Shown here: one piece after another, positions 1 through 64,000 of the stretch
How the letters are laid out: the number at the start of each line of letters is the position of its first letter
How positions within the stretch are numbered: the stretch's first letter is position 1
NCBI RefSeq assembly: GCF_026571515.1
Contig: NW_026860481.1
Span: 248,001 to 312,000 of the forward strand
Length of the DNA stretch: 64,000 nt
Direction: 5' to 3'
Source: Ruditapes philippinarum
Lineage: Eukaryota
Made by a program: the position numbers and the translations under genes
The notes under the pieces: generated by a model
What the model was told of the DNA's origin: nothing
Seen by the model: the letters and a program-made list of their open reading frames with translations, nothing else
Database searches by the model: none

Positions 1-117
1 GATTGCTCCCTCGACTAGTCTTGGTTTTTGCAGGATTTACTGGACATTCTTGGTATTTGGCTTTTCCTTGTTGTGGACCTGAATAACAGGTGTAAGGAGA
101 ATTTGTGGCCGTTTCAT
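1..117 (-). CDS. Probable internal coding exon of an unidentified host gene (runs off the window start)
   Basis: Minus strand reads catatttttcag|AT GAA ACG GCC..., a good acceptor. The phase-1 frame is open to the window edge: (D)ETATNSPYTCYSGPQQGKAKYQECPVNPAKTKTSRGSN. GC content is visibly above the flanks. Protein not recognised. Confidence 0.4.
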
Positions 118-204
118 CTGAAAAATATGAATTATTTTGTCATTAAGGTAGACTAAATGTATGAAATGTAATTGATTATTAAATTAATTCTGATAGGATA
201 ATTA

Positions 205-990
205 TGAGTGAACTATAAACTAAATCACACTCGCACTGACTGTAAACTAAACCATGTGTGAATAAATAAGTGTGAACTGTAAATTAAATCACGCAGACAT
301 GGGCTTTAAACTAAACCATGTACAATAGGATATGTGTGAACTGTAAACTAAAGCACACTCACATGGACTGTAAACTAAACCATGTGTAAATAGGCGTGAA
401 CTGTAAACTAAATCACGCAGACATGGACTTTAAACTAAGCCATGTATAATATGATAAGTGTGAACTGTAAACTAAATCACACTCACATGGACTGTAAACT
501 AACCATGTGTAGAAATTAGGCGTGAACTGTAAACTAAATCACGCAGACATTGTCTATAAACTTAAGCAATGTATAATTGGATATGCGAGAACTCTAAACT
601 CAATCACACTCACCAGGAGTGTAAACTAAACCATGTGTAGAAAATATGCGTGTAAACTAAACCATGTGTATCATCGGTCAACTAAATCACTAAGACATGG
701 TCTATAACCGGAGCCATGTATCATAGGATGTGTGCGAATTGTAAACAAAATCACACTTACATGTACATGTATTATAAAACTATGTGTGAACTGTAACTTT
801 ATCAAGCAGACATGGATTATAAACCAAGTCATTTATCATACGATGCGTATAATTATAAACAAAGTCACACTCACATGGATCGTCAACTATATTGTGTTGA
901 AAATGTTAAATAAGTCCCGCAGACATAAAACTATATATTAAGCCATGTATACTAGAATATGTATAAATGCAACTAACACGGACTGTAAAC
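205..990. repeat. Minisatellite, ~60-64 bp monomers alternating A/B (~124-bp dimer), degenerating to the right
   Basis: Repeated GTGAACTGTAAACTAAATCAC followed alternately by ACTCACATGGACTGTAAACTAAACCATGTG (A) or GCAGACATGGACTTTAAACTAAGCCATGTA (B). Each monomer holds two ACTGTAAACTAA-like sub-repeats. Confidence 0.92.
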
Positions 991-1801
991 TAACCTTGTG
1001 TTGTAATCGTGTTTAAACTGTTGTAAAACCAGTCATAGAATTTAACACTGGTCCTAGGCCAGTGAAAATTAGTTCAGGTCAGTGTAAATTTAAAGAAAAT
1101 TTGATTAAGTGTATAGTAGAATAAATTCAAAATTAGAATTCAGAACAGTAATTTTGAATCTTAAATTCAATGACTGAAAAAAAAAAAACAAAACAGTGAA
1201 ACATGAATGTATGGAAATTATAAACTAAATCACACTTACTGTATTTAGTTGGAGTCAACAAAAAAATTGTAAAATTAAAAAGAAATAAGGCTAAATCGCT
1301 CCAATCTGGACTGTTACTTAACATGTTGCTAAATAATACTGCTATGATGATGTGTGTACAAATGTATAGTAGACTAGCAGAAAATCAACATGTACTATTA
1401 TCTACTCTAATTAAAAGTTTGTGTGAACTGTAAATGAATTGGAAAAAGTGATAACAAACATGACTAATATAGAATTTCAATTATGTGTCCAGGAAAAATT
1501 ATGTCTGATTAATACTGCATTCTTGTACATTATCATTAGGAGAATAATTGATGACCAACAACAAACCCGGCAATGAATAACCTTATATATTATAAATATA
1601 AAGAAATTTACTCACTGATAAATTCATTAAGTAGATCTACTTCGAGTCATAATCAAAGCTTATTATATTAATTTGTTAAGACAAAGCAACAAACCTAGAC
1701 TTCATCTGTTCATAGTTTGTATAACAGGGCAGGCAGACAATGCAGTAAAATACTGACTTTAGTACAATAAAACTTAAAGACATAGTAAACAAAATACTTA
1801 T

Positions 1802-1965
1802 CTTTGAAATTGTCTGACAAATGAAATGCTTCGGGGCGGCGACCAAGCTGCTGTTCTTATCTCATTGAGGAGACGTAGCTGATCAGAGTAAACAGGTGGC
1901 ATCCATCTGGTGTAAACAGGTAAATGTTGTTTAGACATGTCAACCATGAACCATTTATTCGCCAT
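1802..1965 (-). CDS. Probable first coding exon of the same minus-strand host gene (needs a 1-bp indel and a donor correction)
   Basis: ATG at 1965 opens MANKWFMVDMSKQHLPVYTRWMPPVYSDQLRLLNEI. Removing one base at 1857-1858 continues EQQLGRRPEAFHLSDNFK to AAAG|ATAAGTA, one substitution from AAG|GTAAGT. That junction is phase 1, matching the exon at 1-117. Confidence 0.33.
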
Positions 1966-2584
1966 AAGTATGATCGTTTATGTTTGTTTTGGCATCTGTA
2001 CAAAACTTGAACTGTTGAACAATGGTAACTTTCAGGACTCGTAAATAGTATGGTATCTACGAAATCTGTAATATGACGAGCAACGTTTTGTGGATAAATT
2101 CTGATTTGTAAATGTCATTAGTTCCAACAGTGTCCAAAGGCCGGCACAACTGTTTCCCGACTGATGATGTCTCAAACTTTCAAAGCTCCCAAAAAAGTTG
2201 CATTTCTACAAAAATATGTCTGTGAAAATTAAATCCATATCGTAGATTACAATCGTTCTGTCTAAATTCCCGAGTCTCAAATGAGGTGAAATTTAATAAC
2301 GAATGTAGAAATGTTCATTAGATAATAAATTGTATCCTGTTACGATATCCTGCCGTGTTGCCGTGAAATGAATTGCCATTTTCGTCACGAAATTGAATAT
2401 GAAACGGGGGACACCGTCCCTAAAATTCGCTCCCAGTAGATTAATAAGATAACTGTTCATAGTAATACGTAATTAGTTCACTTTAAATAAAGCTTATGAC
2501 TTCAAAAATAGATAAATTTTAGTAAACAGAAAGGCGAGAATCATTCCTCGCCAAAATTATTTCTTTGTGATAGATCTAATGTAA

Positions 2585-2690
2585 TCATTGGTTAATTAAC
2601 ATCACATGATTTAAGTCTTGATATCGATTGGCTAAGACGTACTTGGCTAAAACCTGACCCGTAACGGCTAAAAAACCTGACCCGTAATAT
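2585..2690 (-). promoter_or_regulatory. Candidate promoter of the minus-strand gene
   Basis: Two CCAAT boxes on the minus strand (ATTGG at 2587 and 2627) and a direct repeat GGCTAAAA(AA)CCTGACCCGTAA (2645-2664, 2666-2687), upstream of a relatively GC/CpG-richer 1.8-2.45 kb segment. Confidence 0.3.
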
Positions 2691-2935
2691 TATGTACAGT
2701 AATGAGTATAGTGACAGAACAATGACATAAATTATTTTATGTGGGCATAAAATCTATTTTAATTTGCCGTGAATCTCAAATTATTATAGTGCGTTCCTAT
2801 GTTGGAGCCTTCGCTACTATAATTGGGTAGATGATATACTGAAAAATAATTTGACAGTTTAACAATAAAACTCCATTGTAGATTTTCCCAAATAATTGTT
2901 GATTAAGGAAAACAGTATTTATTATATAGAATAAT

Positions 2936-3079
2936 NNNNNNNNNNNNNNNNNNNNNNNNNNNNNNNNNNNNNNNNNNNNNNNNNNNNNNNNNNNNNNNNN
3001 NNNNNNNNNNNNNNNNNNNNNNNNNNNNNNNNNNNNNNNNNNNNNNNNNNNNNNNNNNNNNNNNNNNNNNNNNNNNNNN
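2936..3079. other. Assembly gap (N run)
   Basis: Run of N. Confidence 1.
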
Positions 3080-4562
3080 CACAAACGTTTTCACTTACTG
3101 AAATTATATAAGATACGAATACATACTAAGCCAAGGTTAAATCATAGATGTCGCCTAAATGTTGCTGTATACTGTAGCGAACTACAATAATGTTTCAGAA
3201 AGGTTACAAGCAAAACCACTTGATCGATCTGGAGACACACTGACCTGTCTTACTTTTATTGCATATGTATGTTTTGTTTAAATCATAATGATATCATATC
3301 AAAAAGTTTCAGGAACATGCATGTCTGGAATGTTTAATATTTATATATCAGCAGTTTCTGTTTCAACAGTTTTCTTTTTGTTTTTACAAGTTTTGTTTCC
3401 TTCAAACTAGTGTTACGAGGAGACTCATATAAATGTATTAATGGAACACAACACCGAAAGTGAATTATATTATACTTTATTTAAAAATCAAATGAAATGA
3501 AACGATCCTATTTATGAATGTTTTAATGGAAGTTGATATTTTGTGTTTTATTATGATCATAATTAGAAGGAAACAGCACTCAATGGTTGTTAATAATGAG
3601 TGCATTTAATTTATAAATGCAGGTTATGAGTTGGTGCGAATTTATAAAAACCAATAACACCAACCTTTGAAATGAAATTAATTAAAATTAAGCAATTGAT
3701 AATTATGCCGTACTTTAAACGAATATTGGCATTGAATTTATTCAGGATTCTTTGATCATGTCATGTATTTTAGTGGACAAAATTCCAGCGTCAATGTATT
3801 GTCGTATGATATAAAAGCACTCAATAAGGTCTCTCTTATTACAAGACTTAATAAAATGTATAATTCATTGGTCAGTAAATCATCTTTATTCCTTAATTTA
3901 GTTTTCTTTCAGACCTACTATTTCCTACTTTTTCCTTTGGACAAGACACAATACAATAATAGGATTTAACTATGCAAGAAAAAACACTAAATGTACTCAG
4001 CTTTTGCAAAAATAGATGATGATATTTTCTTCTACGACTTAATTCAAATTTGTATTACAAATGTCGGAATTTGTCTTAGCCTGATCTTTTATATTATTTG
4101 AAAAGTTTTCCGGAAATATGCCCTAGTGAATCTTTGTTTACAATCTGCAGTATAAATCGTTTTATCTGCTTTTATATATGTTTCACTTTATGTCTGATTT
4201 ATTTAACCACTTAAGCAGTTCATACAGTTTATAGCTGCTGGGAAAATAAAAAAAAAATGTTTTAAATTAACTGCATAAAAGGATTATATAAAATTAAATC
4301 AAATAATGATTTAAGATATACCGGTGTCTTATTATATTTGGATTATCTTAATTTTTTCGTTGTATAAAAACATCATAATCAATGAATTTTTCGTGTTTTC
4401 GACCATCGAGCAGATTACATCTTTTTACTTTACACTTTATTTGAAATTTTAATTTGTCCAACGTGTTTTGTATATGTTACAAGGAGCAGCAAATCAGTTG
4501 TATTGTGTGCCACAAGCAATTAAGAATTGAACACAACATATTGATATTTTTTTTTTGTATTT

Positions 4563-4932
4563 TTAAAGGCACATTGTGCTTAAGAAATCAATAATTTTCT
4601 AATTCTTTAGAAAAGTCAAAATTGCGTTTAATACTGTAATGCTTAATGAATTACTGTAAGGAATTTAGAGTAACTATGTTACATCTTTAACAACTGACGA
4701 AAATAGCACTAAACATGCATTGATATGTCATAAAGGTAGCAAAATGTAACTTTAACTTACATACAAAATACTTAATCACTATAATTATACAAATTGCCAA
4801 GAGCAAATAAAGTAAAAGATAAATCATTGAAAGGCTTATGAGTAATATTTTGGAAACTGTAACAAAATACCTAAAATAAATGTTTTTGAGAAATAAAAAT
4901 TATAGCATTTCGGAGGCTTAATGGACCTTTAA
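4563..4932. mobile_element. Degenerate non-autonomous DNA transposon with TTAA TSD (Kolobok-like termini)
   Basis: TTAA-AGGCACATTGTGCTT ... AGGCTTAATGGACCT-TTAA, an imperfect TIR (10/15). The segment is absent at the paralogous position in unit 2. Confidence 0.45.
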
Positions 4933-5564
4933 ACTATAAAATGTTACGTTATGGAAGATAGAGCATTATACAAATAATTGAATATAAAAATTGTAAAAGT
5001 CTATGAATTCCTTTGATTATTTTTTTGTCTCTTTGCCAGTTTCATCAGATAAATATATGTCAGTAATTCGTGTAAAAAAAGGTGCGGTTACCAAATTTGT
5101 AGTAAAACTTGCAATAGGAAGTAGCAATAAATAACGAACGTGGCGAATAATTTTTCTGGCTACTTTCCTTTCCCTCACACCTGCCTTTGGAAGAAAAAAA
5201 AACGAATGAAGATGAATACGTGAAATGTAATATATTTTTTAATTTGACCATCTTTGACGATGCCCGTGTATATATCATAACGGTAAACATTGAGAAATAA
5301 GTAGGATGTGTCCAAAGAAAGGTTTATACACGTAATGTATACACGTTATTTTTATTTCAACTTTTAACGTGACTTTACTCGACCATTTTCAATTCACAAC
5401 AAATACAAATGTCACACTATCAGGTAATGAATTTCAGGCTTGTAACAACATTTCAGTCGCTATTTTACCATGTGATGTTTAAATTAATTATTTCGCATGT
5501 TCTTTTAGAAACAAGTATTGCATGATATGATTTTAATTACCGTGTTATGAGTTTTCTTTATAAC

Positions 5565-6615
5565 TGTAACAATTATTACGAGTTACGGCCCTTTAATACA
5601 GGAACGCCATTTGCAGGTAAATATACGTAAACAATACGTTGCACTTGAAACTATATTTTTTTAAGGTTAGTTTGCTTTTATTCTGTTGTAAGTAATAATG
5701 CGAGTATTCATTTGAATGTAATTTTAATGAAATGTATAAATAGTTTCCACTTCAATGTTTTATTTGAACATTATTCGTAATGCAGACTATATATGATCTA
5801 TATAACATTATTAGCAGGTGCTCGTTTCTGTATAATTGTATTGTAAGTTAATTAGCCAATCATTAATAGCCGTAAGAGGGCGGTGTTGTGGCAAAGCATA
5901 TATAAGCAGAGGTATTCAAGGTGAGTTTTGGGTTTGTGTTGGTGGAAGTCAGATTGTCAACATCTAATCGTGGAGCTTTGAAGTTATACCTGCTATATAT
6001 TGTCTGTAATCCGTGTTCTCTAGGGGGCAACGCTACCAGAGAGGATTGCAGGTTTATTATATAGTAGAAAGTAAACCGGGTTGCATGATATTTGTTGGAT
6101 AATTGTTTTGGAGATAAATAAACAGAAACATGGGTTTTTTTGTTGGTGGAAGTCAGAGTGTCAACATCTAATCTTGGAGCTTTGAAGTTATACCTGCTAA
6201 TATATATTATCTGTGATCCGTGTTCTCTAGGGGGCAACGCTACCGGAGAGGATTACAGGTTTTTATATGGTAGAAAGTAAACCGGGCTGCAGGATAATTT
6301 GTTGGATAACTGTTTGGGAGATAAATAATACAAAAGTATACAAATACGAGTATAGTGTAATAGTCATAGGCATCGAGACGGGTTATATTAATAGGCATAG
6401 AGACTAGGGATCGAAACTAAGATTTGGGATTGTAACCAAATATATCAATATTGTGTATTGTTTATCTAATATGTTTTTAATTCAAGTTGATTAATTTATA
6501 TTCCAATTATTTTGAAATCATTGGTCTTCAATCATTTAGGTAAGGAAACCTAGAGGAAAAGTATTAATATAATATATTGAATACAAATATGTATTTAAGC
6601 TCGGTACACGTTACA
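5565..6615 (+). repeat. 5' LTR, containing an internal ~200-bp tandem duplication (~5925-6335)
   Basis: Direct match to 7412-8452. GTTGGTGGAAGTCAG...GGAGATAAATA occurs twice within the LTR. Confidence 0.95.
5856..5926 (+). promoter_or_regulatory. LTR Pol II promoter (CCAAT, TATA) followed by a donor-like motif; duplicated in the 3' LTR at ~7700-7770
   Basis: CCAAT at 5856-5860, TATATAA at 5899-5905, AAG|GTGAGT at 5918-5926. Confidence 0.5.
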
Positions 6616-6619
6616 GAAT

Positions 6620-6637
6620 TGGTGGCAGCGGTGGGAT
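6620..6637 (+). other. Primer-binding site complementary to the tRNA-Leu 3' end
   Basis: TGGTGGCAGCGGTGGGAT is the complement of ...ATCCCACCGCTGCCA-CCA (metazoan tRNA-Leu 3' end) and sits 4 nt after the LTR. Confidence 0.88.
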
Positions 6638-6756
6638 AGATCTATTATTATTTATAGATTAAACACAATCACCAGTGTTTGCCCACATTTAAAGAGGTAC
6701 ATTTTAAAGGGTACGTATAATTTGTTATTTAAAACAAAACAAAAATTCTATAGGAA

Positions 6757-6963
6757 ATGGCCGAGGGAAATCAACGTTCATTGATAGATGATGAAGACAT
6801 GGAGATTCGAAACAGAATTTTGAAGATGGAAAATGAGAGTCTCAGACTACAACTTGAGATGGAAAGACTCGAAAATCAACTTAGCTTCATGACATTGTCA
6901 TCAGCTTCTTTTGGCACGTTATTAACCACAAGACATAATGATAGTTTCAAATTAGATGAATAG
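6757..6963 (+). pseudogene. Remnant of gag N-terminus (coiled-coil-like, 68 aa)
   Basis: ATG 120 nt after the PBS. The E/L/R/M-rich heptad-like segment EIRNRILKMENESLRLQLEMERLENQL is followed by stops. Confidence 0.55.
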
Positions 6964-7411
6964 ACAGGAACAACAAAGAAGTACTCCTATAAAGAAAGAT
7001 TAGGCAACAGAGACAAATGAATTTGATTATAAGAGGAACGTATCGTATAATTTGTCATCAGGTATTCATACCTCGAATAATGAGGAACATGATATGTTAA
7101 ATGTACATAAAAGAAGCGAGTCATGGGACAGATTTGTAACAAAAAGGCCAAGAATTCGAATTCATAAAAAAAGTCATGGCAGTTTTAAGTCAGTGATAAG
7201 AAGTAATATATTGTAGGAAAGAACTATTAATAAGGGTCCGTTTAAAATGTTTATGGGACAGATAATTACATCACTTTTTGTACATTTCTGTTTTGTTAAT
7301 GTTTTAAAGTCACTATAAGTTTTGTGATTAACATATCTTCAATAAGTGCATAAGAGATAGAGTTGTTGATAATTTAACATGCGAGACGCATGACTTCGGA
7401 GGCGTGGGTAA

Positions 7412-8452
7412 TGTAACAATTATTACAAGTTACGGCCCTTTAATACAGGAACGCCATTTGCAGGTAAACATACGTAAACAATACGTTGCACTTGAAACTA
7501 TATTTTTTTAAGGTTAGTTTGCTTTTATTCTGTTGTAAGTAATAATGCGAGTATTCATTTGATGTAATTTTAATGAAATGTATAAATAGTTTCTACTTCA
7601 ATGTTTTATTTGATATTATTCGTAATGCAGACTATATGATCTATATAACATTATTAGCAGGTGCTCGTTTCTGTATAATTGTATTGTAAGTTAATTAGCC
7701 AATCATAAATAGCCGTAAGAGGGCGTTGTTGTGCAAAGCATATATAAGCAGAGGTATTCAAGGTGAGTTTGGGTTTGTGTTGGTGGAAGTCAGATTGTCA
7801 ACATCTAATCGTGGAGCTTTGAAGTTATACCTGCTATATATTGTCTGTAATCCGTGTTCTCTAGGGGGCAACGCTACCAGAGAGGATTGCAGGTTTATTA
7901 TATAGTAGAAAGTAAACCGGGTTGCATGATATTTGTTGGATAATTGTTTGGAGATAAATAAAACAGAAACATGGGTTTTTGTTGGTGGAAGTCAGAGTGT
8001 CAACATCTAATCTTGGAGCTTTGAAGTTATACCTGCTATATATATTATCTGTGATCCGTGTTCTCTAGGGGGCAACGCTACCGGAGAGGATTACAGGTTT
8101 TTATATGGTAGAAAGTAAACCGGGCTGCAGGATATTTGTTGGATAACTGTTTGGAGATAAATAAAACAAAAGTAAACGAAATACGAGTATAGTGTTATAG
8201 GCATAGGCATCGAGACGGGTTATATTAAGAGGCATAGAGACTAGGGATCGAAACTAAGATTTGGGATTGTAACCAAATATATCAATATTGTGTATTGTTT
8301 ATCTAATATGTTTTTAATTCAAGTTGATTAATTTATATTCCAATTATTTTGAAATCATTGGTCTTCAATCATTTAGGTAAAGAAACCTAGAGGAAAAGTA
8401 TTAATATAATATATTGAATACAAATATGTATTTAAGCTCGGTACACGTTACA
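7412..8452 (+). repeat. 3' LTR
   Basis: Direct match to 5565-6615; many of the differences are 1-bp indels. Confidence 0.95.
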
Positions 8453-9329
8453 TAACTATACTATAGGCGATAAACAAAGAGTTTGTACGGTCCATCATCA
8501 ATCGGTATATTTGCCATTTTTGTTGATTGAGTTAAGGTTTAAACAATATTACAAATTTTTACCAGAAATAATCACATTATGCTTTCGTTACAAATTCAAA
8601 ATACATTTGGATCATAAAAATTCAGTAAAAGTTTTAACACCACTATCAAATATGCATATTTGCATAAACACAAGGACACACAGGAAAAAACAACAGTAAA
8701 TATGAATATGATAAGTTAATATTTAAAAAGAAACAGAGAATCGAATTAGGGGAAAATGATAACTTTATTTGTAGCAATACAGTTAAATAAAATAAATGGG
8801 ATCCATTTTTCTTAAAATCTTTATCTCGTGTATAATGTAATGGCGCTTTAAATGTTAAAAGTCAATAAATTGATCAGACCTACCTGCAATAACAGCGGTA
8901 AGATTGATGAAGCCAAAACAAAAATTACTTTTCACAGACTCAGTCACAGCTTTCATAAAAAAAGATTGATACGGTCAATTGTCATTTTGTCGTCAAATTT
9001 AAAAGTAAAATATAAGATACTGTGGTAGTTATCGTCCCGAGCTTATGAATATTTTATGAAATTCAGTCTGCTGTAGCTTTTTTGATATATCTTCAAAACT
9101 TAATGTGCTGTGTAGACGAGATTTGTTTTTATAATTATGGCAGGATTTGGTTTGTAATTTCTTATGTCTGGTTAAGCATGCATTAACATTTCACATTCAA
9201 TTTGATAAGATATTAAGAAATATGACTAGATTAGAAGGATATTCAAGGTTGTTAAACATCCAGTTTATTCATTAACCGTGATATAAACGCAATATTCTAA
9301 TCTATTTGAAAAGTAACGAAAACTATTAT

Positions 9330-9900
9330 ACCTTAACCTTTGAAGATTGTTTTTTGCTTTTGCCTGTCAATAACTTCTATCTTTGGAAAATAATTGGAAA
9401 AAGCGTTGAAGGAAATCGATTAAAACTGCACTTCACTTATTGATAAAAAAATTATTGAGACGAAGACCGGTGTCCAAAAACCATGATTTTACCTTAAATT
9501 ACCAATTTTTTAAATTATCTGCCCTCATGATGCTTGTCTGAAGTATGACTCATAAACAACTATAATATCTCAACGAAACTTCACACGGTAAAATTAAACA
9601 ATGCGAGTAAGCACAGTGTTAAAGGGTCATCTCTTTTTGAATTATCACCCTTTAAAAAGTTAATACATGTAATTACTTGTCCGGAGAATAACTTGATAAG
9701 TATTGAAGGTATTTGATTTGATTTCAAAATAAGTAGGTTCTGACTGATTAACACAGTGATAGAGAGTACAGTGTCAAAGAACCATTATAATCCCTAGCTT
9801 AATTTTTGAAATATCTTTTTTTGTATTACTGAATATACAATACTCATCCTTGAGTAAAATATTTTAATCACAGAAATTTATTTATTCATGAGGGATCAAT
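9330..9900 (+). repeat. Highly degenerate relic of a ~155-bp HINE/pearl-type satellite array
   Basis: Motifs TTGTCCGGAG-ATAACT, GAAACTTCAC, AGTG..AAAGAACCAT and TTTTTGAATTATC.CCCTT recur and match the monomers at 41085-42485. Confidence 0.5.
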
Positions 9901-11684
9901 GATTAAAGGACAATGACCTTTACTACTTGGTTATGCTGCCCCTGCCCCTGGTCATAGGTTCACTTTGACATTCATTCTAGCAGAACAAATTCAATTCAGA
10001 GATTTATCACCATATCTAATAAACAATACAATCTAAGACGCCTATCCATAAAACGTATAAAAACTGATATCATTTGTATTATGTCCTGTATTGCGTTATT
10101 TTGGCGGTATTTATGTACATTACGTCATTTTATGTAGACATGTCATTACTCGGAAGAGCTTTTATTCCTATTATAGCTTTAGTTTTTATGGGAAAATGGC
10201 AATGCCTTATTGTTTGGTGGAATTTTGCATCAGTAAATTCTGCTCATTAACCTAATGTTACTGAAGTAAAATTATTTAATGGTTTCTAAATGGCTTGAAG
10301 TGTAAATATTATCAGCAATAACATCGACTTTCTAATAAGATTACTTTTGGGAGTGAGTTTTAGCCGCATTCACACTGTTTATGAAGGTACTTTAACAAGC
10401 GGATGCAGATCTCATGCGCCCCTCTATTTTGTGACTTCATTTTTCAAGTGAAAGTAAGTTATATTTAGAAAAATTGGGAACTCTTTCGTGTCAATGTGGA
10501 ACACGTAAACATTTATTTGTTGCTGCTTTGCATTATGTACACTTTTATTCCTTCAAAGACCTGATGTTTCCTATGCGGACTTATGCACTTGGTCCGTAAA
10601 ATTTGTCAAATACGTTCCATATACAAGTCTGTATTATTATGTAAATTATACGGAACCTTATAATCCTGCGTATCGCACTGAAAATTACTAAAATATGTTT
10701 TATCAGGCACAATGCCCAGTAACCGATCAATGAGTGAATGTTGACTGCGAATGGGATGCACAGTATAGACACATTAGTAAGATATTTGGCTCCTATTTGT
10801 TTTTTACAAAAATTCGTACTGAAATAGAGAATGAACCAGTCGCATTACGGATAAATTCCCATGTCACGCGGGCATCTAGTGGGCATTTACCTTGGGCTAT
10901 AGTTTTGTGCTTTATATTGCCATAAAGAGGATCTTAACTTTTGCAGGAGTCAATTCGCAATGTTGTCAGACCAAAATAGTAGTGGATTATACTTTAAAGA
11001 AGAAAGTGCTTTTTTGACATATAAGCAAGCAAGCAAATTAGCCTCAAAGATTAAAACACCTATTACATGTGGATTGCCAAATTGGGACCCTCTCAGCTAT
11101 TTCATCTTCACTAAAAGTGAGGCACATTGAACTCTAAAACTGTAATTCTTTACGAAAAAAATCATAGATAATATATGTAAAGAAAAACAAATCGCAATTT
11201 ATCATAGCCTTCAACCCCATTACAGCAAATTTTGTCATTATATTAAGAATACGTTGTTTGTATATGTTATACCATTTTTCATTAACTCTGAAAATAAAAA
11301 AGCTTATACTGAATCATGGAGGAATAGAAACAAAAGAAAGTGATTTGTTGTGTCCTTGATCAAAAGTTTTTAAGTCAGTAAAACAGAACATAATTTATGA
11401 TGCTGCATTATCATTAAAATGTATTTATTGACGTATAAAATGTTTATACATCTTTTTCGTAACTCGACAAAATTAATGTTAATGTTTTACACTACAAGTG
11501 TGACGTAACTTTTTTATACAGATATTACAGAGGTAGGTAAGACCCATAGAAAGGACTTGGCTATTACGTTATTATACCTGTGAATACAGTACACCCGAAC
11601 CCTGAATTCAAGACAATAATATCAAAATGGTTATTGTACTCTTCAAAATGTTTTTTTTTTATGACCATGATATATTTTAAATGG

Positions 11685-11884
11685 CAATCTGGTAACCATC
11701 ACTTTTCCAACGTTTGCATTATTGACGCTAGTTATCCGTCATAAAATGTCACAAGCTGATTTTGTATCAGACGGAATCGTAAGATTTAGCTGCTTACAAT
11801 CTGAAACTGCGGCAATGACGGGCTAATTCCACCGTAACTGTTGTTTATTACCGCCATTATGATGCTTACTAGGTATATGTAAGT
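11685..11884 (+). promoter_or_regulatory. Module copy D1: TATA-like + Inr-like core promoter, short first exon, splice donor
   Basis: CATAAAA at 11740-11746, TCAGAC at 11767 (~27 bp downstream), ATG at 11859, TAT|GTAAGT donor at 11879. All four are conserved in the paralogue at 28390-28593. Confidence 0.5.
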
Positions 11885-14800
11885 GTACTGTGCATACATC
11901 ATATCATATATTATTGGAATAGGCTTACTAATTCCTATTTAACTTTCAAGATTATTCGGATTCACAGAGCAACTTTTCTAGGCTAAATTCTCTGCAAAAC
12001 CAGTCTTTTTGTTAAAAGTAAATGACAGATACCTTGAAATGTGTTCTGTTTGTGGATATAAGTGCGTCCCTTTTCTTTTGACCTAGCATAGACTTAAACT
12101 GTAAAACACATCTATTTGTCATAGATCAATACATGGATCTCATCAATGCCACATATTTTGTAGCGTCACGTCCATTTGTGTAAAATGGAACAAATGTACG
12201 TTTAAAACCATTACTTTAATTGTCGTGTTGCAGAATTTTAATGGCTTTCTTTCCTGTGTGACCTTTTTACCTCTGTCACGTAAAATCCCATCAATATTCA
12301 TTACGTCTGTACAAATGTCCTCACTATATTTCTTTTATTTTGTGAATATAACCTAAGTTTTTTGACAGTTGTTTAATGTAATATTCTTAACATGATAAAT
12401 TACTTTTACATTATGTGAATTCAGTTGTAAAAATGTAGCTTTGAGACAAAGAGGTTACTTCGTGAGTGTTCAATTTATAATTTTGACATTTGCCAGCCAG
12501 CATTATAGAGCGTGGCCAGTATACACATATCTGCAGACTAAACTGACTGTATACTGGTGGGAACTAAAACTAATCTATTTCAGTTACAGCTGTGTATTAG
12601 TTAATAAAAACTTTTTTTTTGTTATATCGGTTTGGAATGAACTAAAAGTCCAAATGGCAATATACATTTGATTAATGCATTATACCTGTTTTATGACAAC
12701 AAAAAAAAAAGATGTGAAAAAAGAATCTGTTACTCGTCTTATTTCATCTAATGGATCATAAGACAGTGAATGATAAGCAATAAAATTTCTCGTTAACCGT
12801 AAAAAAACGGAACTTCAATTGCATGATGAAATATATAACGTCTGAAATAAATTAAGTGCATTAATGCATATTTGATAATTGGAAACGACTCACTAAACCG
12901 TTCTGGATGCAAACTGATGTTGCAGTTGACACATGCAATTACCTTTAATATATTACTATAGATTCATTTGCACTCAAGTCAAACAAAGTTTGTACAAATT
13001 AATTGGCAAACAGGTGGGAAAAAATGGACGAATATTGCTTTCTAATAATTTAAAGCAACATTTACATCATATAAATTGCCATGTACTCATAAAAGTATAC
13101 GATTATTTAAAAAAAAAATCTATAAAAACTGTACTTGTAGAAAAACACTTGGATACTTCTTGTTAACAAAAACACCCAAAATGAAAATCAGAATTAAGCA
13201 GCCAACAATATAGAGTCTGGTCATAGTAAATATCCTCCGGTCTTGCTGTTGGTATTTTGAGTGGCACTGTAAAACCAAAATACCCAAACGTTTCGTGAAA
13301 ATAAATGGCCGCAGAAGATAAAAGTGTAAATATCTGCTCAATTCCAAATTCTTTGGCAGGTTTTGATGAGTACAAGAGGACTGTTTACTTTAGAATACTG
13401 GTACAGCTCAAAAATGTATGATTATTATCAAATCCTCTGACCTTTTGTCTTTTTAGATTATCGTTAATGTTCGCAAAGTAAAATAAACTACAATAAAGAA
13501 CAAACACAGCAAAAATTCATTGAACCAATTGATATGAGATTGTACAAAAATATGATATATGTGAATAGTATATAAATCAGACATAAGAGGAAAGTAAAAA
13601 AAAACAAAACAAAAAAAAAACAAAAAAACCAAAAAGCAAAACAAAAAAAACCCCAAAACAACAACAACATAAAATTGTATGTGAATGACAATATCAATAA
13701 ATCAATTACAATCGCTAGTTTAACTTTTGGATAGCATTAAACATCCATAAATACGGTGTCTCGATTTTTTTCCATTTAATTTTCAACATAAAGACAATGG
13801 CTATAAAATGAAGTGAATCCATATGGTAAATAATGAAACCTTTTATTTGTCAGTTTATTTGATATCTGTACGTTTTTAAGCAATTTTTCTTTTATTAACA
13901 TAATAATGACTTTTCTTCGCTTTGTAACGAAACCACCAATTAATGTAAAAATAAGTATGACCAAACACCAATCGTATAAAGAGTTGAGCAAGATCATTCA
14001 CATTATTAAGAGATATTGCATAAACGAACCAATAGTTTCTCGATCTTACATTTCGTCTTGTCTCTCGGTTTCCTGCTTTTGCAATAACATTGATTCACAA
14101 AGAGAAAAAATAGACATATTTTATCAGAATGTTTGTGTGAATGTTCGTGTTTATGCGGTTTAAACTTTACAATGTTTTCTTTATAAAGTTTTTATTTTGA
14201 ACCAGGCGGTCAATATCCAACAATATATAAAAATATCCACAATAGTATGAAGAATGTTATATAATCATAATAATTATCATAACAGATTGACAAAAATGTT
14301 AATTAAATCATTAAATATATACTAATATTTATTAAATTTGTTTGCATATTTTAACTGTAAAATAAATTGTTATCATCAAAATATGCATACAACATACAGA
14401 AGATGTCACATGAATCTTAACCTTGATCCAAAAACATGATTGAAATTGTACATTTTAATAAAACTCTACAGTTTAATCACCTATCTATAAACAAGAAACA
14501 TTGTTGAAATGAAAATCAAACTAACATTTTTAAGTTTAAATAATGCAAATGATTAATTGACTGATTGATCATCACAAGACTTTTACATGAAAAAAAATCA
14601 TCGTCCTGAACAAAATACGCTTAACATTGCACTTTTAAATTTTTATCGAAAACATATCTTAGCCTTTTTGTGTATATCTTTGGAAGTGTTATTTAATTTC
14701 GTTATTTATATAAAGGTTCATGGATTTCGTAAACAATACTTGAACGTCTTGAGAAAAATACTTAAATAGAAGTATAATTATTTCAGAAAGGGTAATTGCG

Positions 14801-15760
14801 AAACAAGTAAAATATTTTTGTATAATTCCAAACATTAATTCAGTGAAATTATTATTTGTGAATTCATAAAAAATGCTTAATTTAAAATTGTGAGTGGTGA
14901 CAGATATATTGTCCTATTTAATGTAATCAATCATTTTATATTGGCATACATTGTTCAGCAATTTGCACTAAATGTTGTCATAAACCATAATTATCAAAAT
15001 CTAATGTTTTGAAACATTCATGTTGATACTGCGTAAAGATAATTACATAAAATATATTGCTTTATAATTAAATATTCAGATCGAAGTTGCAATTTGTGCT
15101 TGTAATTAGCTTTAAAAATCGTAAATTGTTGAAAAACTACACCACCTTAGCACGACAAAATGTTGTTAAAGCAGGTGATATAAAACAATAAAGATTGCCT
15201 TGTCAATGCTTCATGCTTTATTTATAATATCAATCGTCTTTCTCATTTGCATACAGTTTTCTTTTCATTAAAACATAATTATTATCGTTCGGTTAATCTA
15301 TTGCAGTGTAAGAAAAGATAAAGCTTGTGAAGAAATAATATTTAAGAAGAGTCGTGTTTCTTTAATTATTCATATCATAAAACTGTTTTTCATTTAAAAT
15401 TATTTTAGTATTGGAACAAACAAAGTTGCTATAACTACAACCTACAAAAGCATGGTATGCGAATTATTTCAAATAATATTCAAATGTAATTTTCAAAATG
15501 CCAATAACGAAGAAAAATAATAAACAAGTAGAAAATCAGTTAATATTTGCATGCTACATCAAAATGCATTTAATTTATTAGTATTGTGAATATCGATACA
15601 TATATATGCACTTTTATTCTACCTTTCGTAATGTTCGTTTTCAGAGGGATACTCAGTTCAATATGATGTTCTGGTTATACCTAGAATATATTTTGTCAGC
15701 TTTTGTATTATTCATGTTATTTATCAGTCATTAAAAGACTTGAGCTTGTTTTATGAGTAA
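11859..15760 (+). CDS. Speculative 3-exon 76-aa small-protein gene (11859-11878, 15080-15174, 15645-15760)
   Basis: Phase-compatible GT-AG joins give MMLTRYISKLQFVLVISFKNRKLLKNYTTLARQNVVKAEGYSVQYDVLVIPRIYFVSFCIIHVIYQSLKDLSLFYE*. The three exons fall in blocks conserved in unit 2, where the frame is broken. No homology recognised. Confidence 0.15.
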
Positions 15761-16884
15761 ATATGACTTGTATTGTATCATTAGTTCATACATTAACATG
15801 ATGTAAATGAGACAAGTACCAGAGTTTTAATACAGAAACAGTTTATATACTCGTATGTTTCTGCTCTGGTCGTTTTATTAACAATAAATAATGTAAGTGT
15901 TCTGATATAAAGAACACAGAAGCAAATCATCTTGATGAGATTATCAACTATTTTGCTTTGAGAATGTGACTTTTGCATTACAATTAAAATATACTACAAT
16001 ATATATAAAATACTTCTTTTTAAAGAGCGGATCATACCGATTACAGTCAATATATAACTAGTTCTACAAAGACTGTTTGTAATAAAAACATTAGATATTT
16101 TTAATGCACAAATGCTTGCACAAGCGGACAGTTCTGTATGCACCGACATAGCTAGATGTAAATAACGCTCAATAATACAAATGTTTTATAATAAAAGAAT
16201 ACTGCCATATCTCTTACCAAGATATATAAACAAAAATGTTAATCCTTTGTCCATGGTGATTACTAAAAAGAATATCAATTTAGGCAGTCATGTGGCTCAT
16301 TGAATTATCAGCAACTTGTATTTCTGCTTTGTTGATGGATTGATATCATGGCCAATTATCATCTGTTCATTTTCCATAAATAGATATTCTAAACATGATG
16401 GGATATAAACTCTGGTAATGCAATATACATTAAGATCTAGTCGGAAGGGCAACCAGTATATTTGCATGTACGTAATCTACAGTTATTATCATTCAAATTA
16501 AGCGTATCCGCTGTTTTATGTATGTCTAAATGACTTTTCAAACTGTAATTTTCTTAACAACGTTAAAAGGAAATTAATCATTAAAATGTCTTGCTTCTTT
16601 TGAATTATCTTTGTACCTAACTTGATTAAATAATTGTCTGAATTTGCATTTGAAAGCTTTTCTTTCGTCTGATACACAAGTTTCTTGTCTGGGGCTACTT
16701 AATTTGCCTTGAATCTCAAATAATTTCAATAACCTCAAATTATTATAGTGCGTTCCTATGTTGGAGACTTCGCTACTATGATTGGGTGGATGATATATTG
16801 AATAATAATCTGACAGTTTAACAAAAATAATCAATCAAAAACTTGTACATTATTTTAAAGAAAAATGCATAAAATGTATTAAAT

Positions 16885-17017
16885 NNNNNNNNNNNNNNNN
16901 NNNNNNNNNNNNNNNNNNNNNNNNNNNNNNNNNNNNNNNNNNNNNNNNNNNNNNNNNNNNNNNNNNNNNNNNNNNNNNNNNNNNNNNNNNNNNNNNNNNN
17001 NNNNNNNNNNNNNNNNN
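16885..17017. other. Assembly gap (N run)
   Basis: Run of N. Confidence 1.
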
Positions 17018-17109
17018 CGTCATTGTCATTATCATCATCATCAACCTCATCATAATCATCATTATCATCATCATAATCATCATCATCATCAACATCATCA
17101 TCATCATCA
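17018..17109. repeat. Imperfect (ATC)n microsatellite abutting the gap
   Basis: catcatcatcaacctcatcataatcatc... Confidence 0.95.
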
Positions 17110-17399
17110 CTTAGTGTCGTATCTTTAATAAGTTCTACAGGCAGAAAGTGTGAGCTTGTCATCAAATACAAACTATTGTTTACTCTTTGATTATAAGTGC
17201 ATTTGCGTCTGTCATGACCAATATAATTTCATATTACCTCATAATTTGTACTAGATTGCCGTGATATACATGCGAATACGGACTATGACAAAGTAACATC
17301 AAATATTTCTCCTTTTCTGCTTTTGTATTTGGTTACGATTCACAAAAGTTGAAGGTGAATTCACGTTAATTTGGAGTTTCACTGACCTGAGAAATTGCT

Positions 17400-17666
17400 T
17401 CATAAGTGTTATTGTATAATTATATTGCTTGAAAGATAATTATATCGGACATGTGTATCAAGACATACATACACAGGCATGTTTGAAATATTCTTAAATT
17501 GTAAATAATGAGTGAATAAAACATTTAATCTATATTTCTCCCTACTTAATTTCTACTTGTAAAATCTGCTTACTTTTCGTTTTGATTATGTATTGTAATC
17601 ATTATTTTATTGGACGAGGAGTTATGCTCAAGTCCGAATAAAGAAATAATTATTCTGTTCTGTTCT
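17400..17666 (+). mobile_element. Possible 3' fragment of a LINE
   Basis: Ends in AATAAAGAAATAATTA followed by TTCTGTTCTGTTCT, and homology to unit 1 resumes shortly after. The left boundary is uncertain. Confidence 0.35.
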
Positions 17667-20600
17667 ATATTAAAAAGAATTAATTAAGGTCAATAACACC
17701 AGCCTTTGAAATTAATTTTTAAATGATATTAAGCAAAAATTCATTAATATGTGTTACTTTAATCGAATATGGACATTATATTTATTAAGGATTCTTTGGT
17801 CATGTATGCTTTTAAGTGGACAAAATCCAGCCTCAATGTATTGTCTTCCGTATGGTAATTACTCATTAATGTGTGAAAAGTGACCAACAAAAGCACTCTA
17901 TTAGGTCTCTCTTATTTCTAGTCATAATAAAATATATAATTCATTGGTCAGTAAATCATCTTTATTCCTTATTAGTTTTCTTTTAGACCATATTATTTCC
18001 TACTTATTTCCTTTGGAGAGACAAGACACAATACAATAATAGGATCTATTTTTGTTTCAAACTAGTTTCATGCAAGAAAGAAACACTAAATGTACTCCGC
18101 TTTTACAACCTTAAATGATGATATTTTTTCTACGACTTAATTCAAATTTGTATTACAAATGTCGGTATTTGTCTCTTCCTGATCTTGTATATCATTTGAA
18201 TAGTTTTCCGGAAATATGCCCGAGCGCGATCTTTGTTTACAATCTGCAGTATGAATCGTGTTATCTGCTTTTATATATGTTTCACTTTATGTCTGATTTA
18301 TTTAACCACTTAAGCAGTTCATACTGTTTATAGCTGCTGGAAAAATTAAAAAAAATGTTTTAAATTAACTGCATAAAAGGATTATTTTAAATTTAATTAA
18401 ATTGTGATTTAAGATATACCGCGTACATATGGTGACTGATTATATTTGGAAAGTTAAATTTTCGTGGTGTGAAAAAAACATCATAATCACCGAATTTGTC
18501 GTGGGTACTCATTAACATTTTTTAACTATAAAGTGTACTGTCATGAACAAAATTAGAACAAATATTTGAATATTATCAAGGTCTGTGAAACATAGAATTC
18601 ATTTAATATATTTTTCCCTCGCTTTGCAAGTTTCATCACATAAATATAGTTCAGTACTTAGTGTAAAAACATGCAGCTGCGTATACCATATTTGTAGTAA
18701 AACTGGCAAAAGGAAGTAGCAATAAATAAAGAACGTGGCGCATAATTTATCCTGGCTATTTTCTATTCCCTCATACACACCTGGTTTTGGATAAAAAAGA
18801 AATGAAGATGGATGCGTTAAATGTGAAATATTTTTTATTTTGACCATCTGCTTTGACTATGCCCGTGTATATATCCTAACGGTAAACAAGGATAAATTAG
18901 CAGCGTGTGTCAAAAGAAAGTTAAAACTTTCTTGAAGATCATCTGGAATCAATTATTTATTGGTCCAATTTTTACTTTAACTTTTAACGTGACTGTGCTA
19001 GACATTTTTTAATTTACAACAAATACCAGAGTTTTTTTTAAACACTATCAGATCATGAATTTCAGTCTTTTAATATTCCAGTTGAGTTTTTTACCACCAA
19101 GTAAAGCATGGACAAAAGAATAAAATAAACTTATAAACAATATGAATTCAATAAACGCTAGCTTGACGTTTCAACAGCAGTTTTGCAACTGCATTATACA
19201 ATTTTAATTTTGGTGGCTCATCATTATAAATATCATACTAGGCTATAAATAAAGATTTTGTTAGGCCAATCATTAAACGGTATAATTGCCATTTGGGTTG
19301 ATTAAGATAAGGTTCATCAATATTTTATTTTGTACAAGAAATTATCATATTATACTATTATTGAAAATTCAAAATACTTTTGGGTCATTAAACCTCAGAA
19401 AAGACTTAAACACAACTCATAAATATACATGTTCGCATGAACAAGATGACAAATAGAAAAAGCAAATATTACTAGAATAAGTTGTTATTTAAAAAGAAAT
19501 AAAAAATCGAATTCGGGAAAATGATTAAACTTTTTGTAACAATAAAGTTACATAAAATAAATGGATTTTTTCTATTTATATAATTATGTATGTGTAATAC
19601 ATTTTTCTTTAAAACAGCAGCGCGCCAGCTTTACCTTATGTGAAATTGAAATAGGCTTAAAATGTTATAATTTATTAATCCGACCTACTTGCAATAAACA
19701 CCTGTATATAGCATTCAGATCGTTGGTCGTAACTGAGGGGAATTGAAGATATTAGAAACAAATGCCCCTGATTTACACTGTGTATGTGGTTAAAAAAATG
19801 TTTATGTTTGCTGAGCATTTTGCAATGTAATATCAATGCAAACTAATTAATTAGTCGGAACATGATGCGAAGATAATTTAATCCATTGTTCACTGTACTC
19901 ATTTCATATTACAACATCGCACAAATAAACAGTCAACAGGCCCGGAAGATTGTTTTAAATAAAAATAAAAGAACAAGACTTTAGTAAACATTAAATAGGC
20001 ACTGACCTAGTTCCCCGTGCACATTTGATATTCATCTTCGTAAACAATTTTCCTACAACAATATTTTTTCCTACAAAAACATTTATCATCGTAAAATCAA
20101 ATTGTTTAATTTTCTTTTACAGATTTCGGGAAAATTTACATCACGAACATGTTCATCAATCAATCATGTCATTATGCGAGGGAAAAAATCTACCACGATG
20201 ATAATAAAATTTGTTACTTAAAAAATAAATTGATCAGTTAACAAATACATGTATCATTTACAGTTACAAAAGATGGAGAACTTTTCGTAATGTCATTATG
20301 TTTTGTTTTTCTGTCACGACATAATAATGCATGACCATAATGCGAACTTCCCATAGCTTTTTTTATAATGCAAGGAAATTGAATACAATGTTACACAATA
20401 ATGAATTATCATATGACCATTGTCCCCTATAAGGTCGTAAAGATATTTAAGTTTGCTTTAAATGACTTGGGGCTTCTAAACGGCACTGCCTTGCCAATTG
20501 TTACACAAGAAGCGATATTTTATCAGAAAAGGCATGTAAATACCTATTCAATATTAATCATGTCACCCGGAGAGCAAAGTAAAGTCTTTATTTTATATAT

Positions 20601-23481
20601 TTTAGGTAAAGAGGTAACTTTCAAAAAAATGGTCTGTCATATTCACATGAAGACAATTGGCTTTTGAGTATTTTATAAAACACGATACGAAGTAACAACC
20701 GAACTGTTCTTTGTTTGTTTCTATAGCATCATCATTTTAATTTAAAACTTAAATGTTACCAGTGTTATTACATGCTTCAGTGAGCGAAGTTGAATTCAAA
20801 TTGGACATATTTAATCAATGAATATGTTAATTGTATGTAACAGGTAGGCAAAGAACGTGCGTTAAATCTGATCTCTTTCAATATATAATTGACGTACAAA
20901 CGTAATGTTACCAATATTTAGCAAATTGTTAAAGCAAATGTAAATGAAAGTAAATCAATCAAATATTAGGGCATTTTTGCAATATTTTTAAGGTGTTGAC
21001 TCAAAGAAACTTGAAATTTTCGACTCGTGTCACCTTATTGTAATAAAAAAAAACTTGTTGCTCACTGCAGTGTCCACAGCATTTTTTGGTTGATTTATAC
21101 CAAAGACGCATTAAGGAAAATTTGGTCGGATATTGTAATGTCACACAAAGATTCATTATTTTCATGGCAGAACCCATATAATAATTTGCTATGCAATTGG
21201 TCTTGAAAAAAGAGTGACTTAGTCCATTGAGACTGTTTCTTTATATCGTAAATTAAATAAATTGTCCACTTAACATTAATTCGCATTGTTATCAATACTT
21301 CTGTATGGATAATGCATTTGATGCCCGTCATATTTAAGCAAACAGTATTTTTGAAAATCCAGTATAGTGTTTTTTTAATGATGAACTGTCACACCACTTA
21401 GCAAATGTCTGTTTTGCTCCCAAAGTGGAATGCATTCCCTTTCAATACTGTTTTTGGTTATTGTTTTTCTTGTCCTGTATTATTAACATACAAAAAATTT
21501 TAATTATCTAAATTTGGGCACCAAACATAAACGACCCAAAATAAATTAAAAATTTGATAAAAACAGCCGTTTAAAAATTTTTATAATAACCCTTGAAACA
21601 TCCTTTTAAGGGGTCCAAAAATATCTGCTCACAGTTCATACGCATTACAGTTCCGAATTTGATAATGTCTATTGTCAGATTTACATCATATTTTAAAAAT
21701 ATAAAATGATATAGTAGGGTAATATTTCACAACAAATGAATATTTTATATGATTCCGTCTGCTATATATATTAATTGTAATATTTCTTTTATCCTATTCA
21801 GACCATTTCGTATATTACTGTATATACCATGGATCGAAGAAAATTTTTAATTTTATGGATAAGCTGTAAGCTGTTATATCAAACAGAGAATAAACCACCG
21901 TCTTAATCGAATAACATACATAAGTAAGTGTTCCCAGCAGGCCTTCTTAAAGGCGGCCAACTTAAATCAAACAACATATAAAACATAAAGTTTGAAAATA
22001 TTATTACATATCTTGGACACATAAAACGGAAAAATATGAAATATTAATAAAGAAATATACTCAAAATTAGATTGCCAATCGATATGTGTGCCTTTTAAAG
22101 CCCGATTGTAGTTAAAAGCGTACACAGGACTTTTTGAAGGTTTTTAGCCACAATTAAAATGATTATTCTGGAAAAAAAAACAGATATGAAAATAATCTTA
22201 AAAGTTCCATACAAGTTACTGGCGTATACCTACAACAAACGGTTTAAAATTATCGACAATATATTTTTAGTCCCGCCATTTAAAATAAAAATAGGGTAGT
22301 CCTTTTTAACCTACTTTGTTTAATCCATTGTTGGCATTTATGTTCATAACGTCTTTTTATGTTTTATTACAATTTCGCAGATTATTTTCTTTTATTAGAT
22401 ATTTGATTAGTGGAATCGTATCTTACTTGGTAATGGCCTACTATTACTATATATCGAATAGAATAATCTAATTTAAGTTACGGTGTTTAACAAGTAAGAT
22501 TATTTCTATATATTAATATGAATCACAATACCTTTTTAGAGCCTAAGATCAAACATATTGCTGAACCTCACTCGTTTTGTACTATCTGCAGCTTTGACGT
22601 TCGAAACATAAACATGTTAAGGAAATTACACAACTCTATTCCGCTGTAAGGCTTGGCATAATTTCATTTTATTGGCAAACTGGAATTTTAGCACATCTTA
22701 CGGAACATACCGAACGTTTACGAACGATTAGTATATCTTGGCACTGACCGTATTGACATGTTAATAAAATCTAACAGTAAGACAAAAATGTTAGGAGATG
22801 CCTCTAAAGGTTTTTACAAGGAGGATATTCAATTACCTTGACAAAGAGATAATTCATAGTCTCTACTTATCTTATGAAATTATGTTTTATATGACACAAG
22901 TGAAATGATATGACAGGTATTTGCATATGAACGACATTTCCCGTCAACAATATATTTTCATGTCTAATTCTACTTAATATGCATTGATTTCTGGTTTGTT
23001 TGCTATATTACCAATTATTGCAATTATTGTTGCTGAGGAAATTGGAAATTAATCTAATCTCTAAAAATTAATATGGTTGTTTAGTAACATTGTTGATTGA
23101 ATATATAACATTATCTATAGTAAAATATAGTCTAAAAGCAAAAATAAACGTTATTACGTTATTTATACCTTAGATTGAATATGTGTTCATACTAATTTTG
23201 CAAACAGTAATGAAAACAGTAAATACGAAATAGAAAAAATAATAACTTATCTTTGTAATTTTAATTTATGTTAGTCTTGTTTGACTCAAAGTGTGAACTT
23301 CTACAAATATTAAAAGTGATCTCATTTGGTGTTCCATTAGCCTTAACTTATCATTAAATTAACTTATTATTACGATGTTTATATTATTTATCATATGTAA
23401 AGTTTTCACATTTTGAGATTTGATGTGTCTTGTAAAGATCTTATAAAAATGAGTCAGCAAATAATATATTTGCCATAATCT

Positions 23482-26064
23482 GTGAATGCAATACATAGGG
23501 TAAAATGTGTATTAGCTGAAATGAATAAACTAAAAGAACAAACAGTAATTTCACAAGAACAAATTGATCATGTTGTTAATGAAACTGGAAATATTTTCAT
23601 GGATGCCAGTCAGAAAACATTCAACAAAAAACAAATAAGTAGACCAAATAATGGTGAAACTAAAATAAAACATAAAAAAGAATTTCAACCATGGTTTAGA
23701 GGAGACTGTAAAATTCTAAGAAACCAATATCATAATGCTAGGAAAATGTATAACAAAAATAAATCAGAGGAAAATAAAAATATATTAAAAGTAATCAGTA
23801 AGCAATATAAAAGTAAAATTAATTCAAGTTATAAAACTTTTGAATATCAAAAAATAGAAAGATTAAGAAACTTAAAAAGTACCAATACTAGAGACTATTG
23901 GAAAATAATAAATAGCATAGGTGATAAAAAAGAAAATCAACAAGCAAAACTTGAAGACCTGTATGATTTTTTTAAAGAAATTAACTCTGACAAGAATAAC
24001 GACAATAACAATTTAGATGAAAATGATACCCAAGATAACAATATAAATCCCAATTATAACATTTTAGAAGATAGGATAGGGGAAATAAACAATGATATAA
24101 ATAAGCCTATCACAGAAGAGGAAATAGTTAAAACAATTAAAACACTTAAAAATAATAAAAGTTCGGGTACTGACAACATCCTATATGAACATATTAAAAA
24201 TTCTGTAGATACTATGCTTCCAATTTATATTGAACTGTTCAATCTTATATTAAATCATGGAATAATACCAACCAACTGGACTGAAGGTGAAATAGTCCCT
24301 ATTTACAAAAATAAAGGAAGTATCCATTCCCCAGAGAACTACCGTCCAATAACTCTCCTTAGTTGTTTTGGCAAGCTGTTTACAGCAATCATTAATACTA
24401 GACTTAATACATTTGCTGAAGAAGCAGATCTAATCAATAATTGTCAAGCAGGTTTCAGAAAAAATCATTCAACCATTGACAACTTGTTTGTTTTACAATG
24501 CCTGATAGATATACTTAGTGCAAGTAAAAAAAAACTTTTTTGTGTTTTTATAGACTTTAAACAGGCATTTGATACTGTATGGAGAGAGGGTCTGTGGACA
24601 AAACTGCTTAAATATAATATTAATGGAAAATGTTTCAATCTTATAAAAAATATGTATAACAATATAAAATCAAGAATTAAGACAAATGAAGGTTTATCAA
24701 ACTTCTTTCCATGTATGACAGGTGTTAGGCAAGGCGAAAACTTATCTCCTCTTTTATTTTCAATATACTTGAATGATTTGGAAAACTTTTTAAGCTTCGG
24801 AAATGTAAATGGCGTAACTTGCACTGTCAGAACCAATGAAATTGGAATTTTTTTTAAACTTTTTATAATATTATATGCAGATGATACCATATTACTAAGT
24901 GAAAGTAGTGATGACCTACAAAATTCACTAAATCTTTTTGAACAATATTGTGATAAATGGAAATTAACAGTAAACACCAGTAAAACAAAGGTAGTTGTAT
25001 TTGGATCAAGGAGTAACATTTATCAAAACAAGTTTAAATTCAAAGAAGCAAATCTTGAAACCACTGATCAATATAAATATTTAGGTGTCTATCTATCAAG
25101 AACAAAAAGTTACATTAAAGCCAAAAAGCATGTAGTAGAACAAGCTAATAAAGCAATGTTTTCTCTCTTAAGAAAAATAAGAGCTCTAAACTTGTCATTT
25201 GATTTACAGATAGATATATTTAATAAAACTATTAAACCAATACTACTTTATGGCTGTGAGGTTTGGGGTTTTGGAAACAATGAAATAATTGAAAGAAACA
25301 CAACTAAATTTATGAAACTTATTCTCAATCTTAAAAAATCTACCCCATCTCATATGATTTATGGCGAATTAGGAATTAAACCGATACAAACAGATATTGA
25401 TACAAGAATTATCTCTTTCTGGAGTAAAGTTACTGACCCAACTAGCAATAAATTGTCAAATAATTTATATCTCATAATCAATGGTATGCAGAATCAAGGG
25501 ACTTTAAATTCAAAATGGCTTGATCATACAAAAAGTCTTATTTTTAAACATGGATTTGGGAATATTTGGGAAAATCAATCTGACATAAATAGAAAATGGT
25601 TTCCATTAGCATTTAAACAAAGAATACATGACCAGTACATACAAACATGGAATGATAATGTGTCAAGGTCTACAGGCAGTATCAATTATAAACTTATGAA
25701 AAGAAATTTCGAAATTAATAAATATTTTCAACTTATACCAAATTATTTTTGTAAAATATTAACATCTTTTAGAACAAGGAATCATAGACTACCTATTGAA
25801 ACAGGAAGGTGGAGTGGTGTTCCTTTAAATGACAGGAAATGTATTTTGTGCAATGACAATGATATTGGTGACGAATACCACTATGTTCTTAAATGTAAGG
25901 CCCTTTCTGAACAAAGAAAACAATTCATCAAGTCATATTTTTATAAAAATCCAAACACAGTAAAATTTTATGAGCTTTTTAATAGTGAAAATAAAAATGA
26001 ACTTATCAAACTTTGTAAGTTTATTGAAAAAGTTAACAATGCTATTAAGAATAACTCAATTTAG
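23482..26064 (+). CDS. LINE ORF2 (reverse transcriptase plus C-terminal Cys/His motif), 5'-truncated, no endonuclease domain
   Basis: RT motifs NYRPITLLS, QAGFR, FIDFKQAFDTV, GVRQGENLSPLLF, LYADD, YKYLG, IKPILLYGCEVWG. C-terminal LPIETGRW...CILC...DEYHYVLKC. The first few codons derive from flanking DNA. Confidence 0.96.
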   Translation: MNAIHRVKCVLAEMNKLKEQTVISQEQIDHVVNETGNIFMDASQKTFNKKQISRPNNGETKIKHKKEFQPWFRGDCKILRNQYHNARKMYNKNKSEENKNILKVISKQYKSKINSSYKTFEYQKIERLRNLKSTNTRDYWKIINSIGDKKENQQAKLEDLYDFFKEINSDKNNDNNNLDENDTQDNNINPNYNILEDRIGEINNDINKPITEEEIVKTIKTLKNNKSSGTDNILYEHIKNSVDTMLPIYIELFNLILNHGIIPTNWTEGEIVPIYKNKGSIHSPENYRPITLLSCFGKLFTAIINTRLNTFAEEADLINNCQAGFRKNHSTIDNLFVLQCLIDILSASKKKLFCVFIDFKQAFDTVWREGLWTKLLKYNINGKCFNLIKNMYNNIKSRIKTNEGLSNFFPCMTGVRQGENLSPLLFSIYLNDLENFLSFGNVNGVTCTVRTNEIGIFFKLFIILYADDTILLSESSDDLQNSLNLFEQYCDKWKLTVNTSKTKVVVFGSRSNIYQNKFKFKEANLETTDQYKYLGVYLSRTKSYIKAKKHVVEQANKAMFSLLRKIRALNLSFDLQIDIFNKTIKPILLYGCEVWGFGNNEIIERNTTKFMKLILNLKKSTPSHMIYGELGIKPIQTDIDTRIISFWSKVTDPTSNKLSNNLYLIINGMQNQGTLNSKWLDHTKSLIFKHGFGNIWENQSDINRKWFPLAFKQRIHDQYIQTWNDNVSRSTGSINYKLMKRNFEINKYFQLIPNYFCKILTSFRTRNHRLPIETGRWSGVPLNDRKCILCNDNDIGDEYHYVLKCKALSEQRKQFIKSYFYKNPNTVKFYELFNSENKNELIKLCKFIEKVNNAIKNNSI

Positions 26065-26964
26065 GATAGAAAATAGTTGGTTATCTTTATCAAATATATT
26101 ACAACAGACAATTTCAAGACTTAATTTCAATTTTCAAATCTTTTAATGTTAAAACAAATATCAATTCCGAATTTTGTTATTTAAAAAATCTAAATTCTCT
26201 ATAATGAATATTGTAGTTTATTTGCAAGGAGAATACTATTGTTATATGCTCTGTTGTTCTATGTACATGTATGTTTCATTGTTATTGTTGAAAACTTTTT
26301 GGAATTTATTGTTCAACTGAATAGGAAAAGGGAGAAAAACATATCTACATTATTATTCCAATTGTTACATGCATTGATATTGAAAATATTTACAAAAGAT
26401 TTGTTATGTCTGATATTATTTATTCATATAAATTTTGGATTAATCTCATTATTTTGAATATATATATTATCTACTTGCTTTATAATAATAGTCTGTTCAA
26501 ATTCCCCAATAGCATCATAGTTATTCTAGTAACTGTCAACAAACCAAAAGGTCATATGCCATGTTTACTTATTGAATACTTAAGTAATGTTGTGTAATAC
26601 CTCACTCTGACTTTGCATGTGTTAGTGTGAGTGTGTGGGTGTGTTTGTGTATGTGAGCCCATTTGACTATATTTGTTTGTATTGATTGTTAATTTGTTTA
26701 TTATATGTGTTTATTTGTATATTGATGATTTGTTTATTTACTTGTTTCTTTATAAAGGTTTTGAATAGATTTGTATAGTAGGTGCTCAAATATGCAGGCA
26801 TTAGTCTTATAATACTTTGTGTAATAAATCATGGCAAATTTGTTTGTATGTACATAGGGTTGTCTGTTACAACGTCTGTCTGTATATTATTTTCTTTGTA
26901 GTATTTTTTCTTTGACTCTTTAAGACCCCATGTTTATCCCAATCATGATACTGAGAGTATATAT
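23499..26964 (+). mobile_element. RTE-X-like non-LTR retrotransposon, 5'-truncated, with ~900-bp 3' UTR
   Basis: Contains the RT ORF above. Candidate 9-bp TSD AATACATAG (23490-23498) / AATACCTAG (26965-26973). The 3' end CCCATGTTT..ACTGAGAGT resembles the tails at 28250 and 61650. Clade assigned from recalled motifs. Confidence 0.85.
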
Positions 26965-27859
26965 AATACCTAGTCATTGCTAAAGATAACTGTGGATATT
27001 CATATGATAATTTTCAAAAACTCTGAAGTTGTTTCCCCTAGTGATGATGACGAAATAAACATGATAAAAACATGTATATTATAACATCAGCTTAAGAAAT
27101 GAAATAAAAAGAAAACAAAATATCATAAAATCGAGATTTGACCATATGTCTATACATGTATTAAAAATCAATCATGCATAATATATTAAAAGTCTTCCAT
27201 GTAGCTCTTTTTTTTTTTTTCGTTTCGCAAACAGAGCTACGTAGGACACGTTTTTAAGATATTATATACTGTATGTTAATACCTTACAAAAATTATATAA
27301 GTAAGCACTCTTAAAGGCTTTCGCTTTTTACTCTCTTTAAGAGTACTGTCAAACAAACAATTGCTATGTCAGTAATATGCACGAATAAAACAACTTCATA
27401 GTTCACTATTTGTTATATTTGTATGATTATTTATGTTTGTAAGCAATATATACTATTCTATAACTAAAACACTGTCAATAACATTGAATAATTGATCGAT
27501 GAAATGAGTCGGTATCTCATGTAATAACTTAACTTCTTCGTTTAAAAATACATGCATATGTTATATTCTCAAGAACTTTGGCTAACCTAAAATGACGCAG
27601 GGAAATATGAAAACAAAGATCTACTCACAAAGTAAGGTCAGCCTAGACATCCCTCTCCAATTACGATAATCCACTTTTATTCGAATGAAAAACAACGCAC
27701 AAAATACATTACAAATAAACAAGTTTGAATATCTTCTTGAAATTATAACATTAAATTGAATATTCCATTCAAAATTAATGTCACTTAAACGTCACGTATC
27801 TTTTATTTATTCTTTTGTTCTCAAAATTTCTTATTTATTCACACCTGAAATAAACACGA

Positions 27860-28000
27860 TGTGTCAATCAGTACGAAAACTCATGTACTTGGGGCGGTGA
27901 TAAAAATAAACCAATCAGAGAGAATACCGAAACGAAATTCCCCTAACCACGTGATCTATTTTTAGGATAGGCCATCTGTCAATCAAATGCCCCTTTGAAA
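27860..28000. promoter_or_regulatory. Dense cluster of TF-like motifs (promoter, enhancer or TE interior)
   Basis: TGTCAATCA twice, GGGGCGG, CCAATCAG, CACGTG and CCTTTGAA within 140 bp of AT-rich DNA. Confidence 0.3.
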
Positions 28001-28199
28001 AGTTATTGAGTGCATTTCCCACGGTTTATGCAATTAGACTACTTTTTTTTCTTTTCGATCGAACGGTACTAAACATCTATTTATTACTTATTTATTATTA
28101 TTTTGTTAAATAAACGCAAACTAAAAAAACTATATTTTTTAAATAGGATATATCAGCTTACAAACATAAATCTATATTGTTGTCCTCTATGTTATATAC

Positions 28200-28312
28200 C
28201 TATTTTTCATAGTGACCTATTTCTTTCTTTTATATGTTTACATATTTGATTTGCTCATGTTTTTGTACATTATACAAACTGAGTGTTATTGTAAATAAAA
28301 TTGAAATTGAAA
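28200..28312 (+). mobile_element. Short LINE 3'-end fragment
   Basis: CTCATGTTTTTGTA..AAACTGAG..AATAAAATTGAAATTGAAA; the same tail is on the minus strand at 61611-61680. Confidence 0.55.
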
Positions 28313-28384
28313 AAGTCCACAAGATCTTTATTTTAGAAACAGTATTGTACTAATCAAAATGTTTTTGTGATGATCATACTTTTC

Positions 28385-28593
28385 AAATGGCGATCTGGTA
28401 ACCATCACTTTGCCAACTTTGTATTATTCACGCTATTTATATGTCATAAAATGACACAAGCTGGTTTTATCAGACATAACTCCTCGTTAACTATCGTTAG
28501 ATAGGTTGGCTGTTTACAATATGAAAGACGGGAAAATTCCACGTAATTGTTGTATATTACTGTCATTATGATACCTACTAGGAATACGTAAGT
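28385..28593 (+). promoter_or_regulatory. Module copy D2 (promoter, first exon, donor)
   Basis: CATAAAA at 28445, TCAGAC at 28470, ATG at 28568, TAC|GTAAGT at 28588; clear alignment to 11685-11884. Confidence 0.5.
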
Positions 28594-29789
28594 TTACGTG
28601 AATAAATTATATACTGTGTTTGTTGAAAAATATTATTCTATTTTGCTAACAAGATACTCATACTTATACGCTTCAGTTTGAGTCTATACTGTATGATCTT
28701 ATATCCATATTTGCCTATAATAAGAAAACGCGATTATTTGTTAATATTTTCTTACATTTTAATATTTTAAGTATTATATCATTAAGTTGATATGCAAATG
28801 TTATTTTATTTAAAATACCGGCTCATTAGACATATCTAAGTTAATATTAATTTTTTTGCTTGTGTTTATATAAGTTTGTATAAACTATTTTCGTCAACGT
28901 AAATGAATATATAATAAAAGAATGAATTTGCCTAATTGCATTTTAAAAACAACCTATGGCACTGAATAAAATAAGTTCTTATATTTCTGGACAATTCACT
29001 CATTCTCAAGAATTGAACTGACTTCGGGTCAATTTTTGCTATATCATTTTTGAACGAAATAAAATCGAACCATTTAACTATGTGAAGTAACACACCGCTC
29101 ATGTTTAATAAAAACAACTAACAAACGGGGAAAAAACGAGTGCACCTGTAACCTTTTTATTATTTCTTTTTATGACAATTTTCTAATGAATAAAATGACA
29201 GTGGCAGTAACTGATTAACAATAAAACATTCTCGTAAACCGCCATGACGATACCTCAATCAATCGAATGTTAAATTAGTGTCTGGAAATTTATTAAGTGT
29301 ATTTATTGATTAATTATAATTAAAAGCAATTCATTTAACCGTTATGTGTGCAAAATGATGTTGCATTTTGCACCTGTAATAACTTTTGATAAGATAGCTG
29401 TATAAATAACAACGAAGTAGTTTGTACTCATATCAAAAAAATGTTTACCTATCTATTGGGAAACAGGAGAAATAAATTCATGGCAAGCACTTTCTTCTAA
29501 TTTTATATCCTAATATAAAGCGATATTTTGATCAAATAAATCGCCATGTACGCAACATTATTCAGTTTCAAAAAACTAATGATAAAGAAAAATGCTTTAA
29601 AAGTTGAGCTTGAAAAGCACCGTTTTCTCTTACTCCTAAGCACTTTCAATTACATTTCGACTGTTAGAAACAAGCAATTATGTGAACACGTCAACATAGC
29701 ATTAAGACATTAATATCATTAACAAATTTTTATTTTGTCCTCAGGAAAGGTTTTTGTGAAAACAAAATTTCAACCTACATACTTTCCTT

Positions 29790-30045
29790 AGATCTGTCGA
29801 AGGATGTTCGTCAATTTAACTTTGAACAGCATCCTAACCATTTATCTTGAAAACATTGATGAAATAAAGCAGGGAAAGTTTCTGTTAACAAAACAATGCT
29901 ATATATATATGCTTAAAAAACCCGAAATAGTTTGGCTCTGATGAAGTATATTCGTCAATTTCGCTTTGAACAGCATCTCCTACCAAGCATCTGCAAATCA
30001 TTGATGAAAGAAGGCTTGGATGATTTTTGTAAACAAAAACAATAT
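29790..30045. repeat. Degenerate ~143-bp tandem dimer
   Basis: TTCGTCAATTT..CTTTGAACAGCATC..ACCA..CATTGATGAAA occurs at ~29807 and ~29951. Confidence 0.7.
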
Positions 30046-32659
30046 GATCTTCATGACTGAAAACCTGAAATAGCATTAAACATTAACCTGCTGAATTCCT
30101 TAAATAAACCTGTCTAATTTCCATTTTATCTGATCAATTTTGGGTGTATCAAGATGATAAATTAAAGTTTTACAGCATAAAGCAGATGAACAAATTACCT
30201 TAGACGGTTAAAGTGTGTAAATACTTTTAAGAATATTCGGCAGATTTGGCAGATTTTGATAAACACAAAGGAACTGGTCACATTTTCACTGGTCATGTTC
30301 TCAATGGATCTTCTCTGTACAGAATTATGATAATCTACTTGTCTTAAGTAGTATATAATAACCATTGTTCTTTGTGTGGAAGCAAATATATCATTGCATA
30401 ATTATGATGAATCATCGTGGTCAATAAGTTCTGAATATTAACATTCCTCATTTTAAGGCTAGTACCCCAAACAAACAAAACAATCAATTTGGAATAATTT
30501 CAAGCATTGATTAAGTGATTTGAAATGTCGCTGGTATTAGTTTTACTGTCCTTATTAGATAATAAATCATTCGATATCGACATAAATTGCATAGCAATTT
30601 GCAACACATACTTCCATTAACAATAATTATCAAAATTAAATGTTTTCAAACAACTATATCGATATTGCATAAAGATAATTAATCTAAAAATGTATTGCTT
30701 TATAGTTCAATATGACGATAATTATGTAAACTTAACCAGTTATGAAGTTGTTAATTATAGAAAAAAAATAATTGAACAAGACAAGACAATGCAATCTTAT
30801 AGCAGGTGAGACGAAACAATTGAAATTGCTTTGTAACAGCTTCACGATTTATTAATAGTTTATTTGTCAATATCATTTGCATGTAATCTTCTTTTGGAGT
30901 GTTGAAAGCAACTTGACTTTCTTGATTAAAAAAATGAAACTTTTTTTCGAAGTTTTATGTCAATTATATGGAATATTATACAAATATTAATGCACCGAAT
31001 TATAATTATTCTGCATGTGTAACCACAAAGATCCATGTAATCTGTAAGAATGGAATGACAATTGTAATAAGAAAATAAACGAATTTTATTAAGTCTCAGT
31101 CATAATTTGCTTGTCACATTAAATGTGTTATTAGTTAAACATGTATTCGAAATTTCCATTTTCATAAGGATACCAAGTTTTGCAAGATGCATTGGTCATA
31201 ACAAATACTTTTGTAAGCTTATGTATAATTCATGTTATAATTCAGTCATAAATGACATGAGCTTGTTTTATGAGAAGACGTGTCTCGTATTGTATCATTA
31301 GTCCAACCATTTACAGGATGTAAATGCGTCATGAACCTAGATTTTTACTTTACAAACAGTTACTTTTCTTCCGCTGTGGTCGTTTTATTTACAATAAATA
31401 ATGTCAGTATTATACATAATAAGAAAACATATGGAAGTAATCAGTACAGCATTATTACATGTAACTAAATTGCTTTTAGAATATGTTTTTTTAATGCAAT
31501 GTACACATAACACTTAATATGGCGATTAAATGGTAGGGTAAATACGATTATTGTATTATTACACAGTCGCTTAGTTTTATACTTTACTTCTCCTAAGAAG
31601 TTTTTAAGAAGCAATAAAAACATACTGCGATTTCTTGTTTAAAAAGATTTTATTTGTGTAATAGACATAGCACGTATGTTCTTGAATTTCTAAACTTTCC
31701 ATTTAAAGACGGTACCGCCAATAAACCTATTAAACATTTGCCGTCTTGGGCGGCCTAAAGTTTTTCTTCTATGTCTTTGCTTTTGGAAAACTTGATACAT
31801 AAATACATACTTGATTCAGAAAAAAATGCAATCACTCTGTAAACCTTAAAGTGCAATTTCAAATGTAAACTAAAATTTTCAAATGTACGAGCTAAACGCA
31901 TAAGACGTATTTCTAACGGTGCTATTCTCAGAATTCTTTTTTGAATGAGGCTAATAATTGAATTTGGGGAAGGTATCAGCTATATTTTGATTTGCCGTTT
32001 ATCCATATATTAAAATAAAGCATCTGTTGATATAAAACTGAAACGTATTTTCCCATAAAATAGAAAAAATAAATCTAGAAATTTGAAAAAAGATATACTT
32101 TCTAAATCGGTCCTCATTTCAACTTGAACAAAATGATGTTTTACACAAAGCGATTCTTATTATAGGTTTGCCGTGCATTGAGAGGAACAAAAATTATGCA
32201 AATCTGTACAGGTTTTAAACGATACCATGATAATAGTTACTAAAATGTAATGATAACAAAGCATATTTGATAAATAAAATGACTACAATCAACTATGAAT
32301 ATAATTCCATTATCATTTTACTTATAATCGTTATGTCCGTCCATTTACCCCTGTTTATTGAAATTAAATAAAGACTGTCTACATAATATACAAGTAATGA
32401 AATCAATTACAATGATGACAGATTGAAAGTGTACGTGATGTTAACATCACTGAATTCCTAGTGGAAGAAGCAGGTTATATTTTGGGCAGATTAAGTTTTT
32501 TTATCCTAACCACTTTTAATTATAATATATATTTTTTTGTTCTATGATTATTGGAATAGTCAATCTTCTAAGATATGTGACTGATTTAGTCTTTTTACTT
32601 GGCAACGAGAAAATGAGCATAATGTCACTTTATATATCTGCTATTTTATGTAAATCTCA

Positions 32660-35600
32660 ATAGCCTATCAAACTGTAATTTTCCAAACAACTTTAAAAGG
32701 AAATTAATCATTAAAACTTCTCGCTTTTCTTGAATTATAATTTTACCTAACTTGTTTCAATAATTGGCGGTATTTGCATTTGAAAGCCTTTCTTTCGTCG
32801 GATTCACACTTTCCCGACTGTATCCAATTAATTTACCATGAATCTCAAATTATTATAGTGCGTTCCAATGTTGGGACAACCGTTTCTATAATAGAGAAAA
32901 TGATGTATAGAATAATAATTTGACATATTAACAATAAGAACCAATAGACTCTTCCTAAACCGTGGCTGATTAATTGAAAACAAGAAAAACGGTAGTTTGT
33001 ATAAATGTCAACTAGATACTTTTCAAATAATAAATATACTTTTTGTTTAAATAAACATTTTCTTTCTAGACTCGGAATTTTACGAAGATTAACAATTGGA
33101 TATATGATAAAATATGTACAATAATAAATATTGTGATGCTTTGAACTTTGTGTTTTGAATACTTAACAGCTGAAATAAACGTTGTAAGAATTTTTAAAAT
33201 AATATGAATGTTCGTAAAAATATCGATGTTTGACATTTACAGTATCACTGACTGTAAGAAGAAAAACAAACAAAAATGTCCTCTATTTGAAAAATAACAA
33301 CAAAATAACAACAACAAAAAACAACAACAACAACAAACAACATCATGTATGAAAAAATTGGGACTATATGTATAAGTGACAACAGTCAGCTGACATAATT
33401 CTCAACTTCATTGTTTTATATTCCGAATTCACTATTCAAAAAGGATTCTTTAGCTAAGGCAGTGACATAGAGGTGCAAATATTGTTAAGAGATACTTAAA
33501 AGGGATTTTTTGTCCATCAAGATGTACATATATCACTTAAATGTATCTATAATGTACAATCAAAGTAAAAACTGCTAGAGTCTTATTCTCTTCAATAAGA
33601 TAGAACGTTCTTAGAAATAACTAACATTTCCTTTTGGACAGTTTGATAATTATTCTAAATGTGGTAAATTCACGACAAATACGTTTCAATATTAGAATAG
33701 ATTAACACAATTCAATTTTAACACTTAGGTAAATATTTAATGTCTAGTAGCATTTAACTAATATATACAGGCTTCCAACTGATACAAGGTGAAAGAATAA
33801 CTTCAAAAGCCTTTCAAATGAAGCCAAGCAAATTATTTTTTCTGGTTACTTTAAAAGGAAATTGTCATAGTATTTATTCAGAATGCTATGCTTTTTTTGA
33901 TGTAAGTAAATGAACAACATCCATCCTCAATGTATTGTCTTTCGTATGATAATTTCTATTACTCAAAGATGTGTGAAAAGTGACCAATAATGGAACACAA
34001 GTAGGTCTCTTGTATTACCAGACATACTATTATGTATAATTCATTGCTCAGTAAATCATTTTTATTTGCCATTTGTTCTTATTCAGATAAAATCATTTTC
34101 TAATTTTGTTTCTTTGGACACGACTCAAAACAATAAGATAATCTATTTTTGCTTCAACCTAGTTTTCAGTCAAAGAAACGTACTCATATTTTCATATTTT
34201 GTTTGCTGCTAAATCTTATTCAAATATACATTTTATTATCACAAAATGTTTAGAAAAAAGGAGAAAAACTACCTCTATGTAGCACGTTAGTAATTGATCA
34301 AATGAAATGTAATAACATGCAGTTTATAATGTTTAAAATATTTACTTTTTATTGATATCTTGACAAATGCTGAATGGCATTAGTAACGTTTTTTATTTCT
34401 TATATAGTTGTTAACAATACATTGAACGTTATAATCATAAAAACACATGTTTTGTTTGTACATCTGGATGTTAAAGAAAATAATAGTTTGGTGCTAATCA
34501 TATACAAGTAGTTAAGCTTTGACTTGGAACCAAATGGAAACAAACAACCAGAGGATTGACAGTGTTCAATGCATTCAACATGTGAAAAAAGGGATAAAAA
34601 CATTTTGACTGTCAGTGTTATACGTCAAAAGTTAAATTAAATTTAAATTTAAAGCAAGGTTTGTGCTATAAAGGTTATTAATAAATAAAATTCAAGAAAT
34701 AGGACTGGGTAAATAAGACATATTTCAAACACGAAATATATAATTATTGATGACATTCTTGGACACTGTAGGTTACCAGATTAATGATAAAACTTTACAA
34801 TCAATGGGAAGCCTTGAATCTAGTAACATTGCAATTTACGCAACTAAGATTAAACTTTCCTACTATTAACCGACATCCAACCTGAATCTGAAATGAAATA
34901 GGATAGTTATAAAATTGTCCTCTGTTTCATTTTGTTCCCACGTTAGTATTGGAAACAATTATCTGACTTTCTATTGCGTTATGCTGAATTGTTAAACCAG
35001 ATGAAGATTTAGTTTTGTGTAGGTCGTACATTATCGACAGTTAAACATATTAAACAGTTTATTTCTCTCTCTAAATTTATGTCTAATCTAAGATGTTCTA
35101 TCCAATTTTGCACCATTTTTATTTCTCCAGTGTCTGGTTTAAGCATATTGGGCCGTGTCAGTATTAACTTGTTTCTCTTATTTCTTCAGTTAATATCACT
35201 TACTTGTAAATGACTTGTGACAAATTTCATTCACTGAATCGAGACATTTCAGATACTATACTGGCTACAGCAAGTGATAAAACAACTAGGATTAAGTAAT
35301 GAAATGACACAACCGTAAAAACTTTGTTTTAGATAAACAGATTCGGAAACACATAAGTTGTAAATGCACAGGCACAATCTTATAATTTAAAGTATTGTCC
35401 AGTCACTGGAATAAATCTTCATTGTTTTTGCTTTAAGTATATATTTTATTTATTTTTTGATGTATGTAACCATTGAAGCAGTTCAAACAGTTTATAGGAG
35501 ATGTGCAACGGTTACATTGATTAAATGTGCCTAAATATAACTGATGTAATATTTATGATTTAAGTTGCGGGTGTATGCCATGTGAATATCAAAGTCATAA

Positions 35601-38110
35601 TCACTAAATGTTTTCTTGACCACCAAGCAGATTATGGTTTTGACTTTATACTTTATTTAAATATATGAAAATTACAGCTTACAAGGATCAAAAGTAAAAT
35701 TCATCGCATTAAAATCATTTAAATCATCCCATCAGTCAAACATGCCATAAAGTTTTGGAAAAAAACATCGTATCTTTTGTCATTTCCTCGACTGACATTG
35801 CATTACGTTTTTTTCCCTCTCTTTTCTTTATAATAATAAATTGTAATCGTGTGGAAGATTAAACAAATTATTGAATATCATAAAAGTCTATGAGGAATTG
35901 TATTTAGGATGTTTTTCCCTCCGCTTTGCTAGTTACATTAGATAAAAATATATTAGTACTTTGTAAGAACAGCTGCGTTTACAAAGTAGTACTAGGAGAA
36001 ATGTAGCAATAAATATAGGACGTGGCGCATAATTTAGCCAACTTCTTTTCATTCGTGCGCATTTGGTTTTGGAGAGAAAATATTAATTGAGATGAATGCG
36101 TGAAATGTAATATATTATTCATTTTGACCATCTGCTATGACGATGCTCGTGTATCTTAACGGTAAACAATGATTATTTTTAGTGTGTGTCAGAAACAAGG
36201 TTAATACATCCTTAACGGTCTTCTGGAATTGGTCCGTCTTGTTTTTTACTTTCACTTTATTCTTGAATATGCTCGACATTTTTCAATTCACAACAAATAC
36301 CAAACTCTTTTAGAATTATGAATTTCAGGCGTATTGCATTCCTTTTGCGATTCGTACCTTGTGGTGCTCAAGTTACTTATCTCGCAAGTTCTTCTTTCAG
36401 AAACAAGTTAGACCCAAGTAAAAACCGCGTCTTTTGATAATTAAGTACTTCAACGTGAGAGTGCGCGCGCGCGTGTGTATGTGTGTGTGTTGGGGGTTAT
36501 TTACAAATCACTAAGGCAAAGGCATACATAGTAATTTAATCTCGGTACCATGTATACACTGTGGAGTAACTGCACTTTGTACAATTTATTTATAGCAGTA
36601 ATACACGCTATTGCCTTCCTATCATTACCATAGAGTTCTATATCATTTGTAAGAATGACAGGAACGAATTATTGAATAAACTAGAAAACAGTATAAATTA
36701 AATAAACGCTACCTTGATTTTTACCGACAGTTGTGCAAATGAATGAGCAATTGAATAATATGATTTAAATAACCGAATCAAAGTGCGATGATACGACCAA
36801 TCATGAATCGGTATATTTGCCATTGTAGCTGATTATGTTAAGGTATTTGTGTGTGTTACAAACAATTTAATTTTTACATTTTTATACTATGATCATTGCG
36901 AATTCAAAATACTTTGGATCATCAACACTCAATTAGGGTTTAGTTACTTAATATGTGAATTATGTCGCCTGTATACACAAAGAAACAAAAAAAAAAGAGA
37001 AAAAACAAAAAACAGAGCAAACAGTAATTAATTATCAGAAGTTAGATTATCAAAATTACTTAATTAAAAGTAAAACGAAAAGAATCGAATAAATGGAAAA
37101 AGATAAATTCATATGAAATAATAAAGTTATGACATGAAATGAGTTTTAAATACATATCCATTTTTCTTTAAAATAGCAGGACACCACACTTACTTTGCGC
37201 AATTTTTGTTAAAACGCTAAAGGTATTTATCACGAATAACATCTATCCGCTATTAAAACATCTATAAAATAATCCGATTGGTGGCCTAATTGTGGGAACA
37301 TTGATATTATTATAAAAAAAAATGAATAAGCACCGACCTAGTTCACAGACAATAATTGATATTGATCATTGGTAGACATTACTTTTGCAAACATTTATCA
37401 TTTTAAAATCAAATTGTTTAATTTTCTCTCACTGACTTTTCCCGAAGAATTTAAATCTAGAACATGTTCATCCTTCAATCATTTCATTAATGAAGAAAAA
37501 ATAGTCTTCCACGATGTTAATCAAATTTATTACTTTACATCTAGAAGGATCGGTTAACAAATATCATTTACGATTTACTGTTACATCAGGTGAATGCATG
37601 TTTTTGTTTCTTTTACTGCTTTTACGACATAATAATACAATTTCGTGGTATGAATAATGCAAGACATTTGAATTTTATTAAGTTACACATATATGTTTCA
37701 TATGGCCAAAGGTGCCGATATAGGTCGTAGAGATGTATACTTAATATGTTTACTTTTCAATGACTGAGGGCATAGCTTGTGTCAGATATCATTGTTTACA
37801 CGCAAAAAGATGCATAATGTTTAGAAAACACGTGTTAAAATACCGGAATCATAATTATGTAAAGCAAAAGTACGCACAAGTGTTTCTTAGAACATTAAAG
37901 AGATTTAACATGACAAAATTAATCTAACATACTCACTTAAAGTCATTTTAATATTGTCTTAACAAAAAAAATACCAAATTGTTGTTTGCTTGCTTATTTG
38001 ATATTCATCTTAACCTTTACTTTTATGAATAAACATTTACACGTTATATAATCTGTAGAAAGCGAAGTCTAATTCTAATTTAACGATTTGGATCAATTGA
38101 TAAATTCAAA
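32660..38110. repeat. Segmental tandem duplication, unit 3 (partial, most diverged)
   Basis: Collinear matches to units 1 and 2; homology is not traceable by eye past ~38110. Confidence 0.82.
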
Positions 38111-38606
38111 ATATTATATCAGATAACAGTTTCATTCATAGCTTTTTAATTCTTACTATGATTACAAAAATAAGTAGAGTTATTTTAAAAAAAAGAACAC
38201 CCATAAACCTAAAACATGTTTATGACACAGCAACTGGGACTTCGAAAAAATACACGCTAGCATTAATCTGGTACCATGAAAAACAAATTCTTTTTGAGAT
38301 GTCAGAACAGTTTTATATGGATACTATTTATTTAAACTCTTTACATGCTTAATTTCTTTTTTTTTTATTTAGCATGTTGACATGTTAGCCAGTTTTAGCA
38401 TGTAAAAGCTACTTATTTCCAGAAACAACACAATTTAATGTCTAATTCTTGTAATATATGAAAACAATTCTTTCATTCAGATTCAAATTGTTATATTAAT
38501 GGCCACCTCTTCTCAAAAAGCATATACATTAATAGTTAAATAATAAATTCAAATATATGATAAATATGTGACAGCTAAACCCTAGTATGGATAACTGTGT
38601 GTTATT

Positions 38607-38831
38607 GAGAGCTGCGATATAGCCGAGTGGATAACACGTCAGACTAGTAATCTAAGAATTGCTGGTAGCGTGGGTTCAAACTCCTTAAATGGCAAACTGT
38701 TGTTTACGTGAGCAAGAAACTTTACACTCATTGCTTAGTAATGGTTGATTCCAGAGACGGATTCCAGGATATTTCAATAAGCGTACAGCTTCCAACACAA
38801 TCGAACTTAAATAAATTAGTATAAACTAAAC
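38607..38831 (+). mobile_element. tRNA-derived Meta-SINE (older copy)
   Basis: A box TAGCCGAGTGG, B box GGTTCAAACTC, Meta-like core GAGCAAGAAACTTTACACTCATTGCTTAGTA.TGGTTG.TTCCAG, tail AAACTAAAC. Confidence 0.88.
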
Positions 38832-39422
38832 CCGATATCAGTTATTCTTCCAGGAGAACATAAACATTTGCATTTTACATGTTTTAATTAAAGTTAGAAC
38901 AATAAATTTATTGAACTGTTTCGGAAGCATATTTCAGGGTAAATATAGAACGTTTGATTTAATTAACATTGTAGTAAATATACGGTTGTAATTTTCATGT
39001 AAACGACCATTTTATTTGAAAATAATTAGACAGGTACTGTCATTAGTAATTGTCTCAGTATCTTTATTGATAATGAAGAACCTTTAATTATTCAACCGTG
39101 AACAAATAGGTGATAAGGAAAATGCTATAAATTTTGTAAAATTGTATTGCCGGAGATGATTTAAATTCCTAATTGCATTAATTGATTCGATTCGGATCTT
39201 TTTCTACAAGTCATTATTCTAAGTTCTTCGTATTATCATCGTATATAGTGTATTATGTTTGGTATTATTTGTATGCAAAAATGCGAAATGTTGAGTATCA
39301 AAATGTCGTCTGCCTCTCCATATATTCCTTTCAGTTACGAGAAAGTAGTTAAGCTAAAGGTCACCTCACCAATGTTAACTATACTTCCAGCTTATATTAA
39401 CCTCACCATGATAGTATGTGTT

Positions 39423-39651
39423 AGTTTAGTTTATACAAATTTATTTTAGTTCGATTGTGTTGGAAGCTATAAGCTTATAGAAACACTCTCGAATCCGTTC
39501 CTGGAACCAACCAGTACTAAGCAATGAATGTAAAGTTTCTTGCTCAAGGAAACAACGGCTCCCCTTGACAGGGTTTGAACCCACGCGGTCAGCAATCCTT
39601 AATTAGATTACTAGTCCGACGCGTTAACCACTCGGCCACGCCGCCACTCCT
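39423..39651 (-). mobile_element. tRNA(Ser/Leu-like)-derived Meta-SINE, full length
   Basis: Minus strand: TGGCCGAGTGG A box, GGTTCAAACCC B box, CCTTGAGCAAGAAACTTTAC...TGCTTAGTACTGGTTGGTTCCAGGAACGGATTCGAG core, (AAACT)n tail. Perfect 11-bp TSD TAGTATGTGTT at 39412-39422 and 39652-39662. Confidence 0.95.
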
Positions 39652-39689
39652 TAGTATGTGTTGCTGGTCTGATAGAAGTATGAATCCCG

Positions 39690-39872
39690 TGAGTACCTAC
39701 CAATGTCATGCACATTCAATCACATTTGATCTCCATTCATAACGGCGACATGGTTTCATCTTTAGCACGTTTTGATAAAAAATGCACTAAAATGACTTAT
39801 TCTGGAGCCGATGGATAACAGTACAAACATGTGTAAAACTAACGGAAACACTGGTTTGATTTTGACAAGAAT
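39690..39872 (-). other. Module copy D5 (inverted paralogue of 53650-53816)
   Basis: The reverse complement shares GTTTCCGTTAGTTTTAC.CATG and TCGCCGTTATGAATG.AG with 53677-53790, with a donor-like GTAGGT/GTACTC at ~39700. Confidence 0.55.
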
Positions 39873-40964
39873 ATAATACTTAATATATAATTGCACGAGT
39901 AGTGTGTCAAATATTATATCAAATAGGGACAACTTGAACCTGGGTGGGTTGAGGATTTGATGTTATTAAATGTTTGTAATATTTGTTGTCATTGATGTCA
40001 AAGTTATAACATTGAGATGGACATGAATTTTGCCGCTCTATTTTTATGTTATAATATTAGGATGAAAGATTTAATAGGCTAACATTTTTCATTTCTCATA
40101 ACATATTTATTTATCTTTGTTTTTAATTTAGTTGCTAACATGGTATCAATAAATCACAGCAGAATTGAGTCTTGAATTTATATACTATATTGTAAAGTTT
40201 ACTTACTTAATAACAATCAAATTACTGACTCTATTATTACATTATTCCTTGTCATATCTAGTCGACTAGTTTTATGCTCAAGGTTAATAATTCAATATGT
40301 TTGTCGTCATATGAAATATCATGTTCATTAATCTGCAGTTGTCTGGTGCACAATGCTGCATATATATTAAAATTTATAACTAAGACATTTATATTTCTTT
40401 CAAGAGTTGTATTTCAAGGCTTCACATTATCAAATATTTATATATTTGTATATATTTGGTCACATGAATTTGTTATTCATTTGAAGCATTATTTGCACTG
40501 TCACTAAACCATATCAATTCCGGATATATCACCTGCCAAATTGTGAAGACAATAATATATTATATAAAATTATGTTGTAATAAATAAAACTTCGTACACA
40601 TCGATATGTGAATTTATATTGCATTTTACATATATGTATTATTAACAACCTGAATGTTGTACTTACAAATATATATTATTAAATTATACTATTTTTTAAA
40701 CAAATTGTTTTAAACAATTAGGGAGTTTTTAGATTGGTTACTTCTGCCGGAACCGCTTGATAAAAAATAAGTTTATCTATTTTATTAACAAAGCAAGGCA
40801 ATAAGTTTAAAATAACTTGAGAAGGAAATATATTTTTTGTAAGAGGAGATCCGTCAAAAATGAAATAGAAGTGTTCTCAATGTTTCAATGAAAGTAAAAA
40901 CTCATTGACTGGCACGCTGTAATTACGTAGTAATTGACGCCTTACATAATGCTGTTTTTTGTTG

Positions 40965-42647
40965 TTTTTTTTTATCCCCCGCCGAAAAGGCGGTGGGGGA
41001 TATAGAAATAGTCTCCGTCCGTCCGTCCGACCTTCCGTCCTTTCGTCCTTCCGTCCGTCCTTCCGTCCGTCCTTCCGTCCGACATTTTTGTCCGGAGCAT
41101 ATCTCTAAAAGTATTTGAATTATCAACTTGAAACTTCATAGGTGGATAGACCTCATTGAGGAGGAGTGCATTGCACAAGAATGATAACTCTACCCTGCAT
41201 AATGTTTGAGTTATTGTCTTTTGTTATTTTTCAAAATTGATTTTTGTCCAGAGCATAACTCCAAAAGCCTATGAGATATCAACATGAAACTTCATTGGTG
41301 CATATATCTCACTCAGGAGGTGTGCAGTGCACAAGAATGATAACTCTACCTTTCATAATTTTTGAGTTATTGCCCTTTGTTATTTTTCATACTTAATTTT
41401 TCACCTGAGTGGAGCAAAACTCAAAAAGTTTTTGAGATATCAACATGAAATGTCTTAGTTGGATATATCTTATTGAGGAGGAATGTTGTGCGCAAGAATG
41501 ATAACTCTTCTCTATACAATTTTTGAGTGATTGCCCTTTGTTCTTTTTCATACTATTTTGTCCAGAGCTTATCTCAAAAAGTATTTGAGGTATCAACTTG
41601 AAACTTCATAGGTGGATGGATCTCATTGAGGAGGAGTGCATTGCACAAGAATGATAAATTTACCCTGCATTATTTTTGAGTTATTGCCCTTTGTTATTTT
41701 TCAAAATTAATTTTTGTCCAGAGCATAACTCAAAAGGCCTTTGAGATATCAAAATGAAACTTCATAGGTGCATAGATCTCACTCAGGAGGTGTGCAGTGC
41801 ACAATAATGATAACTCTATCTTTCATAATTTTTGAGTTATTGCCCTTTGTTATTTTTCATACCTAATTTTTCACCCGAGTGGAGCATAACTCAAAAGTGT
41901 TTGAGATGTCAACATGAAATGTCATAGGTGGATATATTTTATTGAGGAGGAATGCTGTGCACAAGAATGATAACTCTTCCCTGTACAATTTTTGAGTTAT
42001 TGCCCTTTGTTCTTTTTCATACTATTTTGTCCGGAGCTTATCTCAAAAAGTATTTGAGGTATCAACTTGAAACTTCATAGGTGGATGAATCTCATTGAGG
42101 AAGAGTGCAGTGCACAAAAACGATAACTCTACCCTGCATAATTGTTTAGTTATTGCCCTTTTTATTTTTCAAAATTAATTTTTGTCCAGAGCATAACTCA
42201 AAAGGCCTTTGAGATATCATTATGAAACTTCATAGGTGCATAGATCTCACTCAGGAGGTGTGCAGTGCACAATAATGATAACTCTACCTTTTATAATTTT
42301 TGAGTTATTGCCCTTTGTTATTTTTCATACTTAATTTTTCAATTCAATTTTTTTCTCAAAAAGTAATTGAGGTATCAACTTGAAACTTCATAGGTGGATA
42401 GATTTTACTGAGGAGGGATGCAGCACACAAGAATGATAACCTACCCTGCATTATTTTTCAGTTATTGCCCTTTGTTATTTTCAGCCATCAGTATTCACAT
42501 AGGTTTCAAATCTGAAATCACTATAGCCATCAGTTTTCATTACCAAAAGACCTCTTAAAATGGAATTATTCTGCTCTACTACATATACTTTCTTTCAATG
42601 AGCAAACACATTCGGCGGGGGATGGCCATGTTGACATGGCTCTTGTT
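40965..42647 (+). mobile_element. Non-autonomous Helentron-type element (DINE/HINE/pearl-like) with a 9-monomer satellite array
   Basis: 5' T-run, subTIR ATCCCCCGCCGAA (40974-40986) in a hairpin, (TCCG/TCCT)n microsatellite at 41013-41081, ~155-160 bp monomers at 41085-42485, subTIR TTCGGCGGGGGAT (42611-42623), palindrome GCCATGT-TG-ACATGGC, CTTGTT end. Confidence 0.93.
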
Positions 42648-43638
42648 TTGTTTTGTTTTGAATGATCTGCAAATGATGGAAAAGCATTGTTCATGCATTA
42701 ACTTTTATTTGTGCCTGAACGTAAGCTATTGCAAAAGTGTACTTCGTCATACCATATGTGCATGGATTCGTTTAAGGTAGTTTTATGAAAAAAATAGTTT
42801 GTTAAGTATCTTAATTTATGTTAAATTTCTGATGTTGTTTATCTTTTTTATCATTAACTGTGAAGATATATTAGAAGTGCTTGCGGTTTTTAAACCAATA
42901 TTTATTATTATCTTGAACAAATTTCAATAGTTTATTCTTTTATTCCTTGCTTTATTATTATCTTTTCATAATAACGGTAATGTCCTTTCTGTTTTATAGT
43001 CAACTAGTAATATACAATGCACAATTTAACTTTTCGTTCTTTACAAAATGTACGTACGTAGTTATTATCCTATTACAGAAACCCTATATATCACTTTATT
43101 TAATTCAGGGCTTTACTGAAAATTAGAAAAGCTTCAATGGCACTGTGAGCAATTCTTAAAGCGTTAGAATACTATGAGAGGACAAGATAATGCTTTGATA
43201 ATGCTTTAAAGTATGATTTGTTTCATATATTTTTAATAACAATAAATTGTGTGGCACACAAACATATTTTGAATTCGTTACATAAATCTGTTAATTCAAA
43301 TTTAATTCCGCCAAACAAAGCAGAAAAGAATCATCGACATTGTGTCAGATATCAACGTCGACCTTTTTTCTAGTAACGGTTTCTTAATAAACAATAATAA
43401 TTTAGAAAATTTATATTAAACCGGTTATTACAAAGGTTAACAATAATTCCAAAATTGTTTTACGTCGAAGAAACGAAATTGCATTTTTTCTTTAGACGTA
43501 GTCAAGAGTAGTTTTCTTATAATTATCCTAATCATTTATCTGATCAAAAGTATTACTAAACTAATTATAATATTAACATGATTTTAAAAACGTTACAACT
43601 TTACAAGTATATTACGTTTTTGTTGTCATATCCTGACC

Positions 43639-44125
43639 ACTTACACGGAATATGTAATGTCCTCATTCGCGAAACTTGGTAAATAATATAAAATGTATTT
43701 TGTAGGAAAATTTAATTATATCAATCAGGTAAAAGTCATAACTAACAGGAAAAAAAGATCATATCGAAGAACATTTTTACGAAGTATTTCTTTGAAACAG
43801 CACCATCAAGTCGATTATTTTACGCTATTAAAATCATACAAGGGGTAATTTCTTTGCAAGAAATATGTTCCAAAATACCTCAATGCCGAAGGTACACATT
43901 TAACATTGAATTCTTTTTATATCATCTAGCTTTACATCACAGCTTCTACGAATGCCGAAAATAAATTGAAGCCATAAATTCAATCTGATCTTACGATCTG
44001 GCCTGGGAATACTTTGAGATAGATAAATCCATAATTTACTATCCCGTGACACTAATTTGACGCATGCAAGACAAATGATCCACGTGGGTCGAATAATATA
44101 ATTACATATAGTTAGCAACATGAAA
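43639..44125 (-). other. Module copy D6 with upstream conserved hairpin block (44043-44088)
   Basis: 43965-44115 aligns with the reverse complement of 53200-53345 and with 47110-47212. 43835-43875 matches rc 53500-53545. Minus-strand donor GT|GTAAGT at 43644-43639. Confidence 0.6.
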
Positions 44126-44428
44126 TATTTGTGATATTTTCCATTGAAAAGATTACATGAAATTCTATAAGAATTCTTTGGTTTTCCAATAAGTTTGATA
44201 TGACCATGTCCGTTTGTTAATTCGTTTATTTTTAAATATATAAAACGTAAGTGTTGAAAAAGGGCCCTGGTTCATAAACTTATATCATTTAATTGTCTTA
44301 CTAGCTGTCTGTCACTAAACTTAGACTAAAAAATCCATGACAGAAAATCTAAATAATTGTATCCTTTTCTGAAATTCCTGGGTATACTTTTCTGAAATTC
44401 CTGCTTAAAAGAAACTAATTAATTACAA

Positions 44429-45494
44429 TTATTACCCCTCACTTTTTTCGTAATGCTAATTTCCCATAGACCTCTGGGAGTTATTCTTACTGTTAATGCA
44501 AGTGTACCACGTGACTAAGAATTTTGTACTGTTACATAGGTAACAGTATTTTTTAACAGTATAAAATCTGGTCACGTGGTCTATTTTCTAAATAAAATGA
44601 AATAAAATGGCCGCCATTTTTTTCTCGATTCATTCTTATTTTCGACGATAGGGCATCGCCGAAGTAACTATTACTCTGATAAAATTTAGTTCTTTGCACC
44701 CTAGAGTCCCTTTCGCGTATTAAATATCTTTTTGTTGAATAGTCAACAAGAAACATCCGTTTTCAACGGAAGTAATTGTAATGTAAATAATTTTGTGTCA
44801 AACTGGAACATGCAGACAATTAAAGCATGCAACAAAGGATAATTTAACAATTTTAACCAGTGAAACGTTACAGATAGAGTTGGTGGACAGACATCTGTAG
44901 GATATCATCGTTATTTTCTAAATGCACTTTGTCAAAAACCATGCGAAGAATATTCTGGATGCAGAAGGATCAGATTTCACAGATCATAACGTTATAAATG
45001 GGTTAGTGTTTTGTTTTCTGAATAAAACACAGCTTATTTTATGTTTATGACTGGTAGATATCATCACTTGCCTAAAGAATAAAAGAAAAACAGCTTCTCA
45101 AGTAGGCCTATAGTGCACTTAAAACTTGCAAGGTAAGGACAGATTAGTTATTGCTTCTCTTGGCTTATTTTTGTTACAGTTAGATTTAGTTGCCAAATTC
45201 AGATCATCACAGTATTTGTTCGGGGTAATAAAATAAATAACACATGGGTTTGTGGGTAACAGTAAAAATATCATCCCGAGGAAAATACTGTTACCCGAGG
45301 CGTAGCCGAGGGTAACAGTATTTATACGAGGGATGATATTTTTACTGTTACCCACAAACCCATGTGTTATTTATATACTGTTACCTATGTAACAGTACAA
45401 AATTCTGAGTCACGTGGTACACTTGCATTAATAGTAAAAATAATTCCCAGAGGCCTATGGGAAATTGGCATTACGAAAAAGTGAGGGGTAATAA
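44429..45494. mobile_element. Non-autonomous DNA element with ~120-bp terminal inverted repeats and a 140-bp internal palindrome (Crypton-like)
   Basis: TTATTACCCCTCAC...GGTAACAGTAT (44429-44549) is inverted at 45375-45494. Palindrome at 45233-45374 is centred on CGAGGCGTAGCCGAG. No TSD seen and no ORF. Superfamily assignment is inference. Confidence 0.85.
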
Positions 45495-47109
45495 AGTGCA
45501 ATGGTGCATGGGAAATGTTCATTTTTTATTACAATGTACCTGTAAAGAGCGAGCATGCAGACTTTTTATTTTATTTATCCATTTTTATTATTTTTCTCTC
45601 TTGGGATATCAACCACTTGTAGACGTGTATAATTGTTGTTGTAGAAATAATTTTAAATACATCTTCAAATGTATTCAGAGTAAGACAAATAAACTTTAAA
45701 CAATTATCTTTCATCGTCAATGTATTCACAATTAAACTGTGTCTGTGCTTATTGAACCGGAAGTTTATGTCACGTCTTTGATATAAAGCTTCAATTCGTC
45801 TGTTAAGAAAAGCCCTGCAGGAAACCAATTTAGAAAACAGAAAAAATATCGTTTCAACTTATTGGAGGTTATTGTCTGGAGCGAGCGTTTGTTGTCTCTA
45901 TAAATGTGTCACATGATTTAATATTAAATCGAAACATAGAACAGGCAGACTCGCTTATTATTGAGACAAGAACCGCATCTTTAAACAATTTCGTTTTTAG
46001 ATACTGAAAATACTTTCAAGATGACACAATTTTTATTATTCTTATTTTAAAATTTAGTATTCACATTGTATATACATTTTGCATCATCAATTTAGGGTAA
46101 AATTTTTGTTTAAAGTTTGTTCAATTTCAACTTATAGTGATAGTGAGAACATATTTAAACACAAACGTTTTAATGGTATCGTTTCTTGTCAAATACTATC
46201 AATAAATTATGCACTATTATTTTTGTTTATTTAACTTTCACTTGAATAGTTTCCGTTAATAAAGTTCATGTTCATTATCAATTGTATACAAATAAATGTG
46301 GCGACCTGTCATATTTCCCTCCCGCAATTGTTTAGTTCAATTTTGTTAATTTATAATTCAATGTGCGTCACGATGTACATTTAATTTATTTTTATGGAGA
46401 AATACCAGTTACACTTTGTGTATAACATCTATAAATATCACAGCAAAGGGTTTCAGTTGTATGATATGTGTATATTTATATAATTTATATAATTATTCAT
46501 TAGTTATCATTACTCAAGTAAATGCAAGATAAAATATGTTTCCGTTTTTATGCATTTTGGTATCAAGTTAAATGTTAATTTACGAAGAAATATTGCGTTT
46601 AGCTCAATGGAGCTGCAAAACAGTAAATTTATATCTTAACACTTATCTTTCTTACTTAATATGTAAAATGTGTTTTTTTTTATATTAAATGTGTCTTAAT
46701 GTGTCTCCATGTATATATATTTGTCATAAATATGTATGTTTGTTTGAAAGATAATTAACGATAAAGCATGTGTTTCAATAGCTATCGCCCGAAATTACGT
46801 TGATTAGCAGAAATTTCTAGTTAATTTTACGATTTTTTTTCTTTTTATTTTCCGAGTATTTGTAATTGTCATTTTTATCAAACTACATTTCTTTTGATAC
46901 ACATTAAAAAATTATGAAACATGTAATTTTGATAAATACTATGTACGTGTCTTTAAAATTGTTAATGATTAATCTTCACAACATTTTCTTTTCAAATGTT
47001 GCAAAACACGTATTTCCTCGAGCTTGTTTAAAACATTTAGAGTATAACTCAGTCTCTAGTTTCATTAATAAATGGGAATCAAAATCTCAGCCTCACTCTT
47101 CTATTTCTT

Positions 47110-47212
47110 TTGGGAAAAGTATGAGAGATAGATTCATCCAGTATGCACTGTTGTGTGACAGTAATTTGACGCTTGCAAGACAAACGAGTCACACTGGTCG
47201 AATACTGAAATA
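47110..47212 (-). other. Third copy of the conserved hairpin block
   Basis: GTGTGAC-AGTAATTTGACGCTTGCAAGACAAACGA-GTCACAC (47153-47194) aligns with 44045-44086 and rc 53224-53276. Confidence 0.7.
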
Positions 47213-50200
47213 ACTTTTTATAGAGCATCGTGGTGCGAATTACTTGTTAAATTGAAAATGTCGTTAAAAAATGTAAATTAATAACTTGAACGTTTTACTG
47301 TTTAATCAAAACGTATACGTATTTTTATTTTCAGATGATAAAACAAAGGTATACTATACTTGAGTTATATATGTTACTTACAGAAATTTATTGAAATCTA
47401 TGGAATGCTTACTGAATATGTTTAATGTGAATAAAAGAATAAATACACTATGATTGGCAGCTGTGTTTCAAGTAAAATTGGTCCTTTCTAAAGAAAACAC
47501 TGTTTTTTTAAGGACACATAATATTCATATTGTGAGCACCTAATAAAGTGTGTATAATTTTAAACAGAACATTCTACTTTGTTTAAATAAAAACATGTTT
47601 ATTTGATATAAACAAAGCGACTGTGTAACAACTACCAATAGCATCTAATATAAGATTTGAACATATTATATCTTCAAAGAATTGCGTATGATTTTTATTA
47701 GATACAAGGGTTTTGAATACAAAAATAATATTAAATCCATATCATATGATTATTCGGATATATTTTAATTTCAGGTTGTTGTAATCTGTTCAATTAAATG
47801 GGAGCATACAGGTGGAACATTCTGTGAATTATTAGCTGATATAATGCAGTTCTAATTGCAATCTGTAAGCAATAACCAATATCCTCATGTTATGATAAAG
47901 AGTAACATGTTCAAATAGTCATGTTTTTATACATCAAAGTAATCAATGCATTCCATTAGTTTGCAGATACTTATATAAGCTAGAAGTATCTTAACATACA
48001 ATGTAGTTTGTGCAAAACATACAAACACAACAAAAACACACAAAAACTAAGCATAAAGCAAAACAGTGAAATATGTACAGATTGGCAAAACTAAAGATAA
48101 TACATAAGCCTTTTTCCAAGTAAATAAATGATAATAAATAATTTTCTTGTCATCAAACATGAAAAATGTCTTTTGTTACTTCATTGATAATATACATTCT
48201 ATTGTACCACAACGCAATAGTTCAAACATATTTGACAGTAATTGATATTTACAGTGTTCTGATTGTTGTAGATGTTCCATAGATATGTCAACAGGTCTGT
48301 AATAAAGAGCAAAAATAGAAATAAAGGTTGGATCGGATATCGTATTTGTTTTTCAACATAATCAATGCAATTATTCAAGAGCATACTGTAGACGGAGATC
48401 GGATACAACTTCCGTTGCAAGTTAACCCTATGGTATCCATCCACACAGGATAAATAGAAATGCATCAAGCAGGACACCGAACACAAACTTGATAGGCGTC
48501 TTTATTTTAAGTAAATAGCCTATCAACAAGTAAATTTAATTTAATTTCTTTGTTTTTCTACAAGTATTGTTTCTTTAAGCATTGATACTTTAAACATAAA
48601 CTTTAATGCTTTCAATAGTTAACTTTATATTAAATGGAGAACAATAAAAGGTTATATCGAGCATAATAACAAGAACAGCATAACGTGTCAATAAGTGATA
48701 AAGATTCAGACATTATTTACTTCGTATCTTGTTCATTCTTCAGCGATGTACTTGTATAATATCCTGCTATATTCTAGCGGAATGATTATCGTGGAAAACA
48801 AACATTCATTTTTCTAGCGATCTTTGGTCCACAACAGTACTGTTCGATTATTTGGAAATAAAATTAGCCTAAAGTTGTAAAATAATTATCATGACGAATA
48901 TGTCTGAAATGAAACAAAGCGTTGTGTCTTGCCTAATTTAGCACGTTAATTTACCGGATGTTCAATAATGTGTCGGCAAGATATCATTTTAATCAAATTA
49001 CTTCTTGATGAATCGGTGGTTATCATAGGGAAACAATGATTTGATGATGTTATTTTCAAATGTTGTAAAATTATATGTTATGACGATGATATATCACTTG
49101 TGTATACGGTTTGTGTCAATGGATTTTTTTATTTGTCTATGACAGGCAAAACAAGTTATATTTTTAACTTTTTAGGGTATGGAGCTAAATTTTATTAAAA
49201 TGTTTTATAAAGTTTATCAACTGTTACATTAAATTTGTAAATAATTGCCATCACCTTATGGCCAATTTTAAAAAAGTTGTAACATAGAATGTCTCTGTAA
49301 TTTAAAGATTCTGTATGTTTTTATTGAGGTTGTATACCACACTTAAATGAAATTATATATATGTATATATTATTATTATAAAACAATTTTCAAACATCGA
49401 ATAATGTGTAAAATATGCTCTGCAAATATTTGTACATATTAAATGTTATCATTTAATAAAATATATGCATTCATTTCTTATTGAAAAGTTTGACTTAGTT
49501 TTTTTAGAAACTATTTTTATAACCTCCCTTTATTTACATGAAATGTTAAATTCGGTATATTTATAAAAAATGCTTTTTGGAACTTACCAAATTGATAAAT
49601 CTTAATTTGAACATTATATTTATTATATAAAACCAAAGCAAATGTGTTACAGGATCTTTTACACGTGAATATTGTACGTAAACAGTATAAAATGTCCCGG
49701 AATGAATTATACTGCTATTTTTAGGTAGGGTTTTATGCGTTTAGTAATGTTTTTATGCATTCGAATATCGGTTTCAAGGCAATACTAGTATACAACCATT
49801 TGTTCTTGCATACATGCGTGCAGGCATTTTGGAAGCATTTGTTTTCAAAATTCTATCTATAATGTTTGCAGCAGATATATAGCTTTATACACTTTACACA
49901 TTAAAACAACATTTGTTAATAAACCTGAACTCAATTATTCCGTAGTCATGTTGTATAATTTTTGTCAAGTACTCGTATTTGCAAAAAGATTGTTGCAAAT
50001 AATTTATAAATAAGGTAGTATTGTCTTTATATTTATTTCTGAAAATCATTTCATTTTTATGTTTTGTCATAATTTCTCCAAAATTACTGATTGGACAATT
50101 AATTAAACCGTATGTTGCATTTATTGCTTTTGGCAGTATGTACTGTTATAATGATTTATTATTTTGTATGCAAGTCAAACTACTATATTAATTATATACA

Positions 50201-51532
50201 TTGTTTACATTCATTTTGCTACTTTTATGACGAATCATTACACATTCAGCGCTACATTCATTTACTTGATAAGCATCTAACATGCTCTTATACCATATGT
50301 AAACGTTATTAAAGTAATGCTTCCCTTTCTAAAGAAGGGTAAATTTAGTCCTTTCTGGGGCATAATTTGCCTCTTTGAGAAAGGTCGTACATTAATCGTA
50401 GGACATATACTAGCATATTTATTGTTAGGTTGTATAACCTTTGGTAAAACAAAATGAGGGTGAATATCAAGAAAAAATGAATAAAAGTGACAGAAGACAC
50501 CAGTCATTTAGATACATTGGACAGAGAACATGTACAGTGTAGCGACATAGATTTTCAGGCAGTCATTGCTTTTATGACAATTGTCAAACAAGGATTGTAA
50601 TATATGATCCCGAATTATCAAAATACCTGTTAAAGAACCAGGAAAAATCTTAACACTTGAATCAAAGACTGGACAGCTAAAAAATAAAATATAGTATTAG
50701 ACAAGTCCGCATGAAGAAAAACAATTTGACAGGAGACAAATGATTGCAAAAATGTTGTTTCATATTTAATTTAGCTGAAAATAAAACCATTTATATTTCT
50801 TACCCAACTCGTCACCATTATGTTTTACATAATTCTAATACCTCTTTTTTTGTAACATTAGTTAACGATAAGCAAATGTTATTAAAGTTTTATACGACAA
50901 AGAACTTTTTTCTGTTGTTTAAGTAACAGAATACCTCGGGTAAAGCCTTGGTTCTTAGTATTTACTCGGGATGATATTTAACTTATACTCATAAGCGTGT
51001 AATTTAAAAACTAACACTTATACTATAGGAATTTTATAATGATGTCAGATACAATACATTAGGTTGCAAGTGTTGTCCTGTCCGTATAAATTGTAAATAT
51101 GCCAAATGATATAAAAAGATATAAATCTTTAACATCAGTTTTACGTTTGGTTTGTACTCATGAAAAGAATTAGGAAATGTGACATTTTTTTCTGTTAGAA
51201 TGACACTATTGTGCACGATGTTTCCATGACGTTGTTGCCACTGTTATGTACTGATTCGTAATGTGTCTTATATTTTTTAAATAAAGATTCTATTTCACGA
51301 ATTCCCACAAACAAACAATTAAGGACTTACAAAATCATGTTATAACGTCTAGCCCATTCTATATAATTTGTCTTATTTTTACAAACACAGAATAGGCAGC
51401 AAAAATATTTTATTTCCCTCGTATATTGTATTGTCACATTAGCTGATTTTGAACATTTGTCGGTCTGATTGATATTTAAAAAGAGAAGCTGCTTTCCATC
51501 TAAAGTTTTATTTGTTGTCTAGAACCTCTGAA

Positions 51533-52714
51533 TTTTTTATGCCCCCGCCATGTAATGGCCGGGGCATATAGTGTTACCCTGTTCCGTCATTCCGTCCTTC
51601 CGTCCTTCCGTCCTTCCGTCCTTCCGTCATTCTGTCATTCCGTCATCATCAGTTTCCGTTCATTATCTTAAGAACGGTTGGACATATTCAACTCAAATTT
51701 GATATATGGATATGTCATGAGAAAATACAGGTCAAGTTCGAATTTGGTCATGGTTCGATGATTTTTGGCAGAGTTATGCCCCTTTTACTTTGAAAATAAT
51801 ATGAAATTTTCAGTTTCCGTTCATTATCTTAAGAACGGTTGGACACATTCAATTTAAACTTGATATATGGATATGTCATGAGAAAATACAGGTCAAGTTC
51901 GAATTTGGTTATGGTATGATGATTTTTGGCTGAGTTATGCCCCTTTTACTTTGAAAATAATATGAAATTTTCAGTTTCCGTTCATTATCTCCCCAACGGT
52001 ACAATACAATCAACTCAAACTTGACATATTGATATGTCATGAAAAAATACAGGTCAAGTTCGAATTTGGTCATGGTTCGATGATTTTTGGCAGAGTTATG
52101 CCCCTTTTACTTTGAAAATAATATGAAATTTTCAGTTTCCGTTCATTATCTCCCTCAAGGTACAACACATACAACTCAAACGTGACATATGGATGCGTCA
52201 AAGGAATGTGCAGGCCAAATTTACAGTTTCTGTTCATTATCTACCCAACAGTGTCACATATTCAACTTTAATTTGACATATGGATATGTCAAAGGAATGG
52301 GCAGGTCAAGTTGGAATTTGGTCATGGTTTGATGATTTTTTGGCAGAGTTATGTCTCTTTCACTTTGAAAATAATATAGATACATCTTAGGAATAAGCAG
52401 TTTAAGTTTGAATTTGGTCGTGGTTCAATGATTTTAGACAAACTTATCTTTCCTGAATGTTGGAAAAACTTTGAACTTTCAGTTTCACCACTCATTCTTT
52501 TAGCCATTATTTTGGCTACAAATATGCAATATGCTATTTCTAAAAGGTTAAGACTGAATAATTTCAGTGCCTTGAACATTGTATGGAAATGGTTTGTGTT
52601 AACATTGAAAAGTTTTAAGGGCTTTGAACTTAAAATGAAAAAAATAATTAATGCACCATCTGAAATTTTGGCTGCATGCAGGGGCATCCGTGGCATGATG
52701 ACACATTTCTAGTT
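51533..52714 (+). mobile_element. Second HINE/pearl-like element with 161-bp Cg170/BIV160-like monomers
   Basis: T-run, hairpin TATGCCCCCGCCA-TGTAA-TGGCCGGGGCATA, (TCCG/TCCT/TCAT)n, monomers at 51650, 51811, 51972 and 52133 (period 161) plus truncated ones, subTIR GGGGCAT at 52681, CTAGTT end. Confidence 0.92.
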
Positions 52715-53199
52715 ATTCCTAAACCGATATTTTAAAAACGTTTTTCATCAGAGAACTGTGAATATGAAATTTTGTGAAATTCCTATAAAAAGTTTTGTTT
52801 AATGCTTGTTAACATGCGAAATACCTAATTGACACTATTTTGCATTTTTACTTTCAAGATTATATATATATAAGCATGATGAGCTGTTAAAGTGTATTAT
52901 CTTCAAATCACATTTCTGTTCCTTGCATATATGGCAATACGAAACACACGTTTTGGTAATAGCTAATAATTTAATTTAATGGAAACAAATTTAAAATGAG
53001 AAGTGCGTAATATAATTCCAGAACTATTTAATGATCATTTTCTATGTACATGTTTAATTCTTTAATTAGTATGTTTCTTTATTTCTTTATTGCATGATTT
53101 TCATTTAAATGTTCTACCTTTCATGTATAGTTTATGGAAGCATAGAATGCATCCATGCTAAATTTTCTCAGCGGCATCAAATCGTACAATAGTTCATGA

Positions 53200-53816
53200 A
53201 GTAAACTAGGTTATTATATTATTCTACCCACATGGCTCATTTGTCTTGAATGTGTCAAATTACTGTCATGGTGTAGTAAACATCGGATTAATATATCTCA
53301 GATAATTCCCCAAATTGTTTGTACAATAAGATGGAGCTTCATGATTTCATTTGTTTTGGTCTTTCCAAAAAACTCGGTGTTATAATTGACATAAGTTTTT
53401 AATGGATTCACCCGTTTTGTGATATTTCGGAAGCCTTTCCCTGCAGTGGAATCAGTTACGGTTATACCGTTAGTTGTCTTTGAAGTTTAACTACTTTTAT
53501 TTCTGAACATATTTGTAACAAAGAAATCAATTTAGCACATTGTATAAAACAGTCAACTATCTATAACAACATAATGACACCTGAATTATTAACACGAAAT
53601 TGTTCATTACAGGTTTTGTCAATGTGACGGAACTCTACTGAGATTAGGAGTCACTTTTCTTGCATATTAGACTGGCGTTTCCGTTAGTTTTACCCATGCC
53701 GGAAATTTCATCTGCATTTGGGGTGTCAGAAAAGTCGCGTACTGTACAATAGCATACTTAGGATGACACAATTTCGCCGTTATGAATGAAGTTGTAATTC
53801 ATAGGCTGTTGTAAGA
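53200..53816 (+). other. Module copy D4 with upstream hairpin block (53224-53276)
   Basis: Homologous to 43.6-44.1 kb (-), 39.7-39.9 kb (-) and 60.7-61.6 kb (+). CGCCGTT-ATG at 53782 is followed by AGG CTG TT|GTAAGA at 53811. Confidence 0.55.
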
Positions 53817-53908
53817 AAATAGTTACGGTTTTATTGACATAAATTTAGATTGAAAATAAAGATAAAGAATTTAAAATAAAATGGAATATGGTAGGATATT
53901 CAAGAAAA

Positions 53909-54009
53909 AATATCTGACATATGTTTGCGGTTCGGATCGGAATATCCGCAACTCGGTCACCCGCCCATGGGCGGTAACTCGGCAAGCCTCGCAACATATG
54001 ACAGATATT
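53909..54009. mobile_element. Solo, internally deleted palindrome of a Crypton-like element
   Basis: Arms AATATCTGACATATGTTTGCG / CGCAACATATGACAGATATT; GC-rich interior with core CTCGGCAAGCCTCG (53978-53991). Confidence 0.6.
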
Positions 54010-55403
54010 ATTATTAAAATAAAATGAAATTCCTAAAAATATCAAATCTATTAACATTCAACGGAAACAATGTACACAATATTATAATAAAGAAATATAC
54101 TTTGAATTAAATTGTGAATCGATGTTTGGCTGACATTCTAAGCCTAATTTGAGTTATCGGTTTGATTTTTTAAACCGCTGTATTTTCTTCTTTCATAAAG
54201 AAAGCATTAACTTTTTATATGACAAAATCGCAATACTGTTTCGCGATTGTGTTCAACAGAATTGAAAATATATTTGTATATGATTATTCTAAATGTTCTA
54301 GTAGTCAAAATATTATTTGTAGCGTCACATTTATATGGAATTAAGCTGAAACAAATCATAACTAAAAGCATTGTCTTGTCTCTAATATTATCTTAACATA
54401 TTAGGAATTGCTCATACAGACACCAAGGCTAGACATTTTATAATTTTCAATAAAACCTAGGATTAAACAAAGTGATATACAGGGTTTCTGTAATAGGATA
54501 ATAATTATTTATGTATGTTCAGCAATATTTACAATTGTAATGTGTGCTTTTCAAAGATGTTTATTCATAAATTGAAACAGTAAAATTATACCTTAAACTT
54601 GACTACCTTTCTTTTAGGAACAATTTAGATATCAAACAAAAATACCCTATATCAGTACAAATATTTGATTTAGTACTAAAAACAACAATAATAGGTATAA
54701 AAAAAAGAATAAAATAACACCAGACAGAATATAGTAGCAAAGGAAACATGTTACATGTTTTATCAAGTATATCGTCTTACACACAATATTTCGCATGCAT
54801 TATGATTCTTCACAATGTTCTTATTAAAACAAACTTACACATAAACAACATACGGAAAGTGAATGAAATTTTGGTAAACAGAAATAATCGAAATAATAAA
54901 CAATCTTGCTTATAACAATGTAATTTGCGTGGTTACGTTGTTGTACAAATATAGATCTCCTTCTATTAATAAAGGTTAATAAGTTTTAAAGGTCGATAAT
55001 GCTTGAGAAATGCTTTCATTTCTTTTCTCAAAACCGTTTTAAATAAGTTATTTTAACATTATTGAACACAAGTCTGACATTGTACATGATTTTAAAAATT
55101 GGATTTCTGAGATATAATGTAACTTAAAAAATGATTTCGATACTATATACATGTACTCGTATCTGTCAATTTGTATTGTTAATGATTTTTTTAGCTAGCT
55201 ATACATGACTAATTGCCATGTCAATCATAATTACTAAGACTGATTATTTTGCCATATGTAAATAACAATAGTATAACAGATAATAGAAAGAGCTTATGTT
55301 GCTTATTAATTTATAATAATTGTTTTATAACATGTATACAGAAATAAATGATAGGAGTTATCAGTTGTACAAAAGTGTATCTAAATTTAGATCTGATAAA
55401 ATA

Positions 55404-55492
<89 letters not shown>
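55404..55492. repeat. (AG)n microsatellite
   Basis: ~44 AG units with one interruption. Confidence 0.99.
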
Positions 55493-55496
<4 letters not shown>

Positions 55497-56760
55497 CTTG
55501 TTATCCAATCCAGTAAATTTTTATTTACTCTAAGACATTACAACTAAACAACTTTATGTTATGAAAGCTCCATGTTTTTTTTGTAAATTAACAGGATACT
55601 TTTGACGGATGTTTGGATATTTTCTAATTTCTAACATTAGAATCAATATAATACTGACAGATAAAATAGGAAAAATAAAAGATATTAGGTAATACCTTGC
55701 TCCCATTGTGTTTAGTATAAGTCATAAATAAGAAAGTAGTCCTTTTATTGTAAGTCTCAATTATTCAGTATAAAATAGATTTATTTCACAGTTTATACCG
55801 TAATTATATTTGAAATTAATATAATAAATTGACATATTTCAAATGAATAAATGAGACCTTTTCCATCTCAAACTTCTTACTTTTTGAATCATTGTGTTTC
55901 AGGTGTCTAAACAGAAATTTTTTAACCCAAACATCTTAATATTTAATGATGTTTAGTCTGCAATACAGCTATTGTTTTATGTAGTCAACTTTTGAATGAT
56001 TGAGTTATAGTTTGAAGGTTAATGTATGGCTAATTAATTAAAGGAAAAGGATAAAACATTTCTATGACAAGCACAAACATTTATAAACTCTGAACAAAAA
56101 CTATTTTTAGGAAATTGAGTAATGAAACGTTTGATAATATTTGAAGTACAATAAATTGCTTTTAAAATTAACAAGATTAAGTCTTAATTGTTAAATATCT
56201 AAAATGTTGTTAGAAGTATATTGTTTAGGTGTCTTTGGTTTTTACTCTTGTTTCACAGCTATTTATCTAATGCTAATATTTGTTTTGGTGTCAAGTATCA
56301 TTACTGTAACAAGTTTCGTTATAATAAATATACGAGGGGTTATCCAAAAATTCGTGGACTTTTTAAATATCTCTTAAACGTCAACGTGTATTGTAATGAA
56401 AATTTATCAGCATACATTTTAGAATATTAATAACACATTTTGAAAGGAACAGTTAATTGTGTCAATAAATAATGATTTTATATTGCTTTTAAATAAGCAC
56501 ATACACGGCACCCGGCGCACGGTAGAAAAGCGCAGTAAGTCATCTATATTTTTTGCTAAAAAACTAAAAAATTAACGTAGAAAACCCGCTGAACATCGCA
56601 TGTTTCTTCTATGATGTCATTTAAGTAATTCTTTAAAATAATGGACGTCATTTCCGTTTATTTGTGTTGATATCGCTAGAAACGCCAGACGCCTTTATTG
56701 TTTACAACGGGAAAATGACGGACACGCGGTAATTAGAAAATCGCCCGATCGTAAACAATC

Positions 56761-56907
56761 ATAATTTTTTGTTGTAATTTGGAAATGACACCTACAAAAA
56801 CGTTTAATAAAAATCAGCAGACAACCAGAGAAAAGAAAATTTCACGATCATTAGTGTTAAAATGGCATAAAAAATTTAGTGATGGACATTACCTTGAGAA
56901 GCAGTAA
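56761..56907 (+). pseudogene. Mariner transposase N-terminal HTH fragment
   Basis: IIFCCNLEMTPTKTFNKNQQTTREKKISRSLVLKWHKKFSDGH resembles the mariner N-terminal pattern IKFC..LG.TPT.T......SRS.VF.WHKRF.DG. Confidence 0.8.
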
Positions 56908-57033
56908 CCGTCATTGACTGCGTAACGTTGAAGCACAAGTTGTAAGTTAATATTATGACGCTGACGCCAATAACGTTTTGGAGTGCGCCGCTGTCGCCGA
57001 CATGTGTTAATGTAAAATTAAATATTATGTATT

Positions 57034-57411
57034 AGAAAGAGCACCGAAACACGAGGCTATCTGATTTGTACGAGGGGGCGTAGCCCCCGAGTATTAATCA
57101 GATTGCCGAGTGTTTTGGTGTTCTTTCTCTTTTGTATCATAGTCAACATGAAAGCAGGTTCCCTGTTGTCACAATATGAAACCCCGGCAAAAATGAACCA
57201 ATGAACGAACATCTGAATATGACATCTCTGTCGCTTTCCCTTTCTCAGTCGTCACAGTATGTAAACCCCAGCAAAAATGAGCCAATCAATGGGCATGCTC
57301 TGGAGTGCGGGTAACTAATACCCGCACTCCAGTTAACGCACTGTGCATGTATATGTTTACGATTTAACCCTGACACATTTTCAACAGAAAGGTCTCCAAA
57401 CTATGATACAA
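57034..57411. mobile_element. Small Crypton-like non-autonomous element nested in the mariner
   Basis: Palindrome at 57034-57128 centred on CGAGGGGGCGTAGCCCCCGAG, then inverted repeat TTGTATCATAGT (57132-57143) / ACTATGATACAA (57400-57411). Internal 14-bp hairpin at 57300-57332. Confidence 0.75.
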
Positions 57412-60400
57412 TGTAATGTTAGAAGCTACTCACATGATGTTTTCTGTGTTTATTTCTTATTAATTCTTCTAAGCAGTGTAAGAATTTCAAATTAATATCT
57501 CAAATATATTTTACGCAACAAAGAAAGTCCACGAATTGTTGGATAACCCCTCGTATATCGCTGTTCTATGATATATTTCAACATATTTTCAATTCAATTA
57601 TAAATAGCAATGTGTCAGTAGAAATACAAATTTTGTTTGAAAACAAGCCCCTGTTCTATAAAATTACGAGACAGTACAATCGTCTGTCACTGACTCTTGT
57701 CGTTATAGTTGTAATCGTATTACAAATGCTGTAATGCTTTTCTTAATCGTATTGTATTGTAAACTTATATTTATATTGTCTTAATTATATTGAACAAGTT
57801 TATAGTTATATTTTCTTAATCATACTTAACTGGCCATGTCTAACACAAGTTTCTAAATCTTAGTCTCAATATAATATCTGCAATTTTAGGAGTATTGTTC
57901 GCCGGCTGTAAACTTTGATATATATGTTTGGTGTTGATTCATATATGCAATGTTATTGCGTTCGGTGTGTGAGAGCAACCAATTCATGATGTATTTAATA
58001 CTGTTGAACAGTTTTTTCACTTTTAAATTAATTAAAACAAAGACAAAATAGTAAGTGTACAAAAAAAATTCACAAATACATGCTTTTAATAGCGTTTATT
58101 GATTTTAGTTTTCAATAGTTATTTTGCATAAATTAATGACATTTTTATGAATTTCATGAATTGTATCTATTATTCAGAGTCTTGTCACGAAAGATTTATT
58201 AACAATGTGCTTTATTTTTAAGTTCAATTTCAAAATGTATTTTTTAAAGAATTCACAACACCTAAAATATCATCATCATAAAGAACCGCAATATAACAAT
58301 CAATTTTAATATTTTCCAGCAATTCACTTCACATAACATTATTGTCGTTATCTATCACCTACTATTCCACGGTTGCGTTATTCAGGACACTACATTATCC
58401 ATAAAGATACGGAGACAATTGCTAATGACAGCGCTGGTCCGATTGATTACAAATAAAGTGTCGTTTATAATAAAATTACTACTTTGATATCAGTCTTAAA
58501 TAATGGTCAGGTTGTTAAAAGAAAAATTCGATGTAAAGAAGATCAATGCATATTATATTGACATGAAGTTTAATAATGCTTGATATATAATGATTTTAAA
58601 ATTGATTTAATACAATTATCAAAAAGTTTATTTCTTTTCACATATTATATATATATATATATGTGCTGTTTATGTGTTTTGTTAGTTTTAACACATAGTG
58701 TGGTGACGAGAGGGTGGAAGAAGCCAGGTATCCGATAAGTGCCCCCTCAATACATTAAGGGACTATCCATTAACTAGCTTAAAAATTAAATATTGTGAAT
58801 TTATTGTCGACATACGTCTACATTTTGCGTAGCCAGGAATTTGAGATCATTAATATATTATATATTTTTTGTTTTGTACGAATTACCCTATACAATAAGA
58901 GAGACACAATATTACCTACACAGTAAAGAAAAATTTCTTAAATATAAATATAACATGTGTGCAAAATAATTTTCTGATCATTCGCCAACTCCAGAACAAT
59001 TATTCTTATTGTGAAAAATGACCCAAAATTGAAAATGCAATAAAATATGGCTATGAAAAGTACAACATATGATTTTCAATTTATTTTAGAGTTTATTTCG
59101 TAATTACCGTTTGCATATCTATCTAAGCTCTACCTAATCTTTTTTTAGTAAAAGTAGTAAACTTAAACATGCCTTTTATGTTTAAACATCAACATCAGCG
59201 TACATTTTTTGTTTAATGTAGTATTGTTTTAATGTTCAGAAATTATTGCTAAATTAATCATCATTAATGTCTCTGCAGTTCAAATAAAGGTGGCTTTTGT
59301 ACCAATCTAAAAAACATAGACCATTTATCAAATTTAGACAGAAAATTATGCATCTGACGGGAAATATCTTTCATATGCTAATGCTGGCAATCATGTCAAC
59401 GTGCTACATAAAAAGACAATTAATGAAGTACAGGGTTTCAATGAATAATATCCTTTTCGGGTTGTTCTAAAATTTTCCGTTTGAAAGACAATAATGAAGA
59501 GACATTGTGATTTATAAAAATGGATGCTTCTAACAGATTCATGTCCCCAATGCAATACAATTAAATATTATATTATAGTCCTTCCAATTGTCTCGCTATT
59601 TATGTTTTCCATCAGAATATGGTCTGGACATTTATTCAAAATCTGTGGAAGATTAGTTAAATTTAGAATTAAATAACAGAAACCATTTTTCTTACGAAGC
59701 CAATTTTAATGCTGTCTCGCATTTTGAGATTGCTTATCCTCTTAGCATTGTGCATTTCTGTCAACAAAACGTATAGCTGATGGCAATAGTACGTTTAAAG
59801 TAATGAGTTTAAAGTTACGCAACACATGATCAGTGCTGTGAAACAGCAGATGAATTGATCAGTATTAAGCAATGCATAAACATTGCAGACGAAATTATTA
59901 ACGATAATCGCGGACAATCTCAAAGATATGCATTTATAATAGGAAAAATTAAATGCTTTCCAAATTAAGGTACACTTTTCTCGTTTTAATTCGAAAAACT
60001 ACATGGTGAATAAATAAATTACAAAATTGATTGTCATTATCAACATTTAGGCAATCTAAGGTAAATCATAGACATCAGTATGTCCATGTGTGTTTTGAAA
60101 ATAAATAAATAAATAAATACAATAACTATTTAAAAATCCATATCGAAAATTATGACAGATATTAGTTATTAGTTCTTTTTAAAGTGAGTATCTTCAACAT
60201 TTCACTACATTTAAACGAAAAGAAGATATTATTTGCTGAAACAGTTGTTATATCAAATGAAGATCATTACCATTGTAAATATATAGAACTAGCTTTTCTT
60301 ATCACATTTAGCTACGTAAATTGCCTTTCTGTTCCGGTAATTACAAAATGTATATAAATGATGCCTGCACAAAATATATAAGTAATGAAATCTACTGTAG

Positions 60401-60699
60401 TGCTGACAAATTGTGAGTGTAAGTGAAATGAACATACATAATTATGAATCTCTAGGGACAAATTGACTGAAAAATTAATTGATTCATTGGACATGGCAGT
60501 TACACGGTGCGTGAAGATGATATATTGCATCAAAGTTTTAACTGTTGCTTTACAAAACAAGAGGTTCTTTAAAGAAACGTCTTGTATTTTTATGTTAATA
60601 TGAAAAGATACTCTTTAAGAATAAGTCGTTATTCTCAAGTTATCAATTGCAAGTGTTTAAGATATAATGACATTTGTTTACACAGCTATTTCAAACACA

Positions 60700-61603
60700 C
60701 TTGCATTTTGCGAAGTAATGGCATAGTTTTATTACATAACTCGATACAAATTACTACCCACATGTGCTTATGTATTTGTACATTGCTAATAATATAAAAT
60801 ATACTGATTTTTTCTTACAGTTTAGCAGCTGAAAGGTTTAATTTCGTTAGAAACACACTGTTCTGTATGTATACAATTAATTTTCCCTTTAAATTGATAG
60901 GTGATATATAGAATGTTTAGTAGTCATCTTAACAATATAAATCAATAGTCTTTTCTAAAAAACGTTCGATTATAGAAATAAAAAATATCTACTTAATGTG
61001 AACATTCTGTTCAATTAAATATTACTTGTTAAGTTATATATTAATATGTAAGTGCATATGGTATGATAATCTGAAAAAATCATATATAAAAAAAAATTAT
61101 ATCTTAAATGTTTAAGCTAACATTAGGAAAATATAAATTTAAAGTGAATTTGAATCTTAATGCTATAAAATCTTAGAATATCGTAGATCAATTGGTATTT
61201 GCATATTATAACAACAGAGAAAGAAATGACAAATTGAATTCTATTGATTTAAATGCGGACACGTTAAAACTTTTTTTAAATTAATCAAATATCAATTGAA
61301 TGACACAAAATGTCCAAAATATCCATTCAAACGATAATTTATATCCGTTACTGTGATATCTCAAAGAAAGCTGTTTATGATTTTAGATTAAACTCTTAAT
61401 ATAACCGTTCCGGTAGGTTGTATTAAGCGTGCAATGTTTCTGTCATAAAACAGAAGCTAATTTGTCTCATACATTATAACAAGACTCATTTGATATAAGT
61501 TAGAATACGTACTATGCCAGACGAATTACCATGGTAACAATGTTTCCAGTGTTTCTCCTTAATTAAAGTTTATGATAGTGATATAAAGGTTTATCTAGTT
61601 AGT
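60700..61603 (+). other. Module copy D3 (degenerate hairpin block at ~60755; promoter/exon block at 61415-61603)
   Basis: CTACCCACATGTGCTTAT (60754) matches 53224. TTGTATTA...TGTCATAAAA..AAGCTAATTTGTCTCATAC (61418-61472) aligns with D1/D2. Donor-like GTTAGT at 61598. Confidence 0.5.
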
Positions 61604-61610
61604 TTAGGCA

Positions 61611-61830
61611 ATTTCAAGTTTCAAGTTTTATTGAATATATATCCCAGTTTGCATTACAATACAAAAACATGAGACAAATACATTTGTATAATAATAAATA
61701 ATAATAAACAGTCACGTGAACATGTGAGGGCAACACTGTATGAATATTTTAAATGTAAAGATATATTTATTAATTTAGACTTATCTATAATGACCTAATG
61801 TAATCTACAAGAAAAAGAAAGAGAAAAAAA
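61611..61830 (-). mobile_element. Short LINE 3'-end fragment
   Basis: Minus strand CTCATGTTTTTGTA..CAAACTGGG..AATAAAACTTGAAACTTGAAATTG; 5' boundary uncertain. Confidence 0.5.
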
Positions 61831-62319
61831 TAATCTTAATGAGTAATGCCTAACTGTGTCTGCTTGATTGTTATTGTTCGGTGTTTTATCTATGTTTATC
61901 AATTATCTAATTGATGTAATTTTTGATTGGTCAATTTTGGCTGTCAATGACACGCATTTTGTGTAAATATCAGTGTTACCTGGTTACTTGGTCAGACAAA
62001 TTGTGTCATAAAATTGCAAAAAAATCATTCAGGTTTAACGGATATTAGCACGAGGGCTAGAATTGTTTGTTTTGAGGATAGTTGTGTTAATGCTATTTAA
62101 TTAATCATATTTGTGCTTAGAAGAGAGAAATATTAGTTCTCAATGTGTGGTGACAAGAACAGTGTACTTAGTGATGTGTTGGCGAATAAAAATATAAAAA
62201 AATTCACATAAAAGATGGATTTTATCAGACCTTTCCGTCAACATTTAATGGTAAGTGGCTATCATTTTTTATATAGTGTATAATTTCATCTAAGTTATGA
62301 TAATATGCATTTTTTAAAA

Positions 62320-64000
62320 TTAGAGTTTACATTTTTTTACTTTTTCTATATCTTGATTATTAGCAATGCCCCATATCTCACATCCATATAGTAATATTGG
62401 TTTGATTGTTTTATTAAATAAGTCAATTTGCAGATCAAATGTCAAATTCAGGGTCCTAATTTTTTTTAGTAAGGAAAACATAGCTTTGTTTGCTTGCTCT
62501 GTTATGTGTTTTTTTGTTTTGACAAAGCTTTTTGTTCTCGATAGATATAATCCAAGGTATTTATATTCATTTACTATTTCTAGTGGTTTATTTTTATATT
62601 TGAAGTAGTTTTCATATTTATTGCACCTTGATCCAAAAATTAGTACTTTAGTTTTCTTGATATTTACTTCTAGTTTCAATTCTTGACAGTATTCTTCAAA
62701 TGTATTTGTACATTTCTGGAGGTCTTCACTACTTTCACTTAATAAGACTGTGTCATCTGCATAAAGTATTATTAATAGTTTAAAGTACATACCAATATCA
62801 TTTAGACTTAAGTTATAATTAATCCCATTTATGTCTTTATTACTTAAATAATGTTCTAGGTCATTTAAGTATATTGCAAATAGTAAAGGAGAAAGATTTT
62901 CACCTTGTCTAACTCCTGATAAACATGGAAAAAATTGAGTGTACCCTTCATTTGTTTTTATTCTAGACTTTATATTAGAATACATGTTTTTAATAACATT
63001 AAAACAGTTACCATTTATATTATATTTTAATAATTTTGTCCATAGTCCCTGTCGCCAAACTGTATCGAAAGCTTGTTTAAAATCAATAAATACACAAAAA
63101 AGTTTTTTCTTTTGGGCTCCAAGCATATCTAAAAGAGTATGTAAAACAAATACATTATCAATTGTGGAATGGTTCTTTCTAAATCCTGCTTGATTATTTT
63201 TATAAGATCATATTCATCTGCATATTTAGTTAATCTATTATTTATAATTGCTGTAAACAGTTTTCCTAAACAGCTCAACAGTGTAATTGGTCTGTAGTTT
63301 TCAGGTGCTTCTATATTTCCTTTTTTTATAGATAGGAATAATGTTTCCTTCTGTCCAACATTTAGGTATAATTCCAGTGTCTAGAATGAAGTTAAATAAT
63401 TTATTATATATTGGTATCATTATATCTAGAGTGCATTTGATATGCTCATTAAGAATATTATCTACTCCGGGACTTTTATTCCTTTTTAATGTTTTAACAG
63501 TATTTATTATCTCCTCATCTGTTATTTTTGTATTTATTTCTTCATTTATTTCTTGATATGGTTCTTGTTCTGAATTTAGGATATTATCGTCCGTTCCATG
63601 TTTATTTGAGTTTACTTCTTTAAAATATTCATATAAGTCATTTGGTTTTGCTTGTTGCTCTTGTTTAACTTTATTTACACTATTTATTACTTTCCAAAAC
63701 TCTTTTGGGTTATTACCTTTTATTTTCTCAGATATTCTATTTTATTATTCTTGTATACTTTATATGTCATATTTATTTTATTTTTATATTGCTTGCTTAC
63801 ATCTTTTAGAATATTTTTATTTATTTCTGATTTATTATTATAAGTTTTTCGTGCAATGTGGTACAGATTTCTACTTCTTTTGCATTCAGTATTGAACCAG
63901 GGTTGGAATTTATTTGTCAATTTGTTTGTTTTCTTCTTTATTATTTTACTGCCAAAAGCCTTTTTACATGTTTCATTGAAAATTAAATTTTTATGGTCAA
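62320..64000 (-). mobile_element. Second RTE-X-like LINE: frameshifted ORF2 fragment, broken at ~62335, continues past the window end
   Basis: FQPWF..., NYRPITLLSC, QAGFRKNHSTIDN, FIDFKQAFDTVW, GVRQGENLSPLLF, LYADD, IKPILLYGCEIWG. A clearly diverged relative of 23482-26064, with frameshifts near 63720 and 63325. Confidence 0.95.

Follow-up and report, generated by a model that had tools for sequence, protein, structure and literature searches.

The question raised by this locus is whether one dispersed family of promoter, short first exon and splice donor modules lies in the window, by which we mean the whole stretch of 64,000 nucleotides analysed here. An initial annotation had described six such modules, D1 to D6, in both orientations. 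We find that D1, D2 and D3 are homologous to each other and that D4 is homologous to D5, but homology between these groups is at chance level. The promoter and first exon reading is plausible for the group of D1, D2 and D3, which gains two extra copies, has aligned donors and shows a conservation peak on D1/D2, but it does not extend to a six-member family. We tentatively favor the view that this group, termed family I, consists of duplicated copies of a promoter and a non-coding first exon, in a tandem family that has decayed or is narrowly expressed. The strongest competing explanation is duplicated enhancer or neutral DNA.

Segmental duplicates and the modules they carry

The window is pieced together from old segmental duplicates in direct and inverted orientation. 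They span about 6-11 kb each, share 60-80% identity and lie in bivalve-like DNA (Table 1). D1 to D6 are parts of these colinear duplicates, and the description of the modules as dispersed was not borne out. Mobile-element remains are abundant in the region, and one sequence block recurs about seven times in the window. Among 147 inverted repeats, the 25 longest include none at the ends of a unit, and no tRNA genes were found in the window.

Table 1. Positions of duplicates and modules in the window; numbers after motifs are start positions.
Feature	Positions	Strand	Content
Duplicate A, partial	2751..9093	+	colinear with 16.7-21.8k
Duplicate B	11609..22998	+	
D1, family I	11632..11904	+	GTCATAAAA 11738, TCAGAC 11767, out-of-frame ATG 11815, ATG 11859, donor-like GTAAGT 11879; head of duplicate B
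15.7k copy, family I	15615..15904	+	GTCATTAAAA 15727, GTAAGT 15893; overlooked in the initial annotation
Decayed D3 homologue	17187..17323	+	z 9.7; overlooked in the initial annotation
Duplicate C	28320..38544	+	colinear with B; 4142 aligned columns, 73% identity
D2, family I	28343..28612	+	GTCATAAAA 28443, TCAGAC 28470, out-of-frame ATG 28521, ATG 28568, GTAAGT 28588; head of duplicate C
31.2k copy, family I	31146..31414	+	GTCATAAAT 31245, GTCAGT 31403; partner of the 15.7k copy; overlooked in the initial annotation
Inverted duplication, left arm	38299..44168	-	contains D5 and D6
D5, family II	39695..39871	-	homologous to D4 as far as the ATG; diverged beyond it, with in-frame stop
D6	43639..43750	-	flanks match D4's flanks; module itself not significantly similar to D4/D5
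Inverted duplication, right arm	53142..59488	+	contains D4
D4, family II	53657..53816	+	ATG 53782, GTAAGA 53811; not significantly similar to family I
Additional incomplete copy of the 32.3-33.1k / 17.2k region	60245..61620	+	contains D3
D3, diverged family I copy	61376..61603	+	GTCATAAAA 61442, TCATAC 61467, three upstream ATGs

Family I consists of five modules of about 250 nt each, all on the plus strand, that form tandem homologous first-exon-like units. D1 and D2 are 74% identical over 290 nt (E 2e-46; z 53), and D3 scores z 7.7 and 7.1 against them. The 15.7k copy reaches z 7.8 to D1 and 15.9 to D2, the 31.2k copy 6.5 and 11.0, respectively. A core of GTCAT(A/T)AAA, AGCT and TTT is invariant in the five-way alignment. 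A further trace of a D3-type homologue is seen at 3097-3247.

Significant homology among all six modules was not found; cross-group z values range from -1.5 to 3.1. D1, D2 or D3 against D4 or D5 gave -1.5 to 0.2, and the best cross-group pair, D2-D6, has a p of 0.013 among 105 pairs. Profiles built by leaving one module out recovered D3 and D5 only at E>20 and D4 at E 0.62, left D6 unrecovered, and matched neither of the weaker traces proposed at 48.9k and 50.4k. D3 had been taken as a bridge between the subgroups, but its supposed D4-type block is the 7-mer TCCGTTA, found 5 times in place of the 4.4 expected. The GTAAGT at 21925 was also rejected as a bridge, its similarity to family I being marginal (p 0.013 uncorrected) or located elsewhere; its downstream flank matches the downstream flank of D4 (score 93). 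D4, D5 and D6 lie in another duplicated segment that has no demonstrated relation to family I. D4 and D5 are homologous (z 19). D6 is only the positional partner of D4: it scores z -0.8 and 1.0 against D4/D5, and no stable alignment places its GTAAGT on the donor of D4. About 50 nt downstream of D5 there is a SINE-like insertion.

In the alignment of duplicates B and C the best 200-column window is 11675-11888, covering D1/D2, where identity rises to 86.5% from an average of 73.4% (p = 0.001, 0.005 and 0.022 by permutation with block sizes of 1, 10 and 25). These columns are GC-richer, and G/C positions are less conserved overall. A second block, X (16536-16755), is nearly equal at 84.5%. Gene conversion would be an alternative source of the locally raised D1/D2 identity.

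Promoter-like and donor-like motifs

The combination of GTCATAAAA followed by TCA(G/T)AC was confirmed and occurs exactly three times, in D1, D2 and D3 (0.02 expected, with a pattern derived from those same three copies). By itself GTCATAAAA is enriched on both strands outside the modules (9 found, 2.2 expected). CATAAAA in family I is presumably either a TATA variant or a posterior-Hox/Cdx site; if the conserved patches are enhancer-like, they would hold homeodomain, GATA and octamer-type sites. The arrangement resembles a focused TATA/initiator promoter, with the TATA-like CATAAAA and an initiator-like TCA downstream, and in D1 a spacing of -29 from the assumed start fits. The spacing drifts between copies, to -27 in D2 and -25 in D3. 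One study of mouse places functional TATA boxes at -32 to -29 and describes boxes downstream of -28 as generally without function (PMC1779604). By this measure one of three modules fits and D2 and D3 fall outside that range; moreover, the TCAGAC is lost in the 15.7k and 31.2k copies.

The donor-like hexamers are all present, those of D3, D5 and D6 starting at 61598 (GTTAGT), 39700(-) and 43644(-) and the others as in Table 1. Within family I the GT at the aligned donor position, which in D3 lies at 61589, is invariant in all five copies, and four of five read GT(A/C)AGT, a motif present in 1.7% of 41-nt windows. Around the donor, D1 and the 15.7k copy share 13 of 14 bases (p 0.023 uncorrected). 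The distance from motif to donor is 158-166 nt in the 15.7k and 31.2k copies (GTAAGT and GTCAGT) versus 141-145 nt in D1/D2. Because the D1/D2 profile match on these two copies ends short of the donor, the donor homology rests on global alignment. GTAAGT occurs 32 times in the window, the donors rank 75-1084 of 6810 GT sites with modest scores under a generic donor matrix, and TTATG precedes a donor in 8 cases where 12.9 are expected, so the pairing is not enriched.

Coding potential and transcription

The initial annotation favored a fast-evolving cluster of small-peptide genes in which the stretch from ATG to donor is the first coding exon. This idea is largely refuted within the window, and we consider it very improbable. 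The reading phase itself was correctly described: the ATG-to-donor stretches of D1 to D4 measure 20, 20, 26 and 29 nt and all end in phase 2. Being equally long, the peptides of D1 and D2 count as one observation, and agreement of three independent phases is expected by chance in 1 of 9 cases. All four D1/D2 differences in the 20-nt stretch change the residue, D3 (ATG 61572) and D5 have in-frame stops, D1, D2 and D3 have earlier ATGs, and the ATG is absent from the 15.7k and 31.2k copies. Codon periodicity at p<0.03 was seen in none of the non-LINE blocks and in four of six LINE blocks, and only 45 of 245 indels are multiples of three. Positive selection could mask codon periodicity, and at about 16 kb the spacing of B and C is similar to that of CRP-I cluster one in mussel.

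Searches for a conserved product point in the same direction. A Pfam scan of 150 of the 171 open segments gave nothing at cut-off, and five matches far below it (E 0.03-0.04) are at chance level for 150 segments. No protein domain is encoded by the family I units, as it would be by UGT1/PCDH variable exons, and no signal-peptide exon is common to paralogues. For the signal-peptide-like ORFs at 59709(+) and 13224(-), the two of five pattern matches that lie outside recognised mobile elements, no paralogue outscored the decoys. A hydrophobic frame antisense to D1/D2 showed nothing beyond their DNA homology when compared with decoys. No cysteine-array mature-peptide exon recurred at homologous places among the segments listed, judged by eye. 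An 86-residue frame in block X (16577-16834, minus strand) gave two phmmer matches (E 4e-13 and 1.4e-5), which we rejected: they fall on proteins built of tandem fibronectin-III and immunoglobulin repeats, two unrelated folds, and the E-values are sums of weak matches because single repeats score only 20-24 and 26-28 bits. Open frames that were read by eye after the acceptors at 20123 and 59279 were dismissed, the AG being absent in the paralogues. The window yielded no conserved exon downstream, whether coding or terminal.

Four RNA runs (tissues unstated) were mapped to 26200-40950. No joint from 28587, 31402 or 39701 is among the 15 of 60 joints listed, and no pile-up of starts was seen in this interval. 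Among the listed joints there is also no splicing to shared constant exons; 1113 loose ends exist besides. Depth in the 31.2k bin is zero in three runs and 0.27 in the fourth. Reads at 85% identity cover the SINE-like element about 110-1500x, and the 31.2k module and the greater part of duplicate C show no such accumulation. A sequencing-run search with 28300-38290 found five runs of unstated kind holding 25-33% of the words, with no RNA run listed. Exact-pattern scans for the family I and II motifs gave nothing in metagenome, viral or prokaryote genome contigs, as expected for animal DNA.

Possible origins and related clusters

Duplicated intergenic or intronic DNA, whose patches are enhancer-like or merely alignable remnants and whose donor-like hexamers are incidental, is in our view somewhat unlikely. 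It would agree with the missing junctions and starts on 26200-40950 (among the joints listed), the frequency of GTAAGT, the enrichment of GTCATAAAA away from modules, the similar conservation of other blocks and the drifting TATA spacing. Against it stand the donor-type GT, which five copies retain in alignment through two duplication rounds, and the conservation maximum on D1/D2. An old non-autonomous transposon or Helitron-captured sequence with many genomic copies is quite unlikely: the block order is colinear over 6-11 kb, the inverted repeats named above avoid unit ends, and reads at 85% identity gather on the SINE-like element and not on the 31.2k module, even though copies in both orientations, the recurring block and the richness in mobile elements would suit such an origin.

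Also improbable is an array of alternative promoters or leader exons in a UGT1/protocadherin-like layout, with shared exons downstream of the window. The common orientation of the five family I modules and the lack of own downstream exons in the window speak for it, and splicing beyond 26200-40950 would be visible only among the loose ends outside the listed joints. Yet kilobases of flank are duplicated with each module, as in any segmental duplication, the 31.2k copy is essentially unread in four RNA runs, and no constant exon was seen. We likewise doubt that family I still functions as a set of duplicated, homeodomain-responsive promoters whose non-coding leaders splice to one gene body beyond the window. 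If it did, it would be a variable-promoter cluster of molluscs that varies the place and time of one gene's expression, not what is encoded. Of greater importance would be five leaders feeding one shared gene, an invertebrate parallel to vertebrate variable-first-exon clusters, but nothing in these data shows such sharing.

In the decayed or narrowly expressed tandem family that we prefer, each family I module would combine an RNA polymerase II promoter, a short first exon without coding sequence and a splice donor. The CATAAAA element would position initiation near 11769 and 28472, and a leader exon of 110-116 nt would splice at 11879 and 28588. Unequal recombination may have created the inner duplication (D1-type versus 15.7k-type); the outer B/C duplication would have come after it, followed by inversions and mobile-element insertions. 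If true, a bivalve-like genome would provide another birth-and-death tandem locus, visible here by way of its duplicated promoters; it would not be surprising, but would help annotation and offer a natural series of promoter copies.

Two mussel studies describe CRP-I and myticalin genes that begin with a short non-coding exon and lie in tandem clusters among pseudogenes (PMC10138031, PMC12294457), and CRP-I cluster one holds 35 genes and pseudogenes in about 540 kb (PMC10138031). The likeness lies in tandem duplicates spaced about 15 kb, with decayed copies among them, and in a short first exon holding only 5' UTR, which the putative non-coding exon 1 anatomy here fits. Unlike in those genes, no signal-peptide, propeptide or cysteine-array exon is conserved between the paralogues. 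The variable exons of UGT1, GCNT2 and PCDH are large and protein-coding. These loci are multiple-variable-first-exon clusters (PMC1885805), and family I shares with them several homologous promoter/first-exon-like units in one orientation, a likeness that fails with D5 and D6. Whereas their variable exons splice to constant exons, the units here are about 110-165 nt and look non-coding, and neither a constant exon nor splicing was seen among the joints listed. A literature search found no description of such a module, which is not proof of its being unpublished, nor did it find a link between AbdB/GATA factors and mussel foot-protein promoters. Two RNA gene classes were rejected as explanations. 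For a microRNA cluster, no hairpin among those listed is common to the paralogues; one sub-threshold Rfam match falls on a palindrome at 45232-45375. For a spliced-leader RNA gene, none of eight donors is followed by an Sm-type site within 120 nt, and there is no such Rfam match.

Segmental duplications and module families

The window contains segmental duplications that carry a set of homologous modules (family I: D1, D2 and D3 at 11.7k(+), 28.4k(+) and 61.4k(+), and copies at 15.7k and 31.2k). The six modules of the initial annotation lie in both orientations. D1 and D2 are not dispersed units as it had it; they lie inside colinear duplicates (A, B and C in the table), whose blocks are 60-80% identical. 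It had also proposed that D1, D2 and D3 form one family with D4 at 53.7k(+), D5 at 39.8k(-) and D6 at 43.7k(-). In local alignments against 300 dinucleotide shuffles (105 pairs) D1-D2 reached z 53, D1 and D2 with D3 7.7 and 7.1, and D4-D5 (family II) 19, while D1/D2/D3 showed no significant similarity to D4/D5 (z -1.5 to 0.2), nor D6 to D4 or D5 (z -0.8 and 1.0). The single family thus falls apart. Profiles built from five modules recovered the left-out D1 and D2 at E 0.016 and 6e-6; D4 gave E 0.62, D3 and D5 E>20 and D6 no match.

The block by which D3 was thought to bridge the subgroups is a 7-mer at chance frequency, and the weaker traces at 48.9k and 50.4k went undetected; 50.03-50.37k(-) is a copy of 4.57-4.90k by self-comparison. 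The flanks of D6 match those of D4. The D6 GTAAGT aligns to the ATG region of D4 in a three-way alignment and meets the D4 donor only in the non-significant pairwise one. Of the conserved block that precedes D4 and D6, the third copy is not followed by any module that could be recognised.

Features of the window by position
Feature	Position	Strand	Remarks
Duplicate A	2.75-9.1k		self-comparison
Duplicate B	11.6-23.0k		self-comparison; D1 at head
Duplicate C	28.3-38.5k		self-comparison; D2 at head
Inverted pair	38.3-44.2k, 53.1-59.5k	-, +	self-comparison
Partial copy	60.2-61.6k		self-comparison
Block common to A, B, C	5040-5282, 18631-18881, 35933-36161	+	edges: aligned AG and aligned GTAAAC
Block X	16505-16835, 22803-22998, 32635-32945, 38299-38544, 59253-59492 (opposite strand), 60773-60996		partial 2751-2914
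Block upstream of D4 and D6	43932-44168, 47067-47253, 53142-53385		three copies; ~400 nt upstream
LINE reverse transcriptase	23521-26064	+	one unbroken 847-residue frame
LINE reverse transcriptase, broken	62309-63998	-	copy ~70% identical in DNA
SINE-like pair	38609-38832, 39423-39649	+, -	facing each other, ~600 nt apart
Elements with TCCG microsatellite head	40966-42680, 51532-52720		internal tandem repeats of 156 or 161 nt
Nested inverted-repeat elements	44429-45494, 56325-57561		strong palindromes 45232-45375, 57040-57115
Recent direct repeat pair	5565-8455		1.05 kb, 97% identical; flanks ~800 nt with 68-residue ORF at 6757
Degenerate tandem array	184-1021		unit ~62-64 nt

Conservation and signals of family I

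GTCATAAAA followed by TCA(G/T)AC was recovered three times, at D1, D2 and D3, and the donor-like hexamers and phase-2 ATG-to-donor distances are present as annotated. TTATG followed by a donor is under-represented (8 found, 12.9 expected by chance), and the module donors rank 75-1084 among 6810 GT sites with a generic donor matrix.

Both B (15.6-15.9k) and C (31.15-31.41k) hold a second, older copy that the initial annotation lacked (z 6.5-15.9 to D1/D2); D3 has a further match at 17.2k (z 9.7) and a weak one at 3.1-3.2k. Together with D1, D2 and D3, the older copies bring family I to five recognisable members, each on the + strand. As an out-of-sample test of donor position, the older copies carry GTAAGT and GTCAGT 166 and 158 nt past the core motif (141 and 145 nt for the D1 and D2 donors). 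Such a hexamer occurs in 1.7% of 41-nt windows; being mutual paralogues, the two copies count once. The five-way alignment shows no change in the core GTCAT-AAA, in AGCT and TTT, or in the GT of the donor. Speaking against function, TCAGAC and the ATG are missing from the older copies, and the TATA-like motif sits at -29, -27 and -25 relative to an assumed start; in mouse, boxes lie at -32 to -29 and those downstream of -28 are generally non-functional (PMC1779604). Both copies of a paralogous minus-strand GTCATAAAA, at 12697(-) and 29176(-), are followed by GTCAGT after 150 and 154 nt. This matches the family I spacing and may be due to chance.

In the B/C alignment (4142 columns, of which 73.4% are identical) conservation over 200 columns peaks at the D1/D2 module (86.5%; p 0.001-0.022 by block size). 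This suggests constraint, though gene conversion may be an alternative source of the peak. Block X follows at 84.5%, one pair being nearly as conserved as D1/D2. About seven copies of it lie in the window, on both strands; six of them have related octamer-like cores, ATGCAAAT in three and variants in the other three. The conserved block common to all three duplicates is a candidate non-coding internal exon; its lengths of 243, 251 and 229 nt leave no shared frame. Its copy in C has little read depth.

Coding potential, expression and competing readings

The phase-2 small-peptide reading did not hold: the D1/D2 mini-frames differ at four places, every one residue-changing, those of D3 and D5 have an in-frame stop, and earlier ATGs are present in D1, D2 and D3. 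No ungapped non-LINE block of at least 45 nt had codon periodicity at p<0.03 (LINE blocks 4/6), of 245 indels 45 have a length divisible by three, and none of 150 open segments scanned (171 listed) reached the Pfam cut-off. The sole database match among the frames was rejected as a repeat-protein artefact. Small-peptide genes are very improbable. Rfam gave no credible family in the window, and no Sm-type site lies behind the eight donors. We tentatively read family I as promoter plus non-coding leader exon, at a little under an even chance; enhancer-like or neutral duplicated DNA is rather unlikely, and an old transposon improbable.

Four RNA runs from four studies (X6, X8, X12, X17; tissue unstated, 4-25% sampled) were aligned at 85% identity to 26200-40950, which covers D2, the 31.2k copy and D5. 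No junction from these donors was among the 15 of 60 joints listed, and no start pile-up was seen there. Across 28660-38499, zero-depth bins numbered 13/20 (X8), 16/20 (X12) and 11/20 (X17), with thin background in 20/20 for X6; depth in the D2 and D5 bins is confounded by repeats. Given this confounding and a further 1113 loose ends outside the listing, weak expression may be compatible with these runs, as may splicing to exons beyond 26200-40950. Alternative leaders of a gene outside the window would surprise us. The closest known parallels are the CRP-I and myticalin clusters of mussel, where first exons are non-coding and pseudogenes numerous, and vertebrate variable-first-exon clusters; membership in either fails because coding exons are missing here. 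Overall, the modules are real, but they are what segmental duplication ordinarily yields; their regulatory signal is modest, and they do not establish a new system.

Five X6 reads join 29444 to 38166 with five extra letters between. They may reflect a haplotype with an 8.7-kb deletion, a further paralogue or an artefact of A-rich sequence.

Composition and mobile elements

GC is 24-36% per kilobase, and the only long ORFs in the window are the two LINE reverse transcriptases, whose nearest database relatives are only 58-59% identical. Other repeats are SINE-like and MITE-like, and the TCCG-headed elements resemble Helentron-associated MITEs. From the repeat content we infer a bivalve source, probably a mussel. 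The palindrome of 44429-45494 gives a sub-threshold Rfam miRNA match. The recent direct repeats and the stretch between them resemble an LTR-type element of small size that has inserted into duplicate A. The SINE-like pair attracts most RNA reads and yields many opposite-strand joints.
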